Shown here: piece after piece, positions 1-64,000 of the stretch
Position numbering within the stretch: position 1 is the stretch's first letter
Layout: every line of letters begins with the position of its first letter
Assembly: GCA_035708725.1 (NCBI GenBank)
Contig: DASTFH010000151.1
Coordinates: forward strand, 3,783-67,782
Length of the DNA stretch: 64,000 bases
Source of the DNA: Gemmatimonadales bacterium
GTDB lineage: Bacteria; Gemmatimonadota; Gemmatimonadetes; Gemmatimonadales; GWC2-71-9
Direction: 5' to 3'
Made by a program: the position numbers and the translations under genes
Notes under the pieces: model-generated
Databases searched by the model: none
What the model was told of the DNA's origin: nothing
The model's input: the letters and a program-made list of their open reading frames with translations, nothing else

Positions 1-453
1 ACTCGTCAGCTGGTGGCGCCGCCGGAAGGCCGTGGCACCGCCGCGGTTTACACGTACCGGCACCTGCTGCAGGTGCTGGCCATCAAGCTGCGCCAGATGG
101 ACGGGGCAACGCTCGAGGCCATTACTACCGAGCTCACCCACATGACGGGCGACATGATCGAGCGGCGGGTGGCCCAGGTGCTGGGCGCGGCGCTGCCGCC
201 GCCGTCCCGGTTGCCGCTCCTTCAGACGCCGGGCACCGGGCGAGGGCGGGTGGGGCGCGCCGTGCAGGGCTGGATCGCGCCACCTCCCAGCGGCGAAGCA
301 GCGCGCGGCGTCGCCTGCCGGCGAATTGCCGTGGCGCCAGGCGTGGAGCTGCTGATCGACGAAGAGCATCCGGTCGCCCGGCTGCACGGCGGCAGTGAAG
401 CGATTGGCGACGTGGTCCGGCGCGCGCTCGCCACCTTGATGCCGACACTCTGA
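1..453 (+). CDS. MerR-like HTH protein, 5' end cut by window edge
   Basis: Frame 1 is open from nt 1 to the stop at 451-453. The segment AAVYTYRHLLQVLAIKLRQMDGATLEAI resembles the MerR-family HTH/wing region. The C-terminal ~100 aa are unassigned. Confidence 0.4.
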   Translation, partial: TRQLVAPPEGRGTAAVYTYRHLLQVLAIKLRQMDGATLEAITTELTHMTGDMIERRVAQVLGAALPPPSRLPLLQTPGTGRGRVGRAVQGWIAPPPSGEAARGVACRRIAVAPGVELLIDEEHPVARLHGGSEAIGDVVRRALATLMPTL

Positions 454-475
454 CCCTACTTTCCGGAGCTGACCG

Positions 476-1060
476 ATGGGCCTCGTGATCTTTCTCGTGG
501 TCGTGGTGGTCCTGGTGTTGTGGATGGTCGGCGCCTACAACCGGCTCATCTCGCTCAAGAACCAGGTCCTCAACGCGTGGAAGCAGATCGACGTGCAGCT
601 GAAGCGGCGGCACGACCTGATTCCCAATCTCGTCAACACGGTGAAGGGCGCGATGGAGTTCGAGCGCGGTACGCTTGAAGCCGTGATCTCGGCCCGCAAC
701 CGCGCGGTCTCAGCGACCGGTGTCAAGGCAACAGCGAAGGCCGAGGGCGAGCTGACCCAGGCGCTGGGCCGGCTCTTCGCGCTGAGCGAGGCGTATCCCG
801 AGCTCAAGACCAACCAGAACATTCTGTCCCTGCAGGAAGAACTCACCAGCACCGAGAACAAGGTGGGGTTTGCCCGGCAGCACTACAATGACGTGGCCAC
901 CACCTACAATACGGCGCAGTCCACCTTCCCGACCATGCTGGTCGCCGGCATCGCCAAGGCCTCGCCGGCCGACTTGTGGGAGCTGGAGAACCCGGCGGAG
1001 CGGGAGGTGCCGGTGGTGGATTTGGGAGGCGGCGGCAGAGAGCTGAAAGCTGAAAGCTGA
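476..1060 (+). CDS. lemA: LemA family protein
   Basis: N-terminal TM helix followed by YNRLISLKNQVLNAWKQIDVQLKRRHDLIPNLV and ALSEAYPELKTNQN, typical LemA signatures. The last 6 codons (ELKAES) and the stop are encoded by the AGCTGAA repeat array. Confidence 0.9.
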   Translation: MGLVIFLVVVVVLVLWMVGAYNRLISLKNQVLNAWKQIDVQLKRRHDLIPNLVNTVKGAMEFERGTLEAVISARNRAVSATGVKATAKAEGELTQALGRLFALSEAYPELKTNQNILSLQEELTSTENKVGFARQHYNDVATTYNTAQSTFPTMLVAGIAKASPADLWELENPAEREVPVVDLGGGGRELKAES

Positions 1061-1214
1061 AAGCTGTGAGCTGTGAGCTGTGAGCTGTTGTCACTCTGAG
1101 GCCGCGGAGCGGCCGAAGAGGCGGAGCCGTAGCCTGCGTGCCTTCGCTTCGCTCAGGGTGACAAGCTCACTCACCCCTCACCCCTCACCGCTCGCAGCTC
1201 ATAGCTCATAGCTC
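1041..1214. repeat. Composite hairpin element, type A core (1090-1162) flanked by heptamer arrays
   Basis: Left arm (AGCTGAA)3(AGCTGTG)3AGCTGTT at 1041-1089. Core GTCACTCTGAGG...CTCAGGGTGAC at 1090-1162. Right arm AAGCTCAC(TCACCCC)2..(TCATAGC)2 at 1163-1214, an approximate reverse complement of the left arm. Confidence 0.85.
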
Positions 1215-1216
1215 CA

Positions 1217-2224
1217 ATGACCAACTTCCTCGAACAGCAAGCCGCCAACCGCCGCCGGTCGCAGTGGCTGGTGGCGGGGTTCATTCTGTTCTTTGCCTGG
1301 GTCGGCTTTGGCGGCGACCTTGCCTTCGGCCTGCTCACGGCCGACAGCCCGCCCACGGCGTATCATCACGTCGTCCCCTTCATCGGCATCATCACATCCC
1401 TGCTGGCGATCGGCATTTGCTGGCATGCACAGCACAAGGGCGCCGAGCGGGTGCTCTGGGCCACCGGCGCATGGGAAATCATCGACCCGGCGACGCCGGA
1501 GCAGACCCAGTATGTGAACGTGGTGGAAGAGATGGCGATTGCCGCGGGCATCCCGCGGCCGCGCATCTGGATCGTGCCGGAGGAGGATCCCAACGCCTTC
1601 GCGACCGGCACGGACCCGGCCCATGCCAATATCGCGGCGACCGATGGCCTGCTGGCACTGCTCTCGCGCGACGAACTGCAGGGAGTGGTGGCGCATGAGA
1701 TGGCGCACATTCAGAACGAAGACACCCGGCTCATGACCCTGCTGGCCGGGATGATCGGCGCCATCCTGCTGGTGTCGGACGGAAGCCGGCGGTTTCTCGG
1801 CGGCTCGAATCGCAGCCTTGGCGGTCGCAAGGGGGGAGGAGGGAAGGGTGCGGCCGGCATGGTGGTGCTGGTGGTCTGGCTCATCAGCCTCATCATTGCG
1901 CCGCTGATCGCCCGCGTGCTGGCGATGTCGGTGAGCCGGAAACGCGAATATCTCGCTGATGCCACGGCGGCGCAGTTCACCCGGAATCCGCTGGCGCTGG
2001 CCTCGGCGCTGGAGAAGCTGGACTCGGCCACCCCGGCGACGCGCAGCATCGGCCGGGGCGCGGCGCACCTCTGCATCGTGGATCCGGGAGAGCGATCGAT
2101 CAGCGACGTTGACGGGCTGGTGGGCGATGTCTTCTCGTCGCACCCGCCCATCCGCCAGCGGATCATTCGATTGAAGGGGATGGGGTTTGCGTTTGCGAAG
2201 GCGGCGGTGGGACAGACGGCGTAG
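1217..2224 (+). CDS. M48 family (HtpX-like) zinc metalloprotease
   Basis: HEMAHIQNED (HExxH) between TM segments, plus a downstream EYLADATAAQFT glutamate motif. Lies immediately downstream of lemA. Confidence 0.85.
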   Translation: MTNFLEQQAANRRRSQWLVAGFILFFAWVGFGGDLAFGLLTADSPPTAYHHVVPFIGIITSLLAIGICWHAQHKGAERVLWATGAWEIIDPATPEQTQYVNVVEEMAIAAGIPRPRIWIVPEEDPNAFATGTDPAHANIAATDGLLALLSRDELQGVVAHEMAHIQNEDTRLMTLLAGMIGAILLVSDGSRRFLGGSNRSLGGRKGGGGKGAAGMVVLVVWLISLIIAPLIARVLAMSVSRKREYLADATAAQFTRNPLALASALEKLDSATPATRSIGRGAAHLCIVDPGERSISDVDGLVGDVFSSHPPIRQRIIRLKGMGFAFAKAAVGQTA

Positions 2225-2229
2225 GGCCC

Positions 2230-3258
2230 CTACATCTCCTCCAACTCCCGCCCCAGCACCGCCGGGTCGAACGGTACCGGCACCACCAGGTCAGCTCCGG
2301 TCGCGACCCCGGATACTCCGTCACCCGTCAGCGCCACGACACGATAGCTGCGCTCGTTCGCCGGAGGGAGACCGCCGTCGGGCACGTCGAGCGTCGACGC
2401 AAAGATGACGAGCGCGTTATCGCCGGTGGAGGCCATCCCGGACAGTTCTGACGCCGCATGACAGCGCCGCACACTCCATCCAGCTTGGCGCAAGAGCAGT
2501 GAGACGATCCGCGCCAGCGCTTCATCCGGCAGATAAAGCAGCGCGGCGCCCCGGGCGACGGCGGGCACCGCTGGCGGCCGCACGGCACCGTCGCTCAGGT
2601 CGATCATGCGCGTTGTGCCAACGTAGGTGGCGCTGCGCGCATCGCTCAGCGAGCCGATTTGCCGGACGATGTCGCGGATCCGTCCCAGTGCCACGCGCAC
2701 CTCGGTGAGCCCTTCACGCTGCGCCGGTGACAGCGCTTCGGGTGCCGCGAGCAGGAGGTCCACCTCGGCCGAGGCCGCCATGAGCGGATTGTTGATCTCG
2801 TGGTGGAGCGTGACCGTCATCTCACCCATCGCCGCTCGCCGCTCCGCCTGCACCAGCTCGGCCTCCGCCACTTCGAGCGCCCGCTTGAGCGCACGCTCCC
2901 GCCGCACCCGCTCCAGCACCTTGGGCAGCAGGTTGGGCAGGGTGCCGTCCTTCACCAGGTAATCGTCGGCCCCCCGCCGCAGCGATTCGGCCGCGAGCGC
3001 TTCATTGCCATGCGCCGTGATCATCACCACGCTGGGCGGCTCGCGCCGGTCGCGCAGGGAGCGGAGCAGGTCGACGCCCTCGTGATCCGGCAGCTGATGG
3101 TCGAGCAGCACCACGTCCGCCGCCTCGGCCTGCGCCAGGGCTCGCTCGGCGCTGGTCACATGGGCGACGCTGGAGACGCCGGCATTCTGCAGGACGGCAT
3201 CGAGCAGCCGGATGATGGCGGGGTCGTCGTCCACGATCAGCACGCGAAGCTCATCCAT
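2230..3258 (-). CDS. Receiver - HisKA - degenerate receiver protein with no ATPase domain (phosphotransfer-type)
   Basis: MDELRVLIVDDDP receiver, H-box LHHEINNPL, and no N/G1/G2 ATP-binding boxes afterwards. The C-terminal ~130 aa look like a degenerate receiver fold (LLYLPDE...VIFAS...VVALTGD). I chose the ATG at 3258, which leaves 2 nt after the GT2 stop; the ORF track starts at 3288. Confidence 0.7.
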   Translation of the reverse strand: MDELRVLIVDDDPAIIRLLDAVLQNAGVSSVAHVTSAERALAQAEAADVVLLDHQLPDHEGVDLLRSLRDRREPPSVVMITAHGNEALAAESLRRGADDYLVKDGTLPNLLPKVLERVRRERALKRALEVAEAELVQAERRAAMGEMTVTLHHEINNPLMAASAEVDLLLAAPEALSPAQREGLTEVRVALGRIRDIVRQIGSLSDARSATYVGTTRMIDLSDGAVRPPAVPAVARGAALLYLPDEALARIVSLLLRQAGWSVRRCHAASELSGMASTGDNALVIFASTLDVPDGGLPPANERSYRVVALTGDGVSGVATGADLVVPVPFDPAVLGRELEEM

Positions 3259-4813
3259 GGCCTGGGGCCTCGCGCGGACGGAAGCCAACCCGGTCGAATT
3301 TTTCCCAGCCGGTCTTGCCGCGCCATGCGTCCCACAGTCCGCGCAGCCGCCAGTACACCGTCAGCTGCCGGAAGCCGAGGTTCTCCATCACGGCGTAGGC
3401 CAGCAGGATGAAGACGTCACGCCGCCGCTCGAATGGCAGGAGCCCGCGCTGCAACCGGTCGGCGAGCCCGATCCGGAACTTCCACGCGCCCACCAGCACG
3501 GCGAAGATGTTCACCAGGATGCCGTACCCGAGCGACGCGAGGAGGAACGCCCACGCGTAGCTCCGGTTGAGGACGTGAAAGCCGAGCAGCTGTTCGGCGA
3601 CCAGGAAGAGCGCGATGAACACGTAGCCCGAGAACTCGATGATCGGGCCCCAGTACTCGAAGAACCAGAAGGCCGGCAGGGCAAACCAGCCGATCCGGCC
3701 GAACTTCTTCCGGAACAGCATTTCGCGATGATAAAGCAGCGACTCGCGGAGCCCGCGATGCCAGCGGCCGCGCTGCTTCCGGAGCGACGCAAGCGTCTCG
3801 GGCACTTCGGTCCAGGCCACGGGGTGCGGCAGGAAGGCAATGCGCTTGTCGCGGAGCTTGTCCTTGAGGAAGCGGTGCAGCCGGACAATGATCTCCATGT
3901 CCTCGCACACCGTGGTGCGCTGCTCGCCGATGTATTCGCGGACCACCTTGCTGTTCACGAAAGGCGTGAGATACCCGCCGGCACGGATCACGATTTCCTT
4001 CTCGAAGACGGCAAAGACGCCCGAGAGGATCAGCACGCTGTCGATGCGGTCGAGCCCGGTGCGGCCCGTCGTGAACGACCGGAGGTACTCCACCATCTGG
4101 AACCGCGCCAGGTCGTCCTTGGGAAGGCCCACGCGCACCACCCGGCTGTGCTCGATGGTACAGCCATTGGCGATGGCCACCTGGCCGCCGACGGCGGCCA
4201 CCCGCGGGTCTTCCTGCACCACCCGCATCAGTTCCTTGAGCGCCCGCGGGTCAAGGATCGAGTCGGCATCGAGCGACACGAAGAAGGGCGCCGTGGAGGC
4301 ATTGATGCCGGCGTTGAGCGCGTCCGCCTTCCCGCCGTTGGCCTTGTCGATCACGATGACGTGCATCACCTCGTCGGGCAGCGGGATGGTCGCCTCGTAG
4401 AGCGCGTGCACCGGTGCCGTGCCGATGGCGTCGCGGTAGGGCAGGTCGGTGCGGCGCAGCTTGAGCGCCGTCCTGAGCCGATCCAGCGTCGTGTCGCTGG
4501 AGCCGTCGTTGACGATGACGACCTCGAACCGCGGGTAGTCGCAGTGGATCAGGCTCATCACGCTGTCCACGATGGTCACGTCCTCGTTGTACGCCGGGAC
4601 GATCATCGTGAGCGGCTTGGTGTAATGGCTCTGGTCGATGAGGTCGAGGTCCTCGACGAAATGTCCGGCCACGCGCCGGCGCACCACCCGCGCGGAGAGC
4701 GCGATCAGCAGTGCCTGGTACGTGTTGTACAGGAGGAAGTACGCCAGGAAGAACGGCTGCAGGAACAGCGCGAGAAACAGGAACACATTGACGGCGACTT
4801 CCCTCACCGGCAC
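3251..4813 (-). CDS. Processive family-2 glycosyltransferase (PgaC/NodC/cellulose-synthase-like)
   Basis: IVPAYNED, VNDGSSDTT, DADS and QRGRWHRG (QxxRW), plus N- and C-terminal TM helices. Confidence 0.85.
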   Translation of the reverse strand: MPVREVAVNVFLFLALFLQPFFLAYFLLYNTYQALLIALSARVVRRRVAGHFVEDLDLIDQSHYTKPLTMIVPAYNEDVTIVDSVMSLIHCDYPRFEVVIVNDGSSDTTLDRLRTALKLRRTDLPYRDAIGTAPVHALYEATIPLPDEVMHVIVIDKANGGKADALNAGINASTAPFFVSLDADSILDPRALKELMRVVQEDPRVAAVGGQVAIANGCTIEHSRVVRVGLPKDDLARFQMVEYLRSFTTGRTGLDRIDSVLILSGVFAVFEKEIVIRAGGYLTPFVNSKVVREYIGEQRTTVCEDMEIIVRLHRFLKDKLRDKRIAFLPHPVAWTEVPETLASLRKQRGRWHRGLRESLLYHREMLFRKKFGRIGWFALPAFWFFEYWGPIIEFSGYVFIALFLVAEQLLGFHVLNRSYAWAFLLASLGYGILVNIFAVLVGAWKFRIGLADRLQRGLLPFERRRDVFILLAYAVMENLGFRQLTVYWRLRGLWDAWRGKTGWEKFDRVGFRPREAPGHG

Positions 4814-7800
4814 CGCTCCCGCATGGCGTGCACCGCGGCACGGATCGACGGCACCGGATCGGATTCCTCGACCTCGCGCGCCACCTGGTCACGCACCAGC
4901 GCCAGCAGCAGCGCCGCCGCCAGCCGGTGCCGCTCGTCGGGTGAGGTGCGCGCCGCCTCGCGCAGCTCCGCAAGATGATTGGCGTCCATCACGGCGCCCG
5001 CGGCCTCGGCCGGCGCCACGTCGTCGGGGAGTGCGGTGAGCTCGCCGCGGCTGATGGCCGTCACGGCGGCTGCCGCGCGCACCCGTGGCTCGGCGTCCGC
5101 CAGCAGCCGCGCCAGCGTACCCTGGCCCGGCACGGCGCGGAGCAGCATGGCCAGCTCGCGACGGACATCCGCGTCGGGGTCGTCAGCCAGTGCGGCCAGC
5201 GGAACCTCGAATCCTGCAGCGGCCGCGGCATGCGCCGCGGCGAGCCGCACCGGGGTCACCGGATCGGTGATGAGGCCCTGCACCAGCGGTTCTGTCGCGA
5301 GCTCGGTGCGCACGGTCAGCAGCCGCGCGAGGCCCTCGCGCACCGCCGGCTCCGCGCTCCGCGCCAGCGGGACCATCAGGCGCTGCAGCGCCGGGTGGTC
5401 AATGTAGCGCGCCACCTGCGTCACGACGACCGCCTCACGCCCGCTCGCGCCGGAGCCGAGCGCCAGGTCCATGAAGGAATCCCATCCTTCCTGTGCGCGC
5501 GCCGCCACATGTCGGAGCACCGACGGATCGTCATCGGCGCGAACCGTGGCAAGCAGGGCCGGCAGTGCCTCACCCACAGGGAGGTGCTCGAACAGCGTGA
5601 CCGCGGTGCGGCGCACCGTCAGGTTGGGATCGCCGAGCGCGCGTCGTGCGATAACGCCGAGCTCCTCGGAATCGAGCATACCGGCCACCGCCTCGAGTGC
5701 CGCGGCGCGCACGTCGGGGCTGGGATCGCCGCGGACAGCCTGCAGCAGGGTGCTCCGGCTCCGGTCGCCCTGGAAGGCGCTGAGTCCCGCCACCACGCGC
5801 CGGCGTTCCGCCGGATCGAGCACGCTGCGCATGCCATCTGCGAGTTCCTGCTCCATCTGCGTCCGCGTGAGCGACGCCAGTGCGCGCAGCTCAAGGCTAT
5901 GTGACTGCCGGAGCCGCATGCCCAGCAGCCGGTATTCGGCGTCGTCGCGCAGTCGGAGTTGGAGCAGCTCCCGCACCGCGTCGTCATCCGGCATGGCGGC
6001 GACCCTGCCCGCGACCGTCTCGTCGCCCAGTGCGCCAAGTGCCAGGACCGCCGCCGCGCGCACCGGAACGGGCGTCGCGCCGCTGCAGGCTCGCGCCAGG
6101 TCGGGCCGCGCCCGCTCCAGGCCGAGAATGCCGGCGGCGAGCGCCGCCCGCTCACGCACGGCGTCGGCGGGATCATGGGCCAGCATCGCGATGATGCGAT
6201 CGGCGCGCAACGTCTCGCCCAGCCGGATGGTGGCGGTGAGTGCGCCGGCGCGCACCGTCTCGTCGGGATCGTCCAGCCCTTCACTGGCCAGCGCGGCCGC
6301 GTCGGGACTCCGGTGGCGGCCGAGAATCGCAATGGCGGCGGCGCGAAGCGCCGGCTCCGGGTCACGCGCGAACTGGCTCAGGGCCGCGTCGCTGGCCGGT
6401 GATGGCGCGTCGGCCAGTGCGCGGGCAAATCCCAGCCGGGTCTCGGGGCTCGCCTTCTCTTCGATGAGTGCGGCGTGGAGCTCGCCGAGCCGGTCGGGTG
6501 CGAGCGTTGCCACCGCGGACGTGATGGCCTGGCGCAGTTCCGGTGACGCACCGGAGAAGGCACGCACCAGCGGCTGCACCACACTCTCATCGCCCAGTCG
6601 CCCAAGCGCTTCGGCCGCGGCAGCGCGCACCCGGACGTCCGAGTCGCTGAGCCGCTCGACCAGCTCGGGAACCAGCGCGGTGAGGTTGGCGGTCGCGGAC
6701 GCTTCGGCGGCGGCATGCCGCACCGAGGCGGCCGGATCGGTGAGCAGGCGGGAAATTTCAGCGGAGGCATCGCTCGCGCCGACCAGCCCCAGGGCACGCG
6801 CCACCGCGGCGCGCACCGCGACCTCCGGATCCGAGGCCATGTTCCGGAGGTCCATCGTGATCGCCGGACCGCCGAGATCGCCCAGCAGGTGGATGGCTTC
6901 GGTGCGCACCGCCTCATCGGAATCGGTCATGCCGGCGAGCGCGGCTGGTACCGCCTCGCGCTGGCCCAGCGTGCGCAAGGTGTCCAGGGCCGCGGCACGC
7001 ACCGTTGGATCCTGGTCGCTGGTGGCCCGGATCAGCTCGCGGGCAAGGTCGCGACGGCCGGTGCGCCGGATGGCCGCCACCACGGCGAGTCGCACCGCGC
7101 TTGACGGATGCAGCAGCAGCTCGGCCAGGAGTTCCCGGGCGCCTGCCGCCGCAAACTTGGTAAGGATCTCGCGGGCTTCCTCCGGGCGGTCGTTCTCCTC
7201 GATCATGCGCACCGTGCGCGCGGGCACGCCCAGGCGCTCGAGCGCCACCGCGGAGCGAATGCGCAGCTCGGGGTCGGGGTCATCCAGCGCCACGAGCAGG
7301 GGTCCTTCCGCCTGGTCGCCGATCTGCTCCAGCGCTTCCACGCTCCGCATCCGCACCCACCACGCCGGGTCGCCCAGCGAGCGCACCAACCGTTCGATCA
7401 CTTCGGGATCGTCGAACTGCCCGAGCGCGCCGGCGATGCGGGCGCGCACAAAGGGAGCGGGATCGGTGAGGAGATGTTCGAGGAGGTAGGGCGTGGCCCG
7501 GCGGTCGCCCAGGCGACCCAGCGCGTAGGCCGACTTGGCCCGGACTTCATCTTCGAGATCACCGAGGGAGCGGACCAGGACCGGGAAGGCGCGGTGGGCA
7601 TGCACGTCGCCCAGGATGTTGGCCGCCCACGCGCGCGCATGATGACGGCCCCCTTCCTCCAGAAAACTGATCATCGGCTGGACGACGTGCTCGCCGTGGC
7701 GCGTGAGGATGTCGGCCATGCGAGGGGCGAGCCACACTTCGGCGTTGCGCAGTGCCTCGACCAGCGGCGCCACCGCGCGCGGGTCGGCGATGCGGGCCAA

Positions 7801-8283
7801 TGCGCGGAGCGCGATCTCCCGTACGTCGGCATCCTCGGTGCGGGTGTTCTGCACCGTTTCCAGCAGGGCCGGCACGGCCGAGGCGTTGCCGACTCGTCCC
7901 AGCAGCTCGGCGGCGAAGGCGCGTTCGCGCCACCGGCGCGCGTGCCGCAGCCGCTCGATGTATTTCTCGATCAGTCCCAGCCGGTCATAGGCATCGAGCA
8001 GCCACGCCGGCCGGTCTTCGACATCACGTGCCTGCTCCTCGAGCACCGCTTCGAGCGCCTCGAGATCACGCAGGGAGCCGAGCTGGCGGATGGCGGGTTC
8101 GAGCAGCTCGCGCTCGCGTGAGGCGAGGCCGGCCACGAGGTCGCGGTAGGGTCCCTTGCGCGCGGCAAGCCGGCGCTCGAGACCATTGAGGTAGGCGGTG
8201 TAGCCGAACCAGATCAGGATCGCGACGGCGCCAATGGCGGCCATCGCGAGCGCGGCGTAGAGAATGAACTGGAGGAACGTCAT
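4804..8283 (-). CDS. Membrane-anchored HEAT-repeat (PBS-lyase-like) protein, 1159 aa
   Basis: One N-terminal TM helix, then more than 25 tandem ~30-aa units of the form D.D..VR.AA..ALG..G. Overlaps the GT2 start by 10 nt and the upstream CheY gene by 4 nt. Confidence 0.8.
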   Translation of the reverse strand: MTFLQFILYAALAMAAIGAVAILIWFGYTAYLNGLERRLAARKGPYRDLVAGLASRERELLEPAIRQLGSLRDLEALEAVLEEQARDVEDRPAWLLDAYDRLGLIEKYIERLRHARRWRERAFAAELLGRVGNASAVPALLETVQNTRTEDADVREIALRALARIADPRAVAPLVEALRNAEVWLAPRMADILTRHGEHVVQPMISFLEEGGRHHARAWAANILGDVHAHRAFPVLVRSLGDLEDEVRAKSAYALGRLGDRRATPYLLEHLLTDPAPFVRARIAGALGQFDDPEVIERLVRSLGDPAWWVRMRSVEALEQIGDQAEGPLLVALDDPDPELRIRSAVALERLGVPARTVRMIEENDRPEEAREILTKFAAAGARELLAELLLHPSSAVRLAVVAAIRRTGRRDLARELIRATSDQDPTVRAAALDTLRTLGQREAVPAALAGMTDSDEAVRTEAIHLLGDLGGPAITMDLRNMASDPEVAVRAAVARALGLVGASDASAEISRLLTDPAASVRHAAAEASATANLTALVPELVERLSDSDVRVRAAAAEALGRLGDESVVQPLVRAFSGASPELRQAITSAVATLAPDRLGELHAALIEEKASPETRLGFARALADAPSPASDAALSQFARDPEPALRAAAIAILGRHRSPDAAALASEGLDDPDETVRAGALTATIRLGETLRADRIIAMLAHDPADAVRERAALAAGILGLERARPDLARACSGATPVPVRAAAVLALGALGDETVAGRVAAMPDDDAVRELLQLRLRDDAEYRLLGMRLRQSHSLELRALASLTRTQMEQELADGMRSVLDPAERRRVVAGLSAFQGDRSRSTLLQAVRGDPSPDVRAAALEAVAGMLDSEELGVIARRALGDPNLTVRRTAVTLFEHLPVGEALPALLATVRADDDPSVLRHVAARAQEGWDSFMDLALGSGASGREAVVVTQVARYIDHPALQRLMVPLARSAEPAVREGLARLLTVRTELATEPLVQGLITDPVTPVRLAAAHAAAAAGFEVPLAALADDPDADVRRELAMLLRAVPGQGTLARLLADAEPRVRAAAAVTAISRGELTALPDDVAPAEAAGAVMDANHLAELREAARTSPDERHRLAAALLLALVRDQVAREVEESDPVPSIRAAVHAMRERCR

Positions 8284-8651
8284 GGCGCGGACAGCAGGCC
8301 GCGGGCGGTACCAAGCAGTTCGGTCACGTCGATCGGCTTGGTGAGGTAGGCGCTGACCCCGACTTCGTCTGCCCAGAAGCGGTCAGCAGCCTGGTCCTTG
8401 GACGTGAGCATGAGGACGGGCGTGGCGGAGGTCTCCGGCAGGGCGCGGAGCTGGCGGCAGGTCTGGTAGCCGTTCATCCCCGGCATGACCACGTCGAGTA
8501 TGACCAGGTCGGGGCTGTGTTCCCGGGCCAGGGTCACGCCATCCGCGCCGCCGGGCGCAGTGAGTACGCGATACCCCGCCATGGCGAGGCAACGCTGCAA
8601 CAGTTCGCGCTCGATGACATCGTCATCAATGATCAGCACAAGACGGCTCAT
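8280..8651 (-). CDS. Single-domain CheY-like response regulator
   Basis: LIIDDD, DLVILDVVMPGMNG and LTSK receiver motifs; 123 aa. Confidence 0.85.
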   Translation of the reverse strand: MSRLVLIIDDDVIERELLQRCLAMAGYRVLTAPGGADGVTLAREHSPDLVILDVVMPGMNGYQTCRQLRALPETSATPVLMLTSKDQAADRFWADEVGVSAYLTKPIDVTELLGTARGLLSAP

Positions 8652-8688
8652 GACCGGGCCTTTGGCCTACGCCCCGGGGGAGTGGCGG

Positions 8689-9753
8689 TCAGCTCTCTTC
8701 TTCGTCGAGGAATGTGAGCGTGGGTCGGTGGTGGACTACCGTTTCCAGCGCCTTGTGGACCGCTGGATCAATAACCGTGCCCACGAGGTCGCGGAGACGC
8801 TCGACAGCCATGTCGGGCGGCATGCGCTCCTGGTAGGGGCGCGAGGTGGTCAGGGCGTCGTAGATCTCGACCGCGCCGATGATCCGGGCCCCGAAGGGGA
8901 TGGCGTCGCCCGCCAGGCGGTCGGGGTAGCCGTAGCCATCGTAGCGCTCATGGTGGCTGCGGACGAACACGATCACATCCTGCAGGTGAACCAGCGGACT
9001 GAGGATCTGCGACCCGACGATGACATGCTGCTTGACGTGGTCGTACTCCTCGTCAGTGAGCGGACCCTGCTTGTTCAGGATCTCTTCCCTGATGCCGATC
9101 TTGCCGATGTCATGCAGCCGGCCGGCGGTGCGGACCCGTTCGATGGCTTCATCGTCGAAGCCCATCTCCGCCGCGATGGAGGCCGACATGTCGGCCACCC
9201 GTGCGGAGTGGCCCCGGAGGTAGGGATCCTTGGCCTCGAGGGCATTGACCAGCGCCTCGAGGGTGGCGACCGAGATGCGCTCCAGGTTGGCGCGCTCGGC
9301 CCGCACCTCGGCCGCGCGCACCGCCACCTCTTCCTTGAGCCAGCGGTTGAGCTCCTGGTCTTCCATCCGCGACGAGCGGCGCGCCAAAGCGCGCTGGATC
9401 GCGCGCCCCAGCACATCCAGGTCAATCGGCTTGGTGAGGTAGTCGTAGGCTCCGCGCTGCATGCAGAGTGCGGCGGCCGTGGCATCGTTGACCGCGGTCA
9501 GCATGAGGATGGCGGCATTGGGCTCGGCCTGGAGCATCTTGGGCACCAGGTCCAGCCCGCTGCCATCGGGGAGCTTCACGTCGAGCAGGACGCAGGTGAT
9601 CTTGCGACGCTGCAGCGCGCCAAGCGCTTCCTCGCCGGTGGCGGCGGTCAGCACTTCATAGCCGCGTCCGGTCAGGAACCGTTTCAGGGCACTCCGGATG
9701 GAATCCTCATCATCGACAACGAGGACGGCGACAGGACCATCAGCCAGGACCAC
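8689..9753 (-). CDS. Response regulator with HD-GYP domain (c-di-GMP phosphodiesterase type)
   Basis: N-terminal receiver (VLVVDDEDS, LLDVKLPDGSG), then HDIGKIGI and HHERYDGYGYP. Confidence 0.85.
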   Translation of the reverse strand: MVLADGPVAVLVVDDEDSIRSALKRFLTGRGYEVLTAATGEEALGALQRRKITCVLLDVKLPDGSGLDLVPKMLQAEPNAAILMLTAVNDATAAALCMQRGAYDYLTKPIDLDVLGRAIQRALARRSSRMEDQELNRWLKEEVAVRAAEVRAERANLERISVATLEALVNALEAKDPYLRGHSARVADMSASIAAEMGFDDEAIERVRTAGRLHDIGKIGIREEILNKQGPLTDEEYDHVKQHVIVGSQILSPLVHLQDVIVFVRSHHERYDGYGYPDRLAGDAIPFGARIIGAVEIYDALTTSRPYQERMPPDMAVERLRDLVGTVIDPAVHKALETVVHHRPTLTFLDEEES

Positions 9754-9828
9754 GAAGACTCCGCGGCGAGGGGAAATCCGTTCCCAAAAGTACGGAACCC
9801 CGGTTCGTGAGTCGAGGGTTGGCTCGGT

Positions 9829-10665
9829 TCACCCGACGAAATCCACCTGTACTCGTTCCGGAATGAGTCCTGCCTCGAACGCGCGGTCCAGCAGCAGGCG
9901 CACCGCCTCACGACCCCGCTCCCCGTAGTCCACGGTCCAGTCGTTCACGTACATGCCCACAAAGGTGTCGGTGCGCTCATCCCCGATACCCCGGTTGAAC
10001 TGCATGGCGTGGCTCAGGGCAGGGGCGCGGTGGGCCAGGCCGTACTCGATGCTGGCGCGGAGGTCACGGGCAATCTGCTGCATGACCGCCTCGCCCAGGT
10101 CGCGACGGACCACGTTGCCGCCCAGCGGCAGCGGCAGGCCGGTCTCCCGCATCCACCAGGCGCCCAGGTCCTCCCAGAGGTGGAGGCCGTCATCGGCAAA
10201 GGTGAGCTGTCCCTCATGGATCAGGAGGCCCACCTCCACGTCGCCGCGGTGAACCGCATCCTCGATCTGGTCGAATGGGACCACGACGTACTCCACGTCC
10301 GGCTGGTAGAGCTGGAGCGCGAGGAATGCCGTGGTCAGCGTGCCCGGCACGGCCACTCTCCTGCCCTTGAGCGCGGTGCGCGGGTCGGCAGGCGCGGGAC
10401 TCGTGGACACGAGACGCGGGCCATAGCCGTCGCCCATGGAGGAACCCGACGCCAGCAAGGCGTAGGTGCGCCAGAGATGGGCATAGGCGTGAATCGACAC
10501 CGCTGACACCTCGAGCTCACCCTTCAGGGCGCGCCGGTTCAGTGACTCGATGTCCGACAGCTCGTGGACATACTGGATGTCGCCGGTGTCGAGTTTCCCT
10601 TCGGCGAGCGCGTAGAACATGAACGCGTCGTCGGAATCGGGGCTGTGGGCTACGTGGATGAGCAT
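9829..10665 (-). CDS. MqnA/MqnD/SBP-family protein (futalosine-pathway-like)
   Basis: The N-terminus HSPDSDDAFMFYALAEGKLD resembles the SPCPNDTFxFYAL signature of the MqnD family. The subfamily cannot be resolved by eye. Confidence 0.55.
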   Translation of the reverse strand: MLIHVAHSPDSDDAFMFYALAEGKLDTGDIQYVHELSDIESLNRRALKGELEVSAVSIHAYAHLWRTYALLASGSSMGDGYGPRLVSTSPAPADPRTALKGRRVAVPGTLTTAFLALQLYQPDVEYVVVPFDQIEDAVHRGDVEVGLLIHEGQLTFADDGLHLWEDLGAWWMRETGLPLPLGGNVVRRDLGEAVMQQIARDLRASIEYGLAHRAPALSHAMQFNRGIGDERTDTFVGMYVNDWTVDYGERGREAVRLLLDRAFEAGLIPERVQVDFVG

Positions 10666-10666
10666 T

Positions 10667-10761
10667 GAGTTGAGAGTTAAGAGTTGAGATTTGAGGGAGA
10701 AGAGCGGGCCAGCCGAGAGTCGATCGCTCGACTCTCAACTCTTAACTCTTAACTCCCTCCC
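10667..10761. repeat. Hairpin array with inner palindrome
   Basis: Left arm GAGTTGA GAGTTAA GAGTTGA GATTTGA at 10667-10694. Inner palindrome GAGAGTCGA-tcgc-TCGACTCTC at 10715-10736. Right arm (AACTCTT)2AACTCCC. The stop codon of the zinc-ribbon gene (10749-10751) lies inside the right arm. Confidence 0.8.
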
Positions 10762-11570
10762 GCTCGACGTCTGAAATCATCTATCACATTCCTGTGATCC
10801 ACATACTCCTCCCGCCGCGCGGCGCTCTCGGCGGGCCAGGCCTTGAGGAAATCGGCGTAGGCCCGGCGCAGGGCGGTACTGTCGGCCTGGAACTGGGCGA
10901 TGTCGCCGCGGACGGCGTAGGCCAGGAGATAGCCCGGCGTCACGCGGAGCATCGTGTCGGTGAGCGCCAGCGCCTCGGTGAGCCGCCCGACCTGCGCGTT
11001 GAGGATGGCGGCGTGGTAGCGATCGTCCTGCGTCACCGTGTCGAGCTGGGCATAGGCGCCAAGCGCCATCGGCGTGAAGTTGATCACCGTGCTGCTGTCG
11101 CCCTGGGCGGCCGCCTGCATGACCCGGTTGTTGAGCCGGAGGAAGCGCTCCGATGGCGAGAGCTGGCTGATGTCGGGAGCCTGTCCCGTGGGCAGCCCGC
11201 CACCCGGATCCTGGGTGACCTGCGCGCTGTTGGCGTTGCCGGCGTTGGCCATGTCCGGCGTCCGGGCCCCGGTGGTCCCTGTCAGCATCTTCCAGACAAT
11301 GATCGCGAGGAGCGCAACGACCACGGCGCCTGCCACCATCCAGGCGGCGCGCTCCGAGCGGCTCGCCGCGGGCGTAGGCGCCAGCATCCGGGTGCCGGCA
11401 ACGGGGGCACCGCAACGATGGCAGAAGCGGGCCTGCGCCGAGACTTCGGCGCCACACGCCGCACAGGTCCGCGGGCCCTGCGCCGCGCCGCACGAACTGC
11501 AGAATTTCCCGTCCGCTGGCCGGCCGCAAGCAGGGCAGGTCGGGAAGGTCGCTGGTGTCTGGTCTGGCAT
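10749..11570 (-). CDS. Double zinc-ribbon membrane protein with helical-repeat C-terminal domain
   Basis: CPACG..FCSSCG and CAACG..FCHRCG motifs, then one TM helix and a periplasmic helical domain. Confidence 0.55.
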   Translation of the reverse strand: MPDQTPATFPTCPACGRPADGKFCSSCGAAQGPRTCAACGAEVSAQARFCHRCGAPVAGTRMLAPTPAASRSERAAWMVAGAVVVALLAIIVWKMLTGTTGARTPDMANAGNANSAQVTQDPGGGLPTGQAPDISQLSPSERFLRLNNRVMQAAAQGDSSTVINFTPMALGAYAQLDTVTQDDRYHAAILNAQVGRLTEALALTDTMLRVTPGYLLAYAVRGDIAQFQADSTALRRAYADFLKAWPAESAARREEYVDHRNVIDDFRRRAGGS

Positions 11571-11586
11571 GGAGGGAATGTAATTA

Positions 11587-11789
11587 GGGCGTGGGGCATG
11601 GGGCGTGGGGGTCGCGGGTTGCGCTCGCCGAAGCCAGCACTCTGGTCATCCTGAGCGCAGCGAAGGATCTACTGGCCCGATTCCGGATCGGGGTAAATGG
11701 ATCCTTCGGTCGCTGCGCGACCTCTGGATGACACGACCCATGACTTAAGCCCCACGCCCCACGCCCCAAGCCCAGGCCCGCGCCCCATG
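11587..11789. repeat. Composite hairpin element, type B core (11645-11732)
   Basis: Left arm GGGCGTG GGGCATG GGGCGTG. Core GTCATCCTGAGCGCAGCGAAGGATC...GATCCTTCGGTCGCTGCGCGACCTCTGGATGAC. Right arm is a C-rich complement (CCCACGCCCCACGCCCC...). Confidence 0.8.
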
Positions 11790-11848
11790 TCCTCCTTGCC
11801 CCCTTCCCGATCCCGTCCGAGATTACCCGCTCCCGTTTCCAGGCCATC

Positions 11849-13225
11849 ATGACCGATCTTCGTCCCACCCTCAGCGATTTCCCTGCCGACCTCGCCGGCG
11901 CCACCAAGGCCGACGTGCTGGACCTGATTACCCGGTTCCAGGTGGATTTTCTCCGGCTCCAGTTCACCGACATCCTCGGCATCAACAAGAATGTGGAAGT
12001 GCCGAGGAGCCGATTCGAGAAGGCGCTGGACGGGGAGATCATGTTCGACGGGTCCTCGATCGAGGGTTTCGTCCGGATCGAGGAGAGCGACATGCTCCTC
12101 AAGCCGGACCTGCCGACACTGCGGATCCTGCCCTATGAAGACGAGGGCGGCCGCATCGCCCGGCTGCTCTGCGACGTCTACCTGCCGGACAACTCGCCCT
12201 TCAGCGGCTGCCCGCGCCTGGTGCTCAAGCGCCAGCTCGCGCGGGCCGAGAAGCTCGGCTTCACCATGATGGCGGGGTGCGAGGCGGAGTTCTTCCTTTT
12301 CGAAGGATCAGCCGATGGCTCCGTCACCACGGTCACCCATGATGACGGGAGCTACTTCGATCTCGGTCCCAAGGACCGTGGCGAAGAGATCCGGCGCGTG
12401 ATGGTGGACCAGCTGGTGAGCATGGGGATCGAAGTGGAGGCGGCGCACCATGAAGTGTCGCGCGGCCAGCATGAGATTGACCTCCGCTATGCCGATGCGC
12501 TGGTGACCGCCGACAACTTCGCGACGTTCAAGTATGTGGTCCGGAACGTGGCGTCGCGTTTCGGCTACGTGGCGTCATTCATGCCCAAGCCGATCGAGGG
12601 AATCAACGGCAGCGGCATGCACATGCACCAGTCGCTCTTCCGCGGGGAAGGGAAGAACGCCTTTCACGATCCGAAAGCCGACAACGGGCTGAGTGCGCTC
12701 GCGCTGAGTTATATCGAGGGACTGCTGCAGCATGCGCGCGGCTTCTGCGCCATCACCAATCCGCTGGTGAATTCCTACAAGCGGCTGGTGCCGGGCTTCG
12801 AGGCGCCGGTGAACGTCGCGTGGTCCATGCGGAACCGGTCGCCGCTGGTGCGGATTCCCGACCGGCGCGGCACCGGCACGCGCTGCGAGCTCCGGACGCC
12901 GGACCCGAGCTGCAATCCGTACCTGGCGCTCACCGTGCAGCTGGCAGCGGGGCTCGACGGTGTCGAGCGGAAGCTCAAGGCCCGCCCGCCCGTCAACCGC
13001 AACATCTTCACCATGAGCTACCGCGACCGGCGCAAGTTCCGGATCGATGATCTCCCGCGTGACCTCCACGAGGCACTGGACGAGATGAAGAAGGACAAGG
13101 TGATCACCACGGCGCTGGGCGACCACCTCACCGAACGCTTCCTCGAGGCCAAGCGGAAGGAAGTGGAGGAGTACCAGCGGCACGTGAGCGCGTGGGAGGT
13201 GGAGCGGTATCTGGGACGGTACTAG
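11849..13225 (+). CDS. glnA: Type I glutamine synthetase
   Basis: Conserved GS blocks FDGSSIEGF, NGSGMHMHQSLF and NSYKRLVPGFEAP, plus the arginine-rich SMRNRSPLVRIP loop. Confidence 0.9.
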   Translation: MTDLRPTLSDFPADLAGATKADVLDLITRFQVDFLRLQFTDILGINKNVEVPRSRFEKALDGEIMFDGSSIEGFVRIEESDMLLKPDLPTLRILPYEDEGGRIARLLCDVYLPDNSPFSGCPRLVLKRQLARAEKLGFTMMAGCEAEFFLFEGSADGSVTTVTHDDGSYFDLGPKDRGEEIRRVMVDQLVSMGIEVEAAHHEVSRGQHEIDLRYADALVTADNFATFKYVVRNVASRFGYVASFMPKPIEGINGSGMHMHQSLFRGEGKNAFHDPKADNGLSALALSYIEGLLQHARGFCAITNPLVNSYKRLVPGFEAPVNVAWSMRNRSPLVRIPDRRGTGTRCELRTPDPSCNPYLALTVQLAAGLDGVERKLKARPPVNRNIFTMSYRDRRKFRIDDLPRDLHEALDEMKKDKVITTALGDHLTERFLEAKRKEVEEYQRHVSAWEVERYLGRY

Positions 13226-13447
13226 ATGGGCGGGACGGGCAGGATGGGCGGGACCTGAGTCGAGCGTCATTGCGAGGAGGCGAAGCCGACGAAGCAATCG
13301 GGTGGCCTGCGAATTGATGCTTAAGCGACCCGATTGCTTCGCACCCTTCGGGTGCTCGCAATGACGCGCGTGGCGAGCTTCGGCCTGCCCATCCTGCCCA
13401 TCCTGCCCATCCTGCCCATCCTGCCCATCTAGCCCGTCCTGCCATCC
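13225..13447. repeat. Composite hairpin element, type C core (13266-13365)
   Basis: Left arm GATGGGCGG GACGGGCAG GATGGGCGG GAC. Core GTCATTGCGAGG...CTCGCAATGAC. Right arm (CTGCCCATC)5 TAGCCCGTC CTGCCATCC. Sits between the convergent glnA and DUF3108 stop codons. Confidence 0.85.
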
Positions 13448-14124
13448 CACACCAGCGTCGCGCCCCCGATCGGCAGCGGCACGGTGGCGCGGGCGGGGAT
13501 GCGCCTCGCGTCATCCGTGATCCAGAGCTCCGACGTGCGACCAGCCGCCGACACCGTGAGGTGCAGGCAGCGCACCGAGGCACCCGATCCCACTTTCACC
13601 ATTTCCTTTCCCACCACCGAGACCGTGATCGGGTTGAAGCCATTGCGGAAATAGCCGCGGAGGGACTTCGACTGCCCCGGCGCGAGCGGCATGGTGCGGA
13701 TGTAGTAGAGCAAGGCGAGCTCGTCCATTGGATGCGCCGGTGCCTGGAAATCCTGGTCACTGCCCGCCAGCCGATAGCGCGCCGAATCGGGCAGGATCTG
13801 CCATTGCTCGTCGGTCACTCGTCCCGCAAGATCCATGTGGCGATGAAACTGGAGCGAGGCGAACTTTGATGACTCGACCCACGACGTGAGTGCCCAGCTC
13901 GACTTGAGCCCCGGCGGCCCACCGGCCGCGTTGAGGGTGAAGACCACCGACGGCTTGCCGCGCATGCTGGCGGTCCGCTCCACTTGCAGGTCGGCAGTGC
14001 CGGCGGGGAAGTAGCCGAGCTTGGCCTCGTAGTGCAGCGTCTCACCGACGGCAAACGGCCAGTCGGCCGGCGCATGCGCCAGTGAGCCCGCAAGCATGAC
14101 AGCGACAACAGGAAGAACCCGCAC
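13429..14124 (-). CDS. DUF3108-like secreted protein
   Basis: Signal-like VRVLPVVAVMLAGSLAHA, then GETLHYEAKLGYFPAGTADLQV. I chose the GTG start at 14124. The longer ORF-track version (to 14547) runs antisense through the HAD gene. Confidence 0.55.
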   Translation of the reverse strand: MRVLPVVAVMLAGSLAHAPADWPFAVGETLHYEAKLGYFPAGTADLQVERTASMRGKPSVVFTLNAAGGPPGLKSSWALTSWVESSKFASLQFHRHMDLAGRVTDEQWQILPDSARYRLAGSDQDFQAPAHPMDELALLYYIRTMPLAPGQSKSLRGYFRNGFNPITVSVVGKEMVKVGSGASVRCLHLTVSAAGRTSELWITDDARRIPARATVPLPIGGATLVWDGRTG

Positions 14125-14913
14125 GTGACAGCTCCCAGGGCATGGTGTTTCGATCTGGACGGCACCCTCTATCAGGGCGATGCCGCCATTCGCGGTGCGG
14201 CTCAGGTGCTGACAGCGTTGAGACGCACCGGCATTCCATTCCGTTGCGTGTCCAACACCACCAGCCGCTCCCGGCGTCTCATTCGCGAACGCCTGGCCCG
14301 CTACGGGCTGGACGTGGCACCTGATGAAATCTTCACCGCTACGCTCGCCGGCGCATCCTCGCTCGCCCACACCGGTGCCCAGCGGGTAGCACCGTTCGTG
14401 CCGCGAGAGGCGCTGGAAGATCTGGGACAGTTCGCCCTGGTGGGCGGCACCACAGGCACTCCCGCGTCCGGCTCCGTGGACGCCATTGTCCTGGGCGACC
14501 TTGGGCGGGAATGGACCGATGCACTCCTCCAGGAAGCGTTCACCCACCTGATGGCTGGAGCCCGGTTCCTGGCGCTGTCACGCGACCGCTACTGGCACGA
14601 CGGCGTGAAGCTCACCATGGACTGCGGCGCCTACGTGGCCGCACTCGAGTATGCCACGGGCCGGGAGTCGGTGCTGGCGGGGAAGCCGAGCGCCGAATTC
14701 TACCGCCAGGTGCTGGCATCGTTCGGCGACGGCATCGCCGGGGGCGATGTCATCATGGTGGGCGACGACATCCGGTCCGACGTGGGCGGTGCGCAGGCGG
14801 CAGGGATGCGCGGCTGGCTGGTCGAGACCGGCAAGTTCAGTCGAGAGGTGGTGGAGGCGAGCGGCATCACCCCCGACCGGATCATCCCGAGTATCGCCGA
14901 GGTGACGAGGTGA
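14125..14913 (+). CDS. HAD-superfamily hydrolase, subfamily IIA-like
   Basis: FDLDGTLY (motif I), VSNTTS (motif II), VGDDIRSDVGGAQAAG (motif IV). Confidence 0.8.
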   Translation: MTAPRAWCFDLDGTLYQGDAAIRGAAQVLTALRRTGIPFRCVSNTTSRSRRLIRERLARYGLDVAPDEIFTATLAGASSLAHTGAQRVAPFVPREALEDLGQFALVGGTTGTPASGSVDAIVLGDLGREWTDALLQEAFTHLMAGARFLALSRDRYWHDGVKLTMDCGAYVAALEYATGRESVLAGKPSAEFYRQVLASFGDGIAGGDVIMVGDDIRSDVGGAQAAGMRGWLVETGKFSREVVEASGITPDRIIPSIAEVTR

Positions 14914-14928
14914 GGGTATGATTGTCGC

Positions 14929-15393
14929 ATGACGACACCGCCACCGGAAACCCCGCCGCCATCCCCCGAGCCGGCTGACGAACCTGCCGTGCCAGCTCCC
15001 GACGCCAGGGCCGAGCGCCGCCGCCGACTCAAGCGGAAGCTGGAGCGGATCTGGCTCAGTGTCCTGCTTGCGCTGGTGCTCGGCTTCGCGGTGTACACCA
15101 CCATCATGGCCAACTACGCCTACTCCGAGGGGAGCAAGGCCGGATACCTGCGGGTGTTCGAGGACCGCGGCTGGCTCTGCAAGACCCATGAGGGTGAACT
15201 GCTGATCACCTCGGCGCCGGGCGTGCCGCCCGAGACCTGGCACTTCAGCGTGCGGGACAAGGACCTGATCGCGACGCTGCGGCCGGCCGTGGGAAAGCGG
15301 GTGCTGGTGTTCTACGAAGAACACCGCGGACTGCCGACCAGCTGCTTCGGTGCGACGAACTTCTTTGTGGACAGTGTGGTGGTGGCGCCGTAG
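14929..15393 (+). CDS. Hypothetical membrane-anchored protein
   Basis: Pro-rich N-terminus, one TM helix (IWLSVLLALVLGFAVYTTI), coding-like composition, no recognisable motif. Confidence 0.4.
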   Translation: MTTPPPETPPPSPEPADEPAVPAPDARAERRRRLKRKLERIWLSVLLALVLGFAVYTTIMANYAYSEGSKAGYLRVFEDRGWLCKTHEGELLITSAPGVPPETWHFSVRDKDLIATLRPAVGKRVLVFYEEHRGLPTSCFGATNFFVDSVVVAP

Positions 15394-15394
15394 G

Positions 15395-15420
15395 GCGCTC
15401 AGCGCTCAGCGCTCAGCTCA
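15395..15420. repeat. Short heptamer array (GCGCTCA)3
   Basis: Read directly; it starts 2 nt after the TAG stop at 15391-15393. Confidence 0.7.
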
Positions 15421-15480
15421 GCCTTGCCATGCCGCCGCGCGGCCACATAATTAGGTCGTTCCTCTACCACACGAGGCACC

Positions 15481-18400
15481 ATGGAAGACCTCCGCCCGCG
15501 ACTGGAGCAGGCGCTGGCCGGAGTGTACGCCTTCGAGCGCGAGCTGGGCGGTGGCGGGATGTCGCGCACCTACCTGGTGCGCGAAGTGGCGCTCGATCGC
15601 CGGGCGGTGGTCAAGGTGCTTGCACCGGAATTGCTGGCGGGCATCTCGGTGGAGCGGTTCCGGCGCGAAGTCCTCCTGGCCGCCAAGCTGCAGCATCCGC
15701 ATGTCGTCCCGGTCCTCGCCAGCGGCGAAGTCGACGGACTCCCGTGGTTCACCATGCCGTACATTGACGGCGATTCGCTGCGCGATCGCCTCGGCCGTGA
15801 GCCGCTGGGCATCGGCGAAATCGTGAGCATCCTGCGGGATGTTGCCCGCGCGCTCGCCTACGCTCACGACCAGCGCATCATCCATCGCGACATCAAGCCC
15901 GACAACGTGCTGCTCTCCAGGGGGAGCGCCACGGTCACCGATTTCGGCATCGCCAAGGCGATCAGCGCCGCGCGCACGGGCGGCAATGCCGGCCAGACGC
16001 TGACCCAGGTCGGCACCTCGATCGGAACCCCCGCGTACATGGCGCCCGAGCAGGCCGCCGGTGACCCTGGCACCGACCATCGCGCCGACCTCTATTCATT
16101 CGGCGTCATGGCGTACGAGATGCTCGCGGGCCGTCCGCCGTTCGTGGCAACCTCGCCGACCAAGCTGCTCGCGGCTCACATGAGCGAGACGCCGCGCAAC
16201 GTCCTCACCGAGCGTCCCGACTGCCCCGAGGCGCTGGCGGACCTGGTCATGCGCTGCCTCGCCAAGGATCCCGAGGACCGTCCCCAGCGGGCAACCGACC
16301 TGGCCCGGGTGCTCGACACCGTGACGACCAGCGGCAGCGGTGGGGTGGTGCCGGAGATTCTCCGGGGCGGGACGATTCGCCTTGGACGCGCCCTCGCCCT
16401 CTGGGTTGTGGCGACGCTGCTCGTCATCATCACCGCCTGGGCAGCGCGCGAGGTGATTGGCCTGCCGGACTGGGTCCTTCCCGGCGCGGCCGGCGTGATG
16501 CTCGCCGGGCTGCCGGTGCTGCTGTTCACGGCGTATGTGCAGCGCACCACGCACCGCGCCTTTACGGCGACGCCCAATCGTACCCCCGCTCCGCAGGGCA
16601 CGATGGCCACCCTGGCCATGAAGGCGAGCCCCCACATCTCCTGGCGCCGCACCTGGTTCGGCGGCGCCCTGGCGGTGGGCGGCTTTGCCGTCCTGGTGAT
16701 CGGCTTCATGGTACTTCGCGCGCTCGGGATCGGCCCGATGGGGTCGCTTCGGGGAAGCGGCGCCTTTGGCGAGAACGAGCCCCTCATGGTCGCCGACTTT
16801 GTCTCGCCGCCCAGCGACTCGACGCTGGGGGCGACCGCGGCCGAGGCGCTGCGCACCGACCTGGCCCAGTCGAGCTCCCTCGAGATCCTCACGCGATCCA
16901 CCATACGCGATGCGCTGACGCTGATGGAGCGGCCGGTCAACCAGCCGGTGCTGTATGACGTGGCGCGCGAGATCGCCACACGCGAGGGCGCCAAGGCGGT
17001 GCTCGACGGCGATATCAAGCAGATCGGCCAGAGCTATATCATCTCGGCGCGGCTGGTCTCCGCCCTCGACGGCAGCGACCTGGCAGTCTTCCGCGAGGAC
17101 GCGGCGACGCAGGACGGCATCCTCGAGGCCCTGGGCCGGCTTGGCAAGCAGATCCGCAGCAAGGCCGGTGAATCGCTCAAGGACATCCGGGCCAGCAGCG
17201 AGCTGGAGCGGGTCACCACCCCGTCGCTGCCCGCGTTGCGCAAGTACGTCGAAGGCTCCCGGCTCGCCGATGAGCAGGGAGAGATGGAGCGCGGCATGGG
17301 GCTGCTCCGCGAAGCGGTACAACTGGACACCGCCTTCGCGATGGCCTGGCGCAAGCTCGCCGTGTTGCTCAACAACGAGGGCCGCGATCGTCAGGCCCTG
17401 CTGGACGCGATCTCGACCGCCTACCGGCATCGCGACCGCCTTACTGAGACGGAACGACTGCTCACCGAGGGGTTCTACTTCACTCGCGGACCCTCGCCCG
17501 ATCCCGAGCGCGCAATCCGGGCCTACGAGGAGGCCGCCCGGCTTGATACCCTCAACACCTCGGCGCTCAACAACGCCGCAGTGGTGCTCGGCGAGCTGCG
17601 GCAATACGCTCGCGCGGAATCACTGTACCGCCGGGTGGTGCGGCTGCCGCGCACCTTCGGCGGGGCGTTCACCAACCTGCTGATCGCCCAGATCAACACC
17701 GGCCATATCGCCGACGTGGACTCCACGGTGGCCCGCTTCCGGGCCACCTTCCCCAGCAGCAATGACATCTGGGAAGCGGAATGGTACGCCGCGTGGGCCA
17801 AGGCCGACTATGCATTGGCTGATTCCATCAGCCGCGCTGTCGGGGCCGATTCCCACACCCTTCGCCAGGCGATCCAGGCAGGTAGAAAGACCGCTGTGGT
17901 AAACTCGCTACGAGGGCGTATGCGCGACGCGCTCGCGGCCGCGGTCCGCGGCGATGAGGCGCTTTACAGGGCCCAGCCGACCGTGGGCAACCTGCTGGAG
18001 TTCGCGCTCGACACGACCTTTTTCAACCTGGCGATGGAGCGCAATGCCGAGGCGTTCACCGCCCTCGATCGCGGACTGGCCCGCGCGCCGACGGAGAAGA
18101 TCCCGCCGAGCGAACGCCCGTGGGGGGCCCTGCGCGACGCCGGTCTGTTGACCCGTAATCCGGACCTGGCCCGGCGGGCCTTGCAGGGGTTCGATCGCGA
18201 CCTGGCCGCCATGAGCGACGATGCCGCGGGCGAGCGTGCCGGATACCAGGCCGCGGTGTCGTACGCCGAGGGTCGCTGGCGGGACGCGATCACGGAACTG
18301 CACGCTGCGGAGGATGCCTACCAGGTGCTGCCGAAGGTGGGCGGGTTCTACCGTGGCATGGCGTGGCGGGAACTCGGTCGCCCCGATTCGGCGATTGCCG

Positions 18401-18633
18401 AGCTGGAGCGGTCCCGCGCCACACCTGACCCCTTCGGTTTCAACCAGGCCCAGTACCAACCCCGCACGCTCCTCATGCTGGGCGAACTCTACGAGGCGCA
18501 GGGCGACACGGCGCGCGCCATCGAGCGCTACAGCGAGTTCACTGAGCTGTGGAAGGATGCCGATGCGCCGTTGCAACCCCGGGTGAGCGAGATCCGCGGC
18601 CGCATCGCCAGACTGCAGGCAGCGAAGGGATAG
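15481..18633 (+). CDS. Ser/Thr protein kinase with TM segments and a C-terminal TPR-like domain
   Basis: GGGGMSRTY glycine loop, VVKVL lysine, HRDIKPDNVLL, DFGIAK, TPAYMAPE. Followed by TM helices and ~650 aa of helical repeats. Confidence 0.9.
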   Translation: MEDLRPRLEQALAGVYAFERELGGGGMSRTYLVREVALDRRAVVKVLAPELLAGISVERFRREVLLAAKLQHPHVVPVLASGEVDGLPWFTMPYIDGDSLRDRLGREPLGIGEIVSILRDVARALAYAHDQRIIHRDIKPDNVLLSRGSATVTDFGIAKAISAARTGGNAGQTLTQVGTSIGTPAYMAPEQAAGDPGTDHRADLYSFGVMAYEMLAGRPPFVATSPTKLLAAHMSETPRNVLTERPDCPEALADLVMRCLAKDPEDRPQRATDLARVLDTVTTSGSGGVVPEILRGGTIRLGRALALWVVATLLVIITAWAAREVIGLPDWVLPGAAGVMLAGLPVLLFTAYVQRTTHRAFTATPNRTPAPQGTMATLAMKASPHISWRRTWFGGALAVGGFAVLVIGFMVLRALGIGPMGSLRGSGAFGENEPLMVADFVSPPSDSTLGATAAEALRTDLAQSSSLEILTRSTIRDALTLMERPVNQPVLYDVAREIATREGAKAVLDGDIKQIGQSYIISARLVSALDGSDLAVFREDAATQDGILEALGRLGKQIRSKAGESLKDIRASSELERVTTPSLPALRKYVEGSRLADEQGEMERGMGLLREAVQLDTAFAMAWRKLAVLLNNEGRDRQALLDAISTAYRHRDRLTETERLLTEGFYFTRGPSPDPERAIRAYEEAARLDTLNTSALNNAAVVLGELRQYARAESLYRRVVRLPRTFGGAFTNLLIAQINTGHIADVDSTVARFRATFPSSNDIWEAEWYAAWAKADYALADSISRAVGADSHTLRQAIQAGRKTAVVNSLRGRMRDALAAAVRGDEALYRAQPTVGNLLEFALDTTFFNLAMERNAEAFTALDRGLARAPTEKIPPSERPWGALRDAGLLTRNPDLARRALQGFDRDLAAMSDDAAGERAGYQAAVSYAEGRWRDAITELHAAEDAYQVLPKVGGFYRGMAWRELGRPDSAIAELERSRATPDPFGFNQAQYQPRTLLMLGELYEAQGDTARAIERYSEFTELWKDADAPLQPRVSEIRGRIARLQAAKG

Positions 18634-18708
18634 GTTATCGCCCGCTGGCGCCCCTGCCCGGCGGGCTGTATGTTGTCCCCGAGGTTCGGTTTTTCTTCGG
18701 GGTCTGTC

Positions 18709-19359
18709 ATGTCGCTCGCCGAGCTGCGTCAGGAACTTGCCCAGGTCACGCCCCCATCGGCCCAGCCGGAGGGGGTGGCCACCGGCTGGGCACCGCTGGA
18801 CCACGCCCTGGGCGGCACCCTGCCCAGGGGACTCATCACCGAGATCACGGGGCCGGCCGGCTCCGGCCGCACCACGCTACTCCGCCGCCTGGTGGAAGGC
18901 GCCATCCGGCAGGAGCTGCTGGTGGCGTACATCGACGCCGAGTGCACGCTCAATCCCCGGGACTGGGCGCACCTGGCGCGCCGGGCGGATGATGACGGCC
19001 TCTGGGTCATCCGCCCGCCCGATCCCGCCCGCGCCGCCTGGTGCAGTGAGCTCCTGCTCCGGAGTGGCGCCTTTCCCATCGTGATCCTGGACGGCGGCCC
19101 CGTCCTGCCGCACGCCATCACTGTCCGGCTCGCCAGCATCGCGCGCGAGCATGACGCGTCGCTTGTCCTGAGCCGCACCAGCGACAGCGGCTCGCTTCGG
19201 GGCGTGACGGTGGCCGTGCGCGGCCGCGCTTCCCGCACCGTGGAGGTGAAACGTGAGATCGTCGTGGCGCGTCGCCTGTGTGCGCATCCCGAGATTCCCG
19301 ATCGGCGCGGTGTGGAGCGCCGACGTCACGCACCTTCCCGGTACGGACGCGTGGGATGA
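18709..19359 (+). CDS. imuA: ImuA-like RecA-fold protein
   Basis: GWAPLDHALGGTLPRGLITEITGPAGSGRTTLLRRL (Walker-A-like) and its position 5' of imuB-dnaE2. The start is uncertain: ATG 18709 chosen, alternative ATG 18670. Confidence 0.65.
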   Translation: MSLAELRQELAQVTPPSAQPEGVATGWAPLDHALGGTLPRGLITEITGPAGSGRTTLLRRLVEGAIRQELLVAYIDAECTLNPRDWAHLARRADDDGLWVIRPPDPARAAWCSELLLRSGAFPIVILDGGPVLPHAITVRLASIAREHDASLVLSRTSDSGSLRGVTVAVRGRASRTVEVKREIVVARRLCAHPEIPDRRGVERRRHAPSRYGRVG

Positions 19360-20755
19360 CGCCCACCGCGCCCTGAGCGACGGCGCCCGTGTGCGCATGG
19401 TGTCCTCTGCCGCGCGCCTCGCCGGCGTCACGCCCGGCATGACGCTGAACGCGGCGCGCGCCGCGGTGGAGGCACTCGATGTCCGCCCCTGGGATGATCG
19501 CATCATTGCGCGCGCGGTCACCATGGTCACTGGCCAGCTGGTGGAGCTGAGTCCGCAGGTGACGGCCGCCACCGGCGCGCCCGGGGTCTGGTGGATCGGC
19601 GCCAGCGGGTTCGAGAAGCTGGGCGGCGAGCGCGCCCTGCTCAGGCGGCTCCTCACGCTCGCACAGAAATATCATCCGCGCGCCCGCGTGGCCTCGGCTG
19701 ACACCTGCATCGCCGCGCACGTGGCCACGATGCTTCGCTGGCCCAACAACCGTTCGGCGCACCTGGTGCCGCCGGGCGGATCCATGCGGCTGCTGCGCCG
19801 GGCCCCGCTCACGCTCATCCCCATGGACAACGAACTCCGCGCGGCATTCTCGGCGCTGGGCATCGTCACAGCCGGTGCGCTGGCGGCACTGCCCGCCGGC
19901 GAAGTCGAACGCCGCTGGGGCGATGACGGCCTTCGTGCCTGGCATCTCGCGCGTGGCGACGATGATCGCCGCCCCGTGCTCGCCACCATCTCGGCGGCGG
20001 CCGCGGTCACGGTGGAGCTGCCCGATCCGGTGACGACGCTCGAGCCGGTGCTCTTCCTTCTCACCCCCGCACTGGAGCGGCTGGTGCGTGACTCCGCCGT
20101 GAAGGGCGAGGCGATCGCCGCCGTGGTGCTGACGCTGGTGCTCGATCGCGCGGCACCGCATGAGCTGCTGGTGGCGCTCGCGCGCCCGGTGGCACGTGCG
20201 GCGCCGCTGTTTGACCAATGCCGAGCCGCGCTGGAAGCGTGCGCGCTCGACGCACCGATCCGCGCACTCGCCATCACGGTGCGCGAGGCCGTCCCGCTGC
20301 CTGATGAACAGGGCGACCTGCTCCGTCCCACATGGAAGGATCCCACTGCCATGGAAGGCGTCTTTGCCCGGCTCCGCGCGGGGCTCGGCGTGAATGCGGT
20401 GGTGCGGCCGCTGCTGGTGGACCGGGGGCACCGCATCGAGGATCGCGCCATCTGGGCAGACCGTCCCGCCAGCATGGAGGGTGCGGCGCCGAGCGCCACT
20501 GAGGCCTCCACCCGCCTGCTCACGCCGCCGGCACCGGTGGCAGTGCGGCGGCGGCATGGGAAACCCGCGGCCATTCGCTGGGAGGGACGTCGCTGGGTGG
20601 TGACCCGCGCCGTGGGCCCCGAGCACCTGGCCGGCGCGTGGTGGGACCAGCCCTATGATCGCGAATACTGGTACTGCGACACTCCCCGCGGCTCGCTGCT
20701 CATCTACCACGCCCGCGGCACCGGGCGGTGGTGGGTGGAAGGGTGGGGGGATTGA
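19253..20755 (+). CDS. imuB: ImuB, Y-family-polymerase-like protein
   Basis: GTG start. The N-terminus ACVRIPRFPIGAV is typical of ImuB, and the gene sits between imuA and dnaE2. Overlaps imuA by 107 nt as drawn. Confidence 0.75.
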   Translation: MRSSWRVACVRIPRFPIGAVWSADVTHLPGTDAWDDAHRALSDGARVRMVSSAARLAGVTPGMTLNAARAAVEALDVRPWDDRIIARAVTMVTGQLVELSPQVTAATGAPGVWWIGASGFEKLGGERALLRRLLTLAQKYHPRARVASADTCIAAHVATMLRWPNNRSAHLVPPGGSMRLLRRAPLTLIPMDNELRAAFSALGIVTAGALAALPAGEVERRWGDDGLRAWHLARGDDDRRPVLATISAAAAVTVELPDPVTTLEPVLFLLTPALERLVRDSAVKGEAIAAVVLTLVLDRAAPHELLVALARPVARAAPLFDQCRAALEACALDAPIRALAITVREAVPLPDEQGDLLRPTWKDPTAMEGVFARLRAGLGVNAVVRPLLVDRGHRIEDRAIWADRPASMEGAAPSATEASTRLLTPPAPVAVRRRHGKPAAIRWEGRRWVVTRAVGPEHLAGAWWDQPYDREYWYCDTPRGSLLIYHARGTGRWWVEGWGD

Positions 20756-20759
20756 AGGG

Positions 20760-20910
20760 GGTCGTCGGTCGTCGGTCATCAACTGCACTGTCACTCTGAG
20801 GCTGCGAAGCAGCCGAAGAGGCCGGAGCTTGGTTGAGCTTCGGTCCCTTCGCTTTGCTCAGGGTGACAGACGCAAACCTCCGACGACCGATGACTGACGA
20901 CCGATGACCG
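20760..20910. repeat. Composite hairpin element, type A core (20790-20867), between imuB and dnaE2
   Basis: Left arm (GGTCGTC)2GGTCATC. Core GTCACTCTGAGGCTGCGAAGCAGCCGAAGAGGC...CTCAGGGTGAC. Right arm CCGACGA CCGATGA CTGACGA CCGATGA, an exact-type reverse complement of the left arm that contains the dnaE2 ATG (20904). Confidence 0.9.
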
Positions 20911-23900
20911 CGTACACAGAACTCCACACCCACTCCTGCTTCTCGCTCCTCGACGGTGCGTCCACGCCCGAACGGCTGGTGGAGAGCGCCAGCGCACTGG
21001 GCTACCGCGCGCTCGCGCTCACCGACCACAACGAGATGGGCGGGGCGGTGCAGTTCGCCGAAACGGCGCGCGAGAATGGACTCGCGGCCATTCTTGGCAC
21101 CGAGCTCACGGTGCTGTGGGATGATGAACTCACCCATCTCACCCTGCTGGCCGAGTCGCGCGAGGGGTACGGCAACCTCTGCCAATTGATCACGCAGAGC
21201 CGCATGGAGATGCCGCGCGGTGAGCCGGCGGTGCCGCTGGCGCTACTCGCGCAGCATGCGGCGGGAATCTTTGCGCTCACCGGCTGCCTCCGGGGTCGGG
21301 TGCCGGTGCTGGTGGCACGCGGCGATGAAGCGGCTGCCCGAGCGGCTGCCGCACAGCTGCATGACATGCTCGACGGCCGGCTCGCCATCGAGTGCTGGGA
21401 TCACAGCCTGGAGGAGGAACGCGTCGTCGTCCCGGCACTCCAACGCATCGCGCACTTCCTCGGCGTGCCGTGGGTGGTGACCAACGACGTGCACTACGCC
21501 CATCCCGACGAGTGGCGCACGCATGATGTGCTCACCGCGCTGCGTCACCGGCGGACGCTGGAGGAAATGGGGAGCCGGCTCCGCCCCAGCGGCGAGTGGT
21601 ACCTCAAGCATCCGGCCCAGCATGCCCGGCGCTGGCAGCATGCGCCCGAGGGATTGCTCGCGAGCGTCGAGATCGGCGAACGCTGTGTCTTTCGCCTCGA
21701 GCATCTCAAGCCGGCCATGCCGGATTTTCCCCTGCCGCCCGGCGTCACCGCCGACGAATATCTCGCGCGCCTCGTGGCGCAGGGGGCGCGCGAACGCTGG
21801 GGCCGGGACATCACCCTTGCCCAGCGCCGCCAGCTCATGCATGAGCTGGACCTGATCAGGCGGCTCGACTTTGCCGGCTATTTCCTGATTGTCTGGGACA
21901 TCGTGCGCTTTGCCCGTCGCGAGGGGATCCTCTGCCAGGGCCGGGGCTCCGCCGCCAATTCCGCCGTCTGCTACTGCCTCGGCATCACCGCCATCGATCC
22001 CGTCGCCATGGAGCTCCTGTTCGAGCGCTTCCTGAGTGAGGACCGGCGTGAGGCCCCCGACATCGACCTCGACTTCGCGCACCAGGAACGCGAGCGCGTC
22101 ATCCAGTATGTCTACCAGCGCTACGGCCGCGCGCACGCGGCGATGGTGTGCGAGCAGATCACCTGGCGCGAGCGCAGCGCCATCCGTGACGCGGCGCGGG
22201 TGCTCGGGTACTCGGCGGAGGAGGGGGACGTACTTGCAGAGATGGCGGAGCAGGGAGGAAGGGTCAACGGTCAACAGTCAACGGTCGACCGTCGACCGTC
22301 GACCGTCGACCGCGTAGCCGCCTCCCTCCACGGCCTCCCCCGTCATCGCTCCATCCACGTGGGCGGGTTTGTGCTGACGCGCGAGCCGCTGGCGACGGTT
22401 GTCCCGATCGAGCCCGCATCCATGCCGGACCGCACCGTGATCCAGTGGGAGAAGGACGACCTCGATCCGGTCGGTCTGGTAAAGATCGACCTGCTGGGCC
22501 TCGGCATGCTCACCGCGCTGCAGGAGTGCCTGCACACCATCCGTCGCACCCGGGGCGTGTCGCTCGACCTCGCCACCATCCCGCACGGCGACATGGCGGT
22601 GTACGACGACCTGTGCCGAGCCGATACCGTGGGCGTCTTCCAGGTGGAGAGTCGGGCGCAGATGAACACGCTGCCCAGGCTCAAGCCGCGCTGCTTCTAC
22701 GATCTCGTGGTAGAGGTGGCGCTGATCCGTCCCGGCCCCATCCAGGGCGACATGGTGCATCCCTACCTGCGGCGGCGGGCGGGCACCGAGGCGGTGACCT
22801 ATCCGCATCCCGCGCTCGAGCCGATCCTCAAGCGCACGCTCGGTGTGCCGCTCTTCCAGGAGCAGGGAATGCAGGTGGCCATCACGGCGGCCGGCTTCAC
22901 CCCCGGCGAGGCCGACACGCTGCGGCGCGCCATGGGGCACAAGCGCTCGCGCGAGCGGATGGCGGCGATCTGCGCCAAGCTGATTGCGGGGATGCGGCAG
23001 AACGGGATTCCGGAGGAGACGGCGCAGAAGATCTTCAACCAGATCAACGCCTTTGCGGATTACGGCTTTCCCGAGAGTCACGCCGCCAGCTTTGCGATCC
23101 TGGTCTATGCCTCGGCCTATCTCCGCCACTACTACGCGCCAGAATATCTCGCGGCGATGCTCAACGCCCAGCCGATGGGGTTCTACTCGACGGGCACGCT
23201 GGTGGAAGATGCCAGGCGGCATGGCGTGGAGGTGCGCGGCGTGGACCTCACACGGTCGTCGTGGGATTGCACCATGGAAGCAGGCCGCAATGGACCGGTG
23301 GTGCGGCTGGGACTCCGTACCGTGCGCGGGCTGGGTGCGCGAGCGCGGGAGATTCTCGGAGCCGGGGCGGCCACCCGCGCCTACCGGAGCGTGAGTGATG
23401 TCGTCCATGCGGGACTCGACCGCCGCACGTTGCGCGCGCTGGCGGAAGCGGGTGCGTTCGACGGCATGTTTCCCGATGCGCCGGCCAGGAGGCGGAGGCG
23501 CACCGCGCTCTGGGCCGTGCTCGCCGCCGAGCGGGGCGATGCGGGCCCGCTGGCGCCGCCGGTGGCGCTGGTCGAGCCACCGGCATTGCCGGCGATGACG
23601 CCGGTGGAGCTCACGGAAGCCGATTACCGGATGACCGGGCTTTCGCTCGCCGGGCACCCCATGAGCCACCTGCGCGAGTGGCTCAGGCGGAATGGGGTGC
23701 CGACGGCGGCGGAAGTGCTGGAAGATGCGACCTGCGACCTGCGACCTGTGACTTGCGACCTGCGACCCGCGACCCGCGACCTGCGACCTGTGACCGTCGT
23801 AGTCGCCGGCCTGGTCATCTGCCGCCAGCGGCCGCACACGGCCCATGGGTTCGTGTTCGTCACGCTGGAGGACGAAACCGGGATGCTCAATGTGGTGATC

Positions 23901-24068
23901 CCGCCCACGGTCTTCGAGAAGCAGCGGTTGTTGATTGCCAGGACGCCGTTGCTGCTGGTGCGGGGGGAGCTGCAGGTGGAGGGGCTGGTGGTCAATATCA
24001 AGGCGGCGGAATGCGAGGCGATTCATGCTGCCGTGGGCAGGCATGCGAGGAGCCATGATTTCCATTGA
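20904..24068 (+). CDS. dnaE2: Error-prone DNA polymerase III alpha-like subunit DnaE2
   Basis: The PHP N-terminus YTELHTHSCFSLLDGAS, pol III alpha core blocks (GRGSAANSAVCYCLGIT, DIDLDF, FQVESRAQM) and the OB fold region VAGLVICRQRPHTAHGFVFVTLEDETG are all present. Synteny with imuA and imuB supports the call. Confidence 0.9.
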   Translation: MTAYTELHTHSCFSLLDGASTPERLVESASALGYRALALTDHNEMGGAVQFAETARENGLAAILGTELTVLWDDELTHLTLLAESREGYGNLCQLITQSRMEMPRGEPAVPLALLAQHAAGIFALTGCLRGRVPVLVARGDEAAARAAAAQLHDMLDGRLAIECWDHSLEEERVVVPALQRIAHFLGVPWVVTNDVHYAHPDEWRTHDVLTALRHRRTLEEMGSRLRPSGEWYLKHPAQHARRWQHAPEGLLASVEIGERCVFRLEHLKPAMPDFPLPPGVTADEYLARLVAQGARERWGRDITLAQRRQLMHELDLIRRLDFAGYFLIVWDIVRFARREGILCQGRGSAANSAVCYCLGITAIDPVAMELLFERFLSEDRREAPDIDLDFAHQERERVIQYVYQRYGRAHAAMVCEQITWRERSAIRDAARVLGYSAEEGDVLAEMAEQGGRVNGQQSTVDRRPSTVDRVAASLHGLPRHRSIHVGGFVLTREPLATVVPIEPASMPDRTVIQWEKDDLDPVGLVKIDLLGLGMLTALQECLHTIRRTRGVSLDLATIPHGDMAVYDDLCRADTVGVFQVESRAQMNTLPRLKPRCFYDLVVEVALIRPGPIQGDMVHPYLRRRAGTEAVTYPHPALEPILKRTLGVPLFQEQGMQVAITAAGFTPGEADTLRRAMGHKRSRERMAAICAKLIAGMRQNGIPEETAQKIFNQINAFADYGFPESHAASFAILVYASAYLRHYYAPEYLAAMLNAQPMGFYSTGTLVEDARRHGVEVRGVDLTRSSWDCTMEAGRNGPVVRLGLRTVRGLGARAREILGAGAATRAYRSVSDVVHAGLDRRTLRALAEAGAFDGMFPDAPARRRRRTALWAVLAAERGDAGPLAPPVALVEPPALPAMTPVELTEADYRMTGLSLAGHPMSHLREWLRRNGVPTAAEVLEDATCDLRPVTCDLRPATRDLRPVTVVVAGLVICRQRPHTAHGFVFVTLEDETGMLNVVIPPTVFEKQRLLIARTPLLLVRGELQVEGLVVNIKAAECEAIHAAVGRHARSHDFH
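22262..22310 (+). repeat. Heptamer array inside the dnaE2 CDS
   Basis: (GGTCAAC)2 AGTCAAC GGTCGAC (CGTCGAC)3, translated as VNGQQSTVDRRPSTVDR in a linker before LHGLPRH. Confidence 0.85.
23727..23796 (+). repeat. Heptamer array inside the dnaE2 CDS
   Basis: Ten units of GCGACCT/GTGACTT/GCGACCC, translated as CDLRPVT CDLRPAT RDLRPVT directly before the OB-fold segment VVVAGLV. Confidence 0.85.
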
Positions 24069-24072
24069 GGCA

Positions 24073-24135
24073 GTCGGGCGTCGGGCGTCGAGCGTCGAGC
24101 GTCAAGCGCTCGACGCCAGACGCTTGACGCGCGAC
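24073..24135. repeat. Coreless hairpin array
   Basis: (GTCGGGC)2(GTCGAGC)2GTCAAGC | GCTCGAC GCCAGAC GCTTGAC GCGCGAC. It starts 5 nt after the dnaE2 stop and ends 2 nt before the DUF72 ATG. Confidence 0.85.
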
Positions 24136-24137
24136 GC

Positions 24138-25124
24138 ATGACCCACGACCCCGGCATCGACGCCGCCACGCGCCGCGCCGACGCGCTGGCCGACGTGGAC
24201 GCGGTGCCCATCATGGTGGGCAAGGCCGAGGTGCGGATCGGGACGGCGGGGTGGACCGACCCCACGCTTACGAAGCGCGGCGTGTTCTATCCTGCCGGTG
24301 CGGACAGCGCGGAGGACCGGCTCCGCTACTACGCCAGCCGCTTCTCGATGGTGGAGGTGGATTCCACCTATTACGCGCTGCCGGTGTCGCAGATGGCCGA
24401 GCGCTGGGTGGAGCGCACGCCGGAGGGCTTTGTCTTTGACGTGAAGGCGCATGCCCTGATGACGGGGCATCCCACCGATCCGCATCGCCTCCCTCCTGCG
24501 TTAAGAGAAGAGCTGGGCGGCAGTGCCGATGCGCATCGCGTGTATCCCAGGGACATGTCGGATGCGCTGCTGGATCATGTCTGGGAATTTTTTCGCGACG
24601 CGCTCCGGCCGTTGTACGACGCGGGGAAGATGGGCTCGGTGCTCATGCAGTATCCGCCCTGGTTCATGCCGTCCAAGGGCAACGTGGCCAGGATTCTCGA
24701 AGCTCGGCAGCGCCTGGCGCCGCTGGAGATCGCGGTGGAGCTGCGTAACGCGCGCTGGTTCAGCGAGAAGGTCGGCCCGCGCACCGTCGACTGGTGCACC
24801 GAGCATGCAGTGCCGCTCGTCATGGTAGACGAGCCGCAGGGGACGCCGCACAGCGTGCCGAGGCTGGTCACGGTCACGTCCCCTTCGCTGGCGATCCTCC
24901 GCCTGCATGGCCGGAAGGCGGCGACCTGGGCGCGGCGCGGCGCGAGCGTGGGCGAGAAGTACCGCTATCTGTACGACCGGGAGGAGCTGCAGTCGCTGGT
25001 GCCGGACGTCGAGGACGCCGGCCGCGAGGCTCGGCGCATGCACATCATCTTCAATAATTGCTATGGGAACTACGGGACGACGAATGCGCTGGAGATGTGG
25101 GAGGAGCTAAGCGCTCAGCGCTGA
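24138..25124 (+). CDS. DUF72 family protein
   Basis: IGTAGWTDP, FYP..., RLRYYASRFSMVEVDSTYYALP and the IFNNCYGNY C-terminal block. Confidence 0.8.
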   Translation: MTHDPGIDAATRRADALADVDAVPIMVGKAEVRIGTAGWTDPTLTKRGVFYPAGADSAEDRLRYYASRFSMVEVDSTYYALPVSQMAERWVERTPEGFVFDVKAHALMTGHPTDPHRLPPALREELGGSADAHRVYPRDMSDALLDHVWEFFRDALRPLYDAGKMGSVLMQYPPWFMPSKGNVARILEARQRLAPLEIAVELRNARWFSEKVGPRTVDWCTEHAVPLVMVDEPQGTPHSVPRLVTVTSPSLAILRLHGRKAATWARRGASVGEKYRYLYDREELQSLVPDVEDAGREARRMHIIFNNCYGNYGTTNALEMWEELSAQR

Positions 25125-26007
25125 GCGCTGAGCGCTTAGCGTTCTTCTTCACGAACTCGCGAATCAGCACGAAGGCGGAATCTCCCGGCTCGCTCATCCG
25201 GTGCATGGCGCTGTAGTGTGACCGTCCCGGCAGCACCTGGTACTCGGCATGGTTGCCAAGCGCGACGGCGCGCTCGACAAAGGTCCGGTTGGTCTTCAGG
25301 ATGGGTGGCTGTACCTGTTCGCTGTCCGCGATGAGGAACAGGTATGGCGGCATGTCGCGGCGCACATGCTGGATGGGCCAGTGATCCAGGTACATGTCCA
25401 GGCTTTCAAACATCGGGTAGTCGTCGCCACGCACGAATCTCTGCTCGATCCGCGCACGACCGTTGCGCTCCATCGCCTGCTGCAGGTCATCGTCCCACAT
25501 GATGGATCCCATGACCATGACGCCGCGGAGGTCGGCCGTTGTCAGCCCCTGCTCGCGCAGGTAGCGCTCATCGGCGCCCAGAAGGGCTGCCAGCATGGCG
25601 CCCGAGCTGTGCCCGAGGAGGAACAGGCTCGCCGAATCGCCGCCGCGCGCACCGACATTGGCTCGCAGCCAGGCCACTGCCCCCGCCACATCCTGTGCCT
25701 GCGCCGGCCATCGGTGGGCCGTCCCGAGCCGGTAGTTGATGTTGGCGCACGCGATGCCCGCCGCAGGAAAGGGAGCGCAGGCATCGCGGTAGTCGTCGTC
25801 GGCCTTGTCGCCGCTCGTGAGGCTGCCGCCATGAATGAAGATCACGGTGGGGAAGCCGACGGACGCCGGCGTCGAGAGATCCAGGCGCTGCGCTGGATCC
25901 TGACCGTATGCCAGGTCCTTTTCGACCTGCTGCGCCACGGCCGCGCGAGCGTGCGCGCTGACGAGCAGCACGGCCGCCACCACGGCTGGCTGGTAGCGAA
26001 GGTTCAT
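25051..26007 (-). CDS. Alpha/beta hydrolase (esterase/lipase-like), secreted
   Basis: Signal peptide, VIFIHGGSLTSGD, nucleophile elbow GHSSGA. The last ~30 aa are read from the palindrome and the antisense of the DUF72 gene, so the true C-terminus is uncertain. Confidence 0.7.
   Translation of the reverse strand: MNLRYQPAVVAAVLLVSAHARAAVAQQVEKDLAYGQDPAQRLDLSTPASVGFPTVIFIHGGSLTSGDKADDDYRDACAPFPAAGIACANINYRLGTAHRWPAQAQDVAGAVAWLRANVGARGGDSASLFLLGHSSGAMLAALLGADERYLREQGLTTADLRGVMVMGSIMWDDDLQQAMERNGRARIEQRFVRGDDYPMFESLDMYLDHWPIQHVRRDMPPYLFLIADSEQVQPPILKTNRTFVERAVALGNHAEYQVLPGRSHYSAMHRMSEPGDSAFVLIREFVKKNAKRSALSAERLAPPTSPAHSSSRSSHSNY
25108..25141. repeat. Palindromic heptamer block
   Basis: TAAGCGCTCAGCGCTGAGCGCTGAGCGCTTAGC. 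It contains the DUF72 stop (25122-25124) and is read through by the convergent hydrolase ORF. Confidence 0.8.
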
Positions 26008-26678
26008 CGTGACGCCTCGCTGGACGCGCCGAATCTCTTCACGGCGTCGTAATAGTGATTCTCGCCTTCATCGTCGTATTCGCGAATAACAGGGAATCCG
26101 AGCTCTCTCAACCTGGTTCGATAGACCTGGGCGCCCAGCGAACGCGACTCCTCCCCGGTCATCACGTCGCGCCAGCTGCACGCCTGCGCCGCGCTGGTGA
26201 ACAGCAATCGCCCTCCCGGCTCCAGCACGTCCGCGACGCGTCGCAGCAGCTCGAGCTGGGTGGCTTCCGGGAGCAGAAACCACAGTCCCCACGCGAGCAC
26301 CGCATCAAAGCGCCGACCAAAGAACGACGCGTCCTCCACTGCCTCGCAGGCGACTGTGACGCCAGGGAGGTTTGTCCGAAACTCGGCGACGAGCGTGGGC
26401 GAGGCGTCGATCCCGTACACGGTGAGCCCCTCGTCAATCAGCACCTGCGTGAGGGGAAGCCCTGAGCCGCAGCCGAGGTCGAGCACGGTGGCGCCGGCGG
26501 GCACGGATTGGGCCCACGCCCGCACGGCCGTCACGCCGATACCGGTGACCGCCCTGCCGCGAACAACGAGAAATTGCTCCGCGATTCGTTCGTAGCCGCT
26601 TGCGAGACTCGACAGTGATTCTCCATGATCGGCGGTAATCACCCGAGAGTTCCCGGGAGCACGATCCTCGGGACCCAT
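26004..26678 (-). CDS. Class I SAM-dependent methyltransferase
   Basis: VLDLGCGSGLP motif I, acidic loop VYGIDAS. 4-nt overlap with the hydrolase start. Confidence 0.75.
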   Translation of the reverse strand: MGPEDRAPGNSRVITADHGESLSSLASGYERIAEQFLVVRGRAVTGIGVTAVRAWAQSVPAGATVLDLGCGSGLPLTQVLIDEGLTVYGIDASPTLVAEFRTNLPGVTVACEAVEDASFFGRRFDAVLAWGLWFLLPEATQLELLRRVADVLEPGGRLLFTSAAQACSWRDVMTGEESRSLGAQVYRTRLRELGFPVIREYDDEGENHYYDAVKRFGASSEASR

Positions 26679-26750
26679 GGCTCGTGCCCCGACGGAGGTG
26701 CCGACGATCGTCGGAGTGGAGGGTCAGCCTTACGGTGCTCCGCCCTCATC

Positions 26751-27020
26751 CTACGACACCTGGTTGAAGAGCCCGGTTGCCAGAAGCGGTAGCCACACCA
26801 GCATGCCGAGCGTACCGACGATCAAGATCCACCACAACGTAAAGCCACCCCGGAGCTGCCCACCGGAGGCTGCCGTCATGCGCCGCGCCTTCAAGCCGTG
26901 ATAGACGGCGATGGCAGAGCCGATGCCCATCAGCCATAGAATGGGGAAAAGCAGGCCGCGGCCGAGCCCCTTCTGGAACGCTGCCCGATCGACATCGTCT
27001 GGCGCGCTGACAGATGTCAT
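26751..27020 (-). CDS. Small two-TM membrane protein
   Basis: 89 aa with two hydrophobic helices (LLFPILWLMGIGSAIAVY, WWILIVGTLGMLVWLPLLATGL); lower-GC neighbourhood. Confidence 0.4.
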   Translation of the reverse strand: MTSVSAPDDVDRAAFQKGLGRGLLFPILWLMGIGSAIAVYHGLKARRMTAASGGQLRGGFTLWWILIVGTLGMLVWLPLLATGLFNQVS

Positions 27021-27136
27021 GAGGGATCCTGCGAGAGGCTCGCTAATGCATTCGCATCAGCTGCAAGGGCGCCAATCAAATCTTAAACGGACGCAAGACG
27101 TCGGCGCCCTTGTCGGCTGCATGCAGTGATTAGGCC

Positions 27137-27430
27137 TCAGCTCACCCGCTGGCGGCGCTGCCGCTCCTGCTCCAGGCGCTCCGCGAGGAACATCTTGAGC
27201 AGGCTTTGATAGGGCACGTCCTGCTGGTTGGCGAGCAGTTTCAACTCTTCGAGCATCGCCTCTGGCAGGCGCAGGGAAATCGTGGCCGTCGACGGCTTGA
27301 GGTTGGCCAGCGTGATCCGTCGCGCGGCCGACCAGTCGAGCACGGCACTCGAATCCTGGCGCTGCCAGTAGGCGCGCTCCTCGTGCTCGCTCCTAAAGCG
27401 TGGGATCTTCGCCGTGGGCTTCTTGGGCAT
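27137..27430 (-). CDS. brnA: BrnA-type (RHH/CopG-like) antitoxin
   Basis: MPKKPTAKIPRFRSEHEERAYWQRQDS...ISLRLPEAMLEELKLLA. The ATG at 27430 was verified in the sequence. The longer ORF-track N-terminus is rejected. Confidence 0.75.
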   Translation of the reverse strand: MPKKPTAKIPRFRSEHEERAYWQRQDSSAVLDWSAARRITLANLKPSTATISLRLPEAMLEELKLLANQQDVPYQSLLKMFLAERLEQERQRRQRVS

Positions 27431-27728
27431 GCTGATACACCTCTCGCTCGCGGCGGCTCTGGTCCCGGGCCGAGATGACCCGAATGAGCGAGCCCCGCAT
27501 GGTAAAGACCACAAATAAGTCTCGGCCCAAGGGCGTCCGGCCCAGCACGTAGTACCGCGCCTCGGCGCCGGAATGGGCGGCGTCGGGCGCCAGCAGCAGG
27601 GGATGCTGGAAGAAGACCATCTCGCATTCGGCCTGCGTGACGGCGTGCCCGACCCAGTTCTTCGTGGCATTGCCGGCATCCCACTGAAAGCCGGTTGCGG
27701 CGGCCAGCGCCTCCCACGGGTCAACCAT
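27393..27728 (-). CDS. brnT: BrnT (DUF497) toxin
   Basis: FQWDAGNATKN...HS..E.RYYVLG...VVFTMRGSLIRVISARDQSRRERE matches the BrnT family pattern. Lies upstream of, and overlaps, brnA. Confidence 0.8.
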   Translation of the reverse strand: MVDPWEALAAATGFQWDAGNATKNWVGHAVTQAECEMVFFQHPLLLAPDAAHSGAEARYYVLGRTPLGRDLFVVFTMRGSLIRVISARDQSRREREVYQHAQEAHGEDPTL

Positions 27729-27733
27729 GCACT

Positions 27734-27762
27734 AGTATATGGCAGAAATATACGGGCGTCAA
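27734..27762 (-). promoter_or_regulatory. Sigma-70-type promoter of brnTA, apparently leaderless
   Basis: Minus strand reads TTGACG (27762-27757), a 17-nt spacer, TATACT (27739-27734), 5 nt, then ATG (27728). The inverted repeat GTATAT-n7-ATATAC overlaps the spacer and -10 element. Confidence 0.5.
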
Positions 27763-28025
27763 TACGGGGACAGCTCGACGCCCAGGGAGGCCTAATGCGT
27801 ATTCGATTGCAAACTTGCAGGCTTTCCATATTACGCGGCGCAGTGTAATCCGGAAAGACTGCGAGCCAGCCGGCACGAGGCTCGCTCCTGGCCTTGCCCG
27901 CCTGCCCGCGGCGGCAACCCGGCATGATCACTGGCAGTGATCTTCTCCCTCTATTCCCTCCAACCAGCGATTTCACAACATCATAGCCATGCAGCGTGCG
28001 CGACTTAGACTGCGTTGCTTCTGGC

Positions 28026-28144
28026 CAGCGTTCAGCGTTCAGCGTTCAGCGCACAGCGCACAGCGCACAGCGCACAGCGCTCAGCGCTCAGCGCTCAGCC
28101 CTCAGCCCTCAGCCCTCAGCCTTCAGCCCCCAACCCTCACCTCC
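28026..28144. repeat. Graded heptamer array
   Basis: (CAGCGTT)3(CAGCGCA)4(CAGCGCT)3(CAGCCCT)3 CAGCCTT CAGCCCC CAACCCT CACCTCC. The OsmC stop (28123-28125) and its last codons lie in the degenerate end. Confidence 0.9.
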
Positions 28145-28635
28145 ACCAGCACCTCCGGCCCCACCCGCAACGTCTGCAGCACCACGCAATACCGCTCCGT
28201 CAGCTTGAGCAGGGTCGCCAGCTGCTCCTCACTCGCGCCGGTCTCCAGCTCGAACCGGAGCCGGATGGCACCGAACCCCACCTTCGCCTCCTTGCTCACC
28301 CCCAGCGTTCCCCGAAAATCCAGGTCACCCTCGGCGCTGACTCGGCCCGACGTCACCGGAATGTCGAGCGCCGTCGCCACTGCCCGGAGCGTCACCCCCG
28401 CGCACGCCACCAGCGCCTGGAGCAGGAGATCACCGGAACACGCCTGCATCCCCGTGCCGCCCGTGGCCGGATGCAGCCCCGCCTCCACCAGCGCCTGCCC
28501 GGTCTCCACTCGGCACGAGATGCCGGGAGCATCCACGTGCGCTTCAGCCCGTAGCGTGACGACGGCCCGGTCCGGATCGGTGCGGTAGAGGTCCTTCAGA
28601 GGAGCCTGAATGGCTCGAAGATCGTCTGGGCGCAT
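28123..28635 (-). CDS. OsmC/Ohr family peroxiredoxin-like protein
   Basis: 170 aa from the ATG at 28635 (verified). Contains GMQACSGDLLLQALVACAGVT with the two family cysteines. The upstream ORF extension only translates the repeat array. Confidence 0.75.
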   Translation of the reverse strand: MRPDDLRAIQAPLKDLYRTDPDRAVVTLRAEAHVDAPGISCRVETGQALVEAGLHPATGGTGMQACSGDLLLQALVACAGVTLRAVATALDIPVTSGRVSAEGDLDFRGTLGVSKEAKVGFGAIRLRFELETGASEEQLATLLKLTERYCVVLQTLRVGPEVLVEVRVGG

Positions 28636-28646
28636 GGGGCTTCCGG

Positions 28647-28716
28647 GAGCTGTGAACTGCGAGCTGTGAGCTGTGAGCTGCGAGCTGTGAGCTGTGAGCT
28701 GAAGACCGAAAGCTAA
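28647..28716. repeat. Heptamer array (GAGCTGT family)
   Basis: GAGCTGT GAACTGC (GAGCTGT)2 GAGCTGC (GAGCTGT)2 GAGCTGA AGACCGA AAGCTAA. Its reverse complement ACAGCTC is 6/7 identical to the ACAGCGC register of the 28026 array. Confidence 0.85.
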
Positions 28717-28789
28717 GCGAATGAGTTCAGCAAGGGATAAGGCCCGAGGGTGTACCAGCGCCGGCCGAGAGTTCACTTTCGGGCTGCAA

Positions 28790-28821
28790 GGTTGCTTCGC
28801 GCCTTCGGCGCTCGCAATGAC
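28790..28821 (+). repeat. Right half of a type C core
   Basis: GGTTGCTTCGCGCCTTCGGCGCTCGCAATGAC aligns with 13334-13365 and 59144-59180. No left half (GTCATTGCGAG) is present. Confidence 0.7.
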
Positions 28822-28840
28822 AGCTTGGAGCTAGCTTCGC

Positions 28841-28920
28841 CTAACCGCCTAACCGCCTAACCGCCTAACCGCCTAACCGCCTAACCGCCTAACCGCCTAA
28901 CCGCCTAACCGCCTAACCGC
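28841..28920. repeat. Perfect octamer array (CTAACCGC)10
   Basis: Ten identical units counted; it ends 20 nt before the ClC start codon. Confidence 0.95.
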
Positions 28921-28940
28921 CCAGCCGACTATCTTCCCCC

Positions 28941-30734
28941 ATGGCCAGTTCCGACCCGAAATCCGAACCGACCCCACTCGCTGCCGCCACCGCACCACTC
29001 TTCAACGCCGCTCGACTCCTCTCCTCCAACCTCGCCGCCCTGCGTCACGACGAGCAGACGATGCTCGTGGTGCTGGCCGGCATCATCGGGACGCTGGTGG
29101 GATTCGCGGTCAGTGTCTTCTACCGGCTGATCGATCTGGTGCAGGATGTGGTCCTCCGCTCGGCGCTCCGCATCCCGGTCTCGGACCTGGTGCTGATCCC
29201 GCTCTTCGTGGCGCTCGGGCTTGCCATCTGTCGCTGGCTCGGCATCTACGGTGCCCGGGGATCCAACGGCGAGAATATTCCCGACGTGATGTATCGCGTG
29301 GGCGTGAAGGGCGGGGTGATTCCGCTGATGCCGGTGCTGGCCAAGACCGCGGCCGCTGCCGTGGTGATCGGGACGGGCGGATCGGTAGGCGCGGAGGGGC
29401 CGGTCGTTGTGCTCGGGGCCGGAACGGCCTCGAAGCTGGGGCGCTGGATGCGCGCCTCCCCCAGCCGGCTCCGCACCCTGGCCGGTTGTGGCGCTGCCGC
29501 CGGGCTGTCGGCGGCGTTCAACGCGCCGATCGCCGGTGTCATCTTCGGCATTGAAAAAATCACCGGCACCGCTGGCGGCATGGCACTCGCGCCGTACGTG
29601 GTCGGCAGCATCCTCGCCGCCACGGTGAGCCGAGGCATATTCGGCAACCGTCCCGTGCTGACGATGCCCAGCAACTTCGGCGTGCACAGTCCGTGGGAGA
29701 TGATCCTGTACGCACTGCTGGGCGTGGTGTGCGGGATCGTGGCAGTGCTCTACTCGCGCGGGGTGTGGAAGACGCAGGACCGCTTTGCCCTGATCCGGTC
29801 GCCATGGACGCGCCTGGCGCTTGGCGCCCTCATCATCGGGGGCCTGGACCTTCTGTTCCGCCAGGATCTCTGGGGCCACGGTCACCAGAGCCTCAACCTC
29901 GGAATCGTCGTGGTGCGTTCCGGACTCTTCCTGCTCGGCCTCACCGCCGCCAAGCTGATCGCGACCGCCGTGACGTTCGGCGCCGGCGGCACCGGCGGCG
30001 TGTTTACGCCCGCGCTCTATATCGGTGCCACTCTCGGTGGCGCCTGCGGCGTCGCCGCGACGCATGTGTTCCATTCTTCACCAGCGCTGCCCGGCGCGAT
30101 GGCGCTGGTGGGCATGGCGGGATTGGTGGCTGGCGCCACGCATGCCCCGCTCACGGCCATCTTCATGGTCTTCGAGATGACCGGCGACTACGGGCTCATC
30201 CTCCCACTCATGCTCACCAGCGTGCTGGCGTACATGGTAAGCCGGCGGCTCCATCCCGAATCCATCTACACCGAGTGGCTGGTGCGCCGCGGCGTGGTGC
30301 TCTCGCAGGGCGCCGATGCGGTGCTGCTCGCCCGCGCCACCGTGGCCGACTGCTATCATCGCGAGCCGATCACGGTGCCCGCGTGGGCCGATGTGCCCGC
30401 GATTCTCGAGATCACGCGCGGCAGCCGCCAGACGGAATTTCCAGTAGTGAGCGTGCACGGACGGCTGGTGGGAATGCTGTCGCGCGAGACGCTGCGCGAG
30501 CTGGGCGGGGAGATCCCGCCCGGTGCGGTGCTGGCGACGGACCTCGCGCGGTTGTCGGTGAAGCCGGTTACGCCCGAGGATTCGCTGCTCACCGCCATGC
30601 GGCGGCTCGGCGCCGTGGACGTGGACTACCTGCCCGTGGTCTCCGTGCGCGACCGCGGGCGCCTGGTCGGCGTCGTGGGCCGTCACGATCTCACAGCGGC
30701 GTACGACAGGATGATGGCTGAGGAAGCGCATTGA
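28941..30734 (+). CDS. ClC-family chloride channel/antiporter with C-terminal CBS pair
   Basis: GENIPDV, GGSVGAEGP and GVFTP selectivity motifs, 10+ TM helices, then two CBS-like repeats at the C-terminus. Confidence 0.85.
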   Translation: MASSDPKSEPTPLAAATAPLFNAARLLSSNLAALRHDEQTMLVVLAGIIGTLVGFAVSVFYRLIDLVQDVVLRSALRIPVSDLVLIPLFVALGLAICRWLGIYGARGSNGENIPDVMYRVGVKGGVIPLMPVLAKTAAAAVVIGTGGSVGAEGPVVVLGAGTASKLGRWMRASPSRLRTLAGCGAAAGLSAAFNAPIAGVIFGIEKITGTAGGMALAPYVVGSILAATVSRGIFGNRPVLTMPSNFGVHSPWEMILYALLGVVCGIVAVLYSRGVWKTQDRFALIRSPWTRLALGALIIGGLDLLFRQDLWGHGHQSLNLGIVVVRSGLFLLGLTAAKLIATAVTFGAGGTGGVFTPALYIGATLGGACGVAATHVFHSSPALPGAMALVGMAGLVAGATHAPLTAIFMVFEMTGDYGLILPLMLTSVLAYMVSRRLHPESIYTEWLVRRGVVLSQGADAVLLARATVADCYHREPITVPAWADVPAILEITRGSRQTEFPVVSVHGRLVGMLSRETLRELGGEIPPGAVLATDLARLSVKPVTPEDSLLTAMRRLGAVDVDYLPVVSVRDRGRLVGVVGRHDLTAAYDRMMAEEAH

Positions 30735-31010
30735 CAGGGCGAGCAGGGCGAGCAGGGCGAGTCGGTTGGTTGTACGCCGCACGTCGTACGTCGTCATGTC
30801 ACTCTGAGGTCGCGAAGCGACCGAAGAGGCCGAAGCTCAACTGACGCTCCGGCCCCTTCGCTCCGCTCAGGGTGACAACTTCGCTCACAGCTCACAGCGC
30901 ACAGCGCACAGCGCACAGCACACAGCGCACAGCACACAGCACACAGCGCACAGCACACAGCGCACAGCTCACAGCTCACTGTCCATCGGTCCAACTGTCC
31001 ATCTGTCCAC
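30735..31010. repeat. Composite element, type A core (30798-30876), with non-complementary arms
   Basis: Left arm (CAGGGCGAG)3 plus GTACGTCGT-type units. Core GTCACTCTGAGGTCGCGAAGCGACCGAAGAGGC...CTCAGGGTGAC. Right arm has 13 CACAGCN heptamers (30886-30976), then CTGTCCAT-type octamers (30979-31010). Confidence 0.9.
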
Positions 31011-31920
31011 CTGATTTCCACGCCCGCACATACTGCACGAACTCAGCGGCTTTCTCGCCCAGGTCTACGTCGCTCGCCGAGTCGCCGGCGAGGCCCCGCA
31101 TCCGCTCGAGGCTCACGGCCGCCTTGCCGTAGGTGGAGTCCACCTGCAGGGTACGATCAAACTCATCCCGCGCTGCCGCGTAGTGGCGGCTTCCTTCCAG
31201 GGCGATGCCCAGGTTGTTGTGGAAGACCGGCGCGTTGCCGCGCAGTTCCACGGCCCGTGCCAGCGGCGCGATCGCATCCTCGTAGTTGCCCTGCTCGATG
31301 TAGATGAGCCCCAGATTGTTCATGCTCCACTCATCCTGCTCATCATGCACCAGCACATTCCGGTAGGCATCGATGGCGCCGGCGGTGTCGCCGGTGTTGT
31401 AGAGGGCGCGGGCGTAGAGGCGGAGACCATCCACGTCACTGGAATCGATGCTGAGTGCGCGCTCCACACGCTCACGGGCGAGGTCTGCCTTGCCGAGGTC
31501 GAAATAGACCCGCGCCGAATTGAGCAGTGACTTGACGTGCGTCGAGTCAATTGCAAGCGCACGGTCAAACGCGTCGGCGGCCCCATCGAGGTCGCCGGCC
31601 TTCCAGGCGGAGAGTCCCACCATGTAGTGGCCGAACACATTGTCCGGCTTCCGCTCGGCGTACGCCGAAAAGATGGTTTCGGCGTCGCCATAGTGGCCGG
31701 CGCGGAAGGCGGCCTCGCCATCTTCATAGCTGGCGCTCATCGCGCGAGCCACCACGTCGGGCGCGGCTGCGGTCGATGGCATCTCGGGAGTGCTGGCGCT
31801 CACCGACGTGACAGTGGTCGGCTTGACGTCGGTGGGCTTGGCCTCGTCGCCACAGGCAACGATGCTGAGCGAAAACAGGGCCGCGAGCGCGGCGAGCGAG
31901 TACTGATGGCGGGCTGACAT
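30976..31920 (-). CDS. TPR-repeat lipoprotein
   Basis: ATG at 31920 gives MSARHQYSLAALAALFSLSIVACGDE (lipobox), followed by 6-7 TPR units. The last 11 codons are read from the octamer array. Confidence 0.7.
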   Translation of the reverse strand: MSARHQYSLAALAALFSLSIVACGDEAKPTDVKPTTVTSVSASTPEMPSTAAAPDVVARAMSASYEDGEAAFRAGHYGDAETIFSAYAERKPDNVFGHYMVGLSAWKAGDLDGAADAFDRALAIDSTHVKSLLNSARVYFDLGKADLARERVERALSIDSSDVDGLRLYARALYNTGDTAGAIDAYRNVLVHDEQDEWSMNNLGLIYIEQGNYEDAIAPLARAVELRGNAPVFHNNLGIALEGSRHYAAARDEFDRTLQVDSTYGKAAVSLERMRGLAGDSASDVDLGEKAAEFVQYVRAWKSGGQMDSWTDGQ

Positions 31921-31980
31921 GAACTCCTCCTCCGGTGAGCGCCGAAGCGCTGATGGGTGACGACGGACACCCATGGAGAA

Positions 31981-31996
31981 GGCAAGCGGCCGGCCA
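31981..31996 (-). promoter_or_regulatory. Candidate sigma-54 promoter upstream of the TPR lipoprotein gene
   Basis: Minus strand reads TGGCCGGCCGCTTGCC, with GG and GC at the canonical -24/-12 spacing (consensus TGGCACG-n4-TTGCW). It is 61 nt upstream of the ATG at 31920, next to an NtrC-type activator gene. Confidence 0.3.
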
Positions 31997-32162
31997 TGGC
32001 GCGCGCGGTTCGGAGCGAGGACGTAAAGCGTTGTAAAGAGCGCGCTTGGACATGGGGCGCGGGACGCGGGACGCGATGTTCGTGTTCAGCCGGACACGAG
32101 GGGCAGGGAGGCGATGTGGACGGGCGGACACGACGCGTGCCGGACGCCGGGCGTCGAGCCAT

Positions 32163-32194
32163 CCATCTACCCGTCTAACCGTCTGACCGTCGAA
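32163..32194. repeat. Octamer array CCATCTAC CCGTCTAA CCGTCTGA CCGTCGAA
   Basis: Read directly. It contains the stop and last codons (RRSDG) of the NtrC-type regulator. Confidence 0.6.
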
Positions 32195-33527
32195 TCTCCA
32201 GTCTCCGCATGATCTTCAAGAGACTCGCATGATCCGCCAGCCCCAGCGCTTCGGCGGTGCGGGTGATCTGCCATTCATGCTCTTCCAGCGCGGAGAGGAT
32301 AATGCGACGCTCGGCTTCAGTCTTCCGATCCTGGAAGGAGGTGCCGGGTGGCCTCGTGGCGCCTGGCGAGCGGATCTCCTCCGGCACATGCTCGGCCCGG
32401 AGCGCTTCGCCGTCCGCCGCAATCACCATCCGTTCGAGCACATTCCGGAGCTCCCGGACATTATTGCGTTTCCAGTCGTGCGCCATGAGCACCTCCAGCG
32501 CCTCGCCCGAAAGCCGCTTCCGGAGCACGCCGAAGCGCTCGCAGATGTCGGCCAGGAAGCGATCCGCGATCGCTCCGATGTCTGACGCGCGATCCCTGAG
32601 CGGCGGCACCTGGATGACGTGCGCGTTGAGCCGGTAGAGCAGGTCCTCGCGGAAGCGGCCCTCGCGGACTTCAGCATCGAGGTCACGATTCGTCGCGGCC
32701 ACCACCCGCGCATGCACGTCCACCGGCCTGGTGCTGCCCACCCGGACGACACGGTGGTCCTCGAGCACGCGCAGGAGCTTGGCCTGCGCGGCCAGCGGCA
32801 GTTCACCCACCTCATCGAGAAAGAGCGTTCCCTGTTCCGCGGCTTCGAAGGCGCCTCGCCTCGTGGCGATGGCGCCGGTGAACGCGCCCCGCTCGTGACC
32901 GAACAGCTCGCTCTCCACCAGCTGCTCCGGCAGCGCGGCGCAATTGATCGCGACAAACGGCGCCGACGGGTGAGCGCCCAACCGGTGAAGGTCACGTGCA
33001 ACGAGCTCCTTGCCCGTTCCACTCTCGCCCAGGATGAGCACGGTGCTCGGGATCGGCGCCAGCTGGCGAACAGCCGCCTTGAGCTGCTGTATCGGCTGGC
33101 TGCTGCCCACCAGCGACGACTCACCCACGCGTTCCTGCAGCCGCATTACTTCCAGGCGCAGTCGCCGTCGCTCCAGCGTAGTCTCGATTTCGTGCACCAC
33201 CCGCTCCATCGGCTCGGCCTTGTCGATGAAGCCATAGGCGCCGAGGCGCAGGGCCTGGATGCAACGGTCGAAGTTGCCCGTGCCGGTGTAGACGATCACC
33301 GGAACCTCGATGCCGCGGTGCTGCAGCGCCTGCAGGACCTGGAATCCATCCATGCCCGGCATCTCGAGGTCGAGCAGGACGCAATCAATGTCATTCTGCG
33401 CCAGCCGTGCGAGCGCAGCGTCACCGCCATCGGCAATGGCAGCCTCGAAGTCGGCCAGCCGCTTGAGGTCGTAGGCATACTGCTCGGCCAGTGGCCGCAC
33501 GTCATCCACGATGAGAACGCGGGTCAC
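32175..33527 (-). CDS. Sigma-54-dependent response regulator (NtrC family)
   Basis: Receiver (VLIVDD, LLDLEMPGMDG), AAA+ domain (GESGTGKELVARDLH, GAFTGA), C-terminal Fis-type HTH. Confidence 0.9.
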   Translation of the reverse strand: MTRVLIVDDVRPLAEQYAYDLKRLADFEAAIADGGDAALARLAQNDIDCVLLDLEMPGMDGFQVLQALQHRGIEVPVIVYTGTGNFDRCIQALRLGAYGFIDKAEPMERVVHEIETTLERRRLRLEVMRLQERVGESSLVGSSQPIQQLKAAVRQLAPIPSTVLILGESGTGKELVARDLHRLGAHPSAPFVAINCAALPEQLVESELFGHERGAFTGAIATRRGAFEAAEQGTLFLDEVGELPLAAQAKLLRVLEDHRVVRVGSTRPVDVHARVVAATNRDLDAEVREGRFREDLLYRLNAHVIQVPPLRDRASDIGAIADRFLADICERFGVLRKRLSGEALEVLMAHDWKRNNVRELRNVLERMVIAADGEALRAEHVPEEIRSPGATRPPGTSFQDRKTEAERRIILSALEEHEWQITRTAEALGLADHASLLKIMRRLEIRRSDG

Positions 33528-35164
33528 GGGTGCGAATCTCGTGTCAGGGAGCGCGGCAGGGACACCTCGAACCGGGAGCCCGCTCCCGGGCTGCTCGACG
33601 CGCGCAAGCTGCCGTTCAGTTCCATCACCAGCCGGCGCACGCTCGAGAGCCCCAGGCCGGTGCCCGACTCCTTGGTCGTATGGAAATCGCGGAAGGCTCC
33701 ATCGAGCTCGGCGGCAGACATGCCGCGGCCAGTGTCCGTGATGGAGATCGTCACCGTCTCAGGGCCATGCTCGATGCCGGCGGTCACCGAGCCTGTGTGA
33801 TCAGGCAGGCTCTCGATGGCGTTGGAGAGGAGGTTGTGCAGGATGCGCCGCAGGGTGGCGGCATCAGCGGCAACTGCCACACCGGCGGCGTCCCCGCCAA
33901 TCTCCACGCTGATCCTTGCGTCGTCGATGTCGCGTACCACCTCGCGCAGGGCGCCGGCCACACGCGCATGCCCGCCCGAAGTCCTGGGCGAGAGCTGGGC
34001 GTAGTTGCGCGCCATTTCTTCCAGGTGTGCGACGCTCGCCGTGAGCGTGGATTCGCGCTCCCGATAGACTTCCTGCAGCGCTGCTGCGTCCTCGCCTCCG
34101 GCCAGCTCTGACAGGTGTCGCAGGACGTTCCGGATCGGCGCCAGCCCGTTCTTGATGTCGTGATTCACCTGACGAGCGAGATCACCGGTCGCCGCGCGGC
34201 GCTCAGCGTCGCGGAGCTGTGCCACGCTGCGACCCAGCCGATGCTGCATGGCGCCCAGCGCGGTGCTGAGCCGCCCGATCTCGTCGCCTCGGCCGCTCGC
34301 AAAATCCTCATCGAGGTGGTCGATATCCACCCGCTCCGCGCGCTCCGTCAGGTTCCGAAGTGGCCGGCTCATCCGCGCGCCGAGCAGGAGCGCAAGGGCG
34401 GCAGCGATGATGCCGCTCAGCGCGAGGGCAGTCGCAAGACGCTGCGAAATGCCGTTGCGCAGCGCCGCGACGTTGCTCGAGCGCCTCCAGAGAACAATGT
34501 CCGCGACACCGCCGCCCACACCGGCAAGCGGAAGTGCAAGGTTGGCGATCTCGGTGCGCGCTGGCGCCGAGTCACCTGGCAGGCGCAAGGCCACACTGAT
34601 GCTCGTGTCCGCCGACAGCGACCCGAGCCAGGCAGAATCCAGCATGATGCCGCCGGAGAGCAGCAGCATCTGGCCAGCGACTGTCACCTGGGCCGTGCGC
34701 CCCAGCGCGGGCGCGGTCCCCCGTGGCGTCCGGACGAGCCAGACCTGGGCGCTGTCACGCTGCGGCAGCCGCGGTTCCTGCCGCCCATAAAGATTCCGGA
34801 ACTGGCTGCTGCTCAGCACCGTTCCGGCCGAATCCTGCACCATCAATGCATCGAGTCCCGCCGTGCTCGCGGCGCCGGCCCCGTAGTCGATGAGCCAGCG
34901 CCGAGCCGAGGCGTCGCCCGCGAGCGCGCGCACGGTGCGGGGGTCCTGCGCCAGGTCACGCGCAATCACCTGGAGTCGGCTCTCAATCGCCGCGCTTTCG
35001 TCCGAGAGCGACTTGTGGACATGGGCCACGGCCTGGCGGTTCGCGGCCTCTTCCCCGCGCTCGAGCCGGACCGAGAGCTCGCGCCGCACGCCGAGCGCGA
35101 AGACGAGCAGCGGCACCAGCGCGGCGACGAGCAGGGACAGGATCAGTCGCCCGCGAAACGTCAT
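33524..35164 (-). CDS. Sensor histidine kinase (periplasmic domain-HAMP-HisKA-HATPase)
   Basis: Two TM helices, H-box QVNHDIKNGLAPI, N-box LLSNAIES, G-boxes DTGRGMS and GTGLGL. 4-nt overlaps on both sides. Confidence 0.85.
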   Translation of the reverse strand: MTFRGRLILSLLVAALVPLLVFALGVRRELSVRLERGEEAANRQAVAHVHKSLSDESAAIESRLQVIARDLAQDPRTVRALAGDASARRWLIDYGAGAASTAGLDALMVQDSAGTVLSSSQFRNLYGRQEPRLPQRDSAQVWLVRTPRGTAPALGRTAQVTVAGQMLLLSGGIMLDSAWLGSLSADTSISVALRLPGDSAPARTEIANLALPLAGVGGGVADIVLWRRSSNVAALRNGISQRLATALALSGIIAAALALLLGARMSRPLRNLTERAERVDIDHLDEDFASGRGDEIGRLSTALGAMQHRLGRSVAQLRDAERRAATGDLARQVNHDIKNGLAPIRNVLRHLSELAGGEDAAALQEVYRERESTLTASVAHLEEMARNYAQLSPRTSGGHARVAGALREVVRDIDDARISVEIGGDAAGVAVAADAATLRRILHNLLSNAIESLPDHTGSVTAGIEHGPETVTISITDTGRGMSAAELDGAFRDFHTTKESGTGLGLSSVRRLVMELNGSLRASSSPGAGSRFEVSLPRSLTRDSHP

Positions 35165-35916
35165 GGCGCGAGCCGGGTGATCAGGGTCGCACGCGTCTCG
35201 AGGAGCGCGGTCATTCGGGCGCCACAGAAAATCGTCGGCGCGCTGTCCCCGGTCACGAGCGGCACGGCCAGCACCACCCCCGCGTCGCGCCCGTCGCTCA
35301 GTGCCCAGCCAAATTCACGCTGCTCCAGGCCAATGGCTGTCATGCCCGCGAGCGCAGCCAACCGTTCGGCGATCTCGCGGGCTACCGTGTCGGAGTTGAG
35401 ATAGGCAATCGCCGGCCGCGTCTCGCGGGCTCGGCCGATCGCGGAGTCGCAGCGCAGCGGGACCGGAGGCGTGGTAATGGACGGCTCCGCGTCTGTGCTC
35501 ACCGCGAATCGTGCGAGGTCATCCCGCACGCCGACGGCGGAGCCGGAGTCGGCGAGAGCGGGGATGGGCACCATGCTGTCCGAGATCAGCGCATAGAGAC
35601 GGCCCCACGGCAGCCGCTCCGCCGTGGCGGTGCCGGCAGGAAATGCCTTGAGGAACGGCCCGTTGGCAACGGCCGGCAACTGCCCTCGCGCCACCAGGAC
35701 CGATGCGTCACGCGTGTCAGCAACCTGCCACTGCACCGCGGAGGCGTGCAGCAGGCGAGCCAGCGAATCGGTGTGGAGCGTGAGCGTATCGCGGGCATCC
35801 GTCACCCAGACAACAACGGTGTCGGCCTGCGATGGAGCCGGCCCTGCCGGCGCGGGCCCCTGGGTGCCGCAGGCGGCGAGGAGGCCCAGCGCCGGCACGA
35901 TGGCGGATGCTCTCAT
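35161..35916 (-). CDS. Hypothetical lipoprotein, first gene of the two-component operon
   Basis: The lipobox LLAACG is present and an ATGA overlap couples it to the kinase gene. No motif was recognised. Confidence 0.45.
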   Translation of the reverse strand: MRASAIVPALGLLAACGTQGPAPAGPAPSQADTVVVWVTDARDTLTLHTDSLARLLHASAVQWQVADTRDASVLVARGQLPAVANGPFLKAFPAGTATAERLPWGRLYALISDSMVPIPALADSGSAVGVRDDLARFAVSTDAEPSITTPPVPLRCDSAIGRARETRPAIAYLNSDTVAREIAERLAALAGMTAIGLEQREFGWALSDGRDAGVVLAVPLVTGDSAPTIFCGARMTALLETRATLITRLAP

Positions 35917-35953
35917 GCCGGAAAACTATCCCGGTCCCGACCGGAATGAACGG

Positions 35954-37690
35954 CTATCTCGGCTCGCCCACGAGCAGATGACCTTGCACGCTGCCGATCC
36001 GGAACGAGTCGCTCTGGCCAAAGACGTAGATATCATTGAGCGCGAGCATCAACCGCACTGGGCCGGCGGAGCGTTGGCTCATGAGTTGCCGGGCTCGGCT
36101 GGAGCTGTCGGCTGCCAGCCAGGCGCGGTACATCGAGTCGACGTGGAAGCGCACCGGGGCAGCACTGTCCACGCGGACCTCCAGCCAGGTGCGCGTGGAG
36201 TCCCGGGCAATGTGTATCGCATGAGTTCCGGCATGGGTGGACGTCGTGTCGGCCGGGAACTCGAGCGGCACCATCCAGTCGTATCCCGATACCGGCACTG
36301 CCTGTCCGCGCGGCAGTTGCGCCGGCTCTCGCGTGTTGGGCGATCGTGCGCTCAAGGCCGAGTATTCCACGCCCTTGAGCGCCAGCAGGCGGGTGGCAAC
36401 GCTGTCACGCAGAGCCCACGAGCTCTTCGCCAGTTCCGCCCCCGCAAGCGCCGAATCGCCGAAAATCCGCTTCACGGCGTCCCGGGCATCGTATTGCAGC
36501 AGGAATCCGAGCGCAGCGCTTGCCTCGCGTGCACGATCCGGTGTCTGGTCATCACTGGCGAGGAGCTGGGAGAGTCGCTCGGCCTGGCTGTTGATCGATA
36601 GGTTACGCACGCCGAGTGGTCCGCCGAAGCAGACCGCCAGCACGGCGGCTAGCGAGAGCGGAATCGTCCGGATGCTCGTGCCACGGGAAATAGTGTAGAG
36701 CACCGCGATGCCAAGCAGCCAAATGCCCAGCACCAGGCCAAGAGTGCGGAGCGGCGTGAGGCCGTACGGCTCGACTCGCTTCCAGAGCGCAAGCAGCAGC
36801 ATGATCGCAGCCGGAATCAGCCCGATGAACAGCCCCCGCGCATACAGGCGGATCCACCCCTCGTCGGGGAGCGAGCGCAGCGGGTGCACGAGCAGGAAGC
36901 CAAGCAGGCCCGCGACCGAGACGCTGGTCACCAGATAGCCGATCCATCCGTTGGGCCATTCGCTGGTCGCGATGATCTTGCCCAGGTAGATCACCAGGAT
37001 GACCAGATAAATGGCGACGAGCGGCGTGAGCACGTACTGCGTGAAGATCTTGAGCGCCCGAGGATAGGTGCGGAACTCCAGCTCCTCCGCTTCATCGGGC
37101 ACACCGGCCAGGAAGATCCACGGATGCACCAGGAAGGCCATGATGAACCAGAGCCTCGGGTATGCATCATCCGGCATGGGAAGATTGAACAGCTTGTCGA
37201 GTGCCAGCAGCGCCACGGCAAGCCCGGCAAAGAGTACCGCCGCGAAGACCGCGGCGCGCAGGAAGCTCTCGAAGAGGCGTCGGTTGTACTGCCAGAAGGC
37301 CGTGGTCTCCCGCCCCTGGATGAACGGCAGCACGGCGGCAACGAGGTGGAGGATGGCAGCGAGCTGGAGGAAGCGGACCATGTCGCGGTCCTGTGCCGGC
37401 CCCGGCCACGTAAGGAAGAAGAGCACCAGCACCAGGAGCCCCGCCGCCTGCCACAGCGCCTGGCGGGCGACGCTCCAGCCGAGGTAGCGTGCGCGCAGGG
37501 CGAAGCCAACGGAGAGCGGCAGCCCCAGCAGCGCCACCATGGCGATGCGCCACTCGAGGTCATGACCGGAGCCATCTACCGCCGCGACCGCGAACCCGGC
37601 CGCGATCGCGCCGAGCGCCAGCGTGAGCGGGAACCGGCGCGCGACCTCGCCAGCACGTTCGGTCAGGGCCGCAATGGATGGGAAGCGCAT
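35954..37690 (-). CDS. Polytopic membrane protein (DUF4153-like)
   Basis: ATG at 37690 (verified, in frame), about 12 TM helices, then a soluble C-terminal domain. The family assignment is from memory only. The ORF-track extension to 38242 is rejected. Confidence 0.5.
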   Translation of the reverse strand: MRFPSIAALTERAGEVARRFPLTLALGAIAAGFAVAAVDGSGHDLEWRIAMVALLGLPLSVGFALRARYLGWSVARQALWQAAGLLVLVLFFLTWPGPAQDRDMVRFLQLAAILHLVAAVLPFIQGRETTAFWQYNRRLFESFLRAAVFAAVLFAGLAVALLALDKLFNLPMPDDAYPRLWFIMAFLVHPWIFLAGVPDEAEELEFRTYPRALKIFTQYVLTPLVAIYLVILVIYLGKIIATSEWPNGWIGYLVTSVSVAGLLGFLLVHPLRSLPDEGWIRLYARGLFIGLIPAAIMLLLALWKRVEPYGLTPLRTLGLVLGIWLLGIAVLYTISRGTSIRTIPLSLAAVLAVCFGGPLGVRNLSINSQAERLSQLLASDDQTPDRAREASAALGFLLQYDARDAVKRIFGDSALAGAELAKSSWALRDSVATRLLALKGVEYSALSARSPNTREPAQLPRGQAVPVSGYDWMVPLEFPADTTSTHAGTHAIHIARDSTRTWLEVRVDSAAPVRFHVDSMYRAWLAADSSSRARQLMSQRSAGPVRLMLALNDIYVFGQSDSFRIGSVQGHLLVGEPR

Positions 37691-37704
37691 GATGGCTCCT
37701 TGGT

Positions 37705-37815
37705 GGTCGAGGAGTCGAGGGGTCGAGCAGTCAAGGAACCTACCTCGACCTCTCGACTCCTCGACCTCTCGACGGCTCAACCTCTCGACCCCTCGACGTC
37801 TCGACCTCTCGACCG
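37705..37815. repeat. Hairpin array of GTCGAGG-type octamers
   Basis: Left arm GGTCGAGG AGTCGAGG GGTCGAGC AGTCAAGG. Right arm has nine CTCGACNN units ending at the DUF1634 stop codon. Confidence 0.85.
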
Positions 37816-38199
37816 CTAGCCACCACCAAACACCAGACTGAACACCAACACCGCCAGCACCACACTGGTAATAACCACGTACAGCCGGTCGCGCTGCAGC
37901 AGGAATGCAACCAGCGAGAACACTACCCGCGCAATGGGCGTCGCGATGAGCAGCACCAGCCCCAGCTGCACCACTGCCCGGCTGTCGAGGGCGAGCACGC
38001 CACGAACGATCCCGCCGATGCTGGTGAACTCTGCTGTCTCGCCGGTAAAGGTGCCGTAGCTGGCGGCCCGGCCGCCATGCTGCACCAGCACCGCGACGCC
38101 GCCTGCGACGCCCACCGCCGCGGCCAGCAGCACGCCAATGCGCAGCAGGTTGCCCACCACCTGCTCCACGCGATCGTCGCTCCAGCGCTCCCTTTCCAT
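37816..38199 (-). CDS. DUF1634 membrane protein
   Basis: 127 aa with 3 TM helices, in the usual position downstream of a TauE/SafE gene. Confidence 0.65.
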   Translation of the reverse strand: MERERWSDDRVEQVVGNLLRIGVLLAAAVGVAGGVAVLVQHGGRAASYGTFTGETAEFTSIGGIVRGVLALDSRAVVQLGLVLLIATPIARVVFSLVAFLLQRDRLYVVITSVVLAVLVFSLVFGGG

Positions 38200-39032
38200 T
38201 ACGCGCGTCCCATGATGCCCTTGTAGAGCATCTCGGCGGCAAGCACGACTACGACCGCCGTAAAGAGCAGGCGCAGGGCACGCGTCGGCGCGCGGCTGAG
38301 CACCCGCGCACCCACCAGCGCGCCAAGGAGGACGCCAAGCATCACTGGCAGTGCCAGGATCGGATCGATATAGCCTCGGCTCAGGTAGACGCCGGCGCTG
38401 GCGGCCGCCGTCACACCAATCATGAAGTTGCTCGTTGTCGTGGAAACCTTGAACGGCAAGTGCATGGCGCGGTCCATGGCCAGCACCTTCACCACACCGG
38501 AGCCGATACCGAGCAGGGCGGAAAGGATACCGGCGACAAACATCAGGCCGAAGCCGGTGGGCACGTTACGGACTTCATACGGCTGGCGTCCCGCCGGGGT
38601 GGGGTAGTCGGAGGCGAGCCGGAGCTGGCGAGCGAGAGGATCAGACGCGTCGCTGAGGTGCTCGGCGGGGGGCCGGAACGACTGGATCGCGGTGAAGAGC
38701 AGGACGATGGCAAAGATCACCGCGATGGCGTTGGGCGAGATCCATCCCGCGAGGTAGGCACCGGCGAGCGCGCCGATCGTGGTCGCCACTTCGAGCAGCA
38801 TGCCCACCCGGATGTTGGTGTAGCCCTCCTTCACATACGCCGCCGCCGCGCCGGATGAGGTCGCGATGACCGAGACCAGTGACGCGCCGATGGCGTAGCG
38901 CAGGTCCACGCCAAAGGCGATGGTGAGCAGCGGTACGATCACGATCCCGCCACCCAGGCCGGTCAGCGCTCCCAGCAATCCCGCCGCGAACGCGCCCAGC
39001 CCGACCAGCAGGCTCATGAGGAGGATGGTCAT
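38199..39032 (-). CDS. TauE/SafE family sulfite/anion exporter
   Basis: 8 TM helices with internally duplicated GxLxGLxGxGGG motifs. Confidence 0.8.
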   Translation of the reverse strand: MTILLMSLLVGLGAFAAGLLGALTGLGGGIVIVPLLTIAFGVDLRYAIGASLVSVIATSSGAAAAYVKEGYTNIRVGMLLEVATTIGALAGAYLAGWISPNAIAVIFAIVLLFTAIQSFRPPAEHLSDASDPLARQLRLASDYPTPAGRQPYEVRNVPTGFGLMFVAGILSALLGIGSGVVKVLAMDRAMHLPFKVSTTTSNFMIGVTAAASAGVYLSRGYIDPILALPVMLGVLLGALVGARVLSRAPTRALRLLFTAVVVVLAAEMLYKGIMGRA

Positions 39033-39173
39033 TGAAGGTGGAACCTAGCGCGCGACGTCACGCCTGTCCAAAGGGTGCGGAGCTTCCAAGACGCGATGCC
39101 GTCGCGTCCCTATTGTGAGGACTCACCCTAGTCGGCCGCCGCCCGTGCTGGGCGGGGCCGTGGAGATAATCTC

Positions 39174-39617
39174 GTGTCACGCCTTGCCTTGCTCACTGCC
39201 GCCGCCTCGCTCGCCTGCCTCGCGTCCTGCTCCGATTCGAATGGCCCCGACAACAGCGCCCCGCCCCCAGCCGCCGCGTCCGTCACCGCCACGACCGGCC
39301 AGACATTCACACCAGCCACCGTGCGGGTCGCCACCGGAGGCGTCGTAACGTGGGTCTTTCAGTCGCTGGGCCACAACGTGACGTTCACTGCCGCGACGGG
39401 CGCACCGGAGGATATTCCCGGCGTCAACTCCAACACCAGCATCGCCCGGACGTTCACGACCAGCGGAACGTTTGCCTATCACTGCACCATCCATCCCGGC
39501 ATGTCCGGCACGGTGCAGGTAAGCAGCTCGCCCGCGACGGTGTCGACATCGACGCCGGCGACCAGCAACCCGCCCACCAGCAGCGACGGTGATGGTGCGC
39601 TCCCGACCGGGTACTGA
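39174..39617 (+). CDS. Type-1 copper (plastocyanin/amicyanin-like) cupredoxin lipoprotein
   Basis: Lipobox LASCS. Candidate Cu ligands are GHNV ... YHCTIHPGM (His, Cys-x2-His-x2-Met). GTG start. Confidence 0.75.
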   Translation: MSRLALLTAAASLACLASCSDSNGPDNSAPPPAAASVTATTGQTFTPATVRVATGGVVTWVFQSLGHNVTFTAATGAPEDIPGVNSNTSIARTFTTSGTFAYHCTIHPGMSGTVQVSSSPATVSTSTPATSNPPTSSDGDGALPTGY

Positions 39618-40647
39618 CGCCGTGCTGGTGCTCGCGCTGATGCTGGCCGCCGCTCCGCTCGCGTCAGCCCAGAGCCTGCTGGAGCGCGGCCCCAATGTGG
39701 GCGGGCCCTGGGCCATTCCCACGGGTGTCGTCGAGTTCAACTTTTCGCACCGATTCAGCCGAAGCCCGGCGCCGGAGCGCAAGGTGACGGGGTATCCCAC
39801 CTTCCTGCTCGCCACCGGACTGCCGGGGCATGCGAGCGCAGGCGTGCGCTACAGCACCAACTCGACCCTCGTCAGTCGGTACCCGAACGAGTGGGAGTTC
39901 TTCGGGCGCATCATGCCGCTGGCGCAGACGCGGGGCGCGCCCATCGATGCGGCCGTGGCCGCATCGTGGAATCTTGCGGCCCGCGGGCCCGGCGCCGAGC
40001 TGTCGCTGGCGCGGACCGAAGGCCCGGCCCGTGTCATCGCGCTGGGCAGGATCATGGCCGATCCCGACAGCAGCGGCACCGACGCGGCATTTGGCGGCGG
40101 GCTGGTCCTGCGGCTCAGCCGGCATGTCGCGATCGCCGGCGATGCCGTCACCATGCTGCACCGGGACGAGGGCGAGCGCGTGGCGTGGAGTGCCGGGCTC
40201 CAGCTCGTCCTGCCCAATACGCCCCATACCCTCTCACTCCAGGTCTCCAACACCGCGACGACCACCATGCAGTCAGGCGCGCGCGGCACGGGCGACGTGC
40301 GCTTCGGCTTCGAGTTCACCATTCCCGTGACCCTCTCGCGCTACTTCGGCGGCGGGCATCCGACAGCTCCGGCCACCGTCGCGACCGACTCGGTGGTGGA
40401 AGTCCATATCAAGGATCTCAAGTTCACGCCCGCGGTGCTGCAGGTGCGCCAGGGCACGGTTGTGGAGTGGATCAACGATGATCCGCTGGACCACACCGTC
40501 ACGGCGTCGGACTCCTCCTTCGCCTCCGGGTTCATCAAGCCCGGAGCGCGGTGGCGCCACACGTTCACGAGTGCGGGAACCGTCACCTACGCCTGCACGC
40601 CGCACCCGTTCATGCACGGCGAAGTGCGGGTCGAGCGGGCACCGTGA
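39589..40647 (+). CDS. Beta-barrel-like N-terminal domain fused to an amicyanin-like cupredoxin
   Basis: Signal peptide, ~230 aa of alternating beta-strand pattern ending in FGFEFTIPVTL. Then a cupredoxin with DHTV ... YACTPHPFMHG. Confidence 0.6.
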   Translation: MMVRSRPGTDAVLVLALMLAAAPLASAQSLLERGPNVGGPWAIPTGVVEFNFSHRFSRSPAPERKVTGYPTFLLATGLPGHASAGVRYSTNSTLVSRYPNEWEFFGRIMPLAQTRGAPIDAAVAASWNLAARGPGAELSLARTEGPARVIALGRIMADPDSSGTDAAFGGGLVLRLSRHVAIAGDAVTMLHRDEGERVAWSAGLQLVLPNTPHTLSLQVSNTATTTMQSGARGTGDVRFGFEFTIPVTLSRYFGGGHPTAPATVATDSVVEVHIKDLKFTPAVLQVRQGTVVEWINDDPLDHTVTASDSSFASGFIKPGARWRHTFTSAGTVTYACTPHPFMHGEVRVERAP

Positions 40648-41051
40648 CGGGACGGGTGTGGGCTGTTCTTCTGGCGTCAGCGGCGACCGTGGCTTGCTTC
40701 TCGGCGCATGAGCCTTCCACCGACGCGGCCGGGGTCACCTGCGAGCGAGCCGCGCAGCCGGCAGGTCCTGACACCGCGTTTGTGACGATCCGGGACTTTG
40801 CCTTTCACCCGGCAGTGCTCACGGTGGCGGAGGGGACGACGGTGATCTGGGTGAATTGCGAAACGGCTGAGGGAATCCCCGGTCACACGACGACGAGCGC
40901 CACATGGGACTCACCCACGCTCACGCCGGGGCAGGGCTTCGCCTTCGTGCCCACGGCGGGGACGCACGCGTATCACTGTCGCCCCCATCCATTCATGGAA
41001 GGCAGCGTGACGGTGACGGCAGCTCAGCCGGTGGCGATCGCTCGGCGATAG
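40644..41051 (+). CDS. Amicyanin-like cupredoxin
   Basis: GTG at 40644 overlaps the upstream TGA (GTGA). Signal/lipobox-like VACFS; ligands GHTT ... YHCRPHPFMEG. Confidence 0.7.
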   Translation: MTGRVWAVLLASAATVACFSAHEPSTDAAGVTCERAAQPAGPDTAFVTIRDFAFHPAVLTVAEGTTVIWVNCETAEGIPGHTTTSATWDSPTLTPGQGFAFVPTAGTHAYHCRPHPFMEGSVTVTAAQPVAIARR

Positions 41052-41842
41052 CGCGCGGGCGTGATCCCGTACGTGCGGCGGAAGAGGTTGGTGAAATGAC
41101 TTTGATCGTAGAAACCGGCGCGCTGGGCCACCTGGGCCAGCGGCTGCGCCGAGTCGGCCAGGTCCAGCGATGCGCGCTCGAGGCGGAGCCGGCGCTGCAT
41201 GTCGCCAATCGAGCAGCCGAACGCACGCCGGAAGCCCCGCGCCAGCGTGGCCTGGTGCACACCGACCTGCTCGGCGATCGCGGCAATGGAGAGCGGGTCG
41301 GTCACGTGGGCGTGGATGATTTCACGGGCCTGCAGTGCCCAGCCCGGGCAGTCTCCCGGCCGCTGCCGGTCGCCGTTTCGCGCCAGCTGGACCACGAGCT
41401 CAAGCAGGAGCCCCTCCATGGCGAGCGGGGCCACAGTGTCGGTGTTCTGGAATTCACCGTAGAGCCGGCGCGCGATCGCCACTTCGGGTCCCGCAACGAA
41501 CTGCGCCTGGCGCTCCAGTGCCCGGTCGATCTCCAGGTCGCCGCCCAGCGCGGCCGTCTCCAGCTCGGCCATGAAGCCATGCACGTCACTGACATGGAAG
41601 CTGTTCCAGTGCCGCTCGCCCGCGGGCATGAACTTGAGGGATGAGGGATGGCAGTCGGCAACGTGTCCGGTGCTGTATTCCGAGAAGCGGCCACGCAAGA
41701 CGAAGCACATGGTCGGATCATCGTGCATGTGCCACGGAATCACGCCGCCGGCGCGGTGGGTGCCCTCGGTGAATTGTGCGCCCCGCACCGTGCGGCGCCG
41801 CAGCCGCTGATACTCATCGGGATGTGATGTGTCACGTGACAT
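41024..41842 (-). CDS. AraC family transcriptional regulator
   Basis: Cupin-like N-terminus and a C-terminal double HTH (AGFYDQSHFTNLFRRTYGITPARYR). Confidence 0.85.
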   Translation of the reverse strand: MSRDTSHPDEYQRLRRRTVRGAQFTEGTHRAGGVIPWHMHDDPTMCFVLRGRFSEYSTGHVADCHPSSLKFMPAGERHWNSFHVSDVHGFMAELETAALGGDLEIDRALERQAQFVAGPEVAIARRLYGEFQNTDTVAPLAMEGLLLELVVQLARNGDRQRPGDCPGWALQAREIIHAHVTDPLSIAAIAEQVGVHQATLARGFRRAFGCSIGDMQRRLRLERASLDLADSAQPLAQVAQRAGFYDQSHFTNLFRRTYGITPARYRRAIATG

Positions 41843-41957
41843 GCTTGCTCCGGACTATGCCGCTGGACCCGCTGAATCTGACGTCCTCCAGAAGCGCGCT
41901 TGCACAACCTGTAACAGCCGAAACATCTGAATGGTTCACGGATACCTGGAGGTGATG

Positions 41958-42938
41958 ATGCGAGTGATCCGCACTTTTACGGGGGTGGCGCTGGTCCTTG
42001 CCGGCGTTGCGGCCTGCGGCGGCTCCGATACGGGCACCAACCCGCCACCGCCGCCGCAGCTGGCCGTGGCCAAGGCGCCCTCAGCGAGTGGCGATGCCCA
42101 GGTCGGAGTCGTGGGCGCGCCCCTCGCCGACCCCATCAGGGTCCGCGTAACGGAAGGTGGAACACCCAAGGCAGGTGTGAGCGTGTCATTCGCTGCCGCC
42201 GGTAGCGGCGCGGGAGTTGACCCGGCCTCAGCGACCACCGACGCCGACGGCCTGGCCTCCACCGCCTGGACACTGCCTCACGCGATAGGCAACGCCACCG
42301 CAACTGCCACAGTGACTTCGGCAAGTGGTTCACCGGTGACATTCAGCGCGACGGCGACCGTCGGTCCGGCAACGCAGATGGCGGCATCCGGAGGGATCAA
42401 CCAGACGGGCACGGTCGGCGCAGTGCTCGCCTCTCCCTTCGAGGTGACGGTCACGGATCAGTTCGGCAATGCAGTCGCTGGAACGAGTGTGACGTGGGCT
42501 GTCACGGCGGGCGACGGATCCATTGCGCCGCCGGCTTCGACAACTTCTGCCAGCGGTACCGCATCGGCGTTGCTGACACTTGGTCCCGCGGCCGGCGCCA
42601 ACACTGCGACCGCGACATCCACGGGGCTTGCCGGGTCGCCGGTGACGTTCACGGCTGCCGGCGAAGCGATTCCCACGACCTCCGATGTGGCAGTGGGCGA
42701 TGACTTCTTTGATCCCGCCACGATCCAGGTTCCGGCCGGTACAACCGTCACCTGGACATGGAAGAACGGGGCCGCTTCCCACAGCGTGCAGTCGCTCGGC
42801 GCGCCCAGCTTCACGAGCAGTGCAATCATGACTGGCGGCGGCAGCACCTACTCCGTGACGTTCAACACACCGGGCACGTACAAGTACGACTGTGCCGTGC
42901 ACGGCACCGCGATGTCGGGGACGGTGATTGTGGAGTGA
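41958..42938 (+). CDS. Lipoprotein with Ig-like (Big_1-type) repeats and a C-terminal cupredoxin
   Basis: An extended SD GGAGGTGAT lies at 41948-41956 and the lipobox is VAACGG. Two ~90-aa Ig-like repeats follow (GSPVTF.A). The cupredoxin carries SHSV ... YDCAVHGTAMSG. The start could instead be 41955. Confidence 0.65.
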   Translation: MRVIRTFTGVALVLAGVAACGGSDTGTNPPPPPQLAVAKAPSASGDAQVGVVGAPLADPIRVRVTEGGTPKAGVSVSFAAAGSGAGVDPASATTDADGLASTAWTLPHAIGNATATATVTSASGSPVTFSATATVGPATQMAASGGINQTGTVGAVLASPFEVTVTDQFGNAVAGTSVTWAVTAGDGSIAPPASTTSASGTASALLTLGPAAGANTATATSTGLAGSPVTFTAAGEAIPTTSDVAVGDDFFDPATIQVPAGTTVTWTWKNGAASHSVQSLGAPSFTSSAIMTGGGSTYSVTFNTPGTYKYDCAVHGTAMSGTVIVE

Positions 42939-42948
42939 CGATCATCTT

Positions 42949-42988
42949 GCCGAGCCGCCGAGCCGCCGAGCCGCCGAGCCGCCGAGAA
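42949..42988. repeat. Octamer array (GCCGAGCC)4 GCCGAGAA
   Basis: Read directly, 11 nt after the stop at 42938. Confidence 0.85.
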
Positions 42989-43004
42989 GTCGGGTTCCGA
43001 ATCC

Positions 43005-43033
43005 CGGCCATGGTGGCTAGAATAGTTGCGGGA
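43005..43033 (+). promoter_or_regulatory. Weak candidate promoter for the small transcript upstream of the transposase gene
   Basis: TTCCGA, a 17-nt spacer, then TAGAAT (43028-43033), in a locally AT-richer stretch. The -35 matches only 3/6. Confidence 0.25.
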
Positions 43034-43064
43034 AGTGTTTCCGCCCAATGTTCCACCCTGCATG

Positions 43065-43141
43065 AAGGAGGTGATCCATTGTCTCGTGACAGTTGCATCG
43101 CATACTCGAATTGGGCAAACGGTCGCCTGGCGACGCGCTAA
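43065..43141 (+). other. 13-nt perfect anti-SD complement followed by a 20-codon TTG-initiated mini-ORF
   Basis: AAGGAGGTGATCC (43065-43077) is the exact complement of the canonical 16S 3' tail GGAUCACCUCCUU. TTG at 43079 opens MSRDSCIAYSNWANGRLATR, with the stop at 43139-43141. Confidence 0.35.
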
Positions 43142-43195
43142 GCACCAATCGGCAATGCGCCGTTGAGACGACGCGTTTCGAGATCGATGCCAACA

Positions 43196-43232
43196 GAAGG
43201 CGCCGTGTGATCACTGATCACACGGCGCCTTC
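43196..43232. repeat. Perfect 18-bp palindrome
   Basis: GAAGGCGCCGTGTGATCA-c-TGATCACACGGCGCCTTC, 28 nt upstream of the transposase ORF start. Confidence 0.9.
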
Positions 43233-43259
43233 CACGTTTGCGACCCGCCACTCGCGGAA

Positions 43260-44078
43260 ATGATCATGATACCGGTTGATGCCCGGTTTGGCTCGCCGTG
43301 CGAGATTCGCCGCCCTTCACTTTCTTCCGAGGCCGGCTTGTCTCGTCGATTCGAGCCTCTGGCAGATGACCGACAGTCCATCCGGCTCGATGGATATGAC
43401 TACGCGCGGGACGGCGCGTATTTCATCACGATGTGTGTCGCCGGGCGCAGGCGCATCCTTGGCCAGATTCGCAACGGGGTCGTGGTGCTGAGCGAAGCGG
43501 GGCGCATCGTGCGGGACGCGTGGGAACAGTTGCCTGCCCATTATCCCCATGTGCGGCTGGATGAATTCGTGATCATGCCCAACCACGTGCACGGCATCAT
43601 CATGTTAACGGGCGACGGCCAGGACGTGGGAACGGGTCCGGACGTGGGAATGGATCGGAACGTGGGAATGGATCGGGACGTGGGAACGGACCGGGACGTG
43701 GGAACGGATTGGGACGTGGGAATGGATCGGGAGGTGGGAACGGATCGGGAGGTGGGAACGGATCGGGACGTGGGAACGGATCGGGACGTGGGAAAGGTAG
43801 GGGCGGGTCTAAGACCCGCCCCTACGGCCGCCCGGGGTACCATCCCAACGTCACGCGGCGTCCCGATCTCGACCCGCGTCCACGCATTACCGGAAATCGT
43901 CCGCGCGTTCAAATCCTTCTCCGCGCGCGCCATAAACATTCACCGCGGTACACCGGGCGCCCGTGTCTGGCAACGGAACTACTACGAACGGATTATCCGT
44001 AACCAGCACCATCTTGAGCAGACCCGCCGCTACATTCGGGAGAACCCGACCAAATGGGGTGACGACCGGTTCCACTAG
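43260..44078 (+). CDS. HUH-Y1 transposase homologue (IS200/IS605 TnpA / REP-associated tyrosine transposase-like)
   Basis: The family N-terminal block SIRLDGYDYARDGAYFITMCV, the HUH motif MPNHVHGII and the catalytic Tyr helix HHLEQTRRYIRENP are all present. The start is uncertain (an in-frame TTG at 43338 is possible). The linker carries an expanded repeat. Confidence 0.75.
   Translation: MIMIPVDARFGSPCEIRRPSLSSEAGLSRRFEPLADDRQSIRLDGYDYARDGAYFITMCVAGRRRILGQIRNGVVVLSEAGRIVRDAWEQLPAHYPHVRLDEFVIMPNHVHGIIMLTGDGQDVGTGPDVGMDRNVGMDRDVGTDRDVGTDWDVGMDREVGTDREVGTDRDVGTDRDVGKVGAGLRPAPTAARGTIPTSRGVPISTRVHALPEIVRAFKSFSARAINIHRGTPGARVWQRNYYERIIRNQHHLEQTRRYIRENPTKWGDDRFH
43623..43802 (+). repeat. Ten tandem 18-nt units inside the transposase CDS
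   Basis: GACGTGGGAACGGATCGG-type units, translated as (DVGTDR)n, between the HUH and Tyr motifs. Confidence 0.9.
43799..43823. repeat. Perfect 12-bp palindrome inside the transposase CDS
   Basis: AGGGGCGGGTCT-a-AGACCCGCCCCT, translated as GAGLRPAP. Confidence 0.9.
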
Positions 44079-45602
44079 TCACTGGCGACGCAGCGCCCGC
44101 TCTATCCCGGCAATCGCCTTCCGCACACTATCCGCGCCACTGTCCTTCCCGGTCCAGCCCGCGTCCACATCGGGCGTGATCCCCGCCGCCTCGTTGGTGC
44201 CATCCATGCGAAGGCGCTGGCAATCGGGTGCCCGCACCAGCAGGCCCAGGGCGCGCAGCTTGAGCGACGTGCCGCCATTGCTGTAGCCGCAGCCGGCGCC
44301 ATAGCTCCGGCTCCCGACAATCGTCGCGGCGTTGTTGTCCCGCAGCCGAGCGGCGAATTCCTCGGACGCCGAAGCGGAGCGATGATCCTGCAGGATCAGG
44401 AGCGGCCCGGTGTAGATCCCTTCCGTGGCACCATGCCATGATGCGGGCCAGATTACCCAGCCGTTCTCCAGGCCGTCCAGTGTGCCGGGTGGCAGGTAGC
44501 TGGCGAGCGGGGGCGCCAGCACGACGCTCGAACACGCAGGTTGACGACCTTCCCACACCATGTCGCGATCACACGCTTGCTGAGCCTCGGCGCGGAGCGA
44601 ATCGAGCCGAGCTTCGGCCTGCGCGATCAGGACGCGCTGGGAAGGTGTGGCGCGCGCGCGGTCGCTCGCGATGGCGTCGCGCATTTCGCCCAGGTAGTTC
44701 ACGTGCAACGCGTGGCGAATGAAGCCTCCGGACGCCAGATGCAGCGGCGTCGCGGTGAGCGCCCGCGCCATGGCATCGGCCATTTCGGAACCGCCGCCAT
44801 TCCCGGTGATGTCCACGACCACGGCATCGGCCCCGCGCCGCTGGAGGTCGCGCGCCAGATGGGCTGCGCGCTCACCAGCCTCCCGCATCACGGCCGCCTC
44901 CAGGCGGGATACGCAGTCGCCTGTGCAGGGCACGGGCAACGAGGTGCGATACGCCGCCCACGCCCGCTCGCAGCTTGGCCCGAAGTGCTCGTGCCCGAAG
45001 TTGGCCACACGCAGGATGCCAACCTTGCCGCCATCTGGCAGCGGAACGATCACCGCGGGAAATTCTGCGTCAGGCATCAGCTCAGCGCCGGCCGCATCGG
45101 GGAAGGGGAGCGACCAACCATCCGGGCGCGCATCGATGTCGAGGCCGACAGCGCTGCATGCCTCGGCGGCCGACATGTCGCGCCCCAGAGCGGGAGCCAC
45201 CGGAGTCGCCACGTCGGATGCTGCGATGCCGGCGCCTGACGATGCAGGTGCGGGTCCTGATCCTCGAATCCCTTGCCACCAGATCGCGGGCCGTACCCAC
45301 GCCCGCGTGTGGCCATCATCGAACCGGCGAACAAAGCTGCGAACCGTCCACGCCGCACTGAGCGATGTCCAGGAGTGCGCCACCCGCTCGCGAGTGGTTG
45401 AGTCCAGGGTGGGCAAGTCGATTTTTCTCCTGGCCACGACCCAGTCGAAGTTGGCATCGGCTGAGGCGAGATAATGCCTGGTGCTGTCATACTCGGCGAG
45501 CCACTGGCGGACGCGGGCAGGGGTGCGCAGGGTCAGCGCGGTGACCGCCAGCATGAGCACCAGCCCGAGGCCCAGGGTCAGTCGCAATAGTGATCGTAGC
45601 AT
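44079..45602 (-). CDS. S41 family peptidase (C-terminal processing protease-like)
   Basis: The ATG at 45602 gives a signal anchor. VVVDITGNGGGS and LLILQDHRSASASEEFA match the S41 Ser/Lys regions. Confidence 0.7.
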   Translation of the reverse strand: MLRSLLRLTLGLGLVLMLAVTALTLRTPARVRQWLAEYDSTRHYLASADANFDWVVARRKIDLPTLDSTTRERVAHSWTSLSAAWTVRSFVRRFDDGHTRAWVRPAIWWQGIRGSGPAPASSGAGIAASDVATPVAPALGRDMSAAEACSAVGLDIDARPDGWSLPFPDAAGAELMPDAEFPAVIVPLPDGGKVGILRVANFGHEHFGPSCERAWAAYRTSLPVPCTGDCVSRLEAAVMREAGERAAHLARDLQRRGADAVVVDITGNGGGSEMADAMARALTATPLHLASGGFIRHALHVNYLGEMRDAIASDRARATPSQRVLIAQAEARLDSLRAEAQQACDRDMVWEGRQPACSSVVLAPPLASYLPPGTLDGLENGWVIWPASWHGATEGIYTGPLLILQDHRSASASEEFAARLRDNNAATIVGSRSYGAGCGYSNGGTSLKLRALGLLVRAPDCQRLRMDGTNEAAGITPDVDAGWTGKDSGADSVRKAIAGIERALRRQ

Positions 45603-45762
45603 CGTGCTTTCTCCCGTTATGCCGTGACCGCAACGTGGCGGGCAGTACGGGGTTGAGCCCATGGAGGTTTCATGATGCTACGTCAGATGGGGAAGTCTTG
45701 TTCGGACAGCAACTTGGGAGCGGCTTTGCGGCGGTCGGTTCCGGCGCTATTCTTCTCCCTCC

Positions 45763-45834
<72 letters not shown>

Positions 45835-45836
45835 CT

Positions 45837-45940
45837 GGACAGGACGGGCAGGGCGAGCGGGACAGCCGGGCGGGCAGGTTATGCTGTGACCCGCGACCAC
45901 CTGCTCGCCCTGCTCGCCTTGTCTTCCCGCTCGCCTTGCT
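45837..45940. repeat. Hairpin array of 9-mers downstream of tRNA-Cys
   Basis: G-rich left arm GGACAGGAC GGGCAGGGC GAGCGGGAC..., 22-nt loop, then right arm (CTGCTCGCC)2 TTGTCTTCC CGCTCGCC. The stop of the convergent gene (45939) lies inside. Confidence 0.8.
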
Positions 45941-46985
45941 ACGTTGTCTCCCTCCCTCGCACCACCAGGCGCCCGATCGTATTGCGATCGGTCCCGAACC
46001 AGATGGCGCCGGTGCGGGCATCGTACGTCATGTGCCGGATGGTGTTGGGCACCTCGCCGCCGCCCACTTCGACGATATCGGTGAACGTGCCCCGTGCCGG
46101 ATCGAAGGCCACGAGCCGATTGGGCCTGAGCCCCGTCTCCGCGACCCAGATCCGTCCCTGGCCGTCGAGCGCCATGCCATAAGGCAGCGACATGGCTCCG
46201 CCGGGCAGGGCGTACTCCTTCGTGTCACCCGTCTTCGGATCCAGCCGGCCCAGATACCCGCGCGAATAGTCGCCATACCAGATCATGCCGTCATGCGTGA
46301 TGGCGATGCGCCGGGGACGGGTCCGCTCGTTCGGCAGCGCGAAGGTTTTCACTTCCATGACCTTCGGATCGATCATCCCCAGCTTGTTGGTGCCGAAGAG
46401 GTCGAACCACACCCTCCCGTCGGGCGCGACCGTGATGCCATAGGGCCGGCTACCGCGCTCCAGGTGCCAGAGACGGATGGCCCCGGTCTTCATGTCGATA
46501 TGTCCCACGGCGTTCGACTGCTGGGCGGTGAACCATGCATTGCCGGCAGCATCGAATGTCATGGTGTGGGGATCCTGCACCGCTGAATCGGGCATCATGT
46601 AGTTGGTGAGCTTGCCCGTCGCGGGATCGAGCCGAACCACTCGCCCGTTCCGGTTGCCGGTAAACCAGACCTCCCCCTTCGGGCTCACCACCAGGTTGTG
46701 CGGATGGGTGCCCTCTTCCACTTCATAGCGCTTGAACTGGCCGGTGGCAGGATCGAGATAGGCCACGTAATTGCCGGCCTGGCCCACGAACCAGACCCGC
46801 CCCTGTGCGTCGGCAAAGGGATCGCGGGGACGGCTCCGCTCCCACGGCACCGTCCACTCGGTGAGCAGGGAATCCGGGTCCGCAGATTTCACGGATTGAT
46901 CGACAGATGCCGCGGATGGGGTCGAGGCCAGTGCGGCTGACGATGCCAGGGCAGTTACAAGAGTAGGCAGCAAGAGCGTGAGCAT
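45939..46985 (-). CDS. Secreted beta-propeller protein, Vgb (streptogramin lyase)-like repeats
   Basis: Signal peptide and repeated PYGITVAPDGRVWF / PHTMTFDAAGNAWFT-type blades. Confidence 0.65.
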   Translation of the reverse strand: MLTLLLPTLVTALASSAALASTPSAASVDQSVKSADPDSLLTEWTVPWERSRPRDPFADAQGRVWFVGQAGNYVAYLDPATGQFKRYEVEEGTHPHNLVVSPKGEVWFTGNRNGRVVRLDPATGKLTNYMMPDSAVQDPHTMTFDAAGNAWFTAQQSNAVGHIDMKTGAIRLWHLERGSRPYGITVAPDGRVWFDLFGTNKLGMIDPKVMEVKTFALPNERTRPRRIAITHDGMIWYGDYSRGYLGRLDPKTGDTKEYALPGGAMSLPYGMALDGQGRIWVAETGLRPNRLVAFDPARGTFTDIVEVGGGEVPNTIRHMTYDARTGAIWFGTDRNTIGRLVVRGRETT

Positions 46986-47036
46986 CGGTACCTCTCAGCG
47001 CAGTTTCGTGAGATCTACCTCCATCCAAGTCTATCC

Positions 47037-47117
47037 CAGGGCGAGCAGGGCGAGCAAGACGAGCAGGAGGTCTACTTGCTCGCCTTGCTCGCCCTGTCGT
47101 CCTGTCCGTCCTGTCGC
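47037..47117. repeat. Hairpin array of 9-mers
   Basis: (CAGGGCGAG)2 CAAGACGAG CAGGAGG, loop, (CTTGCTCGC)2 CCTGTCGTC CTGTCCGTC CTGTCGC. The stop at 47072 sits at the loop. Confidence 0.85.
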
Positions 47118-47734
47118 AGGATTTCCAGCACCCGCCGCTCCTGATTGAACGTCAGCACGATCACCTCGCGCGGGGCAATGTCCAGCACGGTGTCGAGCAC
47201 CAGCCGAGGCGGGATCGCCGCCTTCCCCCGCCGGGCACGTTCCACCGCCTCGCGCTGGGCCCGGCCGGCGGAGATGCCGCTGTCCGCGCTGGTACGCCGC
47301 TCGGAGTCATCGTCGTCTCCGTCATGCTTCGTCTCGGAGCGCTCACGGCGGGTGAATTCCACCCGCACGCGCCGCCGTCCGGCGGGGACGTCAAAGCTGC
47401 GGAGCAGGTACATAGGCCGGTCGTGGCGCATGCCCGCGCCGCGCACAATGGCGGTGTCCGCCGCCTGCCCGTCGAGCGCCACCACCAGCGCGTAGCTGGC
47501 AAAGTGTCCCTCGCATTCGACCCGCTGGCGCATGTGTTCCTCGCGTTCCGCCAGCTCCTTGGCGGACACCTCCCGGCATCGTTCGATCCGCTCGGGGCGG
47601 GCGCTCCACGAGAGCCGAAGCCGTCCGCCTTCCTCCGCATGGAACGGAACCGGCGCAGACGACCCGGCCGCGATCAGGGCCATGGCCACAGCGCTCGCAG
47701 CTACTGCCAGCGCGCCGCGCGCTATCCCGCTCAT
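47072..47734 (-). CDS. Hypothetical protein with N-terminal anchor, translationally coupled to the cytochrome b fusion
   Basis: An ATGA overlap sits at 47731-47734 and the composition is coding-like. No motif was recognised, and the C-terminal tail is read from the repeat arm. Confidence 0.45.
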   Translation of the reverse strand: MSGIARGALAVAASAVAMALIAAGSSAPVPFHAEEGGRLRLSWSARPERIERCREVSAKELAEREEHMRQRVECEGHFASYALVVALDGQAADTAIVRGAGMRHDRPMYLLRSFDVPAGRRRVRVEFTRRERSETKHDGDDDDSERRTSADSGISAGRAQREAVERARRGKAAIPPRLVLDTVLDIAPREVIVLTFNQERRVLEILRQDGQDDRASKASK

Positions 47735-49296
47735 GTACCCTCGGCCTCGAGCGGCACCGGTTCACATTCGGTGTCCAGCTCCAATAGGGACTCGCTATCG
47801 GCTATGTCGAGCGAAGCGAGCGAGCCAGCAAATGCGTCATATGCGGCGAGTGCCGCGCCGAGCGCGCCGGGGGCACAGGTGATGACCGTGATTCGCCGGC
47901 GATCGACCCGGGCCTGCAACTCGGCCTCACGATCATTGAACAGGCGTTCGCCCAGCCATTTCGGGCCCTCCCGGCTCACACAATCCCGCGGCGGGCAGGC
48001 GCAGACCACCACACCACGCGCGCCGCTCCGCACGAATAGCTCGACCACTGATGTGTGCAGGTTGCCGGCGCAGCTCACCTGCTGGATCAAAGCGCCACGC
48101 TCGCTGAGTGCTGCGACGTGGGACGGCGGCACCTGTGAGCAGCAAATGGCGATGACCTGCCCCGCCGCGCTTCCAGCGGCAGGCCCGGCCAGTTCAGCCC
48201 GGGCCGCGGCCAGCTGGTCTCGTCCCGTCCTGCCGGCTGGTCCTATGCCCATCGGTGCGCATGACCCGGCACAGATGCCACAGCTGACGCACCGCGCCGG
48301 ATCGACATGGGCCACCAGGGTGGGCCGGTCGTCATCACGCTTGATCATGGTGATGGCGTCCCACGGACAATCCTGCGGGCACTGATTGCAGCCGGTGCAG
48401 AGCCGCGGGTCTACGACACTGGGCGCCCAGCGCCCCTCCCGGGGGCGACGAGTCCACTTCGGGATCATCACCAGGGCCAGCATTCCCACGAGGCCGATTC
48501 CCCACGTCTCTCCTGGTGAAAGCCGCTCGGCCAGCGGCAGCCACCACGCCACGAACAGGTCAGTTGGGGTGTGCGACGCCAGCACGAAGGGATTGGCGGC
48601 AGGTCCCAGCTCGGCAGGCAGCAGCACGGCGGTGAGGACGAGCGCACCAACGATGCTCCAGGTCACCCGCTTCGGCGGCATCAGGGTGGGGCGGGCCAGC
48701 CGGGAGACGTGCAGCCAGAGCATCGCGCCCATCGCCAGCGGCAGCGCGATGTGCATGAACATGTTCACGAAGAAGAACGCGCTCGGGACCGGACCATCGC
48801 CGGCGAAGATCCGGCCAAGCGGTTCCGAGAGGATCGGCAGCGCATCGAGAAGGCGTGCACCGTTGAGTGCCAGCCGCTCGCCGAAGCTGTCCCATGCCAT
48901 GACGAAACCGGTCCAGGCACAGGCGAATCCCACACCGAGCAGCAGCAGCCCTGAGATCCAGGCGAGCGTGCGCGAGCCCCAGCTCCGCGACTGCGCAAAC
49001 ATGCGGATCAGGTGCAGGACGGCGGCGATGACGAACAGGTCGGAGGCATAGCGGTGGAAGCTGCGGATCCAGCTGCCGAGCCAGGGGTCTGCGGCCATCC
49101 GGGCCACGGAAGCCGAGGGTGCACCAAGCCGGTAGAACAGAATGAGATAGACCCCGGATGCGATCAGGGCGACCAGCATCGCGACCGCGATGGTGCCGCT
49201 CTGGTGCAAGGGATTCCAAGGCCAGCCATAGAGCTTGGTGGCCGCGGCGTCGAGGACGCCGAGCAGGCGGCGGAACCCGCGTTGGAGGGGTGGCAT
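47731..49296 (-). CDS. Fusion: di-heme cytochrome b + 2x[4Fe-4S] ferredoxin + MvhD/FlpD-like Fe-S domain
   Basis: Two H-x13-H pairs sit in TM helices (FHRYASDLFVIAAVLH, MHIALPLAMGAMLWLH). The ferredoxin motifs are CTGCNQCPQDCP and CVSCGICAGSCAP. The C-terminal SCAGN...GVVVCACPPRDCVSREG resembles the hydrogenase delta-subunit fold. Confidence 0.7.
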   Translation of the reverse strand: MPPLQRGFRRLLGVLDAAATKLYGWPWNPLHQSGTIAVAMLVALIASGVYLILFYRLGAPSASVARMAADPWLGSWIRSFHRYASDLFVIAAVLHLIRMFAQSRSWGSRTLAWISGLLLLGVGFACAWTGFVMAWDSFGERLALNGARLLDALPILSEPLGRIFAGDGPVPSAFFFVNMFMHIALPLAMGAMLWLHVSRLARPTLMPPKRVTWSIVGALVLTAVLLPAELGPAANPFVLASHTPTDLFVAWWLPLAERLSPGETWGIGLVGMLALVMIPKWTRRPREGRWAPSVVDPRLCTGCNQCPQDCPWDAITMIKRDDDRPTLVAHVDPARCVSCGICAGSCAPMGIGPAGRTGRDQLAAARAELAGPAAGSAAGQVIAICCSQVPPSHVAALSERGALIQQVSCAGNLHTSVVELFVRSGARGVVVCACPPRDCVSREGPKWLGERLFNDREAELQARVDRRRITVITCAPGALGAALAAYDAFAGSLASLDIADSESLLELDTECEPVPLEAEGT

Positions 49297-49319
49297 GGGA
49301 TCGGGGCTTGCGCAAATTT

Positions 49320-49353
49320 ATCATACTGATATGATGTTTGACAACCCTTGTCA
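49320..49353. promoter_or_regulatory. Two palindromes in the divergent promoter region (candidate Rrf2 operator)
   Basis: ATCATA-ctga-TATGAT (49320-49335) and TGACAA-ccc-TTGTCA (49339-49353), in the only AT-rich patch of the 74-nt spacer. Confidence 0.4.
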
Positions 49354-49370
49354 GGCGGGTACCCGCTTCC

Positions 49371-49856
49371 ATGTGGCTTTCCAGCACCGCCCAGCAGGCG
49401 CTGCACGCCGTGCTGTGTATCGCCGGCAGCGGCGCTGATCGCCCTGTCCGCGTAGACGCGATCGCGGCCGTCATCGGCTGCCCGCGCAACTACCTCTCCA
49501 AGACCTTGCATGTGCTCACCCGGGCCGGGGTCCTTCGCTCCCGGCGCGGGCCTGCTGGCGGATTTCTGCTGGCGGTCCCGCCCAGCCAGCTGACGCTGGC
49601 CCAGGTCATCGCGCCCTTCGAGCCGGCCAGCGAGCGGCGATGCCTCCTGGGACGACCCACCTGTGGCGACGCCGATGCCTGTGCGGCGCACGAGCGCTGG
49701 GCCTGCATCGCCCGGCGCGCCGAAGAGTTTTTCCAGGCCACAACCATCGCGCACCTGCTGAGGGACTGGCCCCGCGCCGGATCCACGGCCCGCGCGCGCC
49801 TCACGTCCCTTCGCGGTCCCCAGACCAGGAGAGCACATGGACCAGTCCGTCGCTGA
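49371..49856 (+). CDS. Rrf2 family (IscR/NsrR-like) transcriptional regulator
   Basis: MWLSSTAQQALHAVLCIA..., wHTH YLSKTLHVLTRAGVLRSRRGPAGGFLL, cluster ligands C-x6-C-x5-C-x2-H (CLLGRPTCGDADACAAH). Confidence 0.8.
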   Translation: MWLSSTAQQALHAVLCIAGSGADRPVRVDAIAAVIGCPRNYLSKTLHVLTRAGVLRSRRGPAGGFLLAVPPSQLTLAQVIAPFEPASERRCLLGRPTCGDADACAAHERWACIARRAEEFFQATTIAHLLRDWPRAGSTARARLTSLRGPQTRRAHGPVRR

Positions 49857-50010
49857 ACCCGACGACCCGGTGACAGAAGTCCCGCTGGGCCAGCGCCTGT
49901 ATGACAACATGTACCTGCTGCTCGTCCTCGGCGTGCTCGTGATGCTCATCGTCTTCACGGCGTGGGGCGTGTGGGAAGTGCTCTCGATGCCGGTTGACCC
50001 CTTACCGTAG
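49837..50010 (+). CDS. 57-aa single-TM protein not in the ORF track (possible small oxidase subunit)
   Basis: An SD AGGAGAG lies at 49827-49833 and the ATG is at 49837. The peptide is MDQSVAEPDDPVTEVPLGQRLYDNMYLLLVLGVLVMLIVFTAWGVWEVLSMPVDPLP, with a TAG stop at 50008-50010. It lies directly 5' of subunit II. Confidence 0.45.
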   Translation: MDQSVAEPDDPVTEVPLGQRLYDNMYLLLVLGVLVMLIVFTAWGVWEVLSMPVDPLP

Positions 50011-50019
50011 GAGCGCGGG

Positions 50020-50625
50020 ATGCTGACCAGGATGCATACGGGGCTGGACCCGGCGCCGGGGGTGTGGTGGAAGCCGGCACACAAGGCCGAGAAGGTGTGG
50101 GTGTCGATCGCCTTCGTCTGGTGCATCATCCTGTTCGCGATGATGCCCCTCTGGCACTGGAAGGGCGGGCAGAATCCGTCCGGGATACGGACTCGCGTGG
50201 ATCCCCAGGCCTATTACAAGCGCACCGTGGCCTTTGCCAAGCAGTACGGCGTGGGTGACGACCGCGGGCTCCCCATCGTCGCGCCGCCGCCGGGCGCCGA
50301 TGTGTACCTCATGGCGCTCACCTTTCAGTGGTACCCGATCCTCCAGCTGGAGCAGGGCAAGGAGTACACCCTGCACATGTCCGCCCTGGACGTGAACCAC
50401 GGATTTTCGCTCTATCCGCTCAACATCAATTTCGCGGTGGTGCCGTCCTTCGATTACGCGCTCAAGGTGACCCCCACGGTGGCTGGTGATTTCCGGATCA
50501 TCTGCAACGAGTTCTGCGGGATCGGCCACCATACCATGGTGGGTCGCGTGATCGTGGTGGACTCCACTGGCGCTCCGGTCGCCGACAACCGCTCGGCGCG
50601 GATCGAGCACGGAGGTGGACTATGA
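50020..50625 (+). CDS. Heme-copper oxidase subunit II with CuA centre
   Basis: SD GGAG 7 nt upstream, one TM helix, and a cupredoxin with DVNHGFS ... CNEFCGIGHHTM (the H, C-x-E-x-C-x3-H-x2-M CuA pattern). Confidence 0.8.
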   Translation: MLTRMHTGLDPAPGVWWKPAHKAEKVWVSIAFVWCIILFAMMPLWHWKGGQNPSGIRTRVDPQAYYKRTVAFAKQYGVGDDRGLPIVAPPPGADVYLMALTFQWYPILQLEQGKEYTLHMSALDVNHGFSLYPLNINFAVVPSFDYALKVTPTVAGDFRIICNEFCGIGHHTMVGRVIVVDSTGAPVADNRSARIEHGGGL

Positions 50626-52400
50626 CCGCCGCGGCTACGCCCATGCCCGCCGGCTTCACACCGGCCTCGGCCCGCGCCTCGCGCACCTGTCCCGTCACCG
50701 GCCGTCGCATTGACCTCGGCGCGGAACGGCTGATCAAGTGGAACGCGGTGGTGTCGGTGGTTGCGCTGCTGGTCGGCGCGACAGCCGCCCTGCTGCTGGC
50801 GCTGACGCGCTGGCAGGCCGTGCACCTGCTGCCGGCCGTGTGGTACTACCGGATCCTCGGTGTCCACGGCATGAACATGCTGATCTTCTTCATCATCTTC
50901 TTCGAGATGGCGGTGCTCTGGTTCGCCGGGACCGTATTGCTCAACGCCCGCCCGGCCGCTCCCCGCCTTGGCTGGTTCAATTTCGGGCTGATGCTCGCTG
51001 GCGCGCTCCTGGTGGAAGCCATGCAGTGGAGCGGCCGGGCGGACGTGCTGTACACGTCGTATCCGCCGCTCAAGGCACACCCACTCTTCTACCTCGGTGT
51101 CATTCTCTTCGCGGTGGGCGCCCTCGCGGTGGTGGGCCAGTTCTTTGCCACGCTCACCATCGCGAAGCGGGAGAAGACCTACACTGGCTCGATGCCACTG
51201 GTGGTGTACGGCGCCATGACCGCGGCGATCATCGCCGTGATCACGCTGCTGCATGGGGCCATGATCTACGTGCCCACGTTCCTCTGGTCGGTGGGGATCA
51301 TTGACACCGTCAATCCGCAGCTTTACCGCCTGCTCTGGTGGGCGCTGGGCCATTCGGCCCAGCAGATCAATGTCGCCGCCATGGTGGCCGTGTGGTACAT
51401 GCTTGGGGCGCTCACCGTGGGCGCGGCGGTGCTCAACGAAAAGGTGAGCCGCTCCGCCTTCGTGCTCTACATCCTGTTCATCTCCATGGCGTCGGCCCAT
51501 CACCTCCTCGTGGACCCGGGTTTTGGCTCGGCCTGGAAGATTGTCAATACTTCCTACTTCATGTACATGGCCGTGCTCGCGTCCATGGTGCATGGCTTCA
51601 CCGTGCCCGCCGGCATGGAGCTCGGCATGCGCGTGCGGGGTTACACCCACGGCCTCTTCGAGTGGCTCCGGAAGGCGCCCTGGGGCGATCCCGGATTCTC
51701 CTCGCTGGTGCTGTCGGTGGTGGTTTTCGGCTTCTTCGGCGGGATCACCGGCGTCACCATCGGCACCGAGCAGATCAACATCATTGCCCACAATACCCTC
51801 CGCATCCCGGGGCACTTTCACGCCACCGTGGTAAGCGGAACGGCGCTCGCCTTCATGGGCGTCACCTACTACCTGCTGCCACTGATCTTCCAGCGCAAGG
51901 TCGCTTTCTGGAGGCTGGCGAAGATCCAGCCGTACCTCTTCGCGGGCGGGATGCTGCTGGTGGAATTCGGGATGACCTTTGCCGGCAGCTTCGGCGTGCC
52001 CCGGCGGCACTGGGACATCTCGTTCTCGCAAGCTCCGTTCGATGTGCCCTTCAACCCGATCGTGGACCTGTTCCTGGCCATGATCGGCATCGGCGGCATC
52101 CTCGCGGTGACGGGAGCGTACTCCTTCATCCTGATCGCGGTGAAGTCCGTCTTCCTCGGCGAGCGCGTCACCGAGTTCCCGCGCGGTGTCGCCGTGGCGG
52201 GACTGCCGCAGGGGCTCACCAATCCGCCGACCTATCCGGCGGACGCCGATGCAATCAATGAGCAGCTCCACTCGCCGGGTCGCGGCTGGATGGGGCCGAC
52301 CCCGGGGACGCTGGTGCTGGTCGCCGTCTTCTTCCTCGCGTTCGTGCTGTACTACTTCACCAACTGGAAGCTGCTGAGCTTCCTGTGGAAGATCGGCTAA
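50622..52400 (+). CDS. Heme-copper oxidase superfamily subunit I, non-canonical active site
   Basis: All six His ligands are present: GVHGMN (helix II), ALGHSAQQ (helix VI), SAHHLLV (helix VII), GHFHATV (helix X). The residue at His+4 in helix VI is Gln, not Tyr or Glu. Confidence 0.85.
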   Translation: MTAAATPMPAGFTPASARASRTCPVTGRRIDLGAERLIKWNAVVSVVALLVGATAALLLALTRWQAVHLLPAVWYYRILGVHGMNMLIFFIIFFEMAVLWFAGTVLLNARPAAPRLGWFNFGLMLAGALLVEAMQWSGRADVLYTSYPPLKAHPLFYLGVILFAVGALAVVGQFFATLTIAKREKTYTGSMPLVVYGAMTAAIIAVITLLHGAMIYVPTFLWSVGIIDTVNPQLYRLLWWALGHSAQQINVAAMVAVWYMLGALTVGAAVLNEKVSRSAFVLYILFISMASAHHLLVDPGFGSAWKIVNTSYFMYMAVLASMVHGFTVPAGMELGMRVRGYTHGLFEWLRKAPWGDPGFSSLVLSVVVFGFFGGITGVTIGTEQINIIAHNTLRIPGHFHATVVSGTALAFMGVTYYLLPLIFQRKVAFWRLAKIQPYLFAGGMLLVEFGMTFAGSFGVPRRHWDISFSQAPFDVPFNPIVDLFLAMIGIGGILAVTGAYSFILIAVKSVFLGERVTEFPRGVAVAGLPQGLTNPPTYPADADAINEQLHSPGRGWMGPTPGTLVLVAVFFLAFVLYYFTNWKLLSFLWKIG

Positions 52401-53281
52401 CAGTACCGTCCAGGAGGCGACCGGGCGCGGCGCTCGCGGCGCTGGTGGTGATACTGTGCATCACCGCGGCGTGGTGGGCGCTGGCGCTCTGGCCGGCTGC
52501 GTCCGCTACGCCCGGCTGGATCATCCGGTTTCGCTCGGTCTGCTTCGGAGCCGAAGCCAATGGGCTTCCCGATGCGGTGGGATGGGCGCTCCTGCTGGGT
52601 GAACCGGCGGGGATGATCGGCATCCTGCTGGTGCTGTGGGGTGGGGCAGTCAGGCGTGACCTTCGATGGGTTGCAGCACACCGGGTCTGGCGGCTGGTTG
52701 CGGCGATACTGGTAATCCTGGCTCTGGCGGCCTTCAGCGTGCTCGTGGTGCGTGTGGTGCGTGTCTGGATCAGCAGCCGGGCCGACTATACCGATACAGG
52801 GAGTGTCGTTCATCGGGTGAACCGGAACCTGCCGCCACTCCAGCTGGTGGACCAGGATGGGCGCGCACTAGTGCCGGCTGACCTGCGTGGCCGTACCACC
52901 CTCGTGACCTTCCTGTTCGGCCACTGCACCAGCGTCTGCCCGCTGACGGTGCAGGAGCTGCAGGCCGCGCGTCGCGAGTCAGGCCGGCGCGACGTGCACA
53001 TCATGGTCATCACGCTCGACCCCTGGCGCGACACTCCGGAGCGCCTGCCATCGCTGGTAGCGCACTGGGGACTTTCACCGCAGGATCGCGCGTTATCGGG
53101 GAACGTGGCTGATGTGGAGCAGGCGCTGGACTCGCTGGGTGTCGCGCGAAGCCGGAACACCGTGACCGGCGACATGGATCACATCACCGCGGTCCTCCTG
53201 CTCGATCCCGATGGGAAGATTGCCTGGCGGGTGGAGGGCAGCGCGCGTCGCGTGGCCGGGCTGCTCGCTCGCAGCCCATAG
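52385..53281 (+). CDS. SCO1/SenC-type copper chaperone fused to an N-terminal multi-TM domain
   Basis: The GTG start overlaps the subunit I end. About 130 aa with 4 TM helices are followed by a thioredoxin fold with FGHCTSVCP (CxxxC) and the conserved His in DHITAV. Confidence 0.7.
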   Translation: MEDRLTVPSRRRPGAALAALVVILCITAAWWALALWPAASATPGWIIRFRSVCFGAEANGLPDAVGWALLLGEPAGMIGILLVLWGGAVRRDLRWVAAHRVWRLVAAILVILALAAFSVLVVRVVRVWISSRADYTDTGSVVHRVNRNLPPLQLVDQDGRALVPADLRGRTTLVTFLFGHCTSVCPLTVQELQAARRESGRRDVHIMVITLDPWRDTPERLPSLVAHWGLSPQDRALSGNVADVEQALDSLGVARSRNTVTGDMDHITAVLLLDPDGKIAWRVEGSARRVAGLLARSP

Positions 53282-53305
53282 CGCTGGGCGCTGTGCGCCC
53301 AGCGC
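53281..53305. terminator. Perfect 11-bp hairpin between convergent genes
   Basis: GCGCTGGGCGC-tgt-GCGCCCAGCGC starts at the last base of the SCO stop codon. There is no U tract. Confidence 0.45.
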
Positions 53306-53347
53306 TCAGCCTTTCGCCTTCAGCCTTCCGCCCCCAGCCCCTCAGCC
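53305..53347. repeat. Degenerate heptamer array
   Basis: CTCAGCC TTTCGCC TTCAGCC TTCCGCC CCCAGCC CCTCAGCC. It contains the RND stop (53320) and encodes its tail AEGLGAEG. Confidence 0.7.
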
Positions 53348-56300
53348 ACAACCATTTCGCCCGTTCGCTTCCGGCCCAGCCGCTTCTGGAACGCGTCCAT
53401 GTAGGTGTACACCACGGGCGTGATGTAGAGGGTGATGAGCTGCGAGAATGCGAGCCCACCTACCACGGCCACGCCCAGTGGCCGGCGCGATTCAGCACCG
53501 GCACCCGCGCCCAGCGCGATTGGCAGCGTACCCATCAGGGCCGCCATGGTGGTCATCATGATGGGCCGGAACCGCACCCGTGCCGCCTCGAGGATGGCAT
53601 CACGCGCCGAGAGGCCCTGGGTCCGCTCCGCCTCGACGGCAAAGTCGATCATCATGATGGCGTTCTTCTTGACCAGGCCGATGAGCATGATGATGCCGAC
53701 GAAGGCGTAGACGCTGAGGTCCATTCGGAATACCACCAGCACGAGCAGGGCGCCGAATCCTGCGAAGGGCAGACCCGAGAGGATCGTGAGCGGATGGATG
53801 AAGCTCTCGTACAGGATGCCGAGCACGAGGTAGATCACGACGATGGCGAGGATCAGCAGCATCAGCAGCCCGCGCTGCGCTTCCTGGAACGCCTGCGCCG
53901 TGCCGGAGAATGCCGTGCTGATGCTGGACGGCAGCACCTCGCGCGCGGCGCCCTCCACTTCGGTGACGGCGGTACCGAGCGAGACGCCTTCTTCCAGGTT
54001 GAACGAGAGCGTGACCGACGGCACCTGCCCGGAGTGGTTCACCGTGAGCGGTCCCGTCCCTGGCGTCACTGTTGCCAGCGAGCCGAGCGGCACCGCCGTG
54101 CCCTCGCGGCCGGTGACGTGCAGCAGGTTAAGCGCCGACAGGTCCTTCTGGTATTCCGGCAGCAACTCCATGATCACCTGGTACTGGTTGTTGGGCGTCA
54201 GGATCGTGGAGATCTGCCGCGACCCGTAGGCGTTGTAGAGTGCTTCCTCGATCTGGGTCACGTCGATGCCAAGCGAGGCGGCGCGGTCGCGGTTGATGGC
54301 CACCTGCACCTGCGGGTTCTTGATCTGCAGGTCGCTGGTGACATCGGTGAGCCCCGGCAGCTCGCGCATCCGGGCTTCCATGCGCTGCGAGCCGGCGTAG
54401 AGCTCATTGATATCGGACCCCTGCAGCGTGAACTGGTATTCGCTCTTGGACCGCCGGCCGCCCACGTTGATCACGGGCGGATTCTGGATGAACACGCGGA
54501 GCCCGGGGATCGCCGAGATCTTCCGCGTCAGCTCACGTGCCACCTCATCGGCGCTGAGGTCACGTTCCGAGCGGTCCTTGAGGTGAATGAAGAGCGAGCC
54601 CTGGTTGGTCGAGCCCCGCCCACCGCCGACCGACGACATGAACCCCTCGACATTCGAGTCCGCCTGCACGACCGCGGCCGCCGCAATCTGGTGCTGCATC
54701 ATGTTGTCGAAGCTGGTCCCCTCGGCGGTTTCCGTGGTGCCGAAGAGTTGGCCCTGGTCCTCGCTCGGGATGAAGCCCTTGGGCACGATGCGCGCGAGGA
54801 AGAGCGTCGCCAGCAGGATCAGTGCGCTGAAGACCATCGCCATGCCCCGGCGGTCCATGACCCACGCCAGGCTCCGGTCGTACCCCGACGCCGTCCGCTC
54901 CCACGCCCGTTCAGTCGCATTGAAGAACCGGCCATGCTTCTCCTGCTCCGGATGGGGCTTGAGCCACCGGCTGCAGAGCATCGGCGTGAGCGTGAGCGAG
55001 ACGAAGCCGGAGACCAGGATGGCGACGCCGATCGTCACGGCAAACTCGTGGAACAGCCGTCCCACCAGCCCGCCCAGGAAGAGCACCGGGATGAAGACCG
55101 CGACCAACGAGATCGTCATCGAGAGAATGGTGAAGCCGATCTCCTTGCTGCCCTTGAGCGCGGCTTCCATCACCCCTTCGCCCTGCTCGATGTGGCGGAC
55201 GATGTTCTCGAGCATCACGATGGCATCGTCCACCACGAACCCGACGCAGAGGGTAAGTGCCATGAGCGACAGGTTGTCGAGGCTGTAATTCAGCAGGTAC
55301 ATCACGGCAAAGGTGCCCACCAGTGACATGGGCAGCGCCAGGCTGGGGATGATCGTGGCGCGGACGTTCCGGAGAAAGAGGAAGATCACCATCACCACGA
55401 GGCAGAGCGTGATGAACAGCGTGGTCTTGACGTCGGTCACCGAGTCCTGGATGGAGACCGACCGGTCATAGAGCGTCTGGATATCCACCGAGGCCGGCAG
55501 CTCGGGCTTGATCCGGGCGATTTCATCCTTCACCCGCTGGGCCACGGCGACGGTGTTGGTGCCGGGCTGCCGCTGGATGGCGAGCACGATAGCGCGCTCG
55601 CCGTTGTACCAGCTGGCGTTCTTGTTGTTCTCGACGCTGTCGATGACCCGCCCCAGGTCCCGAAGCCTGACGGGCGCGCCATCGCGGTACGTCACGATCA
55701 GCCGGCCGAAATCGGCCGCGTTGTCGAGCTGGCCGCTCGACTCGACCGAATACGCCTTGTCGGTGCCCCAGAGAATGCCGGTGGGGAGGTTGGCGTTGCC
55801 GTTCCGGACCGCCTGCGACACCTCGTCGATGCCGATGTTGCGGAGCGCCAGTTGCTGCGGATCGAGCTGGATGCGCACCGCATACTTCTGCGAACCGTAG
55901 ACCTGCACCTGTGCCACACCGTCGATGGTCGAGAGATGCTGCGCCAGGGTTGTCTGGGCGTACTCATCGAGCTGCTGCAGTGGCAGCGTGCTGGTGCGAA
56001 GGGCAAGGTAGAGAATGGCGCTGGCCGAGGGATCCACCTTGCGGAAGCTGGGCGGCAGGATGTCCTGCGGCAGCCGGCGGAGCGTCTGCGAGATGGCCGC
56101 CTGCACGTCCTGCGCGGCCGCATCCACGTCCCGGCTCAGGGTGAACTGCAGCGTGATGGATGTACTGCCCTGGCCGCTGCTCGACGTCATGGCGTCGAGG
56201 CCCGCAATGGTGGAGAAGGTCTTTTCCAGCGGCGTGGCCACGGCCGACGCCATCGTCTCGGGACTCGCACCCGGGAGGCTCGCGCTCACGTTGATGGTGG

Positions 56301-56427
56301 GATAGTCCACCGATGGCAGGTCGCTCACCGGCAGCAGCCGGTACGCCACGATCCCGAAGAGCAGAATGCCGATCATGACGAGCGTGGTCATGACCGGCCG
56401 GCGAATGAAGAGTCCCGCGATATTCAT
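53320..56427 (-). CDS. RND efflux transporter permease (AcrB/MdtB-like)
   Basis: 1035 aa, N-terminus MNIAGLFIRRPVMTTLV, 12-TM/2-loop architecture with conserved AcrB-family blocks. Confidence 0.9.
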   Translation of the reverse strand: MNIAGLFIRRPVMTTLVMIGILLFGIVAYRLLPVSDLPSVDYPTINVSASLPGASPETMASAVATPLEKTFSTIAGLDAMTSSSGQGSTSITLQFTLSRDVDAAAQDVQAAISQTLRRLPQDILPPSFRKVDPSASAILYLALRTSTLPLQQLDEYAQTTLAQHLSTIDGVAQVQVYGSQKYAVRIQLDPQQLALRNIGIDEVSQAVRNGNANLPTGILWGTDKAYSVESSGQLDNAADFGRLIVTYRDGAPVRLRDLGRVIDSVENNKNASWYNGERAIVLAIQRQPGTNTVAVAQRVKDEIARIKPELPASVDIQTLYDRSVSIQDSVTDVKTTLFITLCLVVMVIFLFLRNVRATIIPSLALPMSLVGTFAVMYLLNYSLDNLSLMALTLCVGFVVDDAIVMLENIVRHIEQGEGVMEAALKGSKEIGFTILSMTISLVAVFIPVLFLGGLVGRLFHEFAVTIGVAILVSGFVSLTLTPMLCSRWLKPHPEQEKHGRFFNATERAWERTASGYDRSLAWVMDRRGMAMVFSALILLATLFLARIVPKGFIPSEDQGQLFGTTETAEGTSFDNMMQHQIAAAAVVQADSNVEGFMSSVGGGRGSTNQGSLFIHLKDRSERDLSADEVARELTRKISAIPGLRVFIQNPPVINVGGRRSKSEYQFTLQGSDINELYAGSQRMEARMRELPGLTDVTSDLQIKNPQVQVAINRDRAASLGIDVTQIEEALYNAYGSRQISTILTPNNQYQVIMELLPEYQKDLSALNLLHVTGREGTAVPLGSLATVTPGTGPLTVNHSGQVPSVTLSFNLEEGVSLGTAVTEVEGAAREVLPSSISTAFSGTAQAFQEAQRGLLMLLILAIVVIYLVLGILYESFIHPLTILSGLPFAGFGALLVLVVFRMDLSVYAFVGIIMLIGLVKKNAIMMIDFAVEAERTQGLSARDAILEAARVRFRPIMMTTMAALMGTLPIALGAGAGAESRRPLGVAVVGGLAFSQLITLYITPVVYTYMDAFQKRLGRKRTGEMVVAEGLGAEG

Positions 56428-57536
56428 TCGTCCTCCTGTGCCACCGCGGCGGCAGGCTTCCGGATCTGGACCTTGGCCCCGTCCCGAAGCAGGATCTGGC
56501 CGTCCGTGACCACCTGGCTGCCGGGCTGCAGTTCCGCCGTGACAACGGCAAGGCTGTCATTGGTCCGCTGCACCTTGACCGGCACCATGGCCGCCGTGCT
56601 GTCCGGCTTGATCGCAAAGACGAACGTGCCCGATTGTCCCGACACAACCGCGGCCGACGGCACCGTGAGCGCGCTGTCCTGCACATAGAGCCGGATCCGC
56701 ACGTTCACGAATTCACCAGGCCACAGCAGGCCATCCTCATTGGGAAAGCGGGCCTTGAGCAGGATGGTCCCGGTGGTGGTGTCCACGGCATTGTTGATGA
56801 AATCGAGCGTGCCGATGCTGGCGTCCCCGCCGGCCGTCGGCTCCACCCGCACGGGCAGCGAATCATCGCGCCGCCGCTGGAGCTCCGCGAGATTGCCGGC
56901 CGGCACCGAGAAACGCGCAAGGATGGGCCGGATCTGGTTGATGGTCACCAGCGGGGAAGGATCCGAGGCGCGCACCAGGTTGCCTTCACGCACCAGCAGG
57001 CTTCCGGTTCGGCCGCTGATCGGCGCGCGAATGGTGGCGTACTGGAGATTGAGCTGGGCCTCATCCACGGCTGCCTGGCTCGCGGCCAGTGTCGCACTGG
57101 CGGAGAGCGCGTCAGCCCGCGCCTGGTCGCTCTGCTGCGTGGTCACGAACTCCTTCTCCGCCAGCGTGGCATACCGCTTCGCCTGCTGCTCGGTCTGCTC
57201 CGCTCGTGCCCTGGCGCCCGCGAGGTTGGCCTGCGCCTGCTGCAGCGCCGCGCGGAAGGGACGCGGATCGATCTCGAAGAGGATCTGGCCCTTCTTGACG
57301 TTGTCGCCCTCGTGGAAGGCCACATTCACGATCTGCCCGCTCACCTGCGGTGCCACCGCGACCGTCTGCACCGGCTCGATCGTACCGGTCGCAGAAAGCT
57401 CATAGGGAACTGGCCCCTGCTTCACCAGGCCGACCGTGACTGGCGTCGCCGCGGGCGCAGGCGCCTTGCCGTCACCGCAGGCGGCGAGCAGGAGGAGGCA
57501 GCTGAGAAGCGACAGTCGCGAGGAAAAATCAGTCAT
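56424..57536 (-). CDS. RND periplasmic adaptor (membrane fusion protein)
   Basis: ATG at 57536 gives the lipobox LLAACG. Also a coiled-coil hairpin plus the lipoyl/beta-barrel motifs GQILFEID and APISGRTG. Confidence 0.85.
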   Translation of the reverse strand: MTDFSSRLSLLSCLLLLAACGDGKAPAPAATPVTVGLVKQGPVPYELSATGTIEPVQTVAVAPQVSGQIVNVAFHEGDNVKKGQILFEIDPRPFRAALQQAQANLAGARARAEQTEQQAKRYATLAEKEFVTTQQSDQARADALSASATLAASQAAVDEAQLNLQYATIRAPISGRTGSLLVREGNLVRASDPSPLVTINQIRPILARFSVPAGNLAELQRRRDDSLPVRVEPTAGGDASIGTLDFINNAVDTTTGTILLKARFPNEDGLLWPGEFVNVRIRLYVQDSALTVPSAAVVSGQSGTFVFAIKPDSTAAMVPVKVQRTNDSLAVVTAELQPGSQVVTDGQILLRDGAKVQIRKPAAAVAQEDE

Positions 57537-58998
57537 TGCCTGGAGCCGAAGGTGTCGAGTCTTGAATGAGCCTGAGCGAGCTGCCGCCCTGCGTATCGAG
57601 CACGCCGGCATCGTGCGCCAGCTGCGCCAGCGAGACGTTCCATTCCAGGCGAGCCTGGATACGCTGGGCCCGCGCGTCGGCGAGCGCGCTCTGCGCCGCG
57701 AGGAGATCGAGCACGGTGCCGACGCCCTCCTTGTAGCGTGCCAATGCTACCTGGGTCGACTGCTCTGCACTCGCCAGCAGGTCTTCCGCCGTATGCACTC
57801 GGCGGGTCGCCGTCTGCAGCGTGTAGTAGGAACTGAAGACCTCGAAAATGACCTGCTGGCGGAGGCTTGCCGTTTGGGCCCGCGCCGCCTCAGCGGAATA
57901 TTGTGCACTCTTGAGGTCGTAGCGTCGGGAGAAGCCGCTGAAAATCGGGACGCTGAGGCCGAGTGAGACGGTGTAGTTGTCGGAGCCGTTCGGAATGCTC
58001 GTGGCGTACGTCCGGCCGGCGTTGGCGCTGAAGCGAAGCTCGGGCAGCAGCGCCGAGCGTGCGTCGCCGACCCGCGCGGCGGCGGCTTCGGCGTCAGCGC
58101 GAGCCGCAGCGAGGTCGGGACGGCCGGCCACGGCTGCATTGATGAGCTGCTGCACGCTGTCAGCGAGCACCGCCACCGGCACATCGGCCGCAGTGGTGTC
58201 AACATCATATGGCACGTTGGCTGGAAGCCCGAGCGCGAGCGCCAGCGCGCCTCGCGTCGTCGCGAGCGATCCCTCAGTGCTCTGCATGGTGAGCTGCACC
58301 TGGCTCAGCGCGGTCTTTGCCTGCAGGACATCGGCAATGGTGGCGAGCCCCACGCGGCGCCGCTCCTCCGCGGCCGACAGGTTGGCCTGGGCTTCCTTGA
58401 GTGTTGTCGCCTGTGCCTCCAGTAGCGCCCGCGTCGCCACGTACTGGAAGTAGCTCACCTCGATCTGCAATACTGCGGACTGAAGCACTGCGTTATGGGT
58501 AAAGTCGGCGGCGACCAGTTGCTCCCGTGCCGACCCCACGCGTCCGTTGCGCCCGCCGAAATCCAGCAGCAGCCAGGAGAGCGAGAGACTGGGCGCAAAG
58601 ACCGACTGCCTGACCGCGCTCCGGCCCTGGCTCGCCGTGGTCTTGAGGCGGGTGGCGTTGACGTCGGCGTCCAGTGTTGGTAGCCACTCACCCCGTGCCG
58701 ATCCATAACTGGCGGCGGCGGCCCGAGCCTGTGCCCATGACTGGCGGGTGGCGGTGTTGTTCCGGAGCCCGATATCGATCAGCTCACCCAGAGTCAGGTG
58801 GCTGGCTCGCTCCGCGATATCCGGTGGCAGCGCGATGTCCGGGGTGGCCGTGTCGGCGGAATTCCGTTCCGTCACCGACAGCGGCGGAATCCACGGCTCG
58901 GCAGGGCCGGGCGCGGTCCCGGCCACTCCTTGCACGGACGGAGTGCCAACGCACGCTACTATAAGGAAAGGGACGGCGCAGAAAAGGAGAGATTTCAT
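57529..58998 (-). CDS. Outer-membrane efflux factor (TolC family) lipoprotein
   Basis: ATG at 58998 (in frame), lipobox IVAC, two tandem TolC-type helical repeats. The ORF-track extension to 59427 translates a repeat element. Confidence 0.8.
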   Translation of the reverse strand: MKSLLFCAVPFLIVACVGTPSVQGVAGTAPGPAEPWIPPLSVTERNSADTATPDIALPPDIAERASHLTLGELIDIGLRNNTATRQSWAQARAAAASYGSARGEWLPTLDADVNATRLKTTASQGRSAVRQSVFAPSLSLSWLLLDFGGRNGRVGSAREQLVAADFTHNAVLQSAVLQIEVSYFQYVATRALLEAQATTLKEAQANLSAAEERRRVGLATIADVLQAKTALSQVQLTMQSTEGSLATTRGALALALGLPANVPYDVDTTAADVPVAVLADSVQQLINAAVAGRPDLAAARADAEAAAARVGDARSALLPELRFSANAGRTYATSIPNGSDNYTVSLGLSVPIFSGFSRRYDLKSAQYSAEAARAQTASLRQQVIFEVFSSYYTLQTATRRVHTAEDLLASAEQSTQVALARYKEGVGTVLDLLAAQSALADARAQRIQARLEWNVSLAQLAHDAGVLDTQGGSSLRLIQDSTPSAPGND

Positions 58999-59037
58999 CC
59001 TGATCAATACGGTGAATGGGGGGGATTTGTTGACCAA

Positions 59038-59222
59038 GATGGGCAGGATGGGCGAGATGGGCAGGACTTTGATTGAGCGTCCTTGCGAGCCGCGAAGCGG
59101 CGAAGCAACCGGGTAGCCGAAATCGAGATGCTGGCGACCCGATTGCTTCGTCGAGCCCTCCGGGTTCTCCTCGCAATGACGCGTCAGGGTTAGCTTCATC
59201 CCGCCCATCCCGCCCACGGTCC
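59038..59222. repeat. Composite hairpin element, type C core (59079-59180)
   Basis: Left arm GATGGGCAG GATGGGCGA GATGGGCAG GAC. Core GTCCTTGCGAG...CTCGCAATGAC. Right arm (CATCCCGCC)2 CACGGTCC, ending at the DUF2207 stop. Confidence 0.85.
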
Positions 59223-61024
59223 TACCAGCTTCCTCCGCCCCCACCCCCTCCACCTCCACCCACCGACCCGCCGCCACCCGAGCCCGAGCTCGAGCCGGGA
59301 GACGATCCCATGGTGCGGGTGGCCGCGGTCTGGAAGCTGGAGAGGCCGCTGCTGAAGTTGCCCACATTGAACTGGCCGGATGTTCCGACATACCAGTTGG
59401 GCGGTTGGGACGCCAGGACGCCGGCAAACTGGCTCACCCAGATGTCGCTCACGTCCAGCGCCACCGCATAAGGCAGCAGCGCCGAGAAGAGTTCGGTGGT
59501 ACGCTCGGGACCTTGCGACATCTCGAGCTCCGATTTCTCGGCGCGGCGGATGTACTCCTCGAGTCCCTTCACCTCGCGCCAGCGGCGAGCGCCGTCGGCG
59601 GTCTTGGCAGGCATGATGCCGCTGAACGCCAGGATGATGATGCCGGTGAGGGCTATGCCCGCGCCGAGCACCACGTTGGTGGTTACGGCGCCGATCGGGA
59701 TACCGGCGATGGTCAGGAGGATGCCGAGCACCAGGTAGCCATTCCGCACCGATGCGGGACTCCTGGGAAAGAGTCGTTCCTTCACCAGGAAGTCGTACAT
59801 CCCTTCCTTGATGGCAGATATATGGGTGTAGAACTCGTTGTGCAGGTCGCTCATGCGCCGAGTGGTGCTGCCGTCGTCAAAAACGCCGTCGAGCACGGTC
59901 GTCTCATACGGAACAAGGTCGCCGGGCAACGGCTTGGCGGTGCGTGAGAGTTCCCAGTCGGTCTTTGAAAGACCCAGCGAGCGAAGCGCCTTGCCGAGAA
60001 AGGAGTCCTCACCGAGTGTGGCGGTGAGGTTCGATGGCACTTCCGCAATGTTGATGTAGCCGCGCACGGCAAGGTCGAGCAACGTGGCGACGATGTCATC
60101 CATGTCGGCGCGCTGGTCCACCAGCGTTCCCGCTGCGCCCGGCGGCAGGCCGGCGGGCGGATGCCAGTTGGGGACAATGCTGCCCGGATCCGGCTCGCGG
60201 CCCTTGCTGCGCCAGCGGCTGAACATGCCGAAGAATCCGAGGAGCGGCAGCAGCACCGGCCACCAGAAGCTGGCCTCATCGCGCAGCTTGTCCGCTGCTG
60301 TGGGTGCGGCGATCACCCCCTTGGGAAACGCCGCCACCATGGTGAGCCCTTCACCGGGATCCAGGCGGCTAGCGCTGAACGCGTACTGCCCCGGACCAGT
60401 GACCGCCGCCGTGCAGCGTTCGTTGCTGTTGCTCTCGGCCCACCCGGCATAGCACCAGGCTGAAGACCCAGCGCCGTCCGCCCTGTCCGCCCCGTCCGCC
60501 GGTAAGTCCACCGTCGCACTCGCCTTCAGGATGGGCACCGGCCAGTTGGTGCCCGTCACCTGCCAGTAGAGCTCGTCGTGATCGTCAAAGAAGCCGAGTC
60601 CACGGTCCAGGCGGTAGCGAATGATGTATGTCTGCACGCCGGACACTGTGACGTCGGGATCGCCGATCCGGATGCGCACGTTGTTTCCGCTGCTGACCTG
60701 TGTGCCCAGTTTCCGGCCCTGCTCATCGGTCACGCTGAGCACGTCGAGGCCCACCTTGACCGTGCCAGCTCGAACGGGTGCACCGGCATCAAGAACCTTC
60801 GCATAGCTGACCGGGATCTCGCGGTAGATCCCATGCTTCTGGAGCGAGCCGAAGTCCACCGTGATCTGCTCGATCACATTGATGGTGCGGTCGGCTTTCA
60901 CCGAGTACTGGGCATCGAACGACTGGATGACCCAGCCGGTATCCTGGGCAGTGAGTGAAACGGGAAGTAGAAGAACGATAAGGAGCACGACGGCACGACT
61001 GAGCATCGTGAATCGCTCGTTCAC
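59222..61024 (-). CDS. DUF2207 membrane protein
   Basis: Signal peptide, large N-terminal beta domain, 3-4 TM helices, Gly-rich tail ...SSGSGGGGSVGGGGGGGGGGSW. Overlaps lemA by 4 nt. Confidence 0.7.
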   Translation of the reverse strand: MNERFTMLSRAVVLLIVLLLPVSLTAQDTGWVIQSFDAQYSVKADRTINVIEQITVDFGSLQKHGIYREIPVSYAKVLDAGAPVRAGTVKVGLDVLSVTDEQGRKLGTQVSSGNNVRIRIGDPDVTVSGVQTYIIRYRLDRGLGFFDDHDELYWQVTGTNWPVPILKASATVDLPADGADRADGAGSSAWCYAGWAESNSNERCTAAVTGPGQYAFSASRLDPGEGLTMVAAFPKGVIAAPTAADKLRDEASFWWPVLLPLLGFFGMFSRWRSKGREPDPGSIVPNWHPPAGLPPGAAGTLVDQRADMDDIVATLLDLAVRGYINIAEVPSNLTATLGEDSFLGKALRSLGLSKTDWELSRTAKPLPGDLVPYETTVLDGVFDDGSTTRRMSDLHNEFYTHISAIKEGMYDFLVKERLFPRSPASVRNGYLVLGILLTIAGIPIGAVTTNVVLGAGIALTGIIILAFSGIMPAKTADGARRWREVKGLEEYIRRAEKSELEMSQGPERTTELFSALLPYAVALDVSDIWVSQFAGVLASQPPNWYVGTSGQFNVGNFSSGLSSFQTAATRTMGSSPGSSSGSGGGGSVGGGGGGGGGGSW

Positions 61025-61596
61025 TCGATCGCTCCCAGGTTGGCGGCGGGCGCATTGCGTTCGCTGATGTCACTGAGTTCGAAAAACTCACCGGGCTGGA
61101 ATCCGAATACGCTGGCGACCAGCAGGCTGGGGAATGATTGGCTCAGCGTGTTGAAGTCGCGCACCACGGCGTTGTAGTAGCGCCGGGCGCTGGCGATGTC
61201 ATTCTCGGTCTCGGTGAGTTGCTGCTGCAGGGCCAGCACGTTCTCGCTGGCCTTGAGCTCAGGGTAGGCCTCGGCGAGCGCAAAGATCTGCCGCACGCCG
61301 CTGGTGAGCACGTTCTCGGCGTGGGCGCGGGTGGTGTTGTCGCTGGGCTTGCCGCCGGCGGAAAGCGCCTCGGCGCGCGCCTCGGTCACGGCTGCGAGGG
61401 TATGCTGCTCATGCCCCATGTAGCCGCGCACCAGGTCAACGAGGTTGGGAATCAGGTCGGTCCGGCGCTTGAGCAGCGCATCCACGCTGGCCCACGCCGC
61501 CCGCATCCGGTTCCGCAGGGCGACGAGCCGGTTGAACGTCCATGCCAGCCACGCCGCCACGAGGATGGCGAGGGCCAGGAGGAGGATGGAGAGCAT
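61021..61596 (-). CDS. lemA: LemA family protein (second copy)
   Basis: FNRLVALRNRMRAAWASVDALLKRRTDLIPNLV and ALAEAYPELKASEN. Confidence 0.9.
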   Translation of the reverse strand: MLSILLLALAILVAAWLAWTFNRLVALRNRMRAAWASVDALLKRRTDLIPNLVDLVRGYMGHEQHTLAAVTEARAEALSAGGKPSDNTTRAHAENVLTSGVRQIFALAEAYPELKASENVLALQQQLTETENDIASARRYYNAVVRDFNTLSQSFPSLLVASVFGFQPGEFFELSDISERNAPAANLGAIE

Positions 61597-61608
61597 GGAG
61601 GAAAGATA

Positions 61609-61674
61609 GTCGAGGGTCGAGAGTCGAGGGTCGAGGGTTCGTTACCCTGTTGCTCGACTCTCGACCCTCGACTC
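61609..61674. repeat. Hairpin array GTCGAGG family
   Basis: GTCGAGG GTCGAGA (GTCGAGG)2, 15-nt loop, CTCGACT CTCGACC CTCGACT. The cupin stop (61673) lies in the right arm. Confidence 0.85.
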
Positions 61675-62167
61675 ACTTCGTCGGATCGTCCTTCGGATTC
61701 ACGTACGTCAGCTGGAACGGGCCCATCATGTGCACCTGCACGACCGTCTCGCCCTGGGCCCTGGCATAGTGATGCGCGTTGGCCGGGGCGGTGATGAAAT
61801 CGCCCACCTTGAGCGACGGGAGCTCGGCGTCAGGCGACATCGTGTCGCCCATCCCGATGACGAGCTGGCCCTTGATCACGGTCACATGTTCGTCGGTCGG
61901 GTGCCAGTGCGGCGGGATGGTGTAGTTGTTGGGCATCTTGAGCCGCACGGTGACGATGGCGCTGGCCGCAGGATCGCCCTGCAGGACCACCATCTGGGCG
62001 CCGGCCGGGAAGATGGCCGGGGCGGGGCCCCACGCCAGCTTGTCGGCCCGCATGGCGGGATCGGCACCGGCATGATCGGTGGGTTGCTGGGCCATGAGGC
62101 TTGGCGCGGCAGTGAAAGTAACGAGCGCGATGAGCCACGCGCTGGTGCGGAAATGACGTGTATTCAT
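61673..62167 (-). CDS. Secreted cupin-domain protein
   Basis: ATG at 62167 gives a signal peptide. Cupin motifs PPHWHPTDEHVTVIKG and GDFITAPANAHHY. Confidence 0.7.
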   Translation of the reverse strand: MNTRHFRTSAWLIALVTFTAAPSLMAQQPTDHAGADPAMRADKLAWGPAPAIFPAGAQMVVLQGDPAASAIVTVRLKMPNNYTIPPHWHPTDEHVTVIKGQLVIGMGDTMSPDAELPSLKVGDFITAPANAHHYARAQGETVVQVHMMGPFQLTYVNPKDDPTK

Positions 62168-62261
62168 TGCACGCTCTCCTCGGAAGGAATCCATTCGGTG
62201 AAGCAGATCCGCAGATTACGCCGATTTCGCAGATTGCTTCGATCTTGTGGCTGCTCCCAGG

Positions 62262-62325
62262 CTGTCCACCTGTCCACCAGTCCGTCTGTCCGTCTGTCCG
62301 TCTGTCCGTCTGTCCGTCTGTCCGA
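62262..62325. repeat. Octamer array (CTGTCCAC)2 CAGTCCGT (CTGTCCGT)4 CTGTCCGA
   Basis: Counted directly. Same unit family as 30979-31010 and 47094-47117. Confidence 0.9.
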
Positions 62326-62565
62326 ACTTACCGCCGGCCCACGGGGCGTCCAGAGGAAGGCCTCACCGGGTTATCGGATTTCCGAGGCGTAACACGACAG
62401 GAGAGGCTGCTGTGCGGGGGGGGTAGGGGCTACGCATCGCCCTCCGGTGGTGCGGGCCCGGATACTCATCACGCGAGAGTCGCCGCAGGCGACTCGGATA
62501 TGCCGAGGCGCGACTGTCAGTCGCGCAATCCCCAGCCCCATTTACGGCAACCGTGCGAGGCATTG

Positions 62566-63741
62566 ATGAAGACCAGCCGTATGCTGCTTGCGACCATCGC
62601 CGTACTGAGCGGAGGATGCCGCTCGGACCACCCCGCCACCGCTGCGTGGCGTGGCTCCGCCGAACTGCGCGACAGCGTGTGGGTGGTCACAAATCCCGAC
62701 GCGCCGGTCTTCAATTCGACGCAGGTGCGCCTCAGCCCCCAATGGGATGTCGAGTTGCTGCCGGACAGTGTCGTGGGATGGGAGTCGCCGGAAAATGTGC
62801 GCCTGCTGCATGGCGTTGCGTACGTGCTCGACCTGCCTGCTCATCGCATCGCTGCCTTTGACACGCTGGGCCGGCGCGTCGTCGCGTTTGGCCGGGAGGG
62901 GGCCGGTCCGGGCGAGATGAAGGCGCCGACGGATCTTGTAGTCACGGGCGATGCTGTCGGTGTGGGCGATGGCCGGCTCGGTCGCTTCATGCTGTTCGAT
63001 CCACAAGGGCACTATCTCCGCTCGACGCCTATTCCACAGATGTCATCGGTGATCCCCGTAGGGGATTCGGCGATTCTGGTGAAATACTTCCAGCCGGAGG
63101 AGCCGGGCTGGCGACTTATTTCAGGTGACTCGGTGCGGGAGATGGGACCGATGAGCAATCGCGGCGGAGCTGACGTGCCGTCCGACGTGGGAAGCTGGGG
63201 TGATGCATCAGGGGGTGTGGTCGTGCTCGCCAGCTCCAGCCGCCCCACGTTCCTGGTGTTCTCTCCCTCATTGCGACTCACGCGCGTCGTCAACATAAAA
63301 CGGCCTCAGGAGCGCGCCACCGATGAGCAGATGACGCAGTTGAAGGCATCCATGAACGCGAGACTTTCGCAGATGCCGATCAAGCCGGATGCGAGAGCCA
63401 GTATTGTTGAGGAGGCACTGAAGAATCAGGCCATGCGCAGGGACATACAGGGCATTGCGATCGACTCGGCGGGCGGGCTCATTGGCATCTGGAGCCAGAT
63501 CAGCCAGCAGTACGGCGGTGGCAATGCCTGGGTGGACGTCCTGTCCCTCTCAGGGGTCTATCTCTCGCGAATCGCCCTGCCAAGGCCGCTCAAGGCGCTT
63601 GATCTCGATGACGGGCGGCTCGTGACGCTTGCGGAGGATTCGCTCACCGGCACGGTCACACTGCGCTCGGCGCGGATCGAGCTGCCGGATAGGTGGCGCG
63701 CGATTGCTGCTGCTCCGGACGACACGAGAAGGTCTGATTGA
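62566..63741 (+). CDS. Beta-propeller (NHL/6-bladed-like) lipoprotein
   Basis: ATG at 62566 gives the lipobox LSGGC. The blade motif FGREGAGPGEMKAPTDLVV...GRFMLFDPQGHYL is present. The ORF-track N-terminal extension translates repeats. Confidence 0.55.
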   Translation: MKTSRMLLATIAVLSGGCRSDHPATAAWRGSAELRDSVWVVTNPDAPVFNSTQVRLSPQWDVELLPDSVVGWESPENVRLLHGVAYVLDLPAHRIAAFDTLGRRVVAFGREGAGPGEMKAPTDLVVTGDAVGVGDGRLGRFMLFDPQGHYLRSTPIPQMSSVIPVGDSAILVKYFQPEEPGWRLISGDSVREMGPMSNRGGADVPSDVGSWGDASGGVVVLASSSRPTFLVFSPSLRLTRVVNIKRPQERATDEQMTQLKASMNARLSQMPIKPDARASIVEEALKNQAMRRDIQGIAIDSAGGLIGIWSQISQQYGGGNAWVDVLSLSGVYLSRIALPRPLKALDLDDGRLVTLAEDSLTGTVTLRSARIELPDRWRAIAAAPDDTRRSD

Positions 63742-64000
63742 TGGGGATGTCTGGCGCTGAAACGAGGCTTTGTGTCGCACTGGCGATCGCCTTGCTGCCA
63801 GTCGCGGCCTGCTCGGACCAATCGGGGAGAGCCTCCATGGCGGAGGGAACCCCGATTGTCATCGACTCGACCCTTGTCCATTACACGCTAGCGAGTCAGC
63901 CCACGTTGACCATCGGGAATGACCCACAGGGTAGCCTGTTCCAGGTACTCGGTGTACTGAAGCTCTCGGATGGCAATCTCGTGATTGCCAATGGGCAGGA
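63741..64000 (+). CDS. Second lipoprotein (probable paralogue), 3' end beyond the window
   Basis: A TGATG overlap with the previous stop, lipobox VAACS, open to the window end. Confidence 0.4.
   Translation, partial: MGMSGAETRLCVALAIALLPVAACSDQSGRASMAEGTPIVIDSTLVHYTLASQPTLTIGNDPQGSLFQVLGVLKLSDGNLVIANGQ

Follow-up and report, generated by a model that had tools for sequence, protein, structure and literature searches.

Tandem arrays of 7- to 9-nt units form long imperfect palindromes between the genes of a Gemmatimonadales bacterium

Many of the intergenic spacers in a 64,000-nt stretch of DNA (the window) from a soil bacterium of the order Gemmatimonadales contain tandem arrays of very short units. 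What are these arrays, and why do they so often lie at stop codons? TRF calls with a period of 7–9 nt and at least 2.8 copies, after merging, yielded 38 arrays, compared with 0–5 per shuffle in 20 dinucleotide-preserving shuffles. The period histogram peaked at 7 nt (24 rows), followed by 9 nt (10 rows) and 8 nt (8 rows). The original prediction, made from the sequence alone, that the repeats are neither CRISPR nor chance is supported, and all of the arrays that it quoted were recovered in place by TRF and by inspection of the sequence.

Array sequence is 26-fold denser outside genes than within them (207 nt/kb non-coding vs. 8 nt/kb coding). By our own gene calls, 18 of about 27–29 spacers of at least 60 nt hold arrays, close to the 17 of about 26 counted originally. 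An array lies within 12 nt of 17 of the 55 stop codons but of only 2 of the 55 start codons in the window (Fisher p = 2e-4), so the proposed stop-codon association is strong here. The 19 stop codons first listed check out, with two (20755 and 59222) adjoining arrays of merely 2.2–2.6 copies, and the C-terminal tails ELKAES, QDGQDD, GGQMDSWTDGQ and AEGLGAEG are present as translated repeat units. Arrays had also been said to be absent from divergent promoter spacers. We found none in 39033–39173, 41843–41930, 49297–49370 or the brnTA islet, but three other divergent spacers in the window are occupied (11388–11848, 28636–28940 and 62168–62562), as are 31 of 140 in related genomes, and a general exclusion from promoter spacers does not stand. 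The genes adjoining arrays have no common function.

Coding sequence is not free of arrays. Of the two in frame in dnaE2, the one at 22262 falls in a variable loop when aligned to Pol III alpha. In a RAYT-like gene, an 18-nt x9.6 array at 43622–43794 is read in frame as DVGTDR repeats, and 43797–43822 forms a palindrome within the coding sequence. Arrays thus occur wherever they are tolerated, in-frame sites included, and are depleted from coding sequence.

Table 1. Arrays, hairpin elements and related features of the window.
Feature	Position	Strand	Units, 5' to 3'	Fold or product	Genes and strains
E1 hairpin	1040..1216	.	(AGCTGAA)3(AGCTGTG)4; core (a) 1089-1163; CTCACCC/AGCTCAT arrays	MFE -94.8, z -6.2	Left arm overlaps LemA stop codon; last base of right arm 3 nt 5' of next ATG
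E1 array (TRF)	1040-1088		(AGCTGAA)3(AGCTGTG)3		
E2 hairpin	10652..10770	.	GAGTTGA x4 vs ACTCTTA x3.6	z -5.9	Spans start codon of gene at 10665 and stop codon of gene at 10749; one additional GAGTTGA unit in L001, L002
E3 hairpin	11587..11773	.	GGGCGTG array; core (c) GTCATCCTGAGCGCAGCGAAGGATC...GGATGAC 11645-11732; GCCCCAC array	z -8.3	Divergent spacer
E4 hairpin	13213..13450	.	GATGGGCGG-type arm; core (b) 13262-13369; CCTGCCCAT x7 arm	MFE -152.5, z -11.2	Fills convergent glnA/DUF3108 spacer, taking in both stop codons (CTAG...CTAG); right arm +1 or -1 unit across L001-L004
E4 array (TRF)	13384-13447		CCTGCCCAT x7.2		
Array	15395..15417	.	GCGCTCA x3.3	Weakly self-complementary, z -2.2	2 nt past stop codon
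E6 hairpin	20753..20916	.	GGTCGTC arm; core (a) 20789-20868; CCGACGA/CCGATGA arm	z -8.6	Between imuB and dnaE2; overlaps imuB stop codon and dnaE2 ATG
Inverted pair, 51 nt	22262..22312	+	(GGTCAAC)3(GTCGACC)4	Encodes ...VNGQQSTVDRRPSTVDR...	In frame in dnaE2
Array	23726..23795	+	TGCGACC x10	Encodes TCDLRPVTCDLRPATRDLRPVT	In frame in dnaE2
E7 hairpin	24069..24152	.	GTCGGGC/GTCGAGC arm vs CGCTCGA arm, short loop	z -6.2	Fills whole spacer, dnaE2 stop codon to next ATG
E8 palindrome	25100..25145	.	AGCGCTS units	z -5.3	Two convergent ORFs overlap across it
7-nt array blocks	28026..28139	.	CAGCGTT, CAGCGCA, CAGCGCT, CAGCCCT; 13.6 copies total		Abuts/overlaps OsmC stop codon at 28123
Unpaired G-rich array	28647..28701	.	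GAGCTGT x7.9	z +0.8	Divergent spacer; 11 nt from OsmC start codon
Half core and C-rich array	28790..28921	.	Half core (b) 28790-28821; CGCCTAAC x10.5		Stops 20 nt 5' of CLC-channel start codon; +3, -6, -3, +1 units among strains
CGCCTAAC array (TRF)	28838-28921		CGCCTAAC x10.5, 100% matches		
E11	30735..31013	.	CAGGGCGAG x3; core (a) 30797-30877; CACAGCG x13.4; ACTGTCCA units	z -1.2	Convergent spacer; 1 to 3 units fewer in strains
E11 array (TRF)	30886-30979		CACAGCG x13.4		
Arrays	32054..32191	.	GGGACGC x3; TCTAACCG x3.2		TCTAACCG array overlaps stop codon at 32175
E13 hairpin	37705..37815	.	GTCGAGGA x4 vs CTCGACCT x8.9	z -3.9	Fills spacer, DUF1634 gene to DUF4153 gene; one unit short in L103; 7-nt GGTCAAC/GTTGACC hairpin in L105 vs 8-nt unit in window
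Unpaired array	42949..42986	.	GCCGAGCC x4.8		10 nt past stop codon
RAYT-like Y1 (HUH) transposase gene	43260..44078	+		Pfam Y1_Tnp, E = 1e-5	
E15 hairpin	45840..45945	.	GGGCAGGGCGAGC- and GCTCGCCCTG-type arms	z -6.2	Begins immediately 3' of tRNA-Cys, extends to stop codon at 45939
E16 hairpin	47030..47120	.	CAGGGCGAG arm vs CTTGCTCGC arm; CCTGTCCGT units	z -6.4	Straddles stop codon at 47072
Small GC-rich hairpin and array	53282..53340	.	Hairpin; GCCTTCC array	z -1.9	Convergent junction
E18 hairpin	59030..59222	.	GATGGGCAG x3; core (b) 59076-59184; CATCCCGCC x2.2	z -10.7	Second copy of E4 composite element; one unit fewer in one strain
E19 hairpin	61600..61680	.	GTCGAGG x4.3 vs CTCGACT x3.1	z -7.0	Straddles stop codon at 61673
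Unpaired C-rich array (TRF)	62262..62324	.	CTGTCCGT x7.9		Divergent spacer; -1 and +3 units among strains

When each candidate element was compared with 100 dinucleotide shuffles, 13 of 21 folded as long hairpins (z = -3.9 to -11.2), confirming that the inverted pairings are real and that paired arrays fold as had been claimed. Five arrays in the window are unpaired. Each element is a long imperfect DNA palindrome, with G-rich 7–9-nt arrays on its 5' side and a complementary C-rich array on its 3' side. This arm order was seen in 43 of 45 scorable pairs and reversed in 2, whatever the gene orientation; divergent spacers kept it in 9 of 11 pairs, while convergent spacers combined perfect polarity with the highest occupancy of any spacer class. 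Even E11, whose arms are not complementary, keeps it. Sense RNA had no stability advantage over antisense RNA (10 vs. 15 loci), in line with a hairpin symmetry at the DNA level. Copy numbers of paired arms are weakly correlated (r = 0.29), so arm-to-arm templating cannot be tight. Inner array halves, toward the hairpin centre, were not more homogeneous than outer halves (31 vs. 33), which gives no support to the idea that units are added at the base of the hairpin in particular.

REP-like palindromic cores lie at the centre of seven window loci, six of them complete and one a half. A complete core is made of a mini-hairpin tagged with (C/T/G)GTCA and a second, inverted copy of it; the stems show compensatory changes. 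Core (a) occurs three times in the window (E1, E6 and E11) and has six further copies in other contigs; its TGTCAC...GTGACA ends are conserved. Core (b) occurs in E4, in E18 and as the half copy, and core (c) in E3, where strain L004 has an IS110-family element inserted within it. Further core copies found elsewhere are all flanked by arrays, but with differing units. No Rfam family matched any element. The cores, the arm polarity and the in-frame arrays had been missed by the original prediction.

Strain comparisons used short-read metagenome assemblies. Contigs that share 97.6–99.8% identity with the window have multi-base indels that are almost exclusively whole units, and these changes fall at eight arrays. 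Unit-number polymorphism, a suggested check on orthologous spacers, is therefore real and takes the form of whole-unit gains and losses among near-identical strains.

We also sampled 1.25 Mb from 80 Gemmatimonadota genomes. The paired-array architecture was seen in about 65 of them, at a genome-dependent density of 0 to 12 arrays per 10 kb, and periods of 7, 8 and 9 nt dominate (121, 99 and 52 arrays). An inverted partner lay within 300 nt of 117 of the 272 arrays and a direct partner of 32; array density was 46 nt/kb outside coding sequence and 2.9 nt/kb within it. Arrays occupied 18 of 50 convergent, 47 of 286 co-directional and 31 of 140 divergent spacers, and of those in co-directional spacers, 31 lay nearer the stop codon and 16 nearer the start codon. 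Of 77 relatives, 21 retain the hairpin 3' of glnA although its sequence turns over; orthologous arm pairs include GCGGGGAA/CTTCCCCG, GCGGGGCA/CTGCCCCG, AGGCGGTC/GCCTGACC, ATTGGGGG/CCAATCCC and GATTGAA/CAATCTG. Arms at one locus thus remain complementary as their units change between species. Array-free relatives have a glnA 3' spacer of about 10–25 nt without a hairpin, which marks the hairpins as dispensable additions.

We see roughly an even chance that the elements are extragenic palindromic VNTRs, which slippage enlarges and selection at neighbouring coding or promoter sequence holds in check, and that they behave like REP/BIME elements. Growth would proceed by replication slippage, with units too long for mismatch repair to act on, and arm complementarity would be upheld by template switching within the palindrome (quasipalindrome correction). 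The two nascent strands, each growing 5'→3', would meet the central hairpin from opposite directions; if arrays expand more readily where the G-rich strand is the nascent one, the universal G-arm-then-C-arm polarity would follow. Outward expansion may be halted by selection at coding sequence on the stop side and at promoter or ribosome-binding sequence on the start side, which would make the arrays look anchored to stop codons.

However, the stop-codon bias, together with the high occupancy and perfect polarity of convergent spacers, would also be explained by selection for a role at gene 3' ends. The hairpins might be tail-less ("I-shaped") bidirectional terminators or 3'-end mRNA stabilisers, with selection on the RNA stem keeping the arms complementary and tandem units merely the way in which stems lengthen. 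We consider this unlikely. It would suit the proximity of arrays to stop codons in both the window and the relatives, the retention of the glnA hairpin despite sequence turnover, and the position of E15 directly 3' of tRNA-Cys. Canonical hairpin-plus-T-tract terminators are at chance level (7 vs. 6.1 expected; 7 vs. 5.9), which calls for another 3'-end signal. Yet the sense transcripts have no G-U-type advantage over antisense, and hairpins of -57 to -96 kcal/mol lie between probable operon partners (imuB-dnaE2, and dnaE2 and the next gene) or extend across downstream start codons. Arrays are also present in divergent spacers and, in frame, inside genes, many lack a partner arm, copy number varies freely among strains, and array-free relatives manage with their short spacers at the glnA junction. 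The idea that transcripts end or are stabilised at the arrays, raised in the original prediction, draws no support from the unremarkable stability of sense RNA, the hairpin inside the probable imuB-dnaE2 operon and these hairpin-less spacers.

We attach a similarly low probability to the complete hairpins, arrays included, being REPIN/MITE-like non-autonomous elements mobilised in trans, for example by the RAYT-like Y1 transposase, with slippage merely modifying them after insertion. Within the window genome, no more than about ten unit families are shared between unlinked loci, and E18 shares with E4 both core (b) and GATGGGCRG arrays; dispersal of ready-made elements fits this better than purely local growth. 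The repeated core (a) with its conserved ends, the recurrence of GGTCRAC and GTCGAGR arrays in other genomes, a different hairpin family at the orthologous site of a relative 82–91% identical, and the "empty" 10–25-nt spacers point the same way, and a fixed polarity would be natural if the elements were recognised as single-stranded hairpins. A family recognised by a transposase should share sequence, though, and we counted 193 distinct canonical units among 295 arrays. Flanking arrays differ at every core (a) locus, most hairpins of relatives have no recognisable core, and neither target-site duplications nor defined outer ends were seen in the elements inspected. Orthologous arrays endure across species while their units diverge gradually. 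The RAYT-like gene is present, but it scores below the NCBIfam REP_Tyr_transpos cut-off (68 vs. 80 bits), is itself interrupted by an array and has none of the cores in its flanks.

It is very improbable that the arrays serve as protein-binding iterons, as G-quadruplex switches or as contingency loci tuning neighbouring expression by unit number. The (CGCCTAAC)n array just 5' of the CLC-channel gene has between 6 fewer and 3 more units depending on the strain, and some G-rich arms (E3, E4, E15, E18 and 32054–32075) have quadruplex-capable G-runs. In Geobacter metallireducens, tandem 7-, 8- and 9-nt sites paired on opposite strands were annotated by the authors as global regulator binding sites (PMC2700814). 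But 193 different units make binding by one or a few regulators impossible, most units (such as GAGCTGT, GAGTTGA, GTCGAGG and GGTCGTC) lack G-runs, and the arrays are mostly 3' of genes that share no function.

Assembly error or a high-GC composition effect has practically no chance of being the cause: short-read contigs often break at arrays, and several strain contigs begin beside (CGCCTAAC)n, a little 5' of the CLC-channel gene, but such an origin is refuted by the shuffles, by hairpin z-scores down to -11, by the same loci in many independent assemblies (JGI, ENA, NCBI, Logan) and by arrays within relatives' contigs of 0.4–2.7 Mb.

The architecture, at first thought to be undescribed, has close precedents in Geobacter and in Xanthomonas. 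Xanthomonas has 70–75 pairs of GGGAATC heptamer arrays in convergent inverted orientation, placed no more than 50 bp from stop codons and seldom between divergent ORFs, with copy numbers that differ from species to species (PMC4692102). The Gemmatimonadales arrays are a more diverse form of this poorly understood repeat type. As slippage-grown palindromes, the elements would, once present, probably act like REP/BIME elements by forming stable 3' RNA hairpins, as a side effect and not as the reason for their existence. A role as terminators is possible. In many Gemmatimonadales lineages the arrays are a general trait of the whole genome and not a device of particular genes.

Tandem Repeats Finder recovered every array quoted in the original prediction at its position, and the raw sequence agrees. 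With overlapping rows merged, the window holds 38 arrays of period 7-9 nt and at least 2.8 copies, against 0-5 in 20 dinucleotide-preserving shuffles. The period histogram has its maximum at 7 nt (24 rows), followed by 9 (10) and 8 (8), with nearly nothing elsewhere. Genes were called with a codon-usage model whose output matches the public JGI annotation of 1856-15077. By these calls array coverage is 207 nt/kb outside coding sequence and 8 nt/kb within it, and about 18 of the 27-29 spacers of at least 60 nt carry them, so the claim that arrays fill most spacers holds. Seventeen of 55 stop codons lie no more than 12 nt from an array, compared with 2 of 55 start codons (Fisher p = 2e-4). All 19 stop codons previously listed as inside or close to arrays check out, as do the C-terminal tails said to be translated repeat units and the lack of arrays in the brnTA islet. 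The units, 7-9 nt long and head to tail without spacers, rule out a CRISPR array (23-50-nt repeats with unique spacers), again as originally stated.

The inverted arms were also confirmed: 13 of 21 candidate elements form long hairpins, with z-scores of -3.9 to -11.2 relative to shuffles and arms as long as 70-110 nt. The two most stable, E4 and E18, are listed in the table with the five unpaired arrays of the window. Three features had escaped the original prediction, namely the polarity of the arms, a set of REP-like cores and the presence of arrays inside genes.

Features of the window and of compared contigs (window coordinates unless a contig is named)
Feature	Position	Strand	Remarks
Hairpin E4, glnA/DUF3108 spacer	13213-13450		-152.5 kcal/mol
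Hairpin E18	59030-59222		-109.1 kcal/mol
Unpaired arrays	28647-28701, 28838-28921, 30886-30979, 42949-42986, 62262-62324		
Non-complementary arrays sharing a spacer	28647-28701 with 28838-28921; 30735-30761 with 30886-30979		Obey the polarity
Core (a)	1089-1163, 20789-20868, 30797-30877		TGTCACTCTGAGG..CCGAAGAGGC...CCTTCGCT.CGCTCAGGGTGACA
Core (b)	13262-13369, 59076-59184; half copy 28790-28821		CGTCATTGCGAGG...GCTCGCAATGACG
Core (c)	11645-11732		GGTCATCCTGAGCGCAGCGAAGGATC...GGATGAC
IS110-family insertion sequence	L004 1-1155		DEDD_Tnp_IS110 and Transposase_20; insertion point at window 11650/11651
REP-sized array hairpin, another Gemmatimonadales MAG	L018 9444-9800		
RAYT-like Y1/HUH transposase gene	43260-44078	+	Motifs NHVHGI, WQRNYYERI; Pfam Y1_Tnp E = 1e-5
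Array in RAYT-like gene	43622-43794		18-nt unit x9.6 (DVGTDR repeats)
Perfect palindrome in RAYT-like gene	43797-43822		Codes VGAGLRPAP
Mutagenesis cassette	18709-24068	+	imuA-like (RecA_N), imuB-like, dnaE2
Convergent ORFs	24138-25124; 25051-26007	+; -	74-nt overlap
Palindrome within ORF overlap	25100-25145		
Terminator search matches	25106-25140; 20820-20845		Palindrome; core (a) inner mini-hairpin
brnTA islet	27137-27728	-	brnA (CopG antitoxin) and brnT toxin; lower GC
Starts of short-read contigs	near 28780-28840		L086-L090; at or beside (CGCCTAAC)n
tRNA-Cys (GCA) and hairpin	45763-45945		106-nt repeat hairpin; convergent stop codon at 45939
Indel cluster in DUF2207 gene	60471-60508		Coding CCGTCCGCC array, one strain (L092)
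GAGTTGA array			+1 in strain contigs
CCTGCCCAT array			+1 / -1 in strain contigs
CGCCTAAC array			+3, -6, -3, +1 in strain contigs
CACAGCN array			-1 to -3 in strain contigs
CTGTCCGT array			-1, +3 in strain contigs
CATCCCGCC array			-1 in strain contigs
GGTCGAGR array			-1 in strain contigs
glnA 3' arm pairs, relatives			GCGGGGAA/CTTCCCCG, GCGGGGCA/CTGCCCCG, AGGCGGTC/GCCTGACC, ATTGGGGG/CCAATCCC, GATTGAA/CAATCTG
glnA 3' arm pair, window			GATGGGCGG/CTGCCCATC

The order of the arms is nearly absolute and independent of gene orientation. In 43 of the 48 inverted pairs of arrays the 5' arm is rich in G and the 3' arm rich in C; 2 pairs run the other way and 3 were unscorable (binomial p = 6e-11, uncorrected for shared ancestry of the pairs). 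Each of the four spacer types shows the polarity, divergent spacers in 9 of their 11 pairs, and arrays that share a spacer without being complementary obey it too. Because such a palindrome reads identically on both strands, the polarity belongs to the element itself, not to the genes beside it. We rejected avoidance of Shine-Dalgarno sequences and start codons as its cause, since convergent spacers lack start codons yet show the strongest polarity. Turned to their G-rich strand, the units are 50% G, and G3 runs are absent from most of those in the window.

The GlnA protein of the window reaches no more than 81% identity with proteins from Gemmatimonadales MAGs, and near-identical contigs (97.6-99.8%) are present in several JGI soil metagenomes. 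As a sample of relatives we used 80 Gemmatimonadota glnA neighbourhoods totalling 1.25 Mb. Periods of 7 nt again lead (121 arrays), followed by 8 nt (99), 9 nt (52) and 6 nt (46), with few others. A partner within 300 nt is inverted for 117 of 272 arrays and direct for 32. Genomes differ in array density, the extremes being 0 and about 12 per 10 kb; the window, at 5.9, is near the top. CAWJVX01, CAWGED01 and CAVYZY01 are examples of array-rich lineages, whereas CAWJWG01, CAVVWJ01 and CAWIYG01 are array-free. In relatives the density is 16-fold higher in non-coding sequence than inside genes. Arrays occur in contigs of 0.4-2.7 Mb and are missing from some equally well assembled relatives, and we therefore regard them as a lineage-specific trait and not an assembly artefact. 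They are present in 18 of 50 convergent, 47 of 286 co-directional and 31 of 140 divergent spacers; in co-directional spacers the array is nearer the stop codon in 31 cases and nearer the start codon in 16 (p = 0.04). Of 75 scorable arrays next to stop codons, 63 have their G-rich strand in the mRNA sense. The 295 arrays in about 1.3 Mb comprise 193 distinct canonical units.

In comparison with near-identical strain contigs, almost all multi-base indels are whole units gained or lost within arrays. Over larger distances the unit itself changes. The orthologous spacer 3' of glnA carries arrays in 21 of 77 genomes, beginning 0-6 nt past the stop codon in 12 of the 21, and the two arms are complementary within each genome while the unit differs between genomes. 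In a relative at 82-91% identity, a hairpin of 7-nt units (GGTCAAC/GTTGACC) occupies the site of an 8-nt hairpin (GGTCGAGR/CTCGACCY) in the window. In array-free relatives the glnA stop codon is only 10-25 nt from the convergent DUF3108 gene, with no hairpin, which indicates that the hairpins are additions and not elaborations of an ancestral terminator. Copy numbers of paired arms correlate weakly (r = 0.29). Unit homogeneity showed no gradient between the inner and outer halves of arrays (31 vs 33, p = 0.95), leaving unit addition at the hairpin base unsupported.

Arrays also enter genes. The dnaE2 gene of the window carries an in-frame inverted pair, (GGTCAAC)3(GTCGACC)4, within a variable loop, and a second array, (TGCGACC)10, that is likewise translated in frame. 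It belongs to a mutagenesis cassette whose imuB / dnaE2 junction is a repeat hairpin of -96 kcal/mol. In the DUF2207 gene, a complex indel cluster coincides with a coding array in one strain, and the encoded protein appears to vary in this region. The overlap of two convergent ORFs spans a palindrome, so that the C-terminus of the minus-strand ORF is coded by the palindrome plus the antisense of its neighbour; the palindrome may have displaced the original stop codon. The tRNA-Cys gene is followed at a distance of no more than 5 nt by a repeat hairpin that reaches the stop codon of the convergent gene. For the minus-strand gene starting at 57529, the true start is most likely the ATG at 58998 (MKSLLFCAVPFLIVAC..., lipoprotein-like signal), not 59277, which makes 58999-59221 a true spacer containing E18. 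Several independent short-read contigs begin 114-187 nt 5' of the CLC-channel gene, at an array or beside it, and arrays appear to fragment metagenome assemblies.

Any explanation has to accommodate a unit that is nearly free, a period that is not (7, then 8, then 9 nt), a polarity of 43 vs 2 regardless of gene orientation, arms that change together, and dispensability in sister lineages. Combined, these constraints point to a generative process at the DNA level over a sequence-specific factor. Our preferred reading, which we consider about evenly balanced between right and wrong, is that the elements are extragenic palindromic VNTRs: DNA palindromes that change by whole-unit slippage, whose arms are templated and which survive where selection allows. 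The palindromes would grow and shrink by slippage of whole units; units of 7-9 nt exceed the size handled by MutS-type loop repair. Templated correction within the palindrome would hold the arms roughly complementary. Survival only where selection permits would pile the elements up against stop codons and hold them clear of promoter and ribosome-binding sequence. The nascent strands of leading- and lagging-strand synthesis would reach the central hairpin from opposite sides; if a G-rich nascent strand favoured expansion, the polarity would follow independently of gene orientation and fork direction. This nascent-strand origin of the polarity is something we only infer. In function, the elements should behave like REP/BIME hairpins.

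That elements placed beside stop codons were selected as tail-less terminators or stabilisers seems improbable to us, and would be compatible with the VNTR reading. Canonical hairpin plus T-tract terminators occur in the window only at the level of the shuffles, and the only matches of this search among the elements are one palindrome and the inner mini-hairpin of one core. The array hairpins lack the T-tract that follows the GC-rich hairpin of intrinsic (Rho-independent) terminators. Sense RNA is no more stable than antisense (10 vs 15 loci, mean difference +0.3 kcal/mol), so selection on the transcript of one strand is without support. Very stable hairpins separate dnaE2 from imuB on one side and from the next gene on the other, and several span the downstream start codon. 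Rfam at the gathering threshold matched only the tRNA-Cys in the window; relaxed to E <= 1 for 10600-13500 and 20700-20950, the search yielded nothing beyond chance-level matches.

We think it equally doubtful that the elements are REPIN-like mobile hairpins, perhaps served by a RAYT-like protein, which would also be compatible with the VNTR reading. Seven window loci are built on conserved palindromic cores, of which kinds (a), (b) and (c) are inverted doublets, with 3, 2.5 and 1 occurrences in the 64 kb. The cores start with TGTCACTCTGAGG in (a), CGTCATTGCGAGG or CGTCCTTGCGAG in (b) and GGTCATCCTGAGCG in (c), their tags being CGTC, TGTC or GGTC. The inner stem of core (a) shows compensatory changes among its three copies (GGCCGC/GCGGCC, GGCTGC/GCAGCC, GGTCGC/GCGACC). 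A metagenome scan found six further copies of core (a) in other contigs, too few for a covariance model, all of them bordered by 7-8-nt arrays whose units differ. An IS110-family insertion sequence lies inside core (c) in one strain, between GTCATC and CTGAGCG. REP sequences are known targets of IS110-family elements, so core (c) may be such a target of the REP kind. Unlinked loci of this genome share about ten unit families, and E4 and E18 represent a single composite element in two copies, which implies that dispersal or ectopic conversion takes place to some extent. A shared core is lacking from most hairpins of the window and of relatives, and no target-site duplications were seen at the core boundaries. 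The RAYT-like gene scores 68 bits against NCBIfam REP_Tyr_transpos, under the cut-off of 80, and is interrupted in frame by an array just past its HUH motif. In another Gemmatimonadales MAG, five tandem copies of a 28-nt REP-like unit (TGTCATCCCGAGGAGCGGNAGCGACGCC) face an opposite arm of four 19-nt units (GCTCGGGATGACA plus 6 nt); the array-hairpin architecture therefore exists with REP-sized units too.

Less probable still is that a polar palindrome-building process in Gemmatimonadales, and perhaps in Xanthomonas and Geobacter, makes G-then-C hairpins at gene ends that are used as tail-less bidirectional terminators or insulators. The builder might be nascent-strand slippage stalled by the hairpin together with arm-to-arm templating, or a dedicated enzyme, for instance a nuclease of the HUH/RAYT type that acts on single-stranded hairpins. 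Two general mutational mechanisms, quasipalindrome-templated mutation and slipped-strand mispairing at hairpins, would supply whole-unit gain and loss and arm-to-arm conversion in imperfect palindromes. To our knowledge they are described for individual mutations, not for genome-wide repeat hairpins with a fixed G/C polarity. If true, this would be a new way to make and maintain 3'-end signals, in which sequence drifts while structure and polarity are enforced. Two further ideas fail: a sequence-specific binding factor is excluded by the diversity of canonical units, and G-quadruplexes are rejected as a general explanation because most units lack G-runs.

The original prediction did not recognise the architecture as a described class; close precedents exist in Xanthomonas (PMC4692102) and, in the accessible text of that report, in Geobacter metallireducens (PMC2700814). 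The closest is the intergenic heptamer GGGAATC of Xanthomonas, described with GGGGAYT of Nostoc by Rehm et al. 2015 (PMC4692102). Its arrays lie on the sense strand within 50 bp of stop codons, form convergent (inverted) stem-loop-capable pairs in 70-75 cases per genome, and are rarer in coding regions and between divergent ORFs; their length and copy number vary between species at a constant type of site, and their function is unknown (PMC4692102). Our arrays share with them the G-rich, over-represented, mainly intergenic units of about 7 nt, the same polarity with frequent convergent pairs, and the G-rich sense strand near stop codons. Unlike the single Xanthomonas family, about a dozen families occur here in 64 kb; units are of 7, 8 and 9 nt, most unable to form quadruplexes, and share no single quadruplex-forming consensus; REP-like cores are central to seven loci; and the arms extend to 70-110 nt.

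The accessible text on G. metallireducens (Aklujkar et al. 2009, PMC2700814) describes three classes of 3-5 tandem units (GTTGCTYN, 8 nt; TCTCCGTS[Y], 8-9 nt; MTYCTGA, 7 nt) as opposite-strand pairs at variable distance, in dozens of copies and sometimes with an IS at a fixed distance. Paired tandem 7/8/9-nt units on opposite strands are common to both systems, whereas the Geobacter sites are there a few fixed consensus families read as regulator binding sites, with no report in that text of locus-specific units, unit-number polymorphism or stop-codon association. Like REP/BIME/REPIN elements (PMC3116915, PMC3733652), ours are extragenic inverted-dimer palindromes that form long hairpins, intergenically and inside operons; unlike these, with one sequence genome-wide, their arms consist of tandem arrays with a unit that changes from locus to locus. 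The tags at which the cores start resemble the unpaired CGTC (or TGTC/CCTC) end tag of the CGTC superfamily (Di Nocera et al. 2013, PMC3733652). That superfamily has an 8-9-bp stem beginning with A-T pairs, a 4-5-nt loop and a short CCA-like tail; in the half-cores here the stem is only about 5 bp long (ATTGC/GCAAT, CTCT/AGAG), and inside it are another mini-hairpin and 10-20 nt of interior sequence. The IS110-family insertion in one core and the RAYT-like gene recall REP/RAYT systems; a REPtron has a single-copy RAYT flanked by REP/REPIN, and the flanks of the gene here contain none of cores (a), (b) and (c).

Cyanobacterial STRR heptamers, lineage-restricted arrays as cited in PMC4692102, and the TAACTGA repeats of Beggiatoaceae (PMC4679880) are likewise mainly intergenic, sometimes lie over stop codons and have no known function. 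As far as those accounts go, unlike ours they are almost all direct arrays with one or few unit sequences per genome; TAACTGA has one indirect repeat among 170 sets, most of them just upstream of start codons. Searches for literature on Gemmatimonadota repeats found nothing relevant, the Mrazek survey (PMC4060949) contained no matching terms, and core sequences searched as text strings returned only primers and unrelated papers.

Over-representation of heptamer-class repeats in some bacterial genomes has been known since 2007, as cited in PMC4692102, and their mechanism and function are not established. What is new here is the phylum, the near-free choice of unit, the quantified polarity rule and arms that change together across species, as well as the union with REP-like cores, the in-frame invasion of coding loops and the dispensability seen through sister lineages. 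In practice, the arrays break short-read assemblies, add C-terminal tails that they themselves encode and give rise to false overlaps of ORFs. As strain markers for uncultured soil Gemmatimonadota they would offer high resolution.

Follow-up and report, generated by a model that had tools for sequence, protein, structure and literature searches.

Intergenic palindromic cores of a Gemmatimonadales bacterium are probably REP-type dispersed hairpin dimers

Introduction

Are the striking intergenic palindromes of an uncultured soil Gemmatimonadales bacterium (67% GC) structured RNAs kept by the host, or do they belong to the world of dispersed DNA repeats? The question is raised by seven sites in a 64-kb stretch of its DNA (hereafter the window), for which a reading made from the sequence alone had proposed three families of palindromic cores, types A, B and C, with a fold under selection. 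Here we assign these palindromes to REP-type repeats, an assignment that prevents mistaking them for a new riboswitch-like RNA.

Results

Every full core is a head-to-head dimer of one hairpin unit

We found all seven sites with the positions and sequences that had been reported for them (Table 1). The type A side stems (GCCGC/GCGGC, GCTGC/GCAGC and GTCGC/GCGAC) and the terminal boxes common to the three families had likewise been described correctly. For type C, the quoted stems were right and one loop was not, as CACCC-ttcg-GGGTG is really the triloop GCACCC-TTC-GGGTGC. The box GTCAYYSYGAG has 12 exact matches in the window when 1.01 are expected (0/100 shuffles reach this number), and 11 of them fall within cores; the left unit of C2 carries the box with one mismatch, GTCCTTGCGAG.

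Each of the six full cores is a head-to-head dimer of a single hairpin unit of 24-39 nt, which consists of an unpaired (C/T)GTC tag, a 4-5-bp basal stem, a tandem G·A/A·G step, an apical stem-loop, a second tandem G·A/A·G step and the returning stem. The apical stem measures 2-8 bp and its loop is short, mostly 3 nt; what had been called a side hairpin is this apical stem. When isolated units were folded as ssDNA, the minimum free energy structure was exactly stem 1, a 2x2 GA loop, stem 2 and a triloop. Dimers account for 6 of the 7 sites in the window and have hairpin-forming spacers of ~17-33 bp, and a right partner is present for 24 of 31 type A left units.

Conservation within the unit concerns the tag, the basal stem and the GA steps, and the apical stem only needs to pair. 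Of the 13 unit ends in the window, eight are TGTC, four CGTC (among them both ends of C1) and one GGTC. The stem starts with A-T in types B and C (ATCCT/AGGAT, ATTGC/GCAAT), whereas type A starts AC.../...GG, that is with A·G/C-G where A-T/T-A would be expected for CGTC families. Tails at the untagged end are ATC-GGG, ATC-TAC and AGG-CGG in window copies and ...GCAATCCAG in a copy from Methylosinus. Nor are the loops conserved as the stable GAA/UUCG-type motifs that they had been taken for: 13 different triloops occur in 31 type A copies, and the T-rich loops are GAA/GGA triloops read on the opposite strand, given that the right-hand unit lies inverted.

Table 1. Positions of cores, units and flanking arrays in the window
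Feature	Position	Strand	Sequence or context
Type A core A1	1090-1162		Head-to-head heterodimer, spacer hairpin between units
A1 left unit	1090-1121	+	TGTC tag, CTCT/AGAG stem, tandem G·A, apical stem GGCCGC-GGA-GCGGCC
A1 right unit	1139-1162	-	GTCACCCTGAGCGAAGCGAAGG
A1 left tandem array	1040-1088		GAGCTGT/AAGCTGA heptamers; adjoins A1; partial complement at 1163-1214
Type A core A2	20790-20867		imuB-like/dnaE2-like intergenic
A2 units	20790-20821; 20844-20867	+; -	
A2 flanking arrays	20760-20777; 20880-20910		GGTCGTC; complement
Type A core A3	30798-30876		
A3 units	30798-30829; 30853-30876	+; -	
A3 flanking arrays			Asymmetric: left CAGGGCGAG and GTACGTC; right CACAGCG x13
Type B core	11645-11732		Divergent region upstream of glutamine synthetase (GS) gene; spacer hairpin CCCGAT...ATCGGG
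Type B left unit	11645-11669		GTCATCCTGAGCGCAGCGAAGGATC
Type B right unit	11701-11732	-	
Type B flanking arrays	11587-11610; 11749-11773		GGGCGTG; GCCCCAC
Type C core C1	13266-13365		Between convergent GS/DUF3108 genes
C1 units	13266-13299; 13333-13365	+; -	Left; right
C1 flanking arrays	13225-13253; 13384-13447		GATGGGCGG; CCTGCCCAT
Type C core C2	59079-59180		
C2 units	59079-59110; 59142-59180	+; -	Left; right
C2 flanking arrays	59038-59066; 59197-59216		
Solo type C unit	28790-28821	-	GTCATTGCGAGCGCCGAAGGCGCGAAGCAAC
Arrays around solo unit	28647-28701; 28838-28921		GAGCTGT; CGCCTAAC

Compensatory changes maintain the unit hairpin

Pairing was assessed, in a non-circular manner, in 154 sites anchored on GAGCGNAGCGA alone. 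Flanks were complementary at positions 1-4 in 84-91% of these sites, with pairs as varied as CCCT/AGGG, TTCT/AGAA, CCCC/GGGG and TGCT/AGCA, among others, and the GTC tag was unpaired (9% complementary in the 154 anchored units).

The covariation of side stems noted in the window proved genuine on far larger sets. An alignment of 24 type A copies was 98.7% paired; slid controls were 38-60% paired, and double changes affected 5 pairs and 15 cells (0/500 shuffles). For type C, at least 120 metagenome stretches with contig GC of 28-70% yielded 116 distinct apical inserts, and the apical stems are all different yet still paired; of the 64 distinct inserts that make up the majority class, 43 were fully paired versus 13% of shuffles. 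Since side-stem covariation holds on these larger copy sets, pairing is maintained and not simply decaying. The two levels of folding are affected differently, however: pair 62/74, which belongs to the unit, covaries in type A (UA17/CG6/UG1), whereas pair 29/62, which belongs to the dimer, has lost its pairing in 6 copies. What compensation keeps is the hairpin of the unit, in some cases to the detriment of the long stem between the boxes, and the earlier interpretation is supported in part.

Such covariation would also be produced by selection on host-functional structured RNAs, that is orientation-tolerant mRNA 3'-end stabilisers, terminators or processing sites co-transcribed with the flanking genes. 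We consider this reading unlikely. In its favour, the folds are strong on both strands, all six full cores score better than shuffles as RNA on at least one strand (z -3.4 to -9.0), many copies lie closely downstream of stop codons (A1, A2, A3, C1 and copies in phage contigs), one 3.5-kb stretch that was scanned holds no canonical or U-tract intrinsic terminator, and stems contain G·T pairs, which are a hint of transcription also according to Di Nocera, De Gregorio & Rocco (2013, BMC Genomics 14:522; PMC3733652). On the other hand, core B lies in a divergent promoter region, no core matches any Rfam family at the gathering threshold or at E <= 10, and the orientation of cores relative to genes is unbiased. 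Folding as ssDNA was tested for two cores and gave z = -4.3 and -7.1. The + strand of type A outfolds the - strand as RNA in 18 of 24 copies, an advantage that is largely an inherited family feature.

Cores are absent, swapped or inverted in close relatives

The behaviour of cores at orthologous sites also speaks against structured RNAs, because in close relatives cores are missing or replaced while the flanking genes are intact. At the GS locus, the core is present, absent or replaced in relatives, and relatives with 86-97% identical neighbouring genes have cores that are absent, swapped for other families or inverted. The type B core is missing at its orthologous site in L099, L100, L095 and L098; the C1 site carries nothing in L100 and is occupied by other families in L095 and L097; and at the imuB-dnaE2 site the A2 cassette is inverted, arrays included, in L095. 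Canonical CGTC-1-like units (GTCATTCCCGCGAAAGCGGGAATCCA) occupy the same intergenic sites in the window's relatives, array-plus-core composites are found between non-homologous genes, and array palindromes lacking a core stand at comparable intergenic positions, which counts against an RNA role as well. Within the sampled population, cores are fixed and identical, with no difference in A1 among 9 strain contigs, which is compatible with slow turnover or with retention by the host. The number of array copies varies between near-identical strains, the left array of A1 differing by one heptamer in strain contig L231.

Cores thus come, go and flip between close genomes and look like dispersed hairpins, not like gene-specific structured RNAs; together with the unbiased orientation, their absence, swapping and inversion are what characterises REP-type dispersed repeats as opposed to a conserved cis-RNA. 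The argument that covariation excludes a mobile palindrome therefore fails.

We also considered that the cores might be double-stranded or cruciform DNA sites for a host protein, such as a gyrase/IHF-like nucleoid factor or a replication/repair factor, kept for chromosome organisation. E. coli REP/BIME elements have been proposed as gyrase/IHF-like host-protein sites, the dimer is symmetric and functional in either orientation, and it is the would-be protein-contact region of tag and basal stem that is conserved, with the apex left free. The site-by-site presence and absence in close relatives and the uneven distribution make this improbable, by the same argument as in PMC3733652, and no candidate protein is known.

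Near-identical units occur in unrelated phyla

Units were found in Cyanobacteria, Alpha- and Gammaproteobacteria, Chloroflexota and phage-like contigs. The 24-nt B unit has exact matches in 64 IMG/VR stretches, and we found the type A unit in 25 Gemmatimonadales MAG stretches as well as in 2 from Anaerolineae. For type C, a Methylosinus plasmid carries the unit with 100% identity over 32 nt, and the unit is further present in Methylocystis, Halomonas, Novosphingobium and Nostocales; in Aulosira, type C dimers co-occur with GTCAACN heptamers. Some phage-like contigs have solo units that point the same way as the genes and directly follow stop codons, an arrangement that would fit an RNA-level role too. 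One unit (L054) lies inside an ORF and is read through in frame. As units are translated as spurious peptides or stand inside real ORFs, they matter for annotation. Unit heads are tandemly reiterated in some cases.

Neighbouring genes at ~210 unit-bearing loci included no recurrent family and no transposase, and no HUH/Y1 or RAYT-like motifs were detected in 1.56 Mb around units.

That inverted tandem arrays extrude hairpins at whose apex replication slippage and intrastrand template switching make and 'correct' palindromes in passive, hairpin-prone DNA, so that pairing and compensatory changes would be mutational, with neither selection nor mobility, is very improbable: cores do sit centrally in array palindromes, array copy number is polymorphic between near-identical strains and unit heads are occasionally reiterated, but the 24-32-nt unit is 92-100% identical in unrelated phyla with GC from 28% to 70%, which is beyond reinvention by local mutation, and conservation extends to the GA steps and to the GTC tag, which is not palindromic.

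Discussion

Collectively, our data favour the view that the cores are REP-type dispersed palindromic repeats, organised as REPIN-like dimers and belonging to the CGTC/TGTC-tagged REP superfamily as members or as a structural variant, to which we assign a probability of roughly 0.6. They look like dispersed DNA hairpins that are probably mobile, as judged from their distribution only. Types A-C are new families; REP-type repeats as such are already known.

For these REP-type repeats, we propose that the module acts as a folded single strand, most likely as ssDNA exposed during replication or recombination, and possibly in an RNA form upon transcription. A putative structure-specific trans-acting activity would copy or exchange it among intergenic sites, and it may also be moved when the inverted tandem arrays on either side of most copies recombine. 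Disrupted hairpins would either not be propagated or be corrected by hairpin-templated repair, and such loss or repair would yield covariation without the need for a host-level RNA function. Any influence on neighbouring genes, for instance through mRNA 3'-end stabilisation or termination, would be a by-product that does not depend on orientation.

More speculatively, the (C/T)GTC-tagged, GA-stepped module might be a cross-phylum element that spreads without a dedicated transposase, using inverted arrays as portable homology or hairpin arms, with cores inserted, swapped or flipped at the palindrome apex; we regard this as a tentative extension that is unlikely as it stands. Its putative agent could be host recombination, template switching at forks or a widely conserved structure-specific nuclease. 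If true, it would account for the movement of CGTC REPs, which PMC3733652 leaves as an open question. Our findings bear on how transposase-less REPs spread, in that they add clean natural cases of cassette replacement and inversion between inverted arrays and direct evidence that it is the unit hairpin, rather than the long dimer stem, which compensation keeps.

Comparison with known repeat systems

Integron attC sites have RYYYAAC...GTTRRRY boxes, a cassette array and an integrase. We rejected them for the window, where the boxes are GTCAYYS...SRRTGAC and cores stand singly between core genes (GS, LemA, imuB/dnaE2). Small dispersed repeats (SDRs) of cyanobacteria reportedly lie within heptamer STRR arrays (Elhai et al., 2008, Genome Res 18:1484), and they would resemble the cores in being tiny intergenic hairpin repeats with tandem heptamer arrays, in a presence/absence pattern suggesting mobility and in encoding no protein; the host here is, in contrast, a Gemmatimonadales bacterium with 67% GC.

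REPINs are mobilised by RAYT, their hallmark is a single-copy RAYT gene flanked by the same REP/REPIN, and the 5' GTAG tetranucleotide of the REP is the RAYT cleavage site (Bertels & Rainey 2011, PMC3116915). Like REPINs, the cores comprise two inverted REP units and a spacer that form one long hairpin, are extragenic, dispersed and of high copy number, and have the dimer as the repeated unit, with solo units resembling remnants. A RAYT-flanking REP of Nostoc, GTTGGGTT-GAGGAACGA-AACCCAAC, even shares the GAG...CGA step at the junction of stem and apex. However, the window tag is (C/T)GTC-A/G and not GTAG, the RAYT homologues examined on Chloroflexota and cyanobacterial plasmids have GTAG REPs beside them and not window units, with GTAGG... 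REPs around those in L223-L225, and REPIN sequences are lineage-specific whereas window units are near-identical across phyla.

The CGTC-tagged REP superfamily, which includes Neisseria dRS3 and Rickettsia RPE-4/RPE-6, is defined by an unpaired CGTC (or TGTC/CCTC) at one palindrome end (PMC3733652). Its published stems are continuous over 8-9 bp with A-T at the first and second positions and a 4-5-nt loop, and a short unpaired 3-nt tail, consensus CCA, marks the untagged end. These REPs mostly form head-to-head dimers with the tags outside and often structured spacers of 20-100 bp, and they occur in several phyla without a dedicated or flanking transposase (PMC3733652). The running text of that paper, whose species lists stand in figures, does not contain 'Gemmatimon'; it states that its search missed 'unusual' bulged classes. 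The cores match this superfamily in their end tags, their head-to-head arrangement and the absence of a transposase among the neighbouring genes. In particular, 12 of 13 window ends bear an unpaired CGTC or TGTC tag at the outer end, types B and C (only these) have the A-T stem start, dimers include heterodimers and have structured spacers, some units are intragenic, and the units are multi-phylum with no associated transposase. They differ in a bipartite stem (4-5 bp, one or two tandem G·A, 2-8 bp), in loops of mostly 3 nt and an apparently variable tail, in the A·G/C-G start of type A in place of A-T/T-A and in nesting at the apex of tandem-repeat palindromes, a feature absent from the description in PMC3733652. 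The window families would add to CGTC/TGTC-tagged REPs a structurally distinct branch with GA-stepped stems and an expandable apex.

Each core is a head-to-head pair of tagged hairpin units

All seven sites described as palindromic cores by the sequence-only reading were confirmed in the window, both in coordinates and in sequence. Their common box, GTCAYYSYGAG, is matched exactly 12 times in the window, where 1.01 matches would be expected (0 of 100 shuffles); cores contain 11 of the matches. The fold of every full core comprises an outer stem and a central stem-loop with one side hairpin, or two in type C; RNA folding z-scores for the better strand of the full cores range from -3.4 to -9.0, and single-stranded DNA (ssDNA) folding of two cores gave z = -4.3 and -7.1. 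When the right half is read on the minus strand, each core resolves into two inverted copies of one module: an unpaired (C/T)GTC tag, then a basal stem of 4-5 bp, and above it a short-looped apical stem that is entered through a 5'-GA/3'-AG step and left through a second GA step before the basal stem returns. The basal stems are ATCCT/AGGAT in type B, ATTGC/GCAAT in type C, and CTCT/AGAG and CCCT/AGGG in type A. Isolated units fold as ssDNA into exactly this structure, and a simple unit finder recovered 10 of the 13 window units, compared with 1.4 matches in shuffles. The side hairpin noticed earlier is present but belongs to the unit as its apical stem, and its supposed ttcg loop is a TTC triloop; in the inverted unit, the GAA/GGA loops read as their complements, the T-rich TTC and TCC.

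For a non-circular test of pairing, we anchored on the apex GAGCGNAGCGA only, which gave 154 sites among the collected loci. The flanking positions were complementary at 84-91% of sites, and at 72% for the fifth position, through varied pairs (CCCT/AGGG, TTCT/AGAA, CCCC/GGGG, TGCT/AGCA, CGCT/AGCG, TCCT/AGGA and TCCC/GGGA). The GTC ahead of the basal stem is conserved yet unpaired (9% complementary over the 154 sites). Folding energy was better on the + strand in 18 of 24 type A copies, which we judge to be an inherited family feature and not independent evidence. The sequence d(GCGNAGC) forms an extra-stable DNA mini-hairpin, and sheared tandem G·A pairs in DNA favour the context 5'-YGAR-3'; as both match the unit, we lean towards an ssDNA fold. 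A candidate fold for the unit oligonucleotide d(GTCATCCTGAGCGAAGCGAAGGATC) would combine sheared G·A with a GNA triloop.

Features of the window and of compared sequences
Feature	Sequence	Coordinates
Core A1	window	1090-1162
Overlap of the LemA-like ORF with the left heptamer array of A1	window	1040-1060
LemA-like ORF	window	476-1060
Core B	window	11645-11732
Core C1	window	13266-13365
Core A2	window	20790-20867
A2 cassette	window	20756-20903
Inverted A2-like cassette	L095	15883-16030
DnaE2-like ORF (1054 aa)	window	20904-24068
First internal array (GGTCAAC/GTCGACC)	window	22262-22312
GTCAACN heptamers	window	22262-22290
Second internal array (TGCGACC x10)	window	23726-23795
Solo type C unit	window	28790-28821
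Core A3	window	30798-30876
Core C2	window	59079-59180
Coreless array palindromes (examples)	window	10652-10770, 24073-24152, 37705-37806, 47037-47096, 61603-61678
18-nt tandem repeat	window	43622-43794
GTCAACN heptamers in an intergenic region with a type C dimer	Aulosira laxa plasmid L221	620-660
121-nt tandem repeat	metagenome contig Ga0207055_1035 (L164)	3908-4975

Compensatory changes preserve the unit hairpin

A genome-collection scan yielded 28 further type A left units, and 24 complete copies were aligned. Under the unit-level structure, 98.7% of cells in these 24 copies are paired; double-sided changes affect 5 pairs and 15 cells, a level reached by 0 of 500 shuffles, and sliding the 3' partner as a control reduced pairing to 38-60%. 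Four variable side-stem pairs alternate among CG, UA and AU; U·G occurs twice among them, as do mismatches. The covarying cells are partly linked to subfamilies, so that the independent events are fewer, about five double changes against four uncompensated ones. Pair 62/74 of the right unit is UA in 17 copies, CG in 6 and UG in 1; if the boxes instead paired with each other, as in a cruciform model, these substitutions would break pair 29/62 in 6 copies and leave 7 copies with U·G at 8/74. As 62/74 is compensated while 29/62 is broken, the structure being kept is the unit hairpin.

For type C, a metagenome scan gave at least 152 units with at least 116 distinct apical inserts, on contigs of 28-70% GC. 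Among the matches listed, the majority class has the form GTCATTGCGAG-GA-[stem/loop]-GA-CGAAGCAATC with apical stems of 2-8 bp, almost all of them distinct, and 43 of its 64 distinct inserts are paired throughout to a loop of at most 5 nt, compared with 13% of shuffles. The earlier claim of side-stem covariation is borne out in both families by these shuffle comparisons. The claim of stable loop motifs fails: the type A loop is hypervariable, with 13 different triloops in 31 copies, and among the type C matches listed GAA is the commonest loop with many others present.

Cores are gained, lost, replaced and inverted at orthologous sites

Among near-identical strains every sampled core is fixed, with no sequence difference, and the flanking arrays differ in copy number by loss or gain of single repeats; a search of these strains for an empty A1 site found none. 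We then compared the glutamine synthetase (GS) locus of relatives with conserved synteny, in which both intergenic regions flanking GS proved to be hypervariable cassettes. L099 and L100 are almost identical in flanking coding sequence and entirely different in their cassettes.

Cassettes flanking GS in the window and its relatives
Sequence	GS protein identity	Upstream	Downstream
Window		core B	core C
L099	97%	no core	core C, other apical stems and spacer
L100	97%	no core	no core (67 nt)
L096	90%	different core, first unit CGTC-1-like GTCATTCCCGCGAAAGCGGGAATCC	contig end, 14 nt only
L097	90%	as L096, core beginning with CGTC-1-like GTCATTCCCGCGAAAGCGGGAATCC	CGTC-1-like unit and B-like dimer
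L095	86%	arrays only	CGTC-1-like dimer
L098	86%	nothing (92 nt)	half type C core

At the imuB-dnaE2 site, the position of A2, L095 has the same arrays, linker (GTCGTCAACTGCACT), left unit and spacer as A2; the entire cassette is inverted relative to imuB/dnaE2 and the right unit is lost. Recombination between the inverted arms of the array could have produced this inversion. In other MAGs, array-and-core composites of ~76% identity to A2 are found between unrelated genes, and type A orientation shows no strand bias by our crude home-made gene calls (upstream gene on the same strand 11 times, on the opposite strand 9 times). In a phage-like contig a unit lies inside an ORF and is read through in frame. 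Presence and absence, replacement, inversion and the lack of orientation bias mark the cores as REP-type DNA that is dispersed and prone to turnover. A conserved, gene-specific RNA does not have these properties.

We infer that the units propagate in folded, single-stranded form, DNA or RNA, either by a structure-specific activity acting in trans or by recombination at the inverted arrays beside them, and that copies whose hairpin is broken are not passed on.

The relatives L095-L097 (at the GS locus), L075, L094 and L092 carry additional hairpin-unit families, among them a canonical CGTC-1/dRS3-like unit, GTCATTCCCGCGAAAGCGGGAATCCA, and another unit, GTCACCCCGGCGAA(A/G)GCCGGGG(T/C)CCAGA. In L092, one type A core has the hairpin CCCCCGC-GAAA-GCGGGGG inserted within its right unit.

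Arrays occur with and without cores

'Array palindromes', in which 7-9-nt tandem repeats are followed by a run of their complement around a short arbitrary centre, are widespread intergenically, and about half of the symmetric arrays carry a core at the apex. The first array inside the DnaE2-like ORF is itself palindromic, and the reading frame continues through both internal arrays (RVNGQQSTVDRRPSTVDR; DATCDLRPVTCDLRPATRDLRPVT). Genes for error-prone polymerases and for repair often contain REPs (PMC3733652). The LemA-like ORF enters the left array of A1 at its 3' end, so that its last residues, ELKAES, and its stop codon are encoded by array repeats. The top-scoring tandem array of the window is an 18-nt repeat (GGACGTGGGAACGGATCG, 9.6 copies, 90% matches).

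Units are dispersed across phyla

The window, with a GC content of 67%, derives from a Gemmatimonadales bacterium of soil. The type A unit pattern matched 25 Gemmatimonadales MAG stretches in the genome-collection scan, and the left unit also occurs in two Anaerolineae MAGs. NCBI-named Gemmatimonadales GS homologues are ~80% identical to the window GS protein. The 24-nt B unit, GTCATCCTGAGCGNAGCGAAGGATC, is found exactly in 64 IMG/VR stretches of 43-70% GC, solo and as inverted dimers, and B-like units 92-93% identical, at weak E-values, occur in plasmids of Planktothrix, Gloeothece and Phocaeicola. A plasmid of Methylosinus trichosporium OB3b matches a type C unit over 32 nt at 100% identity; identity is 97% in Methylocystis and 86-91% in Halomonas, Calothrix, Novosphingobium, Trichormus and Tolypothrix; Aulosira and Methylosinus hold complete type C dimers in unannotated intergenic DNA. 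The dimer of the Aulosira laxa plasmid is accompanied by GTCAACN heptamers (GACTGTCAACGGTCAACCGTCAACAG), the heptamer of the Gemmatimonadales arrays. Each copy of the 121-nt repeat (8.8 copies, 97% matches) holds a tail-to-tail type C unit pair, a higher-order cluster as in REP/REPINs.

Cores are probably variant CGTC/TGTC-tagged REP dimers

No Rfam family matched any core at the gathering threshold or at E <= 10, and literature searches with box strings and typical spurious peptide strings returned nothing, or primers only. A hammerhead or K-turn for CUGAG...CGAAG was rejected on inspection, the hammerhead core CUGANGA...GAAA being incomplete and a 3-nt bulge absent. Canonical terminators or promoters were not found near cores B and C1, and perfect-stem CGTC REPs in the window were not above chance. 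Motif scans, neighbour-ORF clustering and RayT homologues did not establish a RAYT link: across unit-bearing loci totalling 1.56 Mb the HUH/Y1 motif had 0 matches, no gene family recurred when 2,462 neighbouring ORFs were clustered, ORFs between adjacent units are ordinary or phage genes, and RayT homologues on plasmids of Chloroflexota and cyanobacteria have GTAG REPs at their flanks.

Two REP superfamilies are distinguished by their tag, GTAG or CGTC (Di Nocera et al. 2013, PMC3733652). A CGTC REP carries an unpaired tag, CGTC or alternatively TGTC/CCTC, on a stem of 8-9 bp that begins A-T, with a 4-5-nt loop and a tail of 3 nt; most dimers are head-to-head and enclose a structured spacer of 20-100 bp, intragenic copies exist, and the superfamily, which includes Neisseria dRS3 and Rickettsia RPE-4/RPE-6, spans five phyla with no associated transposase (PMC3733652). 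The window units end in TGTC (8), CGTC (4) or GGTC (1), all six full cores are head-to-head dimers, type A being a heterodimer, and canonical CGTC-1-like units stand at the same sites in the window's relatives. Unlike them, the window units have stems broken by G·A steps, an expandable apical stem and mostly a triloop; 'unusual' REP classes may have been missed by that survey's search (PMC3733652). The Nostoc RAYT-flanking REP GTTGGGTT-GAGGAACGA-AACCCAAC (Bertels & Rainey, PMC3116915) has the GAG...CGA junction of the window units, which hints weakly at a common design. Collectively, the core finding is real, yet it belongs to a known kind of element: the cores are novel, structurally variant families of CGTC/TGTC-tagged REP dimers, and the Gemmatimonadales families place such dimers in a phylum that is probably new for them.

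Follow-up and report, generated by a model that had tools for sequence, protein, structure and literature searches.

Frameshift-prone heptamer arrays in the error-prone polymerase gene dnaE2 of Gemmatimonadota: a candidate on/off switch on inducible mutagenesis

Simple-sequence contingency loci are known from host-adapted bacteria and include the tetranucleotide repeats of Haemophilus lic and mod, the CTCTT repeats of Neisseria opa, and the poly-G tracts of Campylobacter. The pressures acting on such simple sequence repeats (SSRs) in coding regions have been described (PMC3315296). Here, we analyze a dnaE2 gene with two internal heptamer arrays in a 64,000-nucleotide stretch of contig DASTFH010000151.1 from a Gemmatimonadales bacterium (the window). 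Like SSR contingency loci, dnaE2 has a non-triplet repeat inside its ORF, so that the reading frame depends on unit number; alleles sampled from nature vary in steps of whole units, and the repeats are non-randomly concentrated in one gene class. The dnaE2 tracts differ from these loci in that the unit is 7 to 8 nt rather than 1 to 5 nt, the tracts are short and imperfect (3 to 4 identical units), and the OFF state is rare. Moreover, they occur in a free-living soil bacterium, they target an operon for DNA-damage mutagenesis rather than a surface or restriction-modification gene, and many of the Gemmatimonadota tracts are inverted pairs that form hairpins.

Tandem repeats also act as switches in genes that set the mutation rate, as described for mutL of Salmonella and Escherichia coli, with its 6-bp repeats (PMC2955026), and for the coding homopolymers in MSH3 and MSH6 of mismatch repair-deficient tumors (PMC11250277). 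The dnaE2 tracts resemble these in that a slippage-prone repeat in a mutation-rate gene would make mutability heritable and potentially reversible. However, in mutL and MSH3/MSH6 the repeat inactivates an anti-mutator and the OFF state is hypermutation, whereas OFF in dnaE2 would remove inducible mutagenesis; moreover, the mutL repeats have a unit divisible by three and work without a frameshift, while the dnaE2 unit is 7 nt. Tandem repeats in ORFs of Borgs and elsewhere create intrinsically disordered regions (PMC9879509). Like the Borg repeats, the arrays described here are fast-evolving, locally born, and pervasive in intergenic DNA, with some in ORFs where they encode disordered loops; unlike in-ORF Borg units (aaTRs), which are divisible by three so that copy changes stay in frame, the units in dnaE2 are 7 nt long. 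With units of 7 to 8 nt, all three frames are read in turn, so that a single-unit change is a frameshift. Intergenic heptamer repeats include the STRR family of cyanobacteria. The G-rich heptamers of Xanthomonas and Nostoc (PMC4692102) and the TAACTGA repeats of Beggiatoaceae (PMC4679880) are further intergenic families. The present arrays share with all three the abundance of 7-nt tandem arrays in the non-coding DNA of particular lineages; however, those families have one or few unit sequences genome-wide, while here nearly each array has its own unit, ~40% are inverted pairs, and a subset lies in frame within mutasome genes. Our literature search found neither a description of comparable arrays from Gemmatimonadota nor one of repeats within dnaE2 or imuB.

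Two heptamer arrays in a conserved dnaE2 gene

Both tracts lie in dnaE2 (20904..24068, + strand), a 1054-codon ORF whose 1054-aa product is an error-prone paralogue of Pol III alpha. With 1258 bits, the product exceeds the cut-off (939) of NCBIfam NF004225 "error-prone DNA polymerase" and stays below that of the DnaE1 model; it contains the Pfam domains PHP, DNA_pol3_alpha, finger, HHH_6, and OB fold in the expected order (the OB fold being sub-threshold), and its best PDB matches are Taq and E. coli Pol III alpha. These matches identify it as a member of the family of error-prone Pol III alpha enzymes, its predicted architecture being PHP / palm-thumb / fingers / HhH / OB. The order of an imuA'-imuB-dnaE2 cassette is present, with a RecA-like gene, a Y-family-like gene, and dnaE2 all on the same strand. 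The first gene of this cassette (18709..19359, + strand) encodes a 216-aa ImuA/ImuA'-like RecA-fold protein (Pfam RecA, 50.9 bits; NCBIfam ImuA model, 51 bits, sub-cut-off), and the gene called directly 5' of dnaE2 (19280..20755, + strand) encodes a 491-aa ImuB-like protein (Pol IV models, E 1.5e-10, sub-cut-off). Because the ImuA- and ImuB-like proteins both score under curated cut-offs, they are assigned by gene order together with weak homology. The ImuB-like gene of the window contains no 7/8-nt array; imuB homologues in other Gemmatimonadota do carry such arrays. Outside its tracts, dnaE2 is under strong purifying selection: compared with clade relatives, dN/dS is 0.04-0.15 in every non-tract segment, also downstream of both frameshifts described below, and these segments contain no indels.

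The site-1 array (22262..22312, + strand) lies in the thumb region and encodes residues ~453-470 (RVNGQQSTVDRRPSTVDR). TRF resolves it into GGTCAAC x3.6 (22262-22286) and GTCGACC x4.1 (22284-22312; 100% match), i.e., a composite of three GGTCAAC-type units followed by four perfect GTCGACC units, and the pair makes an imperfect hairpin. The site-2 array (23726..23795, + strand) lies just 5' of the first OB-fold strand, encodes residues ~941-964 (ATCDLRPVTCDLRPATRDLRPVT), and consists of direct units only (TGCGACC x10.0, 88% match, score 105), three of the 10 forming its perfect run. The translation of dnaE2 includes QQSTVDRRPSTVDRVAASLHGLPRH and TCDLRPVTCDLRPATRDLRPVTVVVAGLVICRQRP, and the encoded peptide period is 7 aa, corresponding to three units. 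In a preliminary description of this DNA, in-frame heptamer arrays in dnaE2 had been reported; TRF recovers them to within 1-2 nt and the peptides are as given there, except that the perfect run at site 1 comprises four units and not three. None of 500 codon-shuffled versions of dnaE2 contained any period-7 array at a TRF score of ≥43, compared to scores of 43, 58, and 105 in the real gene. An assembly artefact was rejected because assemblies made independently in several projects, from short as well as from long reads, carry tracts at the same two sites.

The tracts had been proposed to form surface linkers, and in an AlphaFold2 model both are coil loops of low pLDDT. Site 1 has pLDDT <50 at residues 452-460, between helices 438-449 and 465-475, while site 2, directly before the OB fold, has pLDDT <50 at residues 947-959, between helix 935-944 and strand 963-974. 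Comparison with orthologues bears out the idea of a lineage-specific insertion at site 2 but not at site 1. Almost every other DnaE2 protein has 33-34 aa between GHPMSH and RQRP, compared to 46-95 aa in the clade of the window, in which one member (P0003) is without the site-2 insert, either lost or never gained, and otherwise unchanged. At site 1, there is no net insertion; the thumb-domain linker is variable, spanning 35 to 267 aa across DnaE2, and the array takes the place of part of it.

Array class, hairpins, and enrichment across Gemmatimonadota

Arrays in dnaE2 and in intergenic DNA resemble one another in period, copy number, percent match, and partner fraction, which supports the suggestion, made from the sequence, that they are of one class. 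The median copy number is 4.1 in dnaE2 and 4.3 in intergenic DNA, the median longest perfect run is 2.5 versus 2.1 units, and a complementary partner is present for ~35% of the dnaE2-internal arrays versus 40% of arrays overall. Because the in-gene arrays are neither longer nor purer than the intergenic ones, they give no sign of selection for extra mutability. Units differ between loci and form loose families only, e.g., GTCGAxC (23 distant pairs within 1 mismatch versus 9.6 expected). With no single conserved family in many copies, REP/REPIN-type dispersed palindromic elements were rejected. In the window, 7 arrays lie within ~5 kb around the operon, and further clusters, e.g., at 28-32 kb, lie away from it. 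In practice, the arrays also break contigs and split gene calls in metagenome assemblies.

Several of the arrays around and within dnaE2 have the potential to fold. The spacer between the ImuB-like gene and dnaE2 (20756..20910, + strand) holds an inverted heptamer pair detected by TRF (GGTCGTC, 20760-20777; CCGACGA, 20880-20910), which forms the base of a compound hairpin (20756-20905; -90 kcal/mol, z -9.3) with the dnaE2 ATG (20904) within its right arm. A second inverted pair (GTCGAGC / CGCTCGA; 24073..24137, + strand; TRF) forms a hairpin just 3' of the dnaE2 stop codon (24066-24145; -56.9 kcal/mol, z -6.8). Within the gene, an RNA hairpin of -37 kcal/mol (z -3.2) is predicted at site 1, and the RNA fold calculation gave no structure for site 2 of the window (z -1.2). 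In relatives, site 2 is an inverted pair (-53.5 kcal/mol, z -7.0 in L001; -63 kcal/mol, z -6.4 in L020), and its arms are still complementary despite lineage-to-lineage differences in unit sequence.

Across Gemmatimonadota, 60 CDS-internal 7/8-mer arrays were found in 281 kb of dnaE2, 23 in 73 kb of the upstream imuB/imuA-like genes, and 1 in 83 kb of downstream genes; 69 additional non-CDS arrays lie upstream of dnaE2 among 108 loci. As a baseline, ordinary CDS contained 2 arrays in 786 kb (within 1.31 Mb of glnA-centered Gemmatimonadales DNA). When only array-bearing loci are considered, 53 arrays in 163 kb of dnaE2 and ImuB-like coding DNA compare with 2 in 584 kb of other coding DNA, a ~95-fold excess (p 7e-33, ignoring shared ancestry). 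Array periods are 6, 9, and 12 in ordinary CDS versus 7 and 8 in mutasome CDS, as in intergenic arrays. Within the window, dnaE2 is the only gene interrupted internally by such arrays, while the other proteins of 1050-1190 aa have none. Together, these counts point to a non-random tie of 7/8-nt arrays to mutasome coding DNA. Relaxed selection on dnaE2 as the source of this enrichment is not supported, given its low dN/dS. That non-triplet arrays are confined ~95-fold to mutasome genes is a regularity that stands by itself.

Natural alleles and frameshifts

Strain-level variants were drawn from a 90%-identity protein cluster; a scan of JGI metagenome contigs gave only two relatives that are more distant (L081 and L082). 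Inside this cluster, sequences are ~95-99% identical apart from the tract regions, which are hypervariable. In the same array family, site 1 has 5 units in L161, 7 units in the window, L164, and L170, and 10 units in L165 (+21 nt, in frame), i.e., the length variation across related strains that had been named as a check on slippage is present. Both tracts are identical in L164, a second sample of the strain in the window. The arithmetic proposed in the preliminary description, by which only changes in multiples of three units are neutral, agrees with these alleles: 7 and 10 units are in frame, 5 units (L161) are out of frame, and L020 is shifted in the site-1 array region. In simulations, changes of ±1 or ±2 units gave proteins of 468-833 aa at site 1 and loss of the OB fold at site 2, and changes of ±3 units gave proteins of 1047 or 1061 aa. 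In the P0004 cluster, a neighboring 9-mer array has 2 or 3 units.

Two natural alleles are out of frame at site 1. L161 has two units fewer, its site-1 allele measures 112 nt (mod 3 = 1), and the gene is split into 513 aa and 444 aa. Its contig has low coverage (cov 2.8), and a sequencing error is possible; however, the junction of CGTGGAC and CGCGTAG contains a unique variant unit, which rules out k-mer collapse as its origin. L020 carries a +1 frameshift within the site-1 array region, and loss of one heptamer would put the frame right; because L020 is a long-read MAG, a 1-nt consensus error is possible. For both alleles, an old pseudogene was ruled out based on a dN/dS of 0.06-0.09 downstream of the shift. 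The low dN/dS and the absence of indels outside the tracts indicate that dnaE2 is functional and that the L161 and L020 frameshifts are recent. Overall, four frame breaks were found among 121 dnaE2 loci, two of them at site-1 arrays. Out-of-frame alleles are rare, at 2 of the ~24 sequences in the clade and 2 of the 43 array blocks within genes. The breaks in L031 and L109 are ordinary 1-nt indels remote from any array. Other candidates for OFF alleles were rejected as assembly breaks: the short calls P0127 and P0128 start at contig ends adjoining site 1, the contigs of P0123 and P0135 end within site 2, and the cluster-5 fragments P0148 and P0150 start ~50-100 nt inside a contig end, which for the contigs of P0150 (L252/L253) falls within an 8-mer array. 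For P0122, the 213 nt 5' of its GTG start suggest a broken frame. Read at the level of sequence, dnaE2 shows several features of an SSR contingency locus, namely a non-triplet repeat within an ORF, polymorphism in unit number, association with a gene class, and ON as well as OFF alleles with the shift at the tract, the latter being 2 of ~24 and coming from a low-coverage contig (L161) and a long-read assembly (L020).

A putative switch on inducible mutagenesis and its alternatives

The whole-unit variation, the frameshifted alleles, and the enrichment support a slippage-based on/off mechanism. We suggest that the arrays are hypermutable, hairpin-forming short tandem repeats of the 7-9-nt type abundant in the intergenic DNA of this lineage, and that they sit in two permissive disordered loops of DnaE2. 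Slipped-strand mispairing during replication or repair would lead to gain or loss of whole 7-nt units, and the self-complementarity of the arrays may stabilize slipped intermediates. Because 7 leaves a remainder of 1 on division by three, the enzyme would stay intact, with 7 loop residues more or fewer, after a net gain or loss of three units, while a change of one or two units would shift the frame. A frameshift at site 1 would leave a truncated protein made up of the PHP domain and half of the palm, and one at site 2 would remove the OB fold. Natural populations accordingly contain ON alleles of the gene together with occasional OFF alleles, and a further slip could restore OFF to ON. Non-triplet arrays would otherwise be purged from Gemmatimonadota coding DNA, yet be kept in dnaE2 and the ImuB-like gene, and selection rather than tolerance may maintain the tracts. 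We consider a contingency-like mutational on/off switch on damage-inducible mutagenesis the best explanation overall, with a probability of roughly 0.55. The contingency switch envisaged in the preliminary description is well supported as a slippage-prone on/off tract by the unit-number alleles and the frameshifts at the tract, while an evolved switch is a plausible hypothesis only. In classical phase-variable genes, ON and OFF states are far more balanced than the 2 of ~24 found here.

Alternatively, the arrays could be tolerated passengers, formed non-adaptively throughout the genome and kept in dnaE2 and imuB through permissive loops and the cheap loss of a non-essential, SOS-only function; the frameshifts would then be deleterious or neutral mutants or errors, and there would be no switching function. 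Such tolerance fits the likeness of in-gene to intergenic arrays in period, copy number, purity, and partner frequency, the disordered loops of the AlphaFold2 model at both tracts, the wide length range of the site-1 linker, the rarity of OFF alleles, and the otherwise unchanged clade member without the site-2 insert. However, a dN/dS of 0.04-0.15 together with the lack of indels outside the tracts argues that loss of dnaE2 is not free. Moreover, the 786 kb of other coding DNA, with only 2 arrays, must hold many dispensable, loop-rich proteins, the proteins of similar size in the window have none, and the operon-specific excess is hard to square with tolerance alone. We regard tolerance alone as rather unlikely.

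Two further scenarios have less in their favor. Stem-loops of inverted array pairs, in RNA or DNA, could act in cis to hold mutasome expression low, be it by attenuation, as a target of RNase, or by slowing translation, with periodicity and frameshift liability as by-products. The strong hairpins on either side of dnaE2, the fold at site 1 of the window, the very stable inverted pair at site 2 in L001 and L020, and the complementarity of its arms despite differing units are consistent with this, and similar hairpins flank genes elsewhere. By contrast, site 2 of the window is purely direct although the gene is conserved all the same, which led us to reject a functional site-2 hairpin in the window; moreover, the partner frequency of dnaE2-internal arrays is not above the general 40%, and no terminator-like U tract was seen. 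A cis-acting role as the main explanation is improbable. Finally, the mutasome or SOS-time repair synthesis could make or expand arrays mainly at its own operon, in which case the enrichment would reflect local mutation input and not selection. DnaE2 mediates damage-induced -1 frameshift mutagenesis in mycobacteria (PMC9346131), and the non-coding DNA around the operon is also array-dense, both in the ~5 kb in the window and upstream of dnaE2 in the 108 loci. However, other clusters in the window, e.g., at 28-32 kb, have no relation to the operon, and genes only 0.1-1 kb downstream are nearly array-free in their CDS, which argues for gene-specific retention over a regional mutation gradient. 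Also, we know of no mechanism by which a polymerase would act preferentially in cis. We consider such a self-inflicted hotspot very improbable.

The putative on/off switch can be placed in a broader scenario, which we put forward tentatively and as a possibility only. In Gemmatimonadota, the imuA'-imuB-dnaE2 operon would be the one place that keeps, by selection, or creates, by the mutasome, frameshift-prone hairpin arrays in coding sequence. A stochastic on/off switch, heritable as well as reversible, would then govern inducible mutagenesis and amount to bet-hedging of evolvability in free-living soil bacteria. Because DnaE2 promotes frameshifts, such a switch might be self-limiting.

How bacteria control their own mutation supply is a long-standing question. 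Known heritable switches of mutation supply act on mismatch repair, and their OFF state is a mutator. If the on/off switch exists, the tracts would be the mirror image of those switches, turning off, and perhaps back on, a dedicated machine for damage-induced mutagenesis. The dnaE2 tracts offer a concrete test in the form of unit counts at two defined tracts and UV-induced mutagenesis of ON versus OFF alleles. Such tracts are found repeatedly in this phylum, whose members are abundant in soil, at several positions and in two of the operon's genes, and, if they act as suggested, the logic of contingency loci would reach beyond pathogens and beyond surface genes.

Tandem arrays in dnaE2 and their place in the protein

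The dnaE2 ORF of the window (20904-24068, + strand; 1054 codons; source a Gemmatimonadales bacterium of ~67% G+C) matches the NCBIfam model NF004225 "error-prone DNA polymerase" with 1258 bits (cut-off 939), and its product contains the Pfam domains PHP, DNA_pol3_alpha, finger, HHH_6 and OB in that order. Directly upstream lie an ImuA-like gene (RecA-fold) and an ImuB-like gene (weakly Y-family-like), an arrangement that we take to be the usual mutasome cassette. Tandem Repeats Finder calls three period-7 arrays within this ORF, all on the + strand: GGTCAAC x3.6 (22262-22286) and GTCGACC x4.1 with 100% match (22284-22312), which are the left and right parts of site 1, and TGCGACC x10.0 with 88% match (23726-23795) at site 2. 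Their scores are 43, 58 and, for site 2, 105; none of 500 codon shuffles of dnaE2 gave a period-7 array scoring 43 or more. The in-frame heptamer arrays reported in the preliminary description are thus confirmed, and the peptide repeats that it named are present in the translation as QQSTVDRRPSTVDR and TCDLRPVTCDLRPATRDLRPVT.

The preliminary description took both segments for lineage-specific insertions in linkers, and alignment of DnaE2 from 80 genomic and 80 metagenomic loci upholds this for site 2 only. In nearly every DnaE2 of Gemmatimonadota, Actinomycetota and Ignavibacteria, 33-34 aa separate GHPMSH from RQRP, against 46-95 aa in the clade of the window; the site-2 segment is thus truly a lineage-specific insertion, placed at the turn ahead of the OB fold's first strand. 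Site 1 is flanked by RVLGYS and RHRSIH, and alignment to Taq Pol III alpha puts it in the thumb region. The segment spans 35 to 267 aa among DnaE2 and is 41 aa in the window, so that the site-1 array substitutes for part of a variable linker and adds no length. In an AlphaFold2 model built from a 31-sequence alignment (mean pLDDT 76, pTM 0.71), site 1 is coil at residues 450-464 (pLDDT <50 at 452-460), flanked by helices 438-449 and 465-475, and site 2 is coil at residues 945-962 (pLDDT <50 at 947-959), with helix 935-944 before it and strand 963-974 after it. Both tracts are therefore predicted to encode disordered loops, in line with the suggested linker positions.

Length variation and its consequences for the frame

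Arrays occupy the same two dnaE2 sites in the window and in the relatives' loci L001, L020, L081 and L082 (82-91% protein identity), with differing units and lengths. The 90%-identity cluster that holds the window's DnaE2 has 19 members, ~95-99% identical outside the two tracts. Site-1 unit series, read from the DNA of several cluster members within the GGTCAAC/CGTCGAC array, comprise 7 units in the window, L164 and L170, 10 units in L165 (+21 nt, in frame) and 5 units in L161 (112 nt vs 126 nt; 1 modulo 3), in which dnaE2 is broken into two gene calls of 513 and 444 aa. The expectation that related strains would differ in length, and that only changes by multiples of three 7-nt units would preserve the frame, is borne out by these 7- and 10-unit alleles, which are in frame, and the 5-unit allele, which is not. 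The L161 junction, where CGTGGAC abuts CGCGTAG, includes a unique variant unit and hence requires real reads rather than a collapse of identical k-mers; coverage of this contig is low. L020, a long-read MAG, has a +1 frameshift inside the site-1 array region, and losing one heptamer would restore the frame. Near-identical strains in the P0004 protein cluster are one unit apart in a 9-mer array neighbouring the tracts, and the clade member P0003 (L166-169) has a canonical 96-nt site 2 without an array. Four frame breaks occur among 121 Gemmatimonadota dnaE2 loci, two at site-1 arrays and two as ordinary 1-nt indels elsewhere. In simulations, a change of one or two units shortens the product to 468-833 aa (site 1) or removes the OB fold (site 2); a change of three units yields a product of 1047 or 1061 aa.

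The three non-tract segments of dnaE2 have the same lengths in all clade members (the two largest 1296 and 1329 nt), with dN/dS of 0.04-0.15 at dS up to 0.8; downstream of the frameshift, dN/dS is 0.062 in L161 and 0.09 in L020. Because segment lengths are fixed and dN/dS is low, also past the frameshifts, dnaE2 is a functional gene under selection, and its out-of-frame (OFF) alleles are recent and could be polymorphic or erroneous. The tracts, by the same comparison, are extreme local indel hotspots. The downstream dN/dS values rule out that the out-of-frame alleles are old pseudogenes.

Several further features of these loci were observed. L164 is identical to the window across dnaE2 but for dense substitution patches (20185-20707 in the ImuB-like 3' part; 22580-22712 in dnaE2, a 130-nt stretch), a mosaic pointing to recombination between strains. 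Mosaicism extends to the tract combinations, P0136 joining a P0001-type site 1 to a P0002-type site 2. Site 2 of L081 (about nt 2775-3060 of its dnaE2) has a unique core of ~150 nt between two heptamer arms; this core has two small hairpins (ATTCCGCC-GAAA-GGCGGAAT and CCCCGAC-TTTC-GTCGGGG), is in frame without a stop, adds ~50 aa before the OB fold and may be a small inserted element. Short-read contigs repeatedly start or stop exactly at or within arrays: L162 and L163 begin at site 1, P0123 and P0135 end within site 2, and L252 and L253 end, near residue 820, within an 8-mer array. Arrays of this kind therefore fragment assemblies and leave truncated gene calls.

Arrays in non-coding DNA and in the mutasome operon

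The window contains ~27 arrays of period 7-8 with at least three copies, all but those of dnaE2 intergenic or at gene ends; in many cases two arrays pair in inverted orientation and fold into a long hairpin. Between the ImuB-like gene and dnaE2, the spacer forms a compound hairpin (20756-20910; fold 20756-20905, -90 kcal/mol, z -9.3) whose base stem is an inverted heptamer-array pair; inside its right-arm repeat lie both the dnaE2 ATG (20904) and, 14 nt upstream, an out-of-frame ATG, and the hairpin could affect dnaE2 translation initiation. Another hairpin lies just past the dnaE2 stop codon (24066-24145; -56.9 kcal/mol, z -6.8). Site 2 is an inverted pair in L001, L020, L082, L170 and L162, its arms complementary despite differing units, and folds most strongly in L001 and L020 (z about -6 to -7). 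In the window, site 2 has the direct arm only and no structure (z -1.2), and site 1 has a modest fold (z -3.2). Copy number, percent match, longest perfect run and the share with a complementary partner are no different between in-gene and intergenic arrays, which thus belong to the same class, as proposed.

Array units are non-random across the window. Two loose families, GTCGAxC-like and GAGCTGT/CAGCGCT-like, join distant loci (e.g., 1040-1088 and 28647-28701; 10667-10755; 24073-24137; 61609-61674), with 23 distant unit pairs within one mismatch vs 9.6 expected over the whole window. GAGCTGT has identical copies 27 kb apart, and many units contain 4-6-nt palindromes, e.g., GTCGAC and AGCGCT. 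A second dense cluster, unrelated to the mutasome, holds very long, nearly perfect arrays (28026-28139, 28838-28921, 30886-30979), including two overlapping heptamer arrays of about 13.5 copies each, CACAGCG in 13.4 copies, and the perfect 8-mer CGCCTAAC x10.5, which ends where the ORF at 28917 starts. Further repeats are an 18-mer x9.6 (43622-43794; score 276), a 9-mer x7.2 (13384-13447) and an 8-mer inverted pair (arms 37706-37737 and 37744-37814).

Within the coding DNA of Gemmatimonadota, 7/8-nt arrays hardly occur outside dnaE2 and the imuB homologue upstream of it. Arrays were scored as CDS-internal when a coding GC3 signal continued in one frame on both flanks. Across 108 non-redundant dnaE2 loci, dnaE2 has 60 arrays in 281 kb of eligible CDS (0.21 per kb), the genes upstream 23 in 73 kb (0.32 per kb) and the genes downstream 1 in 83 kb (0.012 per kb); at least one array lies on the mutasome side in 37 of the 108 loci, and the upstream arrays are inside imuB homologues in 15 of 15 loci checked by tblastn. 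The baseline, 1.31 Mb made up of the window and 80 Gemmatimonadales loci centred on glnA, has 180 non-coding arrays but only 2 within 786 kb of ordinary CDS; the two baseline loci that contain the operon, the window and L231, have 7 arrays in its 8 kb. Among loci with at least one non-coding array, mutasome CDS has 53 arrays per 163 kb vs 2 per 584 kb of ordinary CDS, a 95-fold excess (binomial p 7e-33, computed without regard to shared ancestry). Periods follow 7 > 8 >> 9 in non-coding arrays, are 7 and 8 in mutasome CDS, and are 6, 9 or 12 in ordinary CDS. Across clades, arrays recur at six or more dnaE2 sites (about nt 205-290, 505-530, 1340-1450, 1585-1780, 2404-2590 and 2830-2950 from the start) and at several more in imuB; the baseline predicts roughly 0.6 events, far fewer than the independent sites and clades in which arrays occur.

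A possible switch on mutagenesis

The core of the proposed mechanism holds up: the tracts are of the slippage type, with unit numbers that change in nature and exactly the predicted consequences for the frame. The further proposal, an on/off contingency switch on mutagenesis, is retained in part: the tract type, the natural unit changes and the OFF alleles speak for it, and enrichment specific to one operon is evidence of the sort by which contingency loci were first recognised. Against a full switch weigh the small number of OFF alleles (2 of ~24 clade sequences; 2 of 43 array blocks), each with a technical caveat (low coverage in L161, a long-read MAG in L020), the perfect runs of only 3-4 units in arrays no purer than the intergenic ones, and the unchanged tracts in L164, the second sample of the same strain. 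If the arrays were neutral passengers in permissive loops, tolerance would have to account for their enrichment in the operon; this is hard to accept as the sole cause because dnaE2 is strongly constrained and arrays are near-absent from nearly 800 kb of other CDS, and we regard this alternative as doubtful. That the hairpins themselves are cis-regulatory elements seems improbable, and that the tracts are a self-inflicted local mutational hotspot very improbable.

No account of repeat tracts in either dnaE2 or imuB, or of such arrays in Gemmatimonadota, came up in full-text literature searches. The logic is common to classical SSR phase variation, from which the dnaE2 tracts differ in unit size, gene class, ecology and tract architecture. 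Among mismatch-repair genes, the 6-bp tandem-repeat switch of mutL (PMC2955026) and the homopolymer switches of MSH3 and MSH6 (PMC11250277) likewise place a repeat within a mutation-rate gene; however, their sign is opposite, and the mutL repeats act in frame. Borg in-ORF repeats (PMC9879509) also encode disordered loops, except that their units are divisible by three. The intergenic heptamer families of cyanobacteria, Xanthomonas and Beggiatoaceae are among the closest known kinds.

Altogether, we place slightly better than even odds (about 0.55) on the dnaE2 tracts being a contingency-like, biologically meaningful on/off mutational switch. Since mycobacterial DnaE2 brings about -1 frameshifts upon DNA damage (PMC9346131), it is conceivable, as a speculation, that the mutasome, when active, might make its own gene switch more often.
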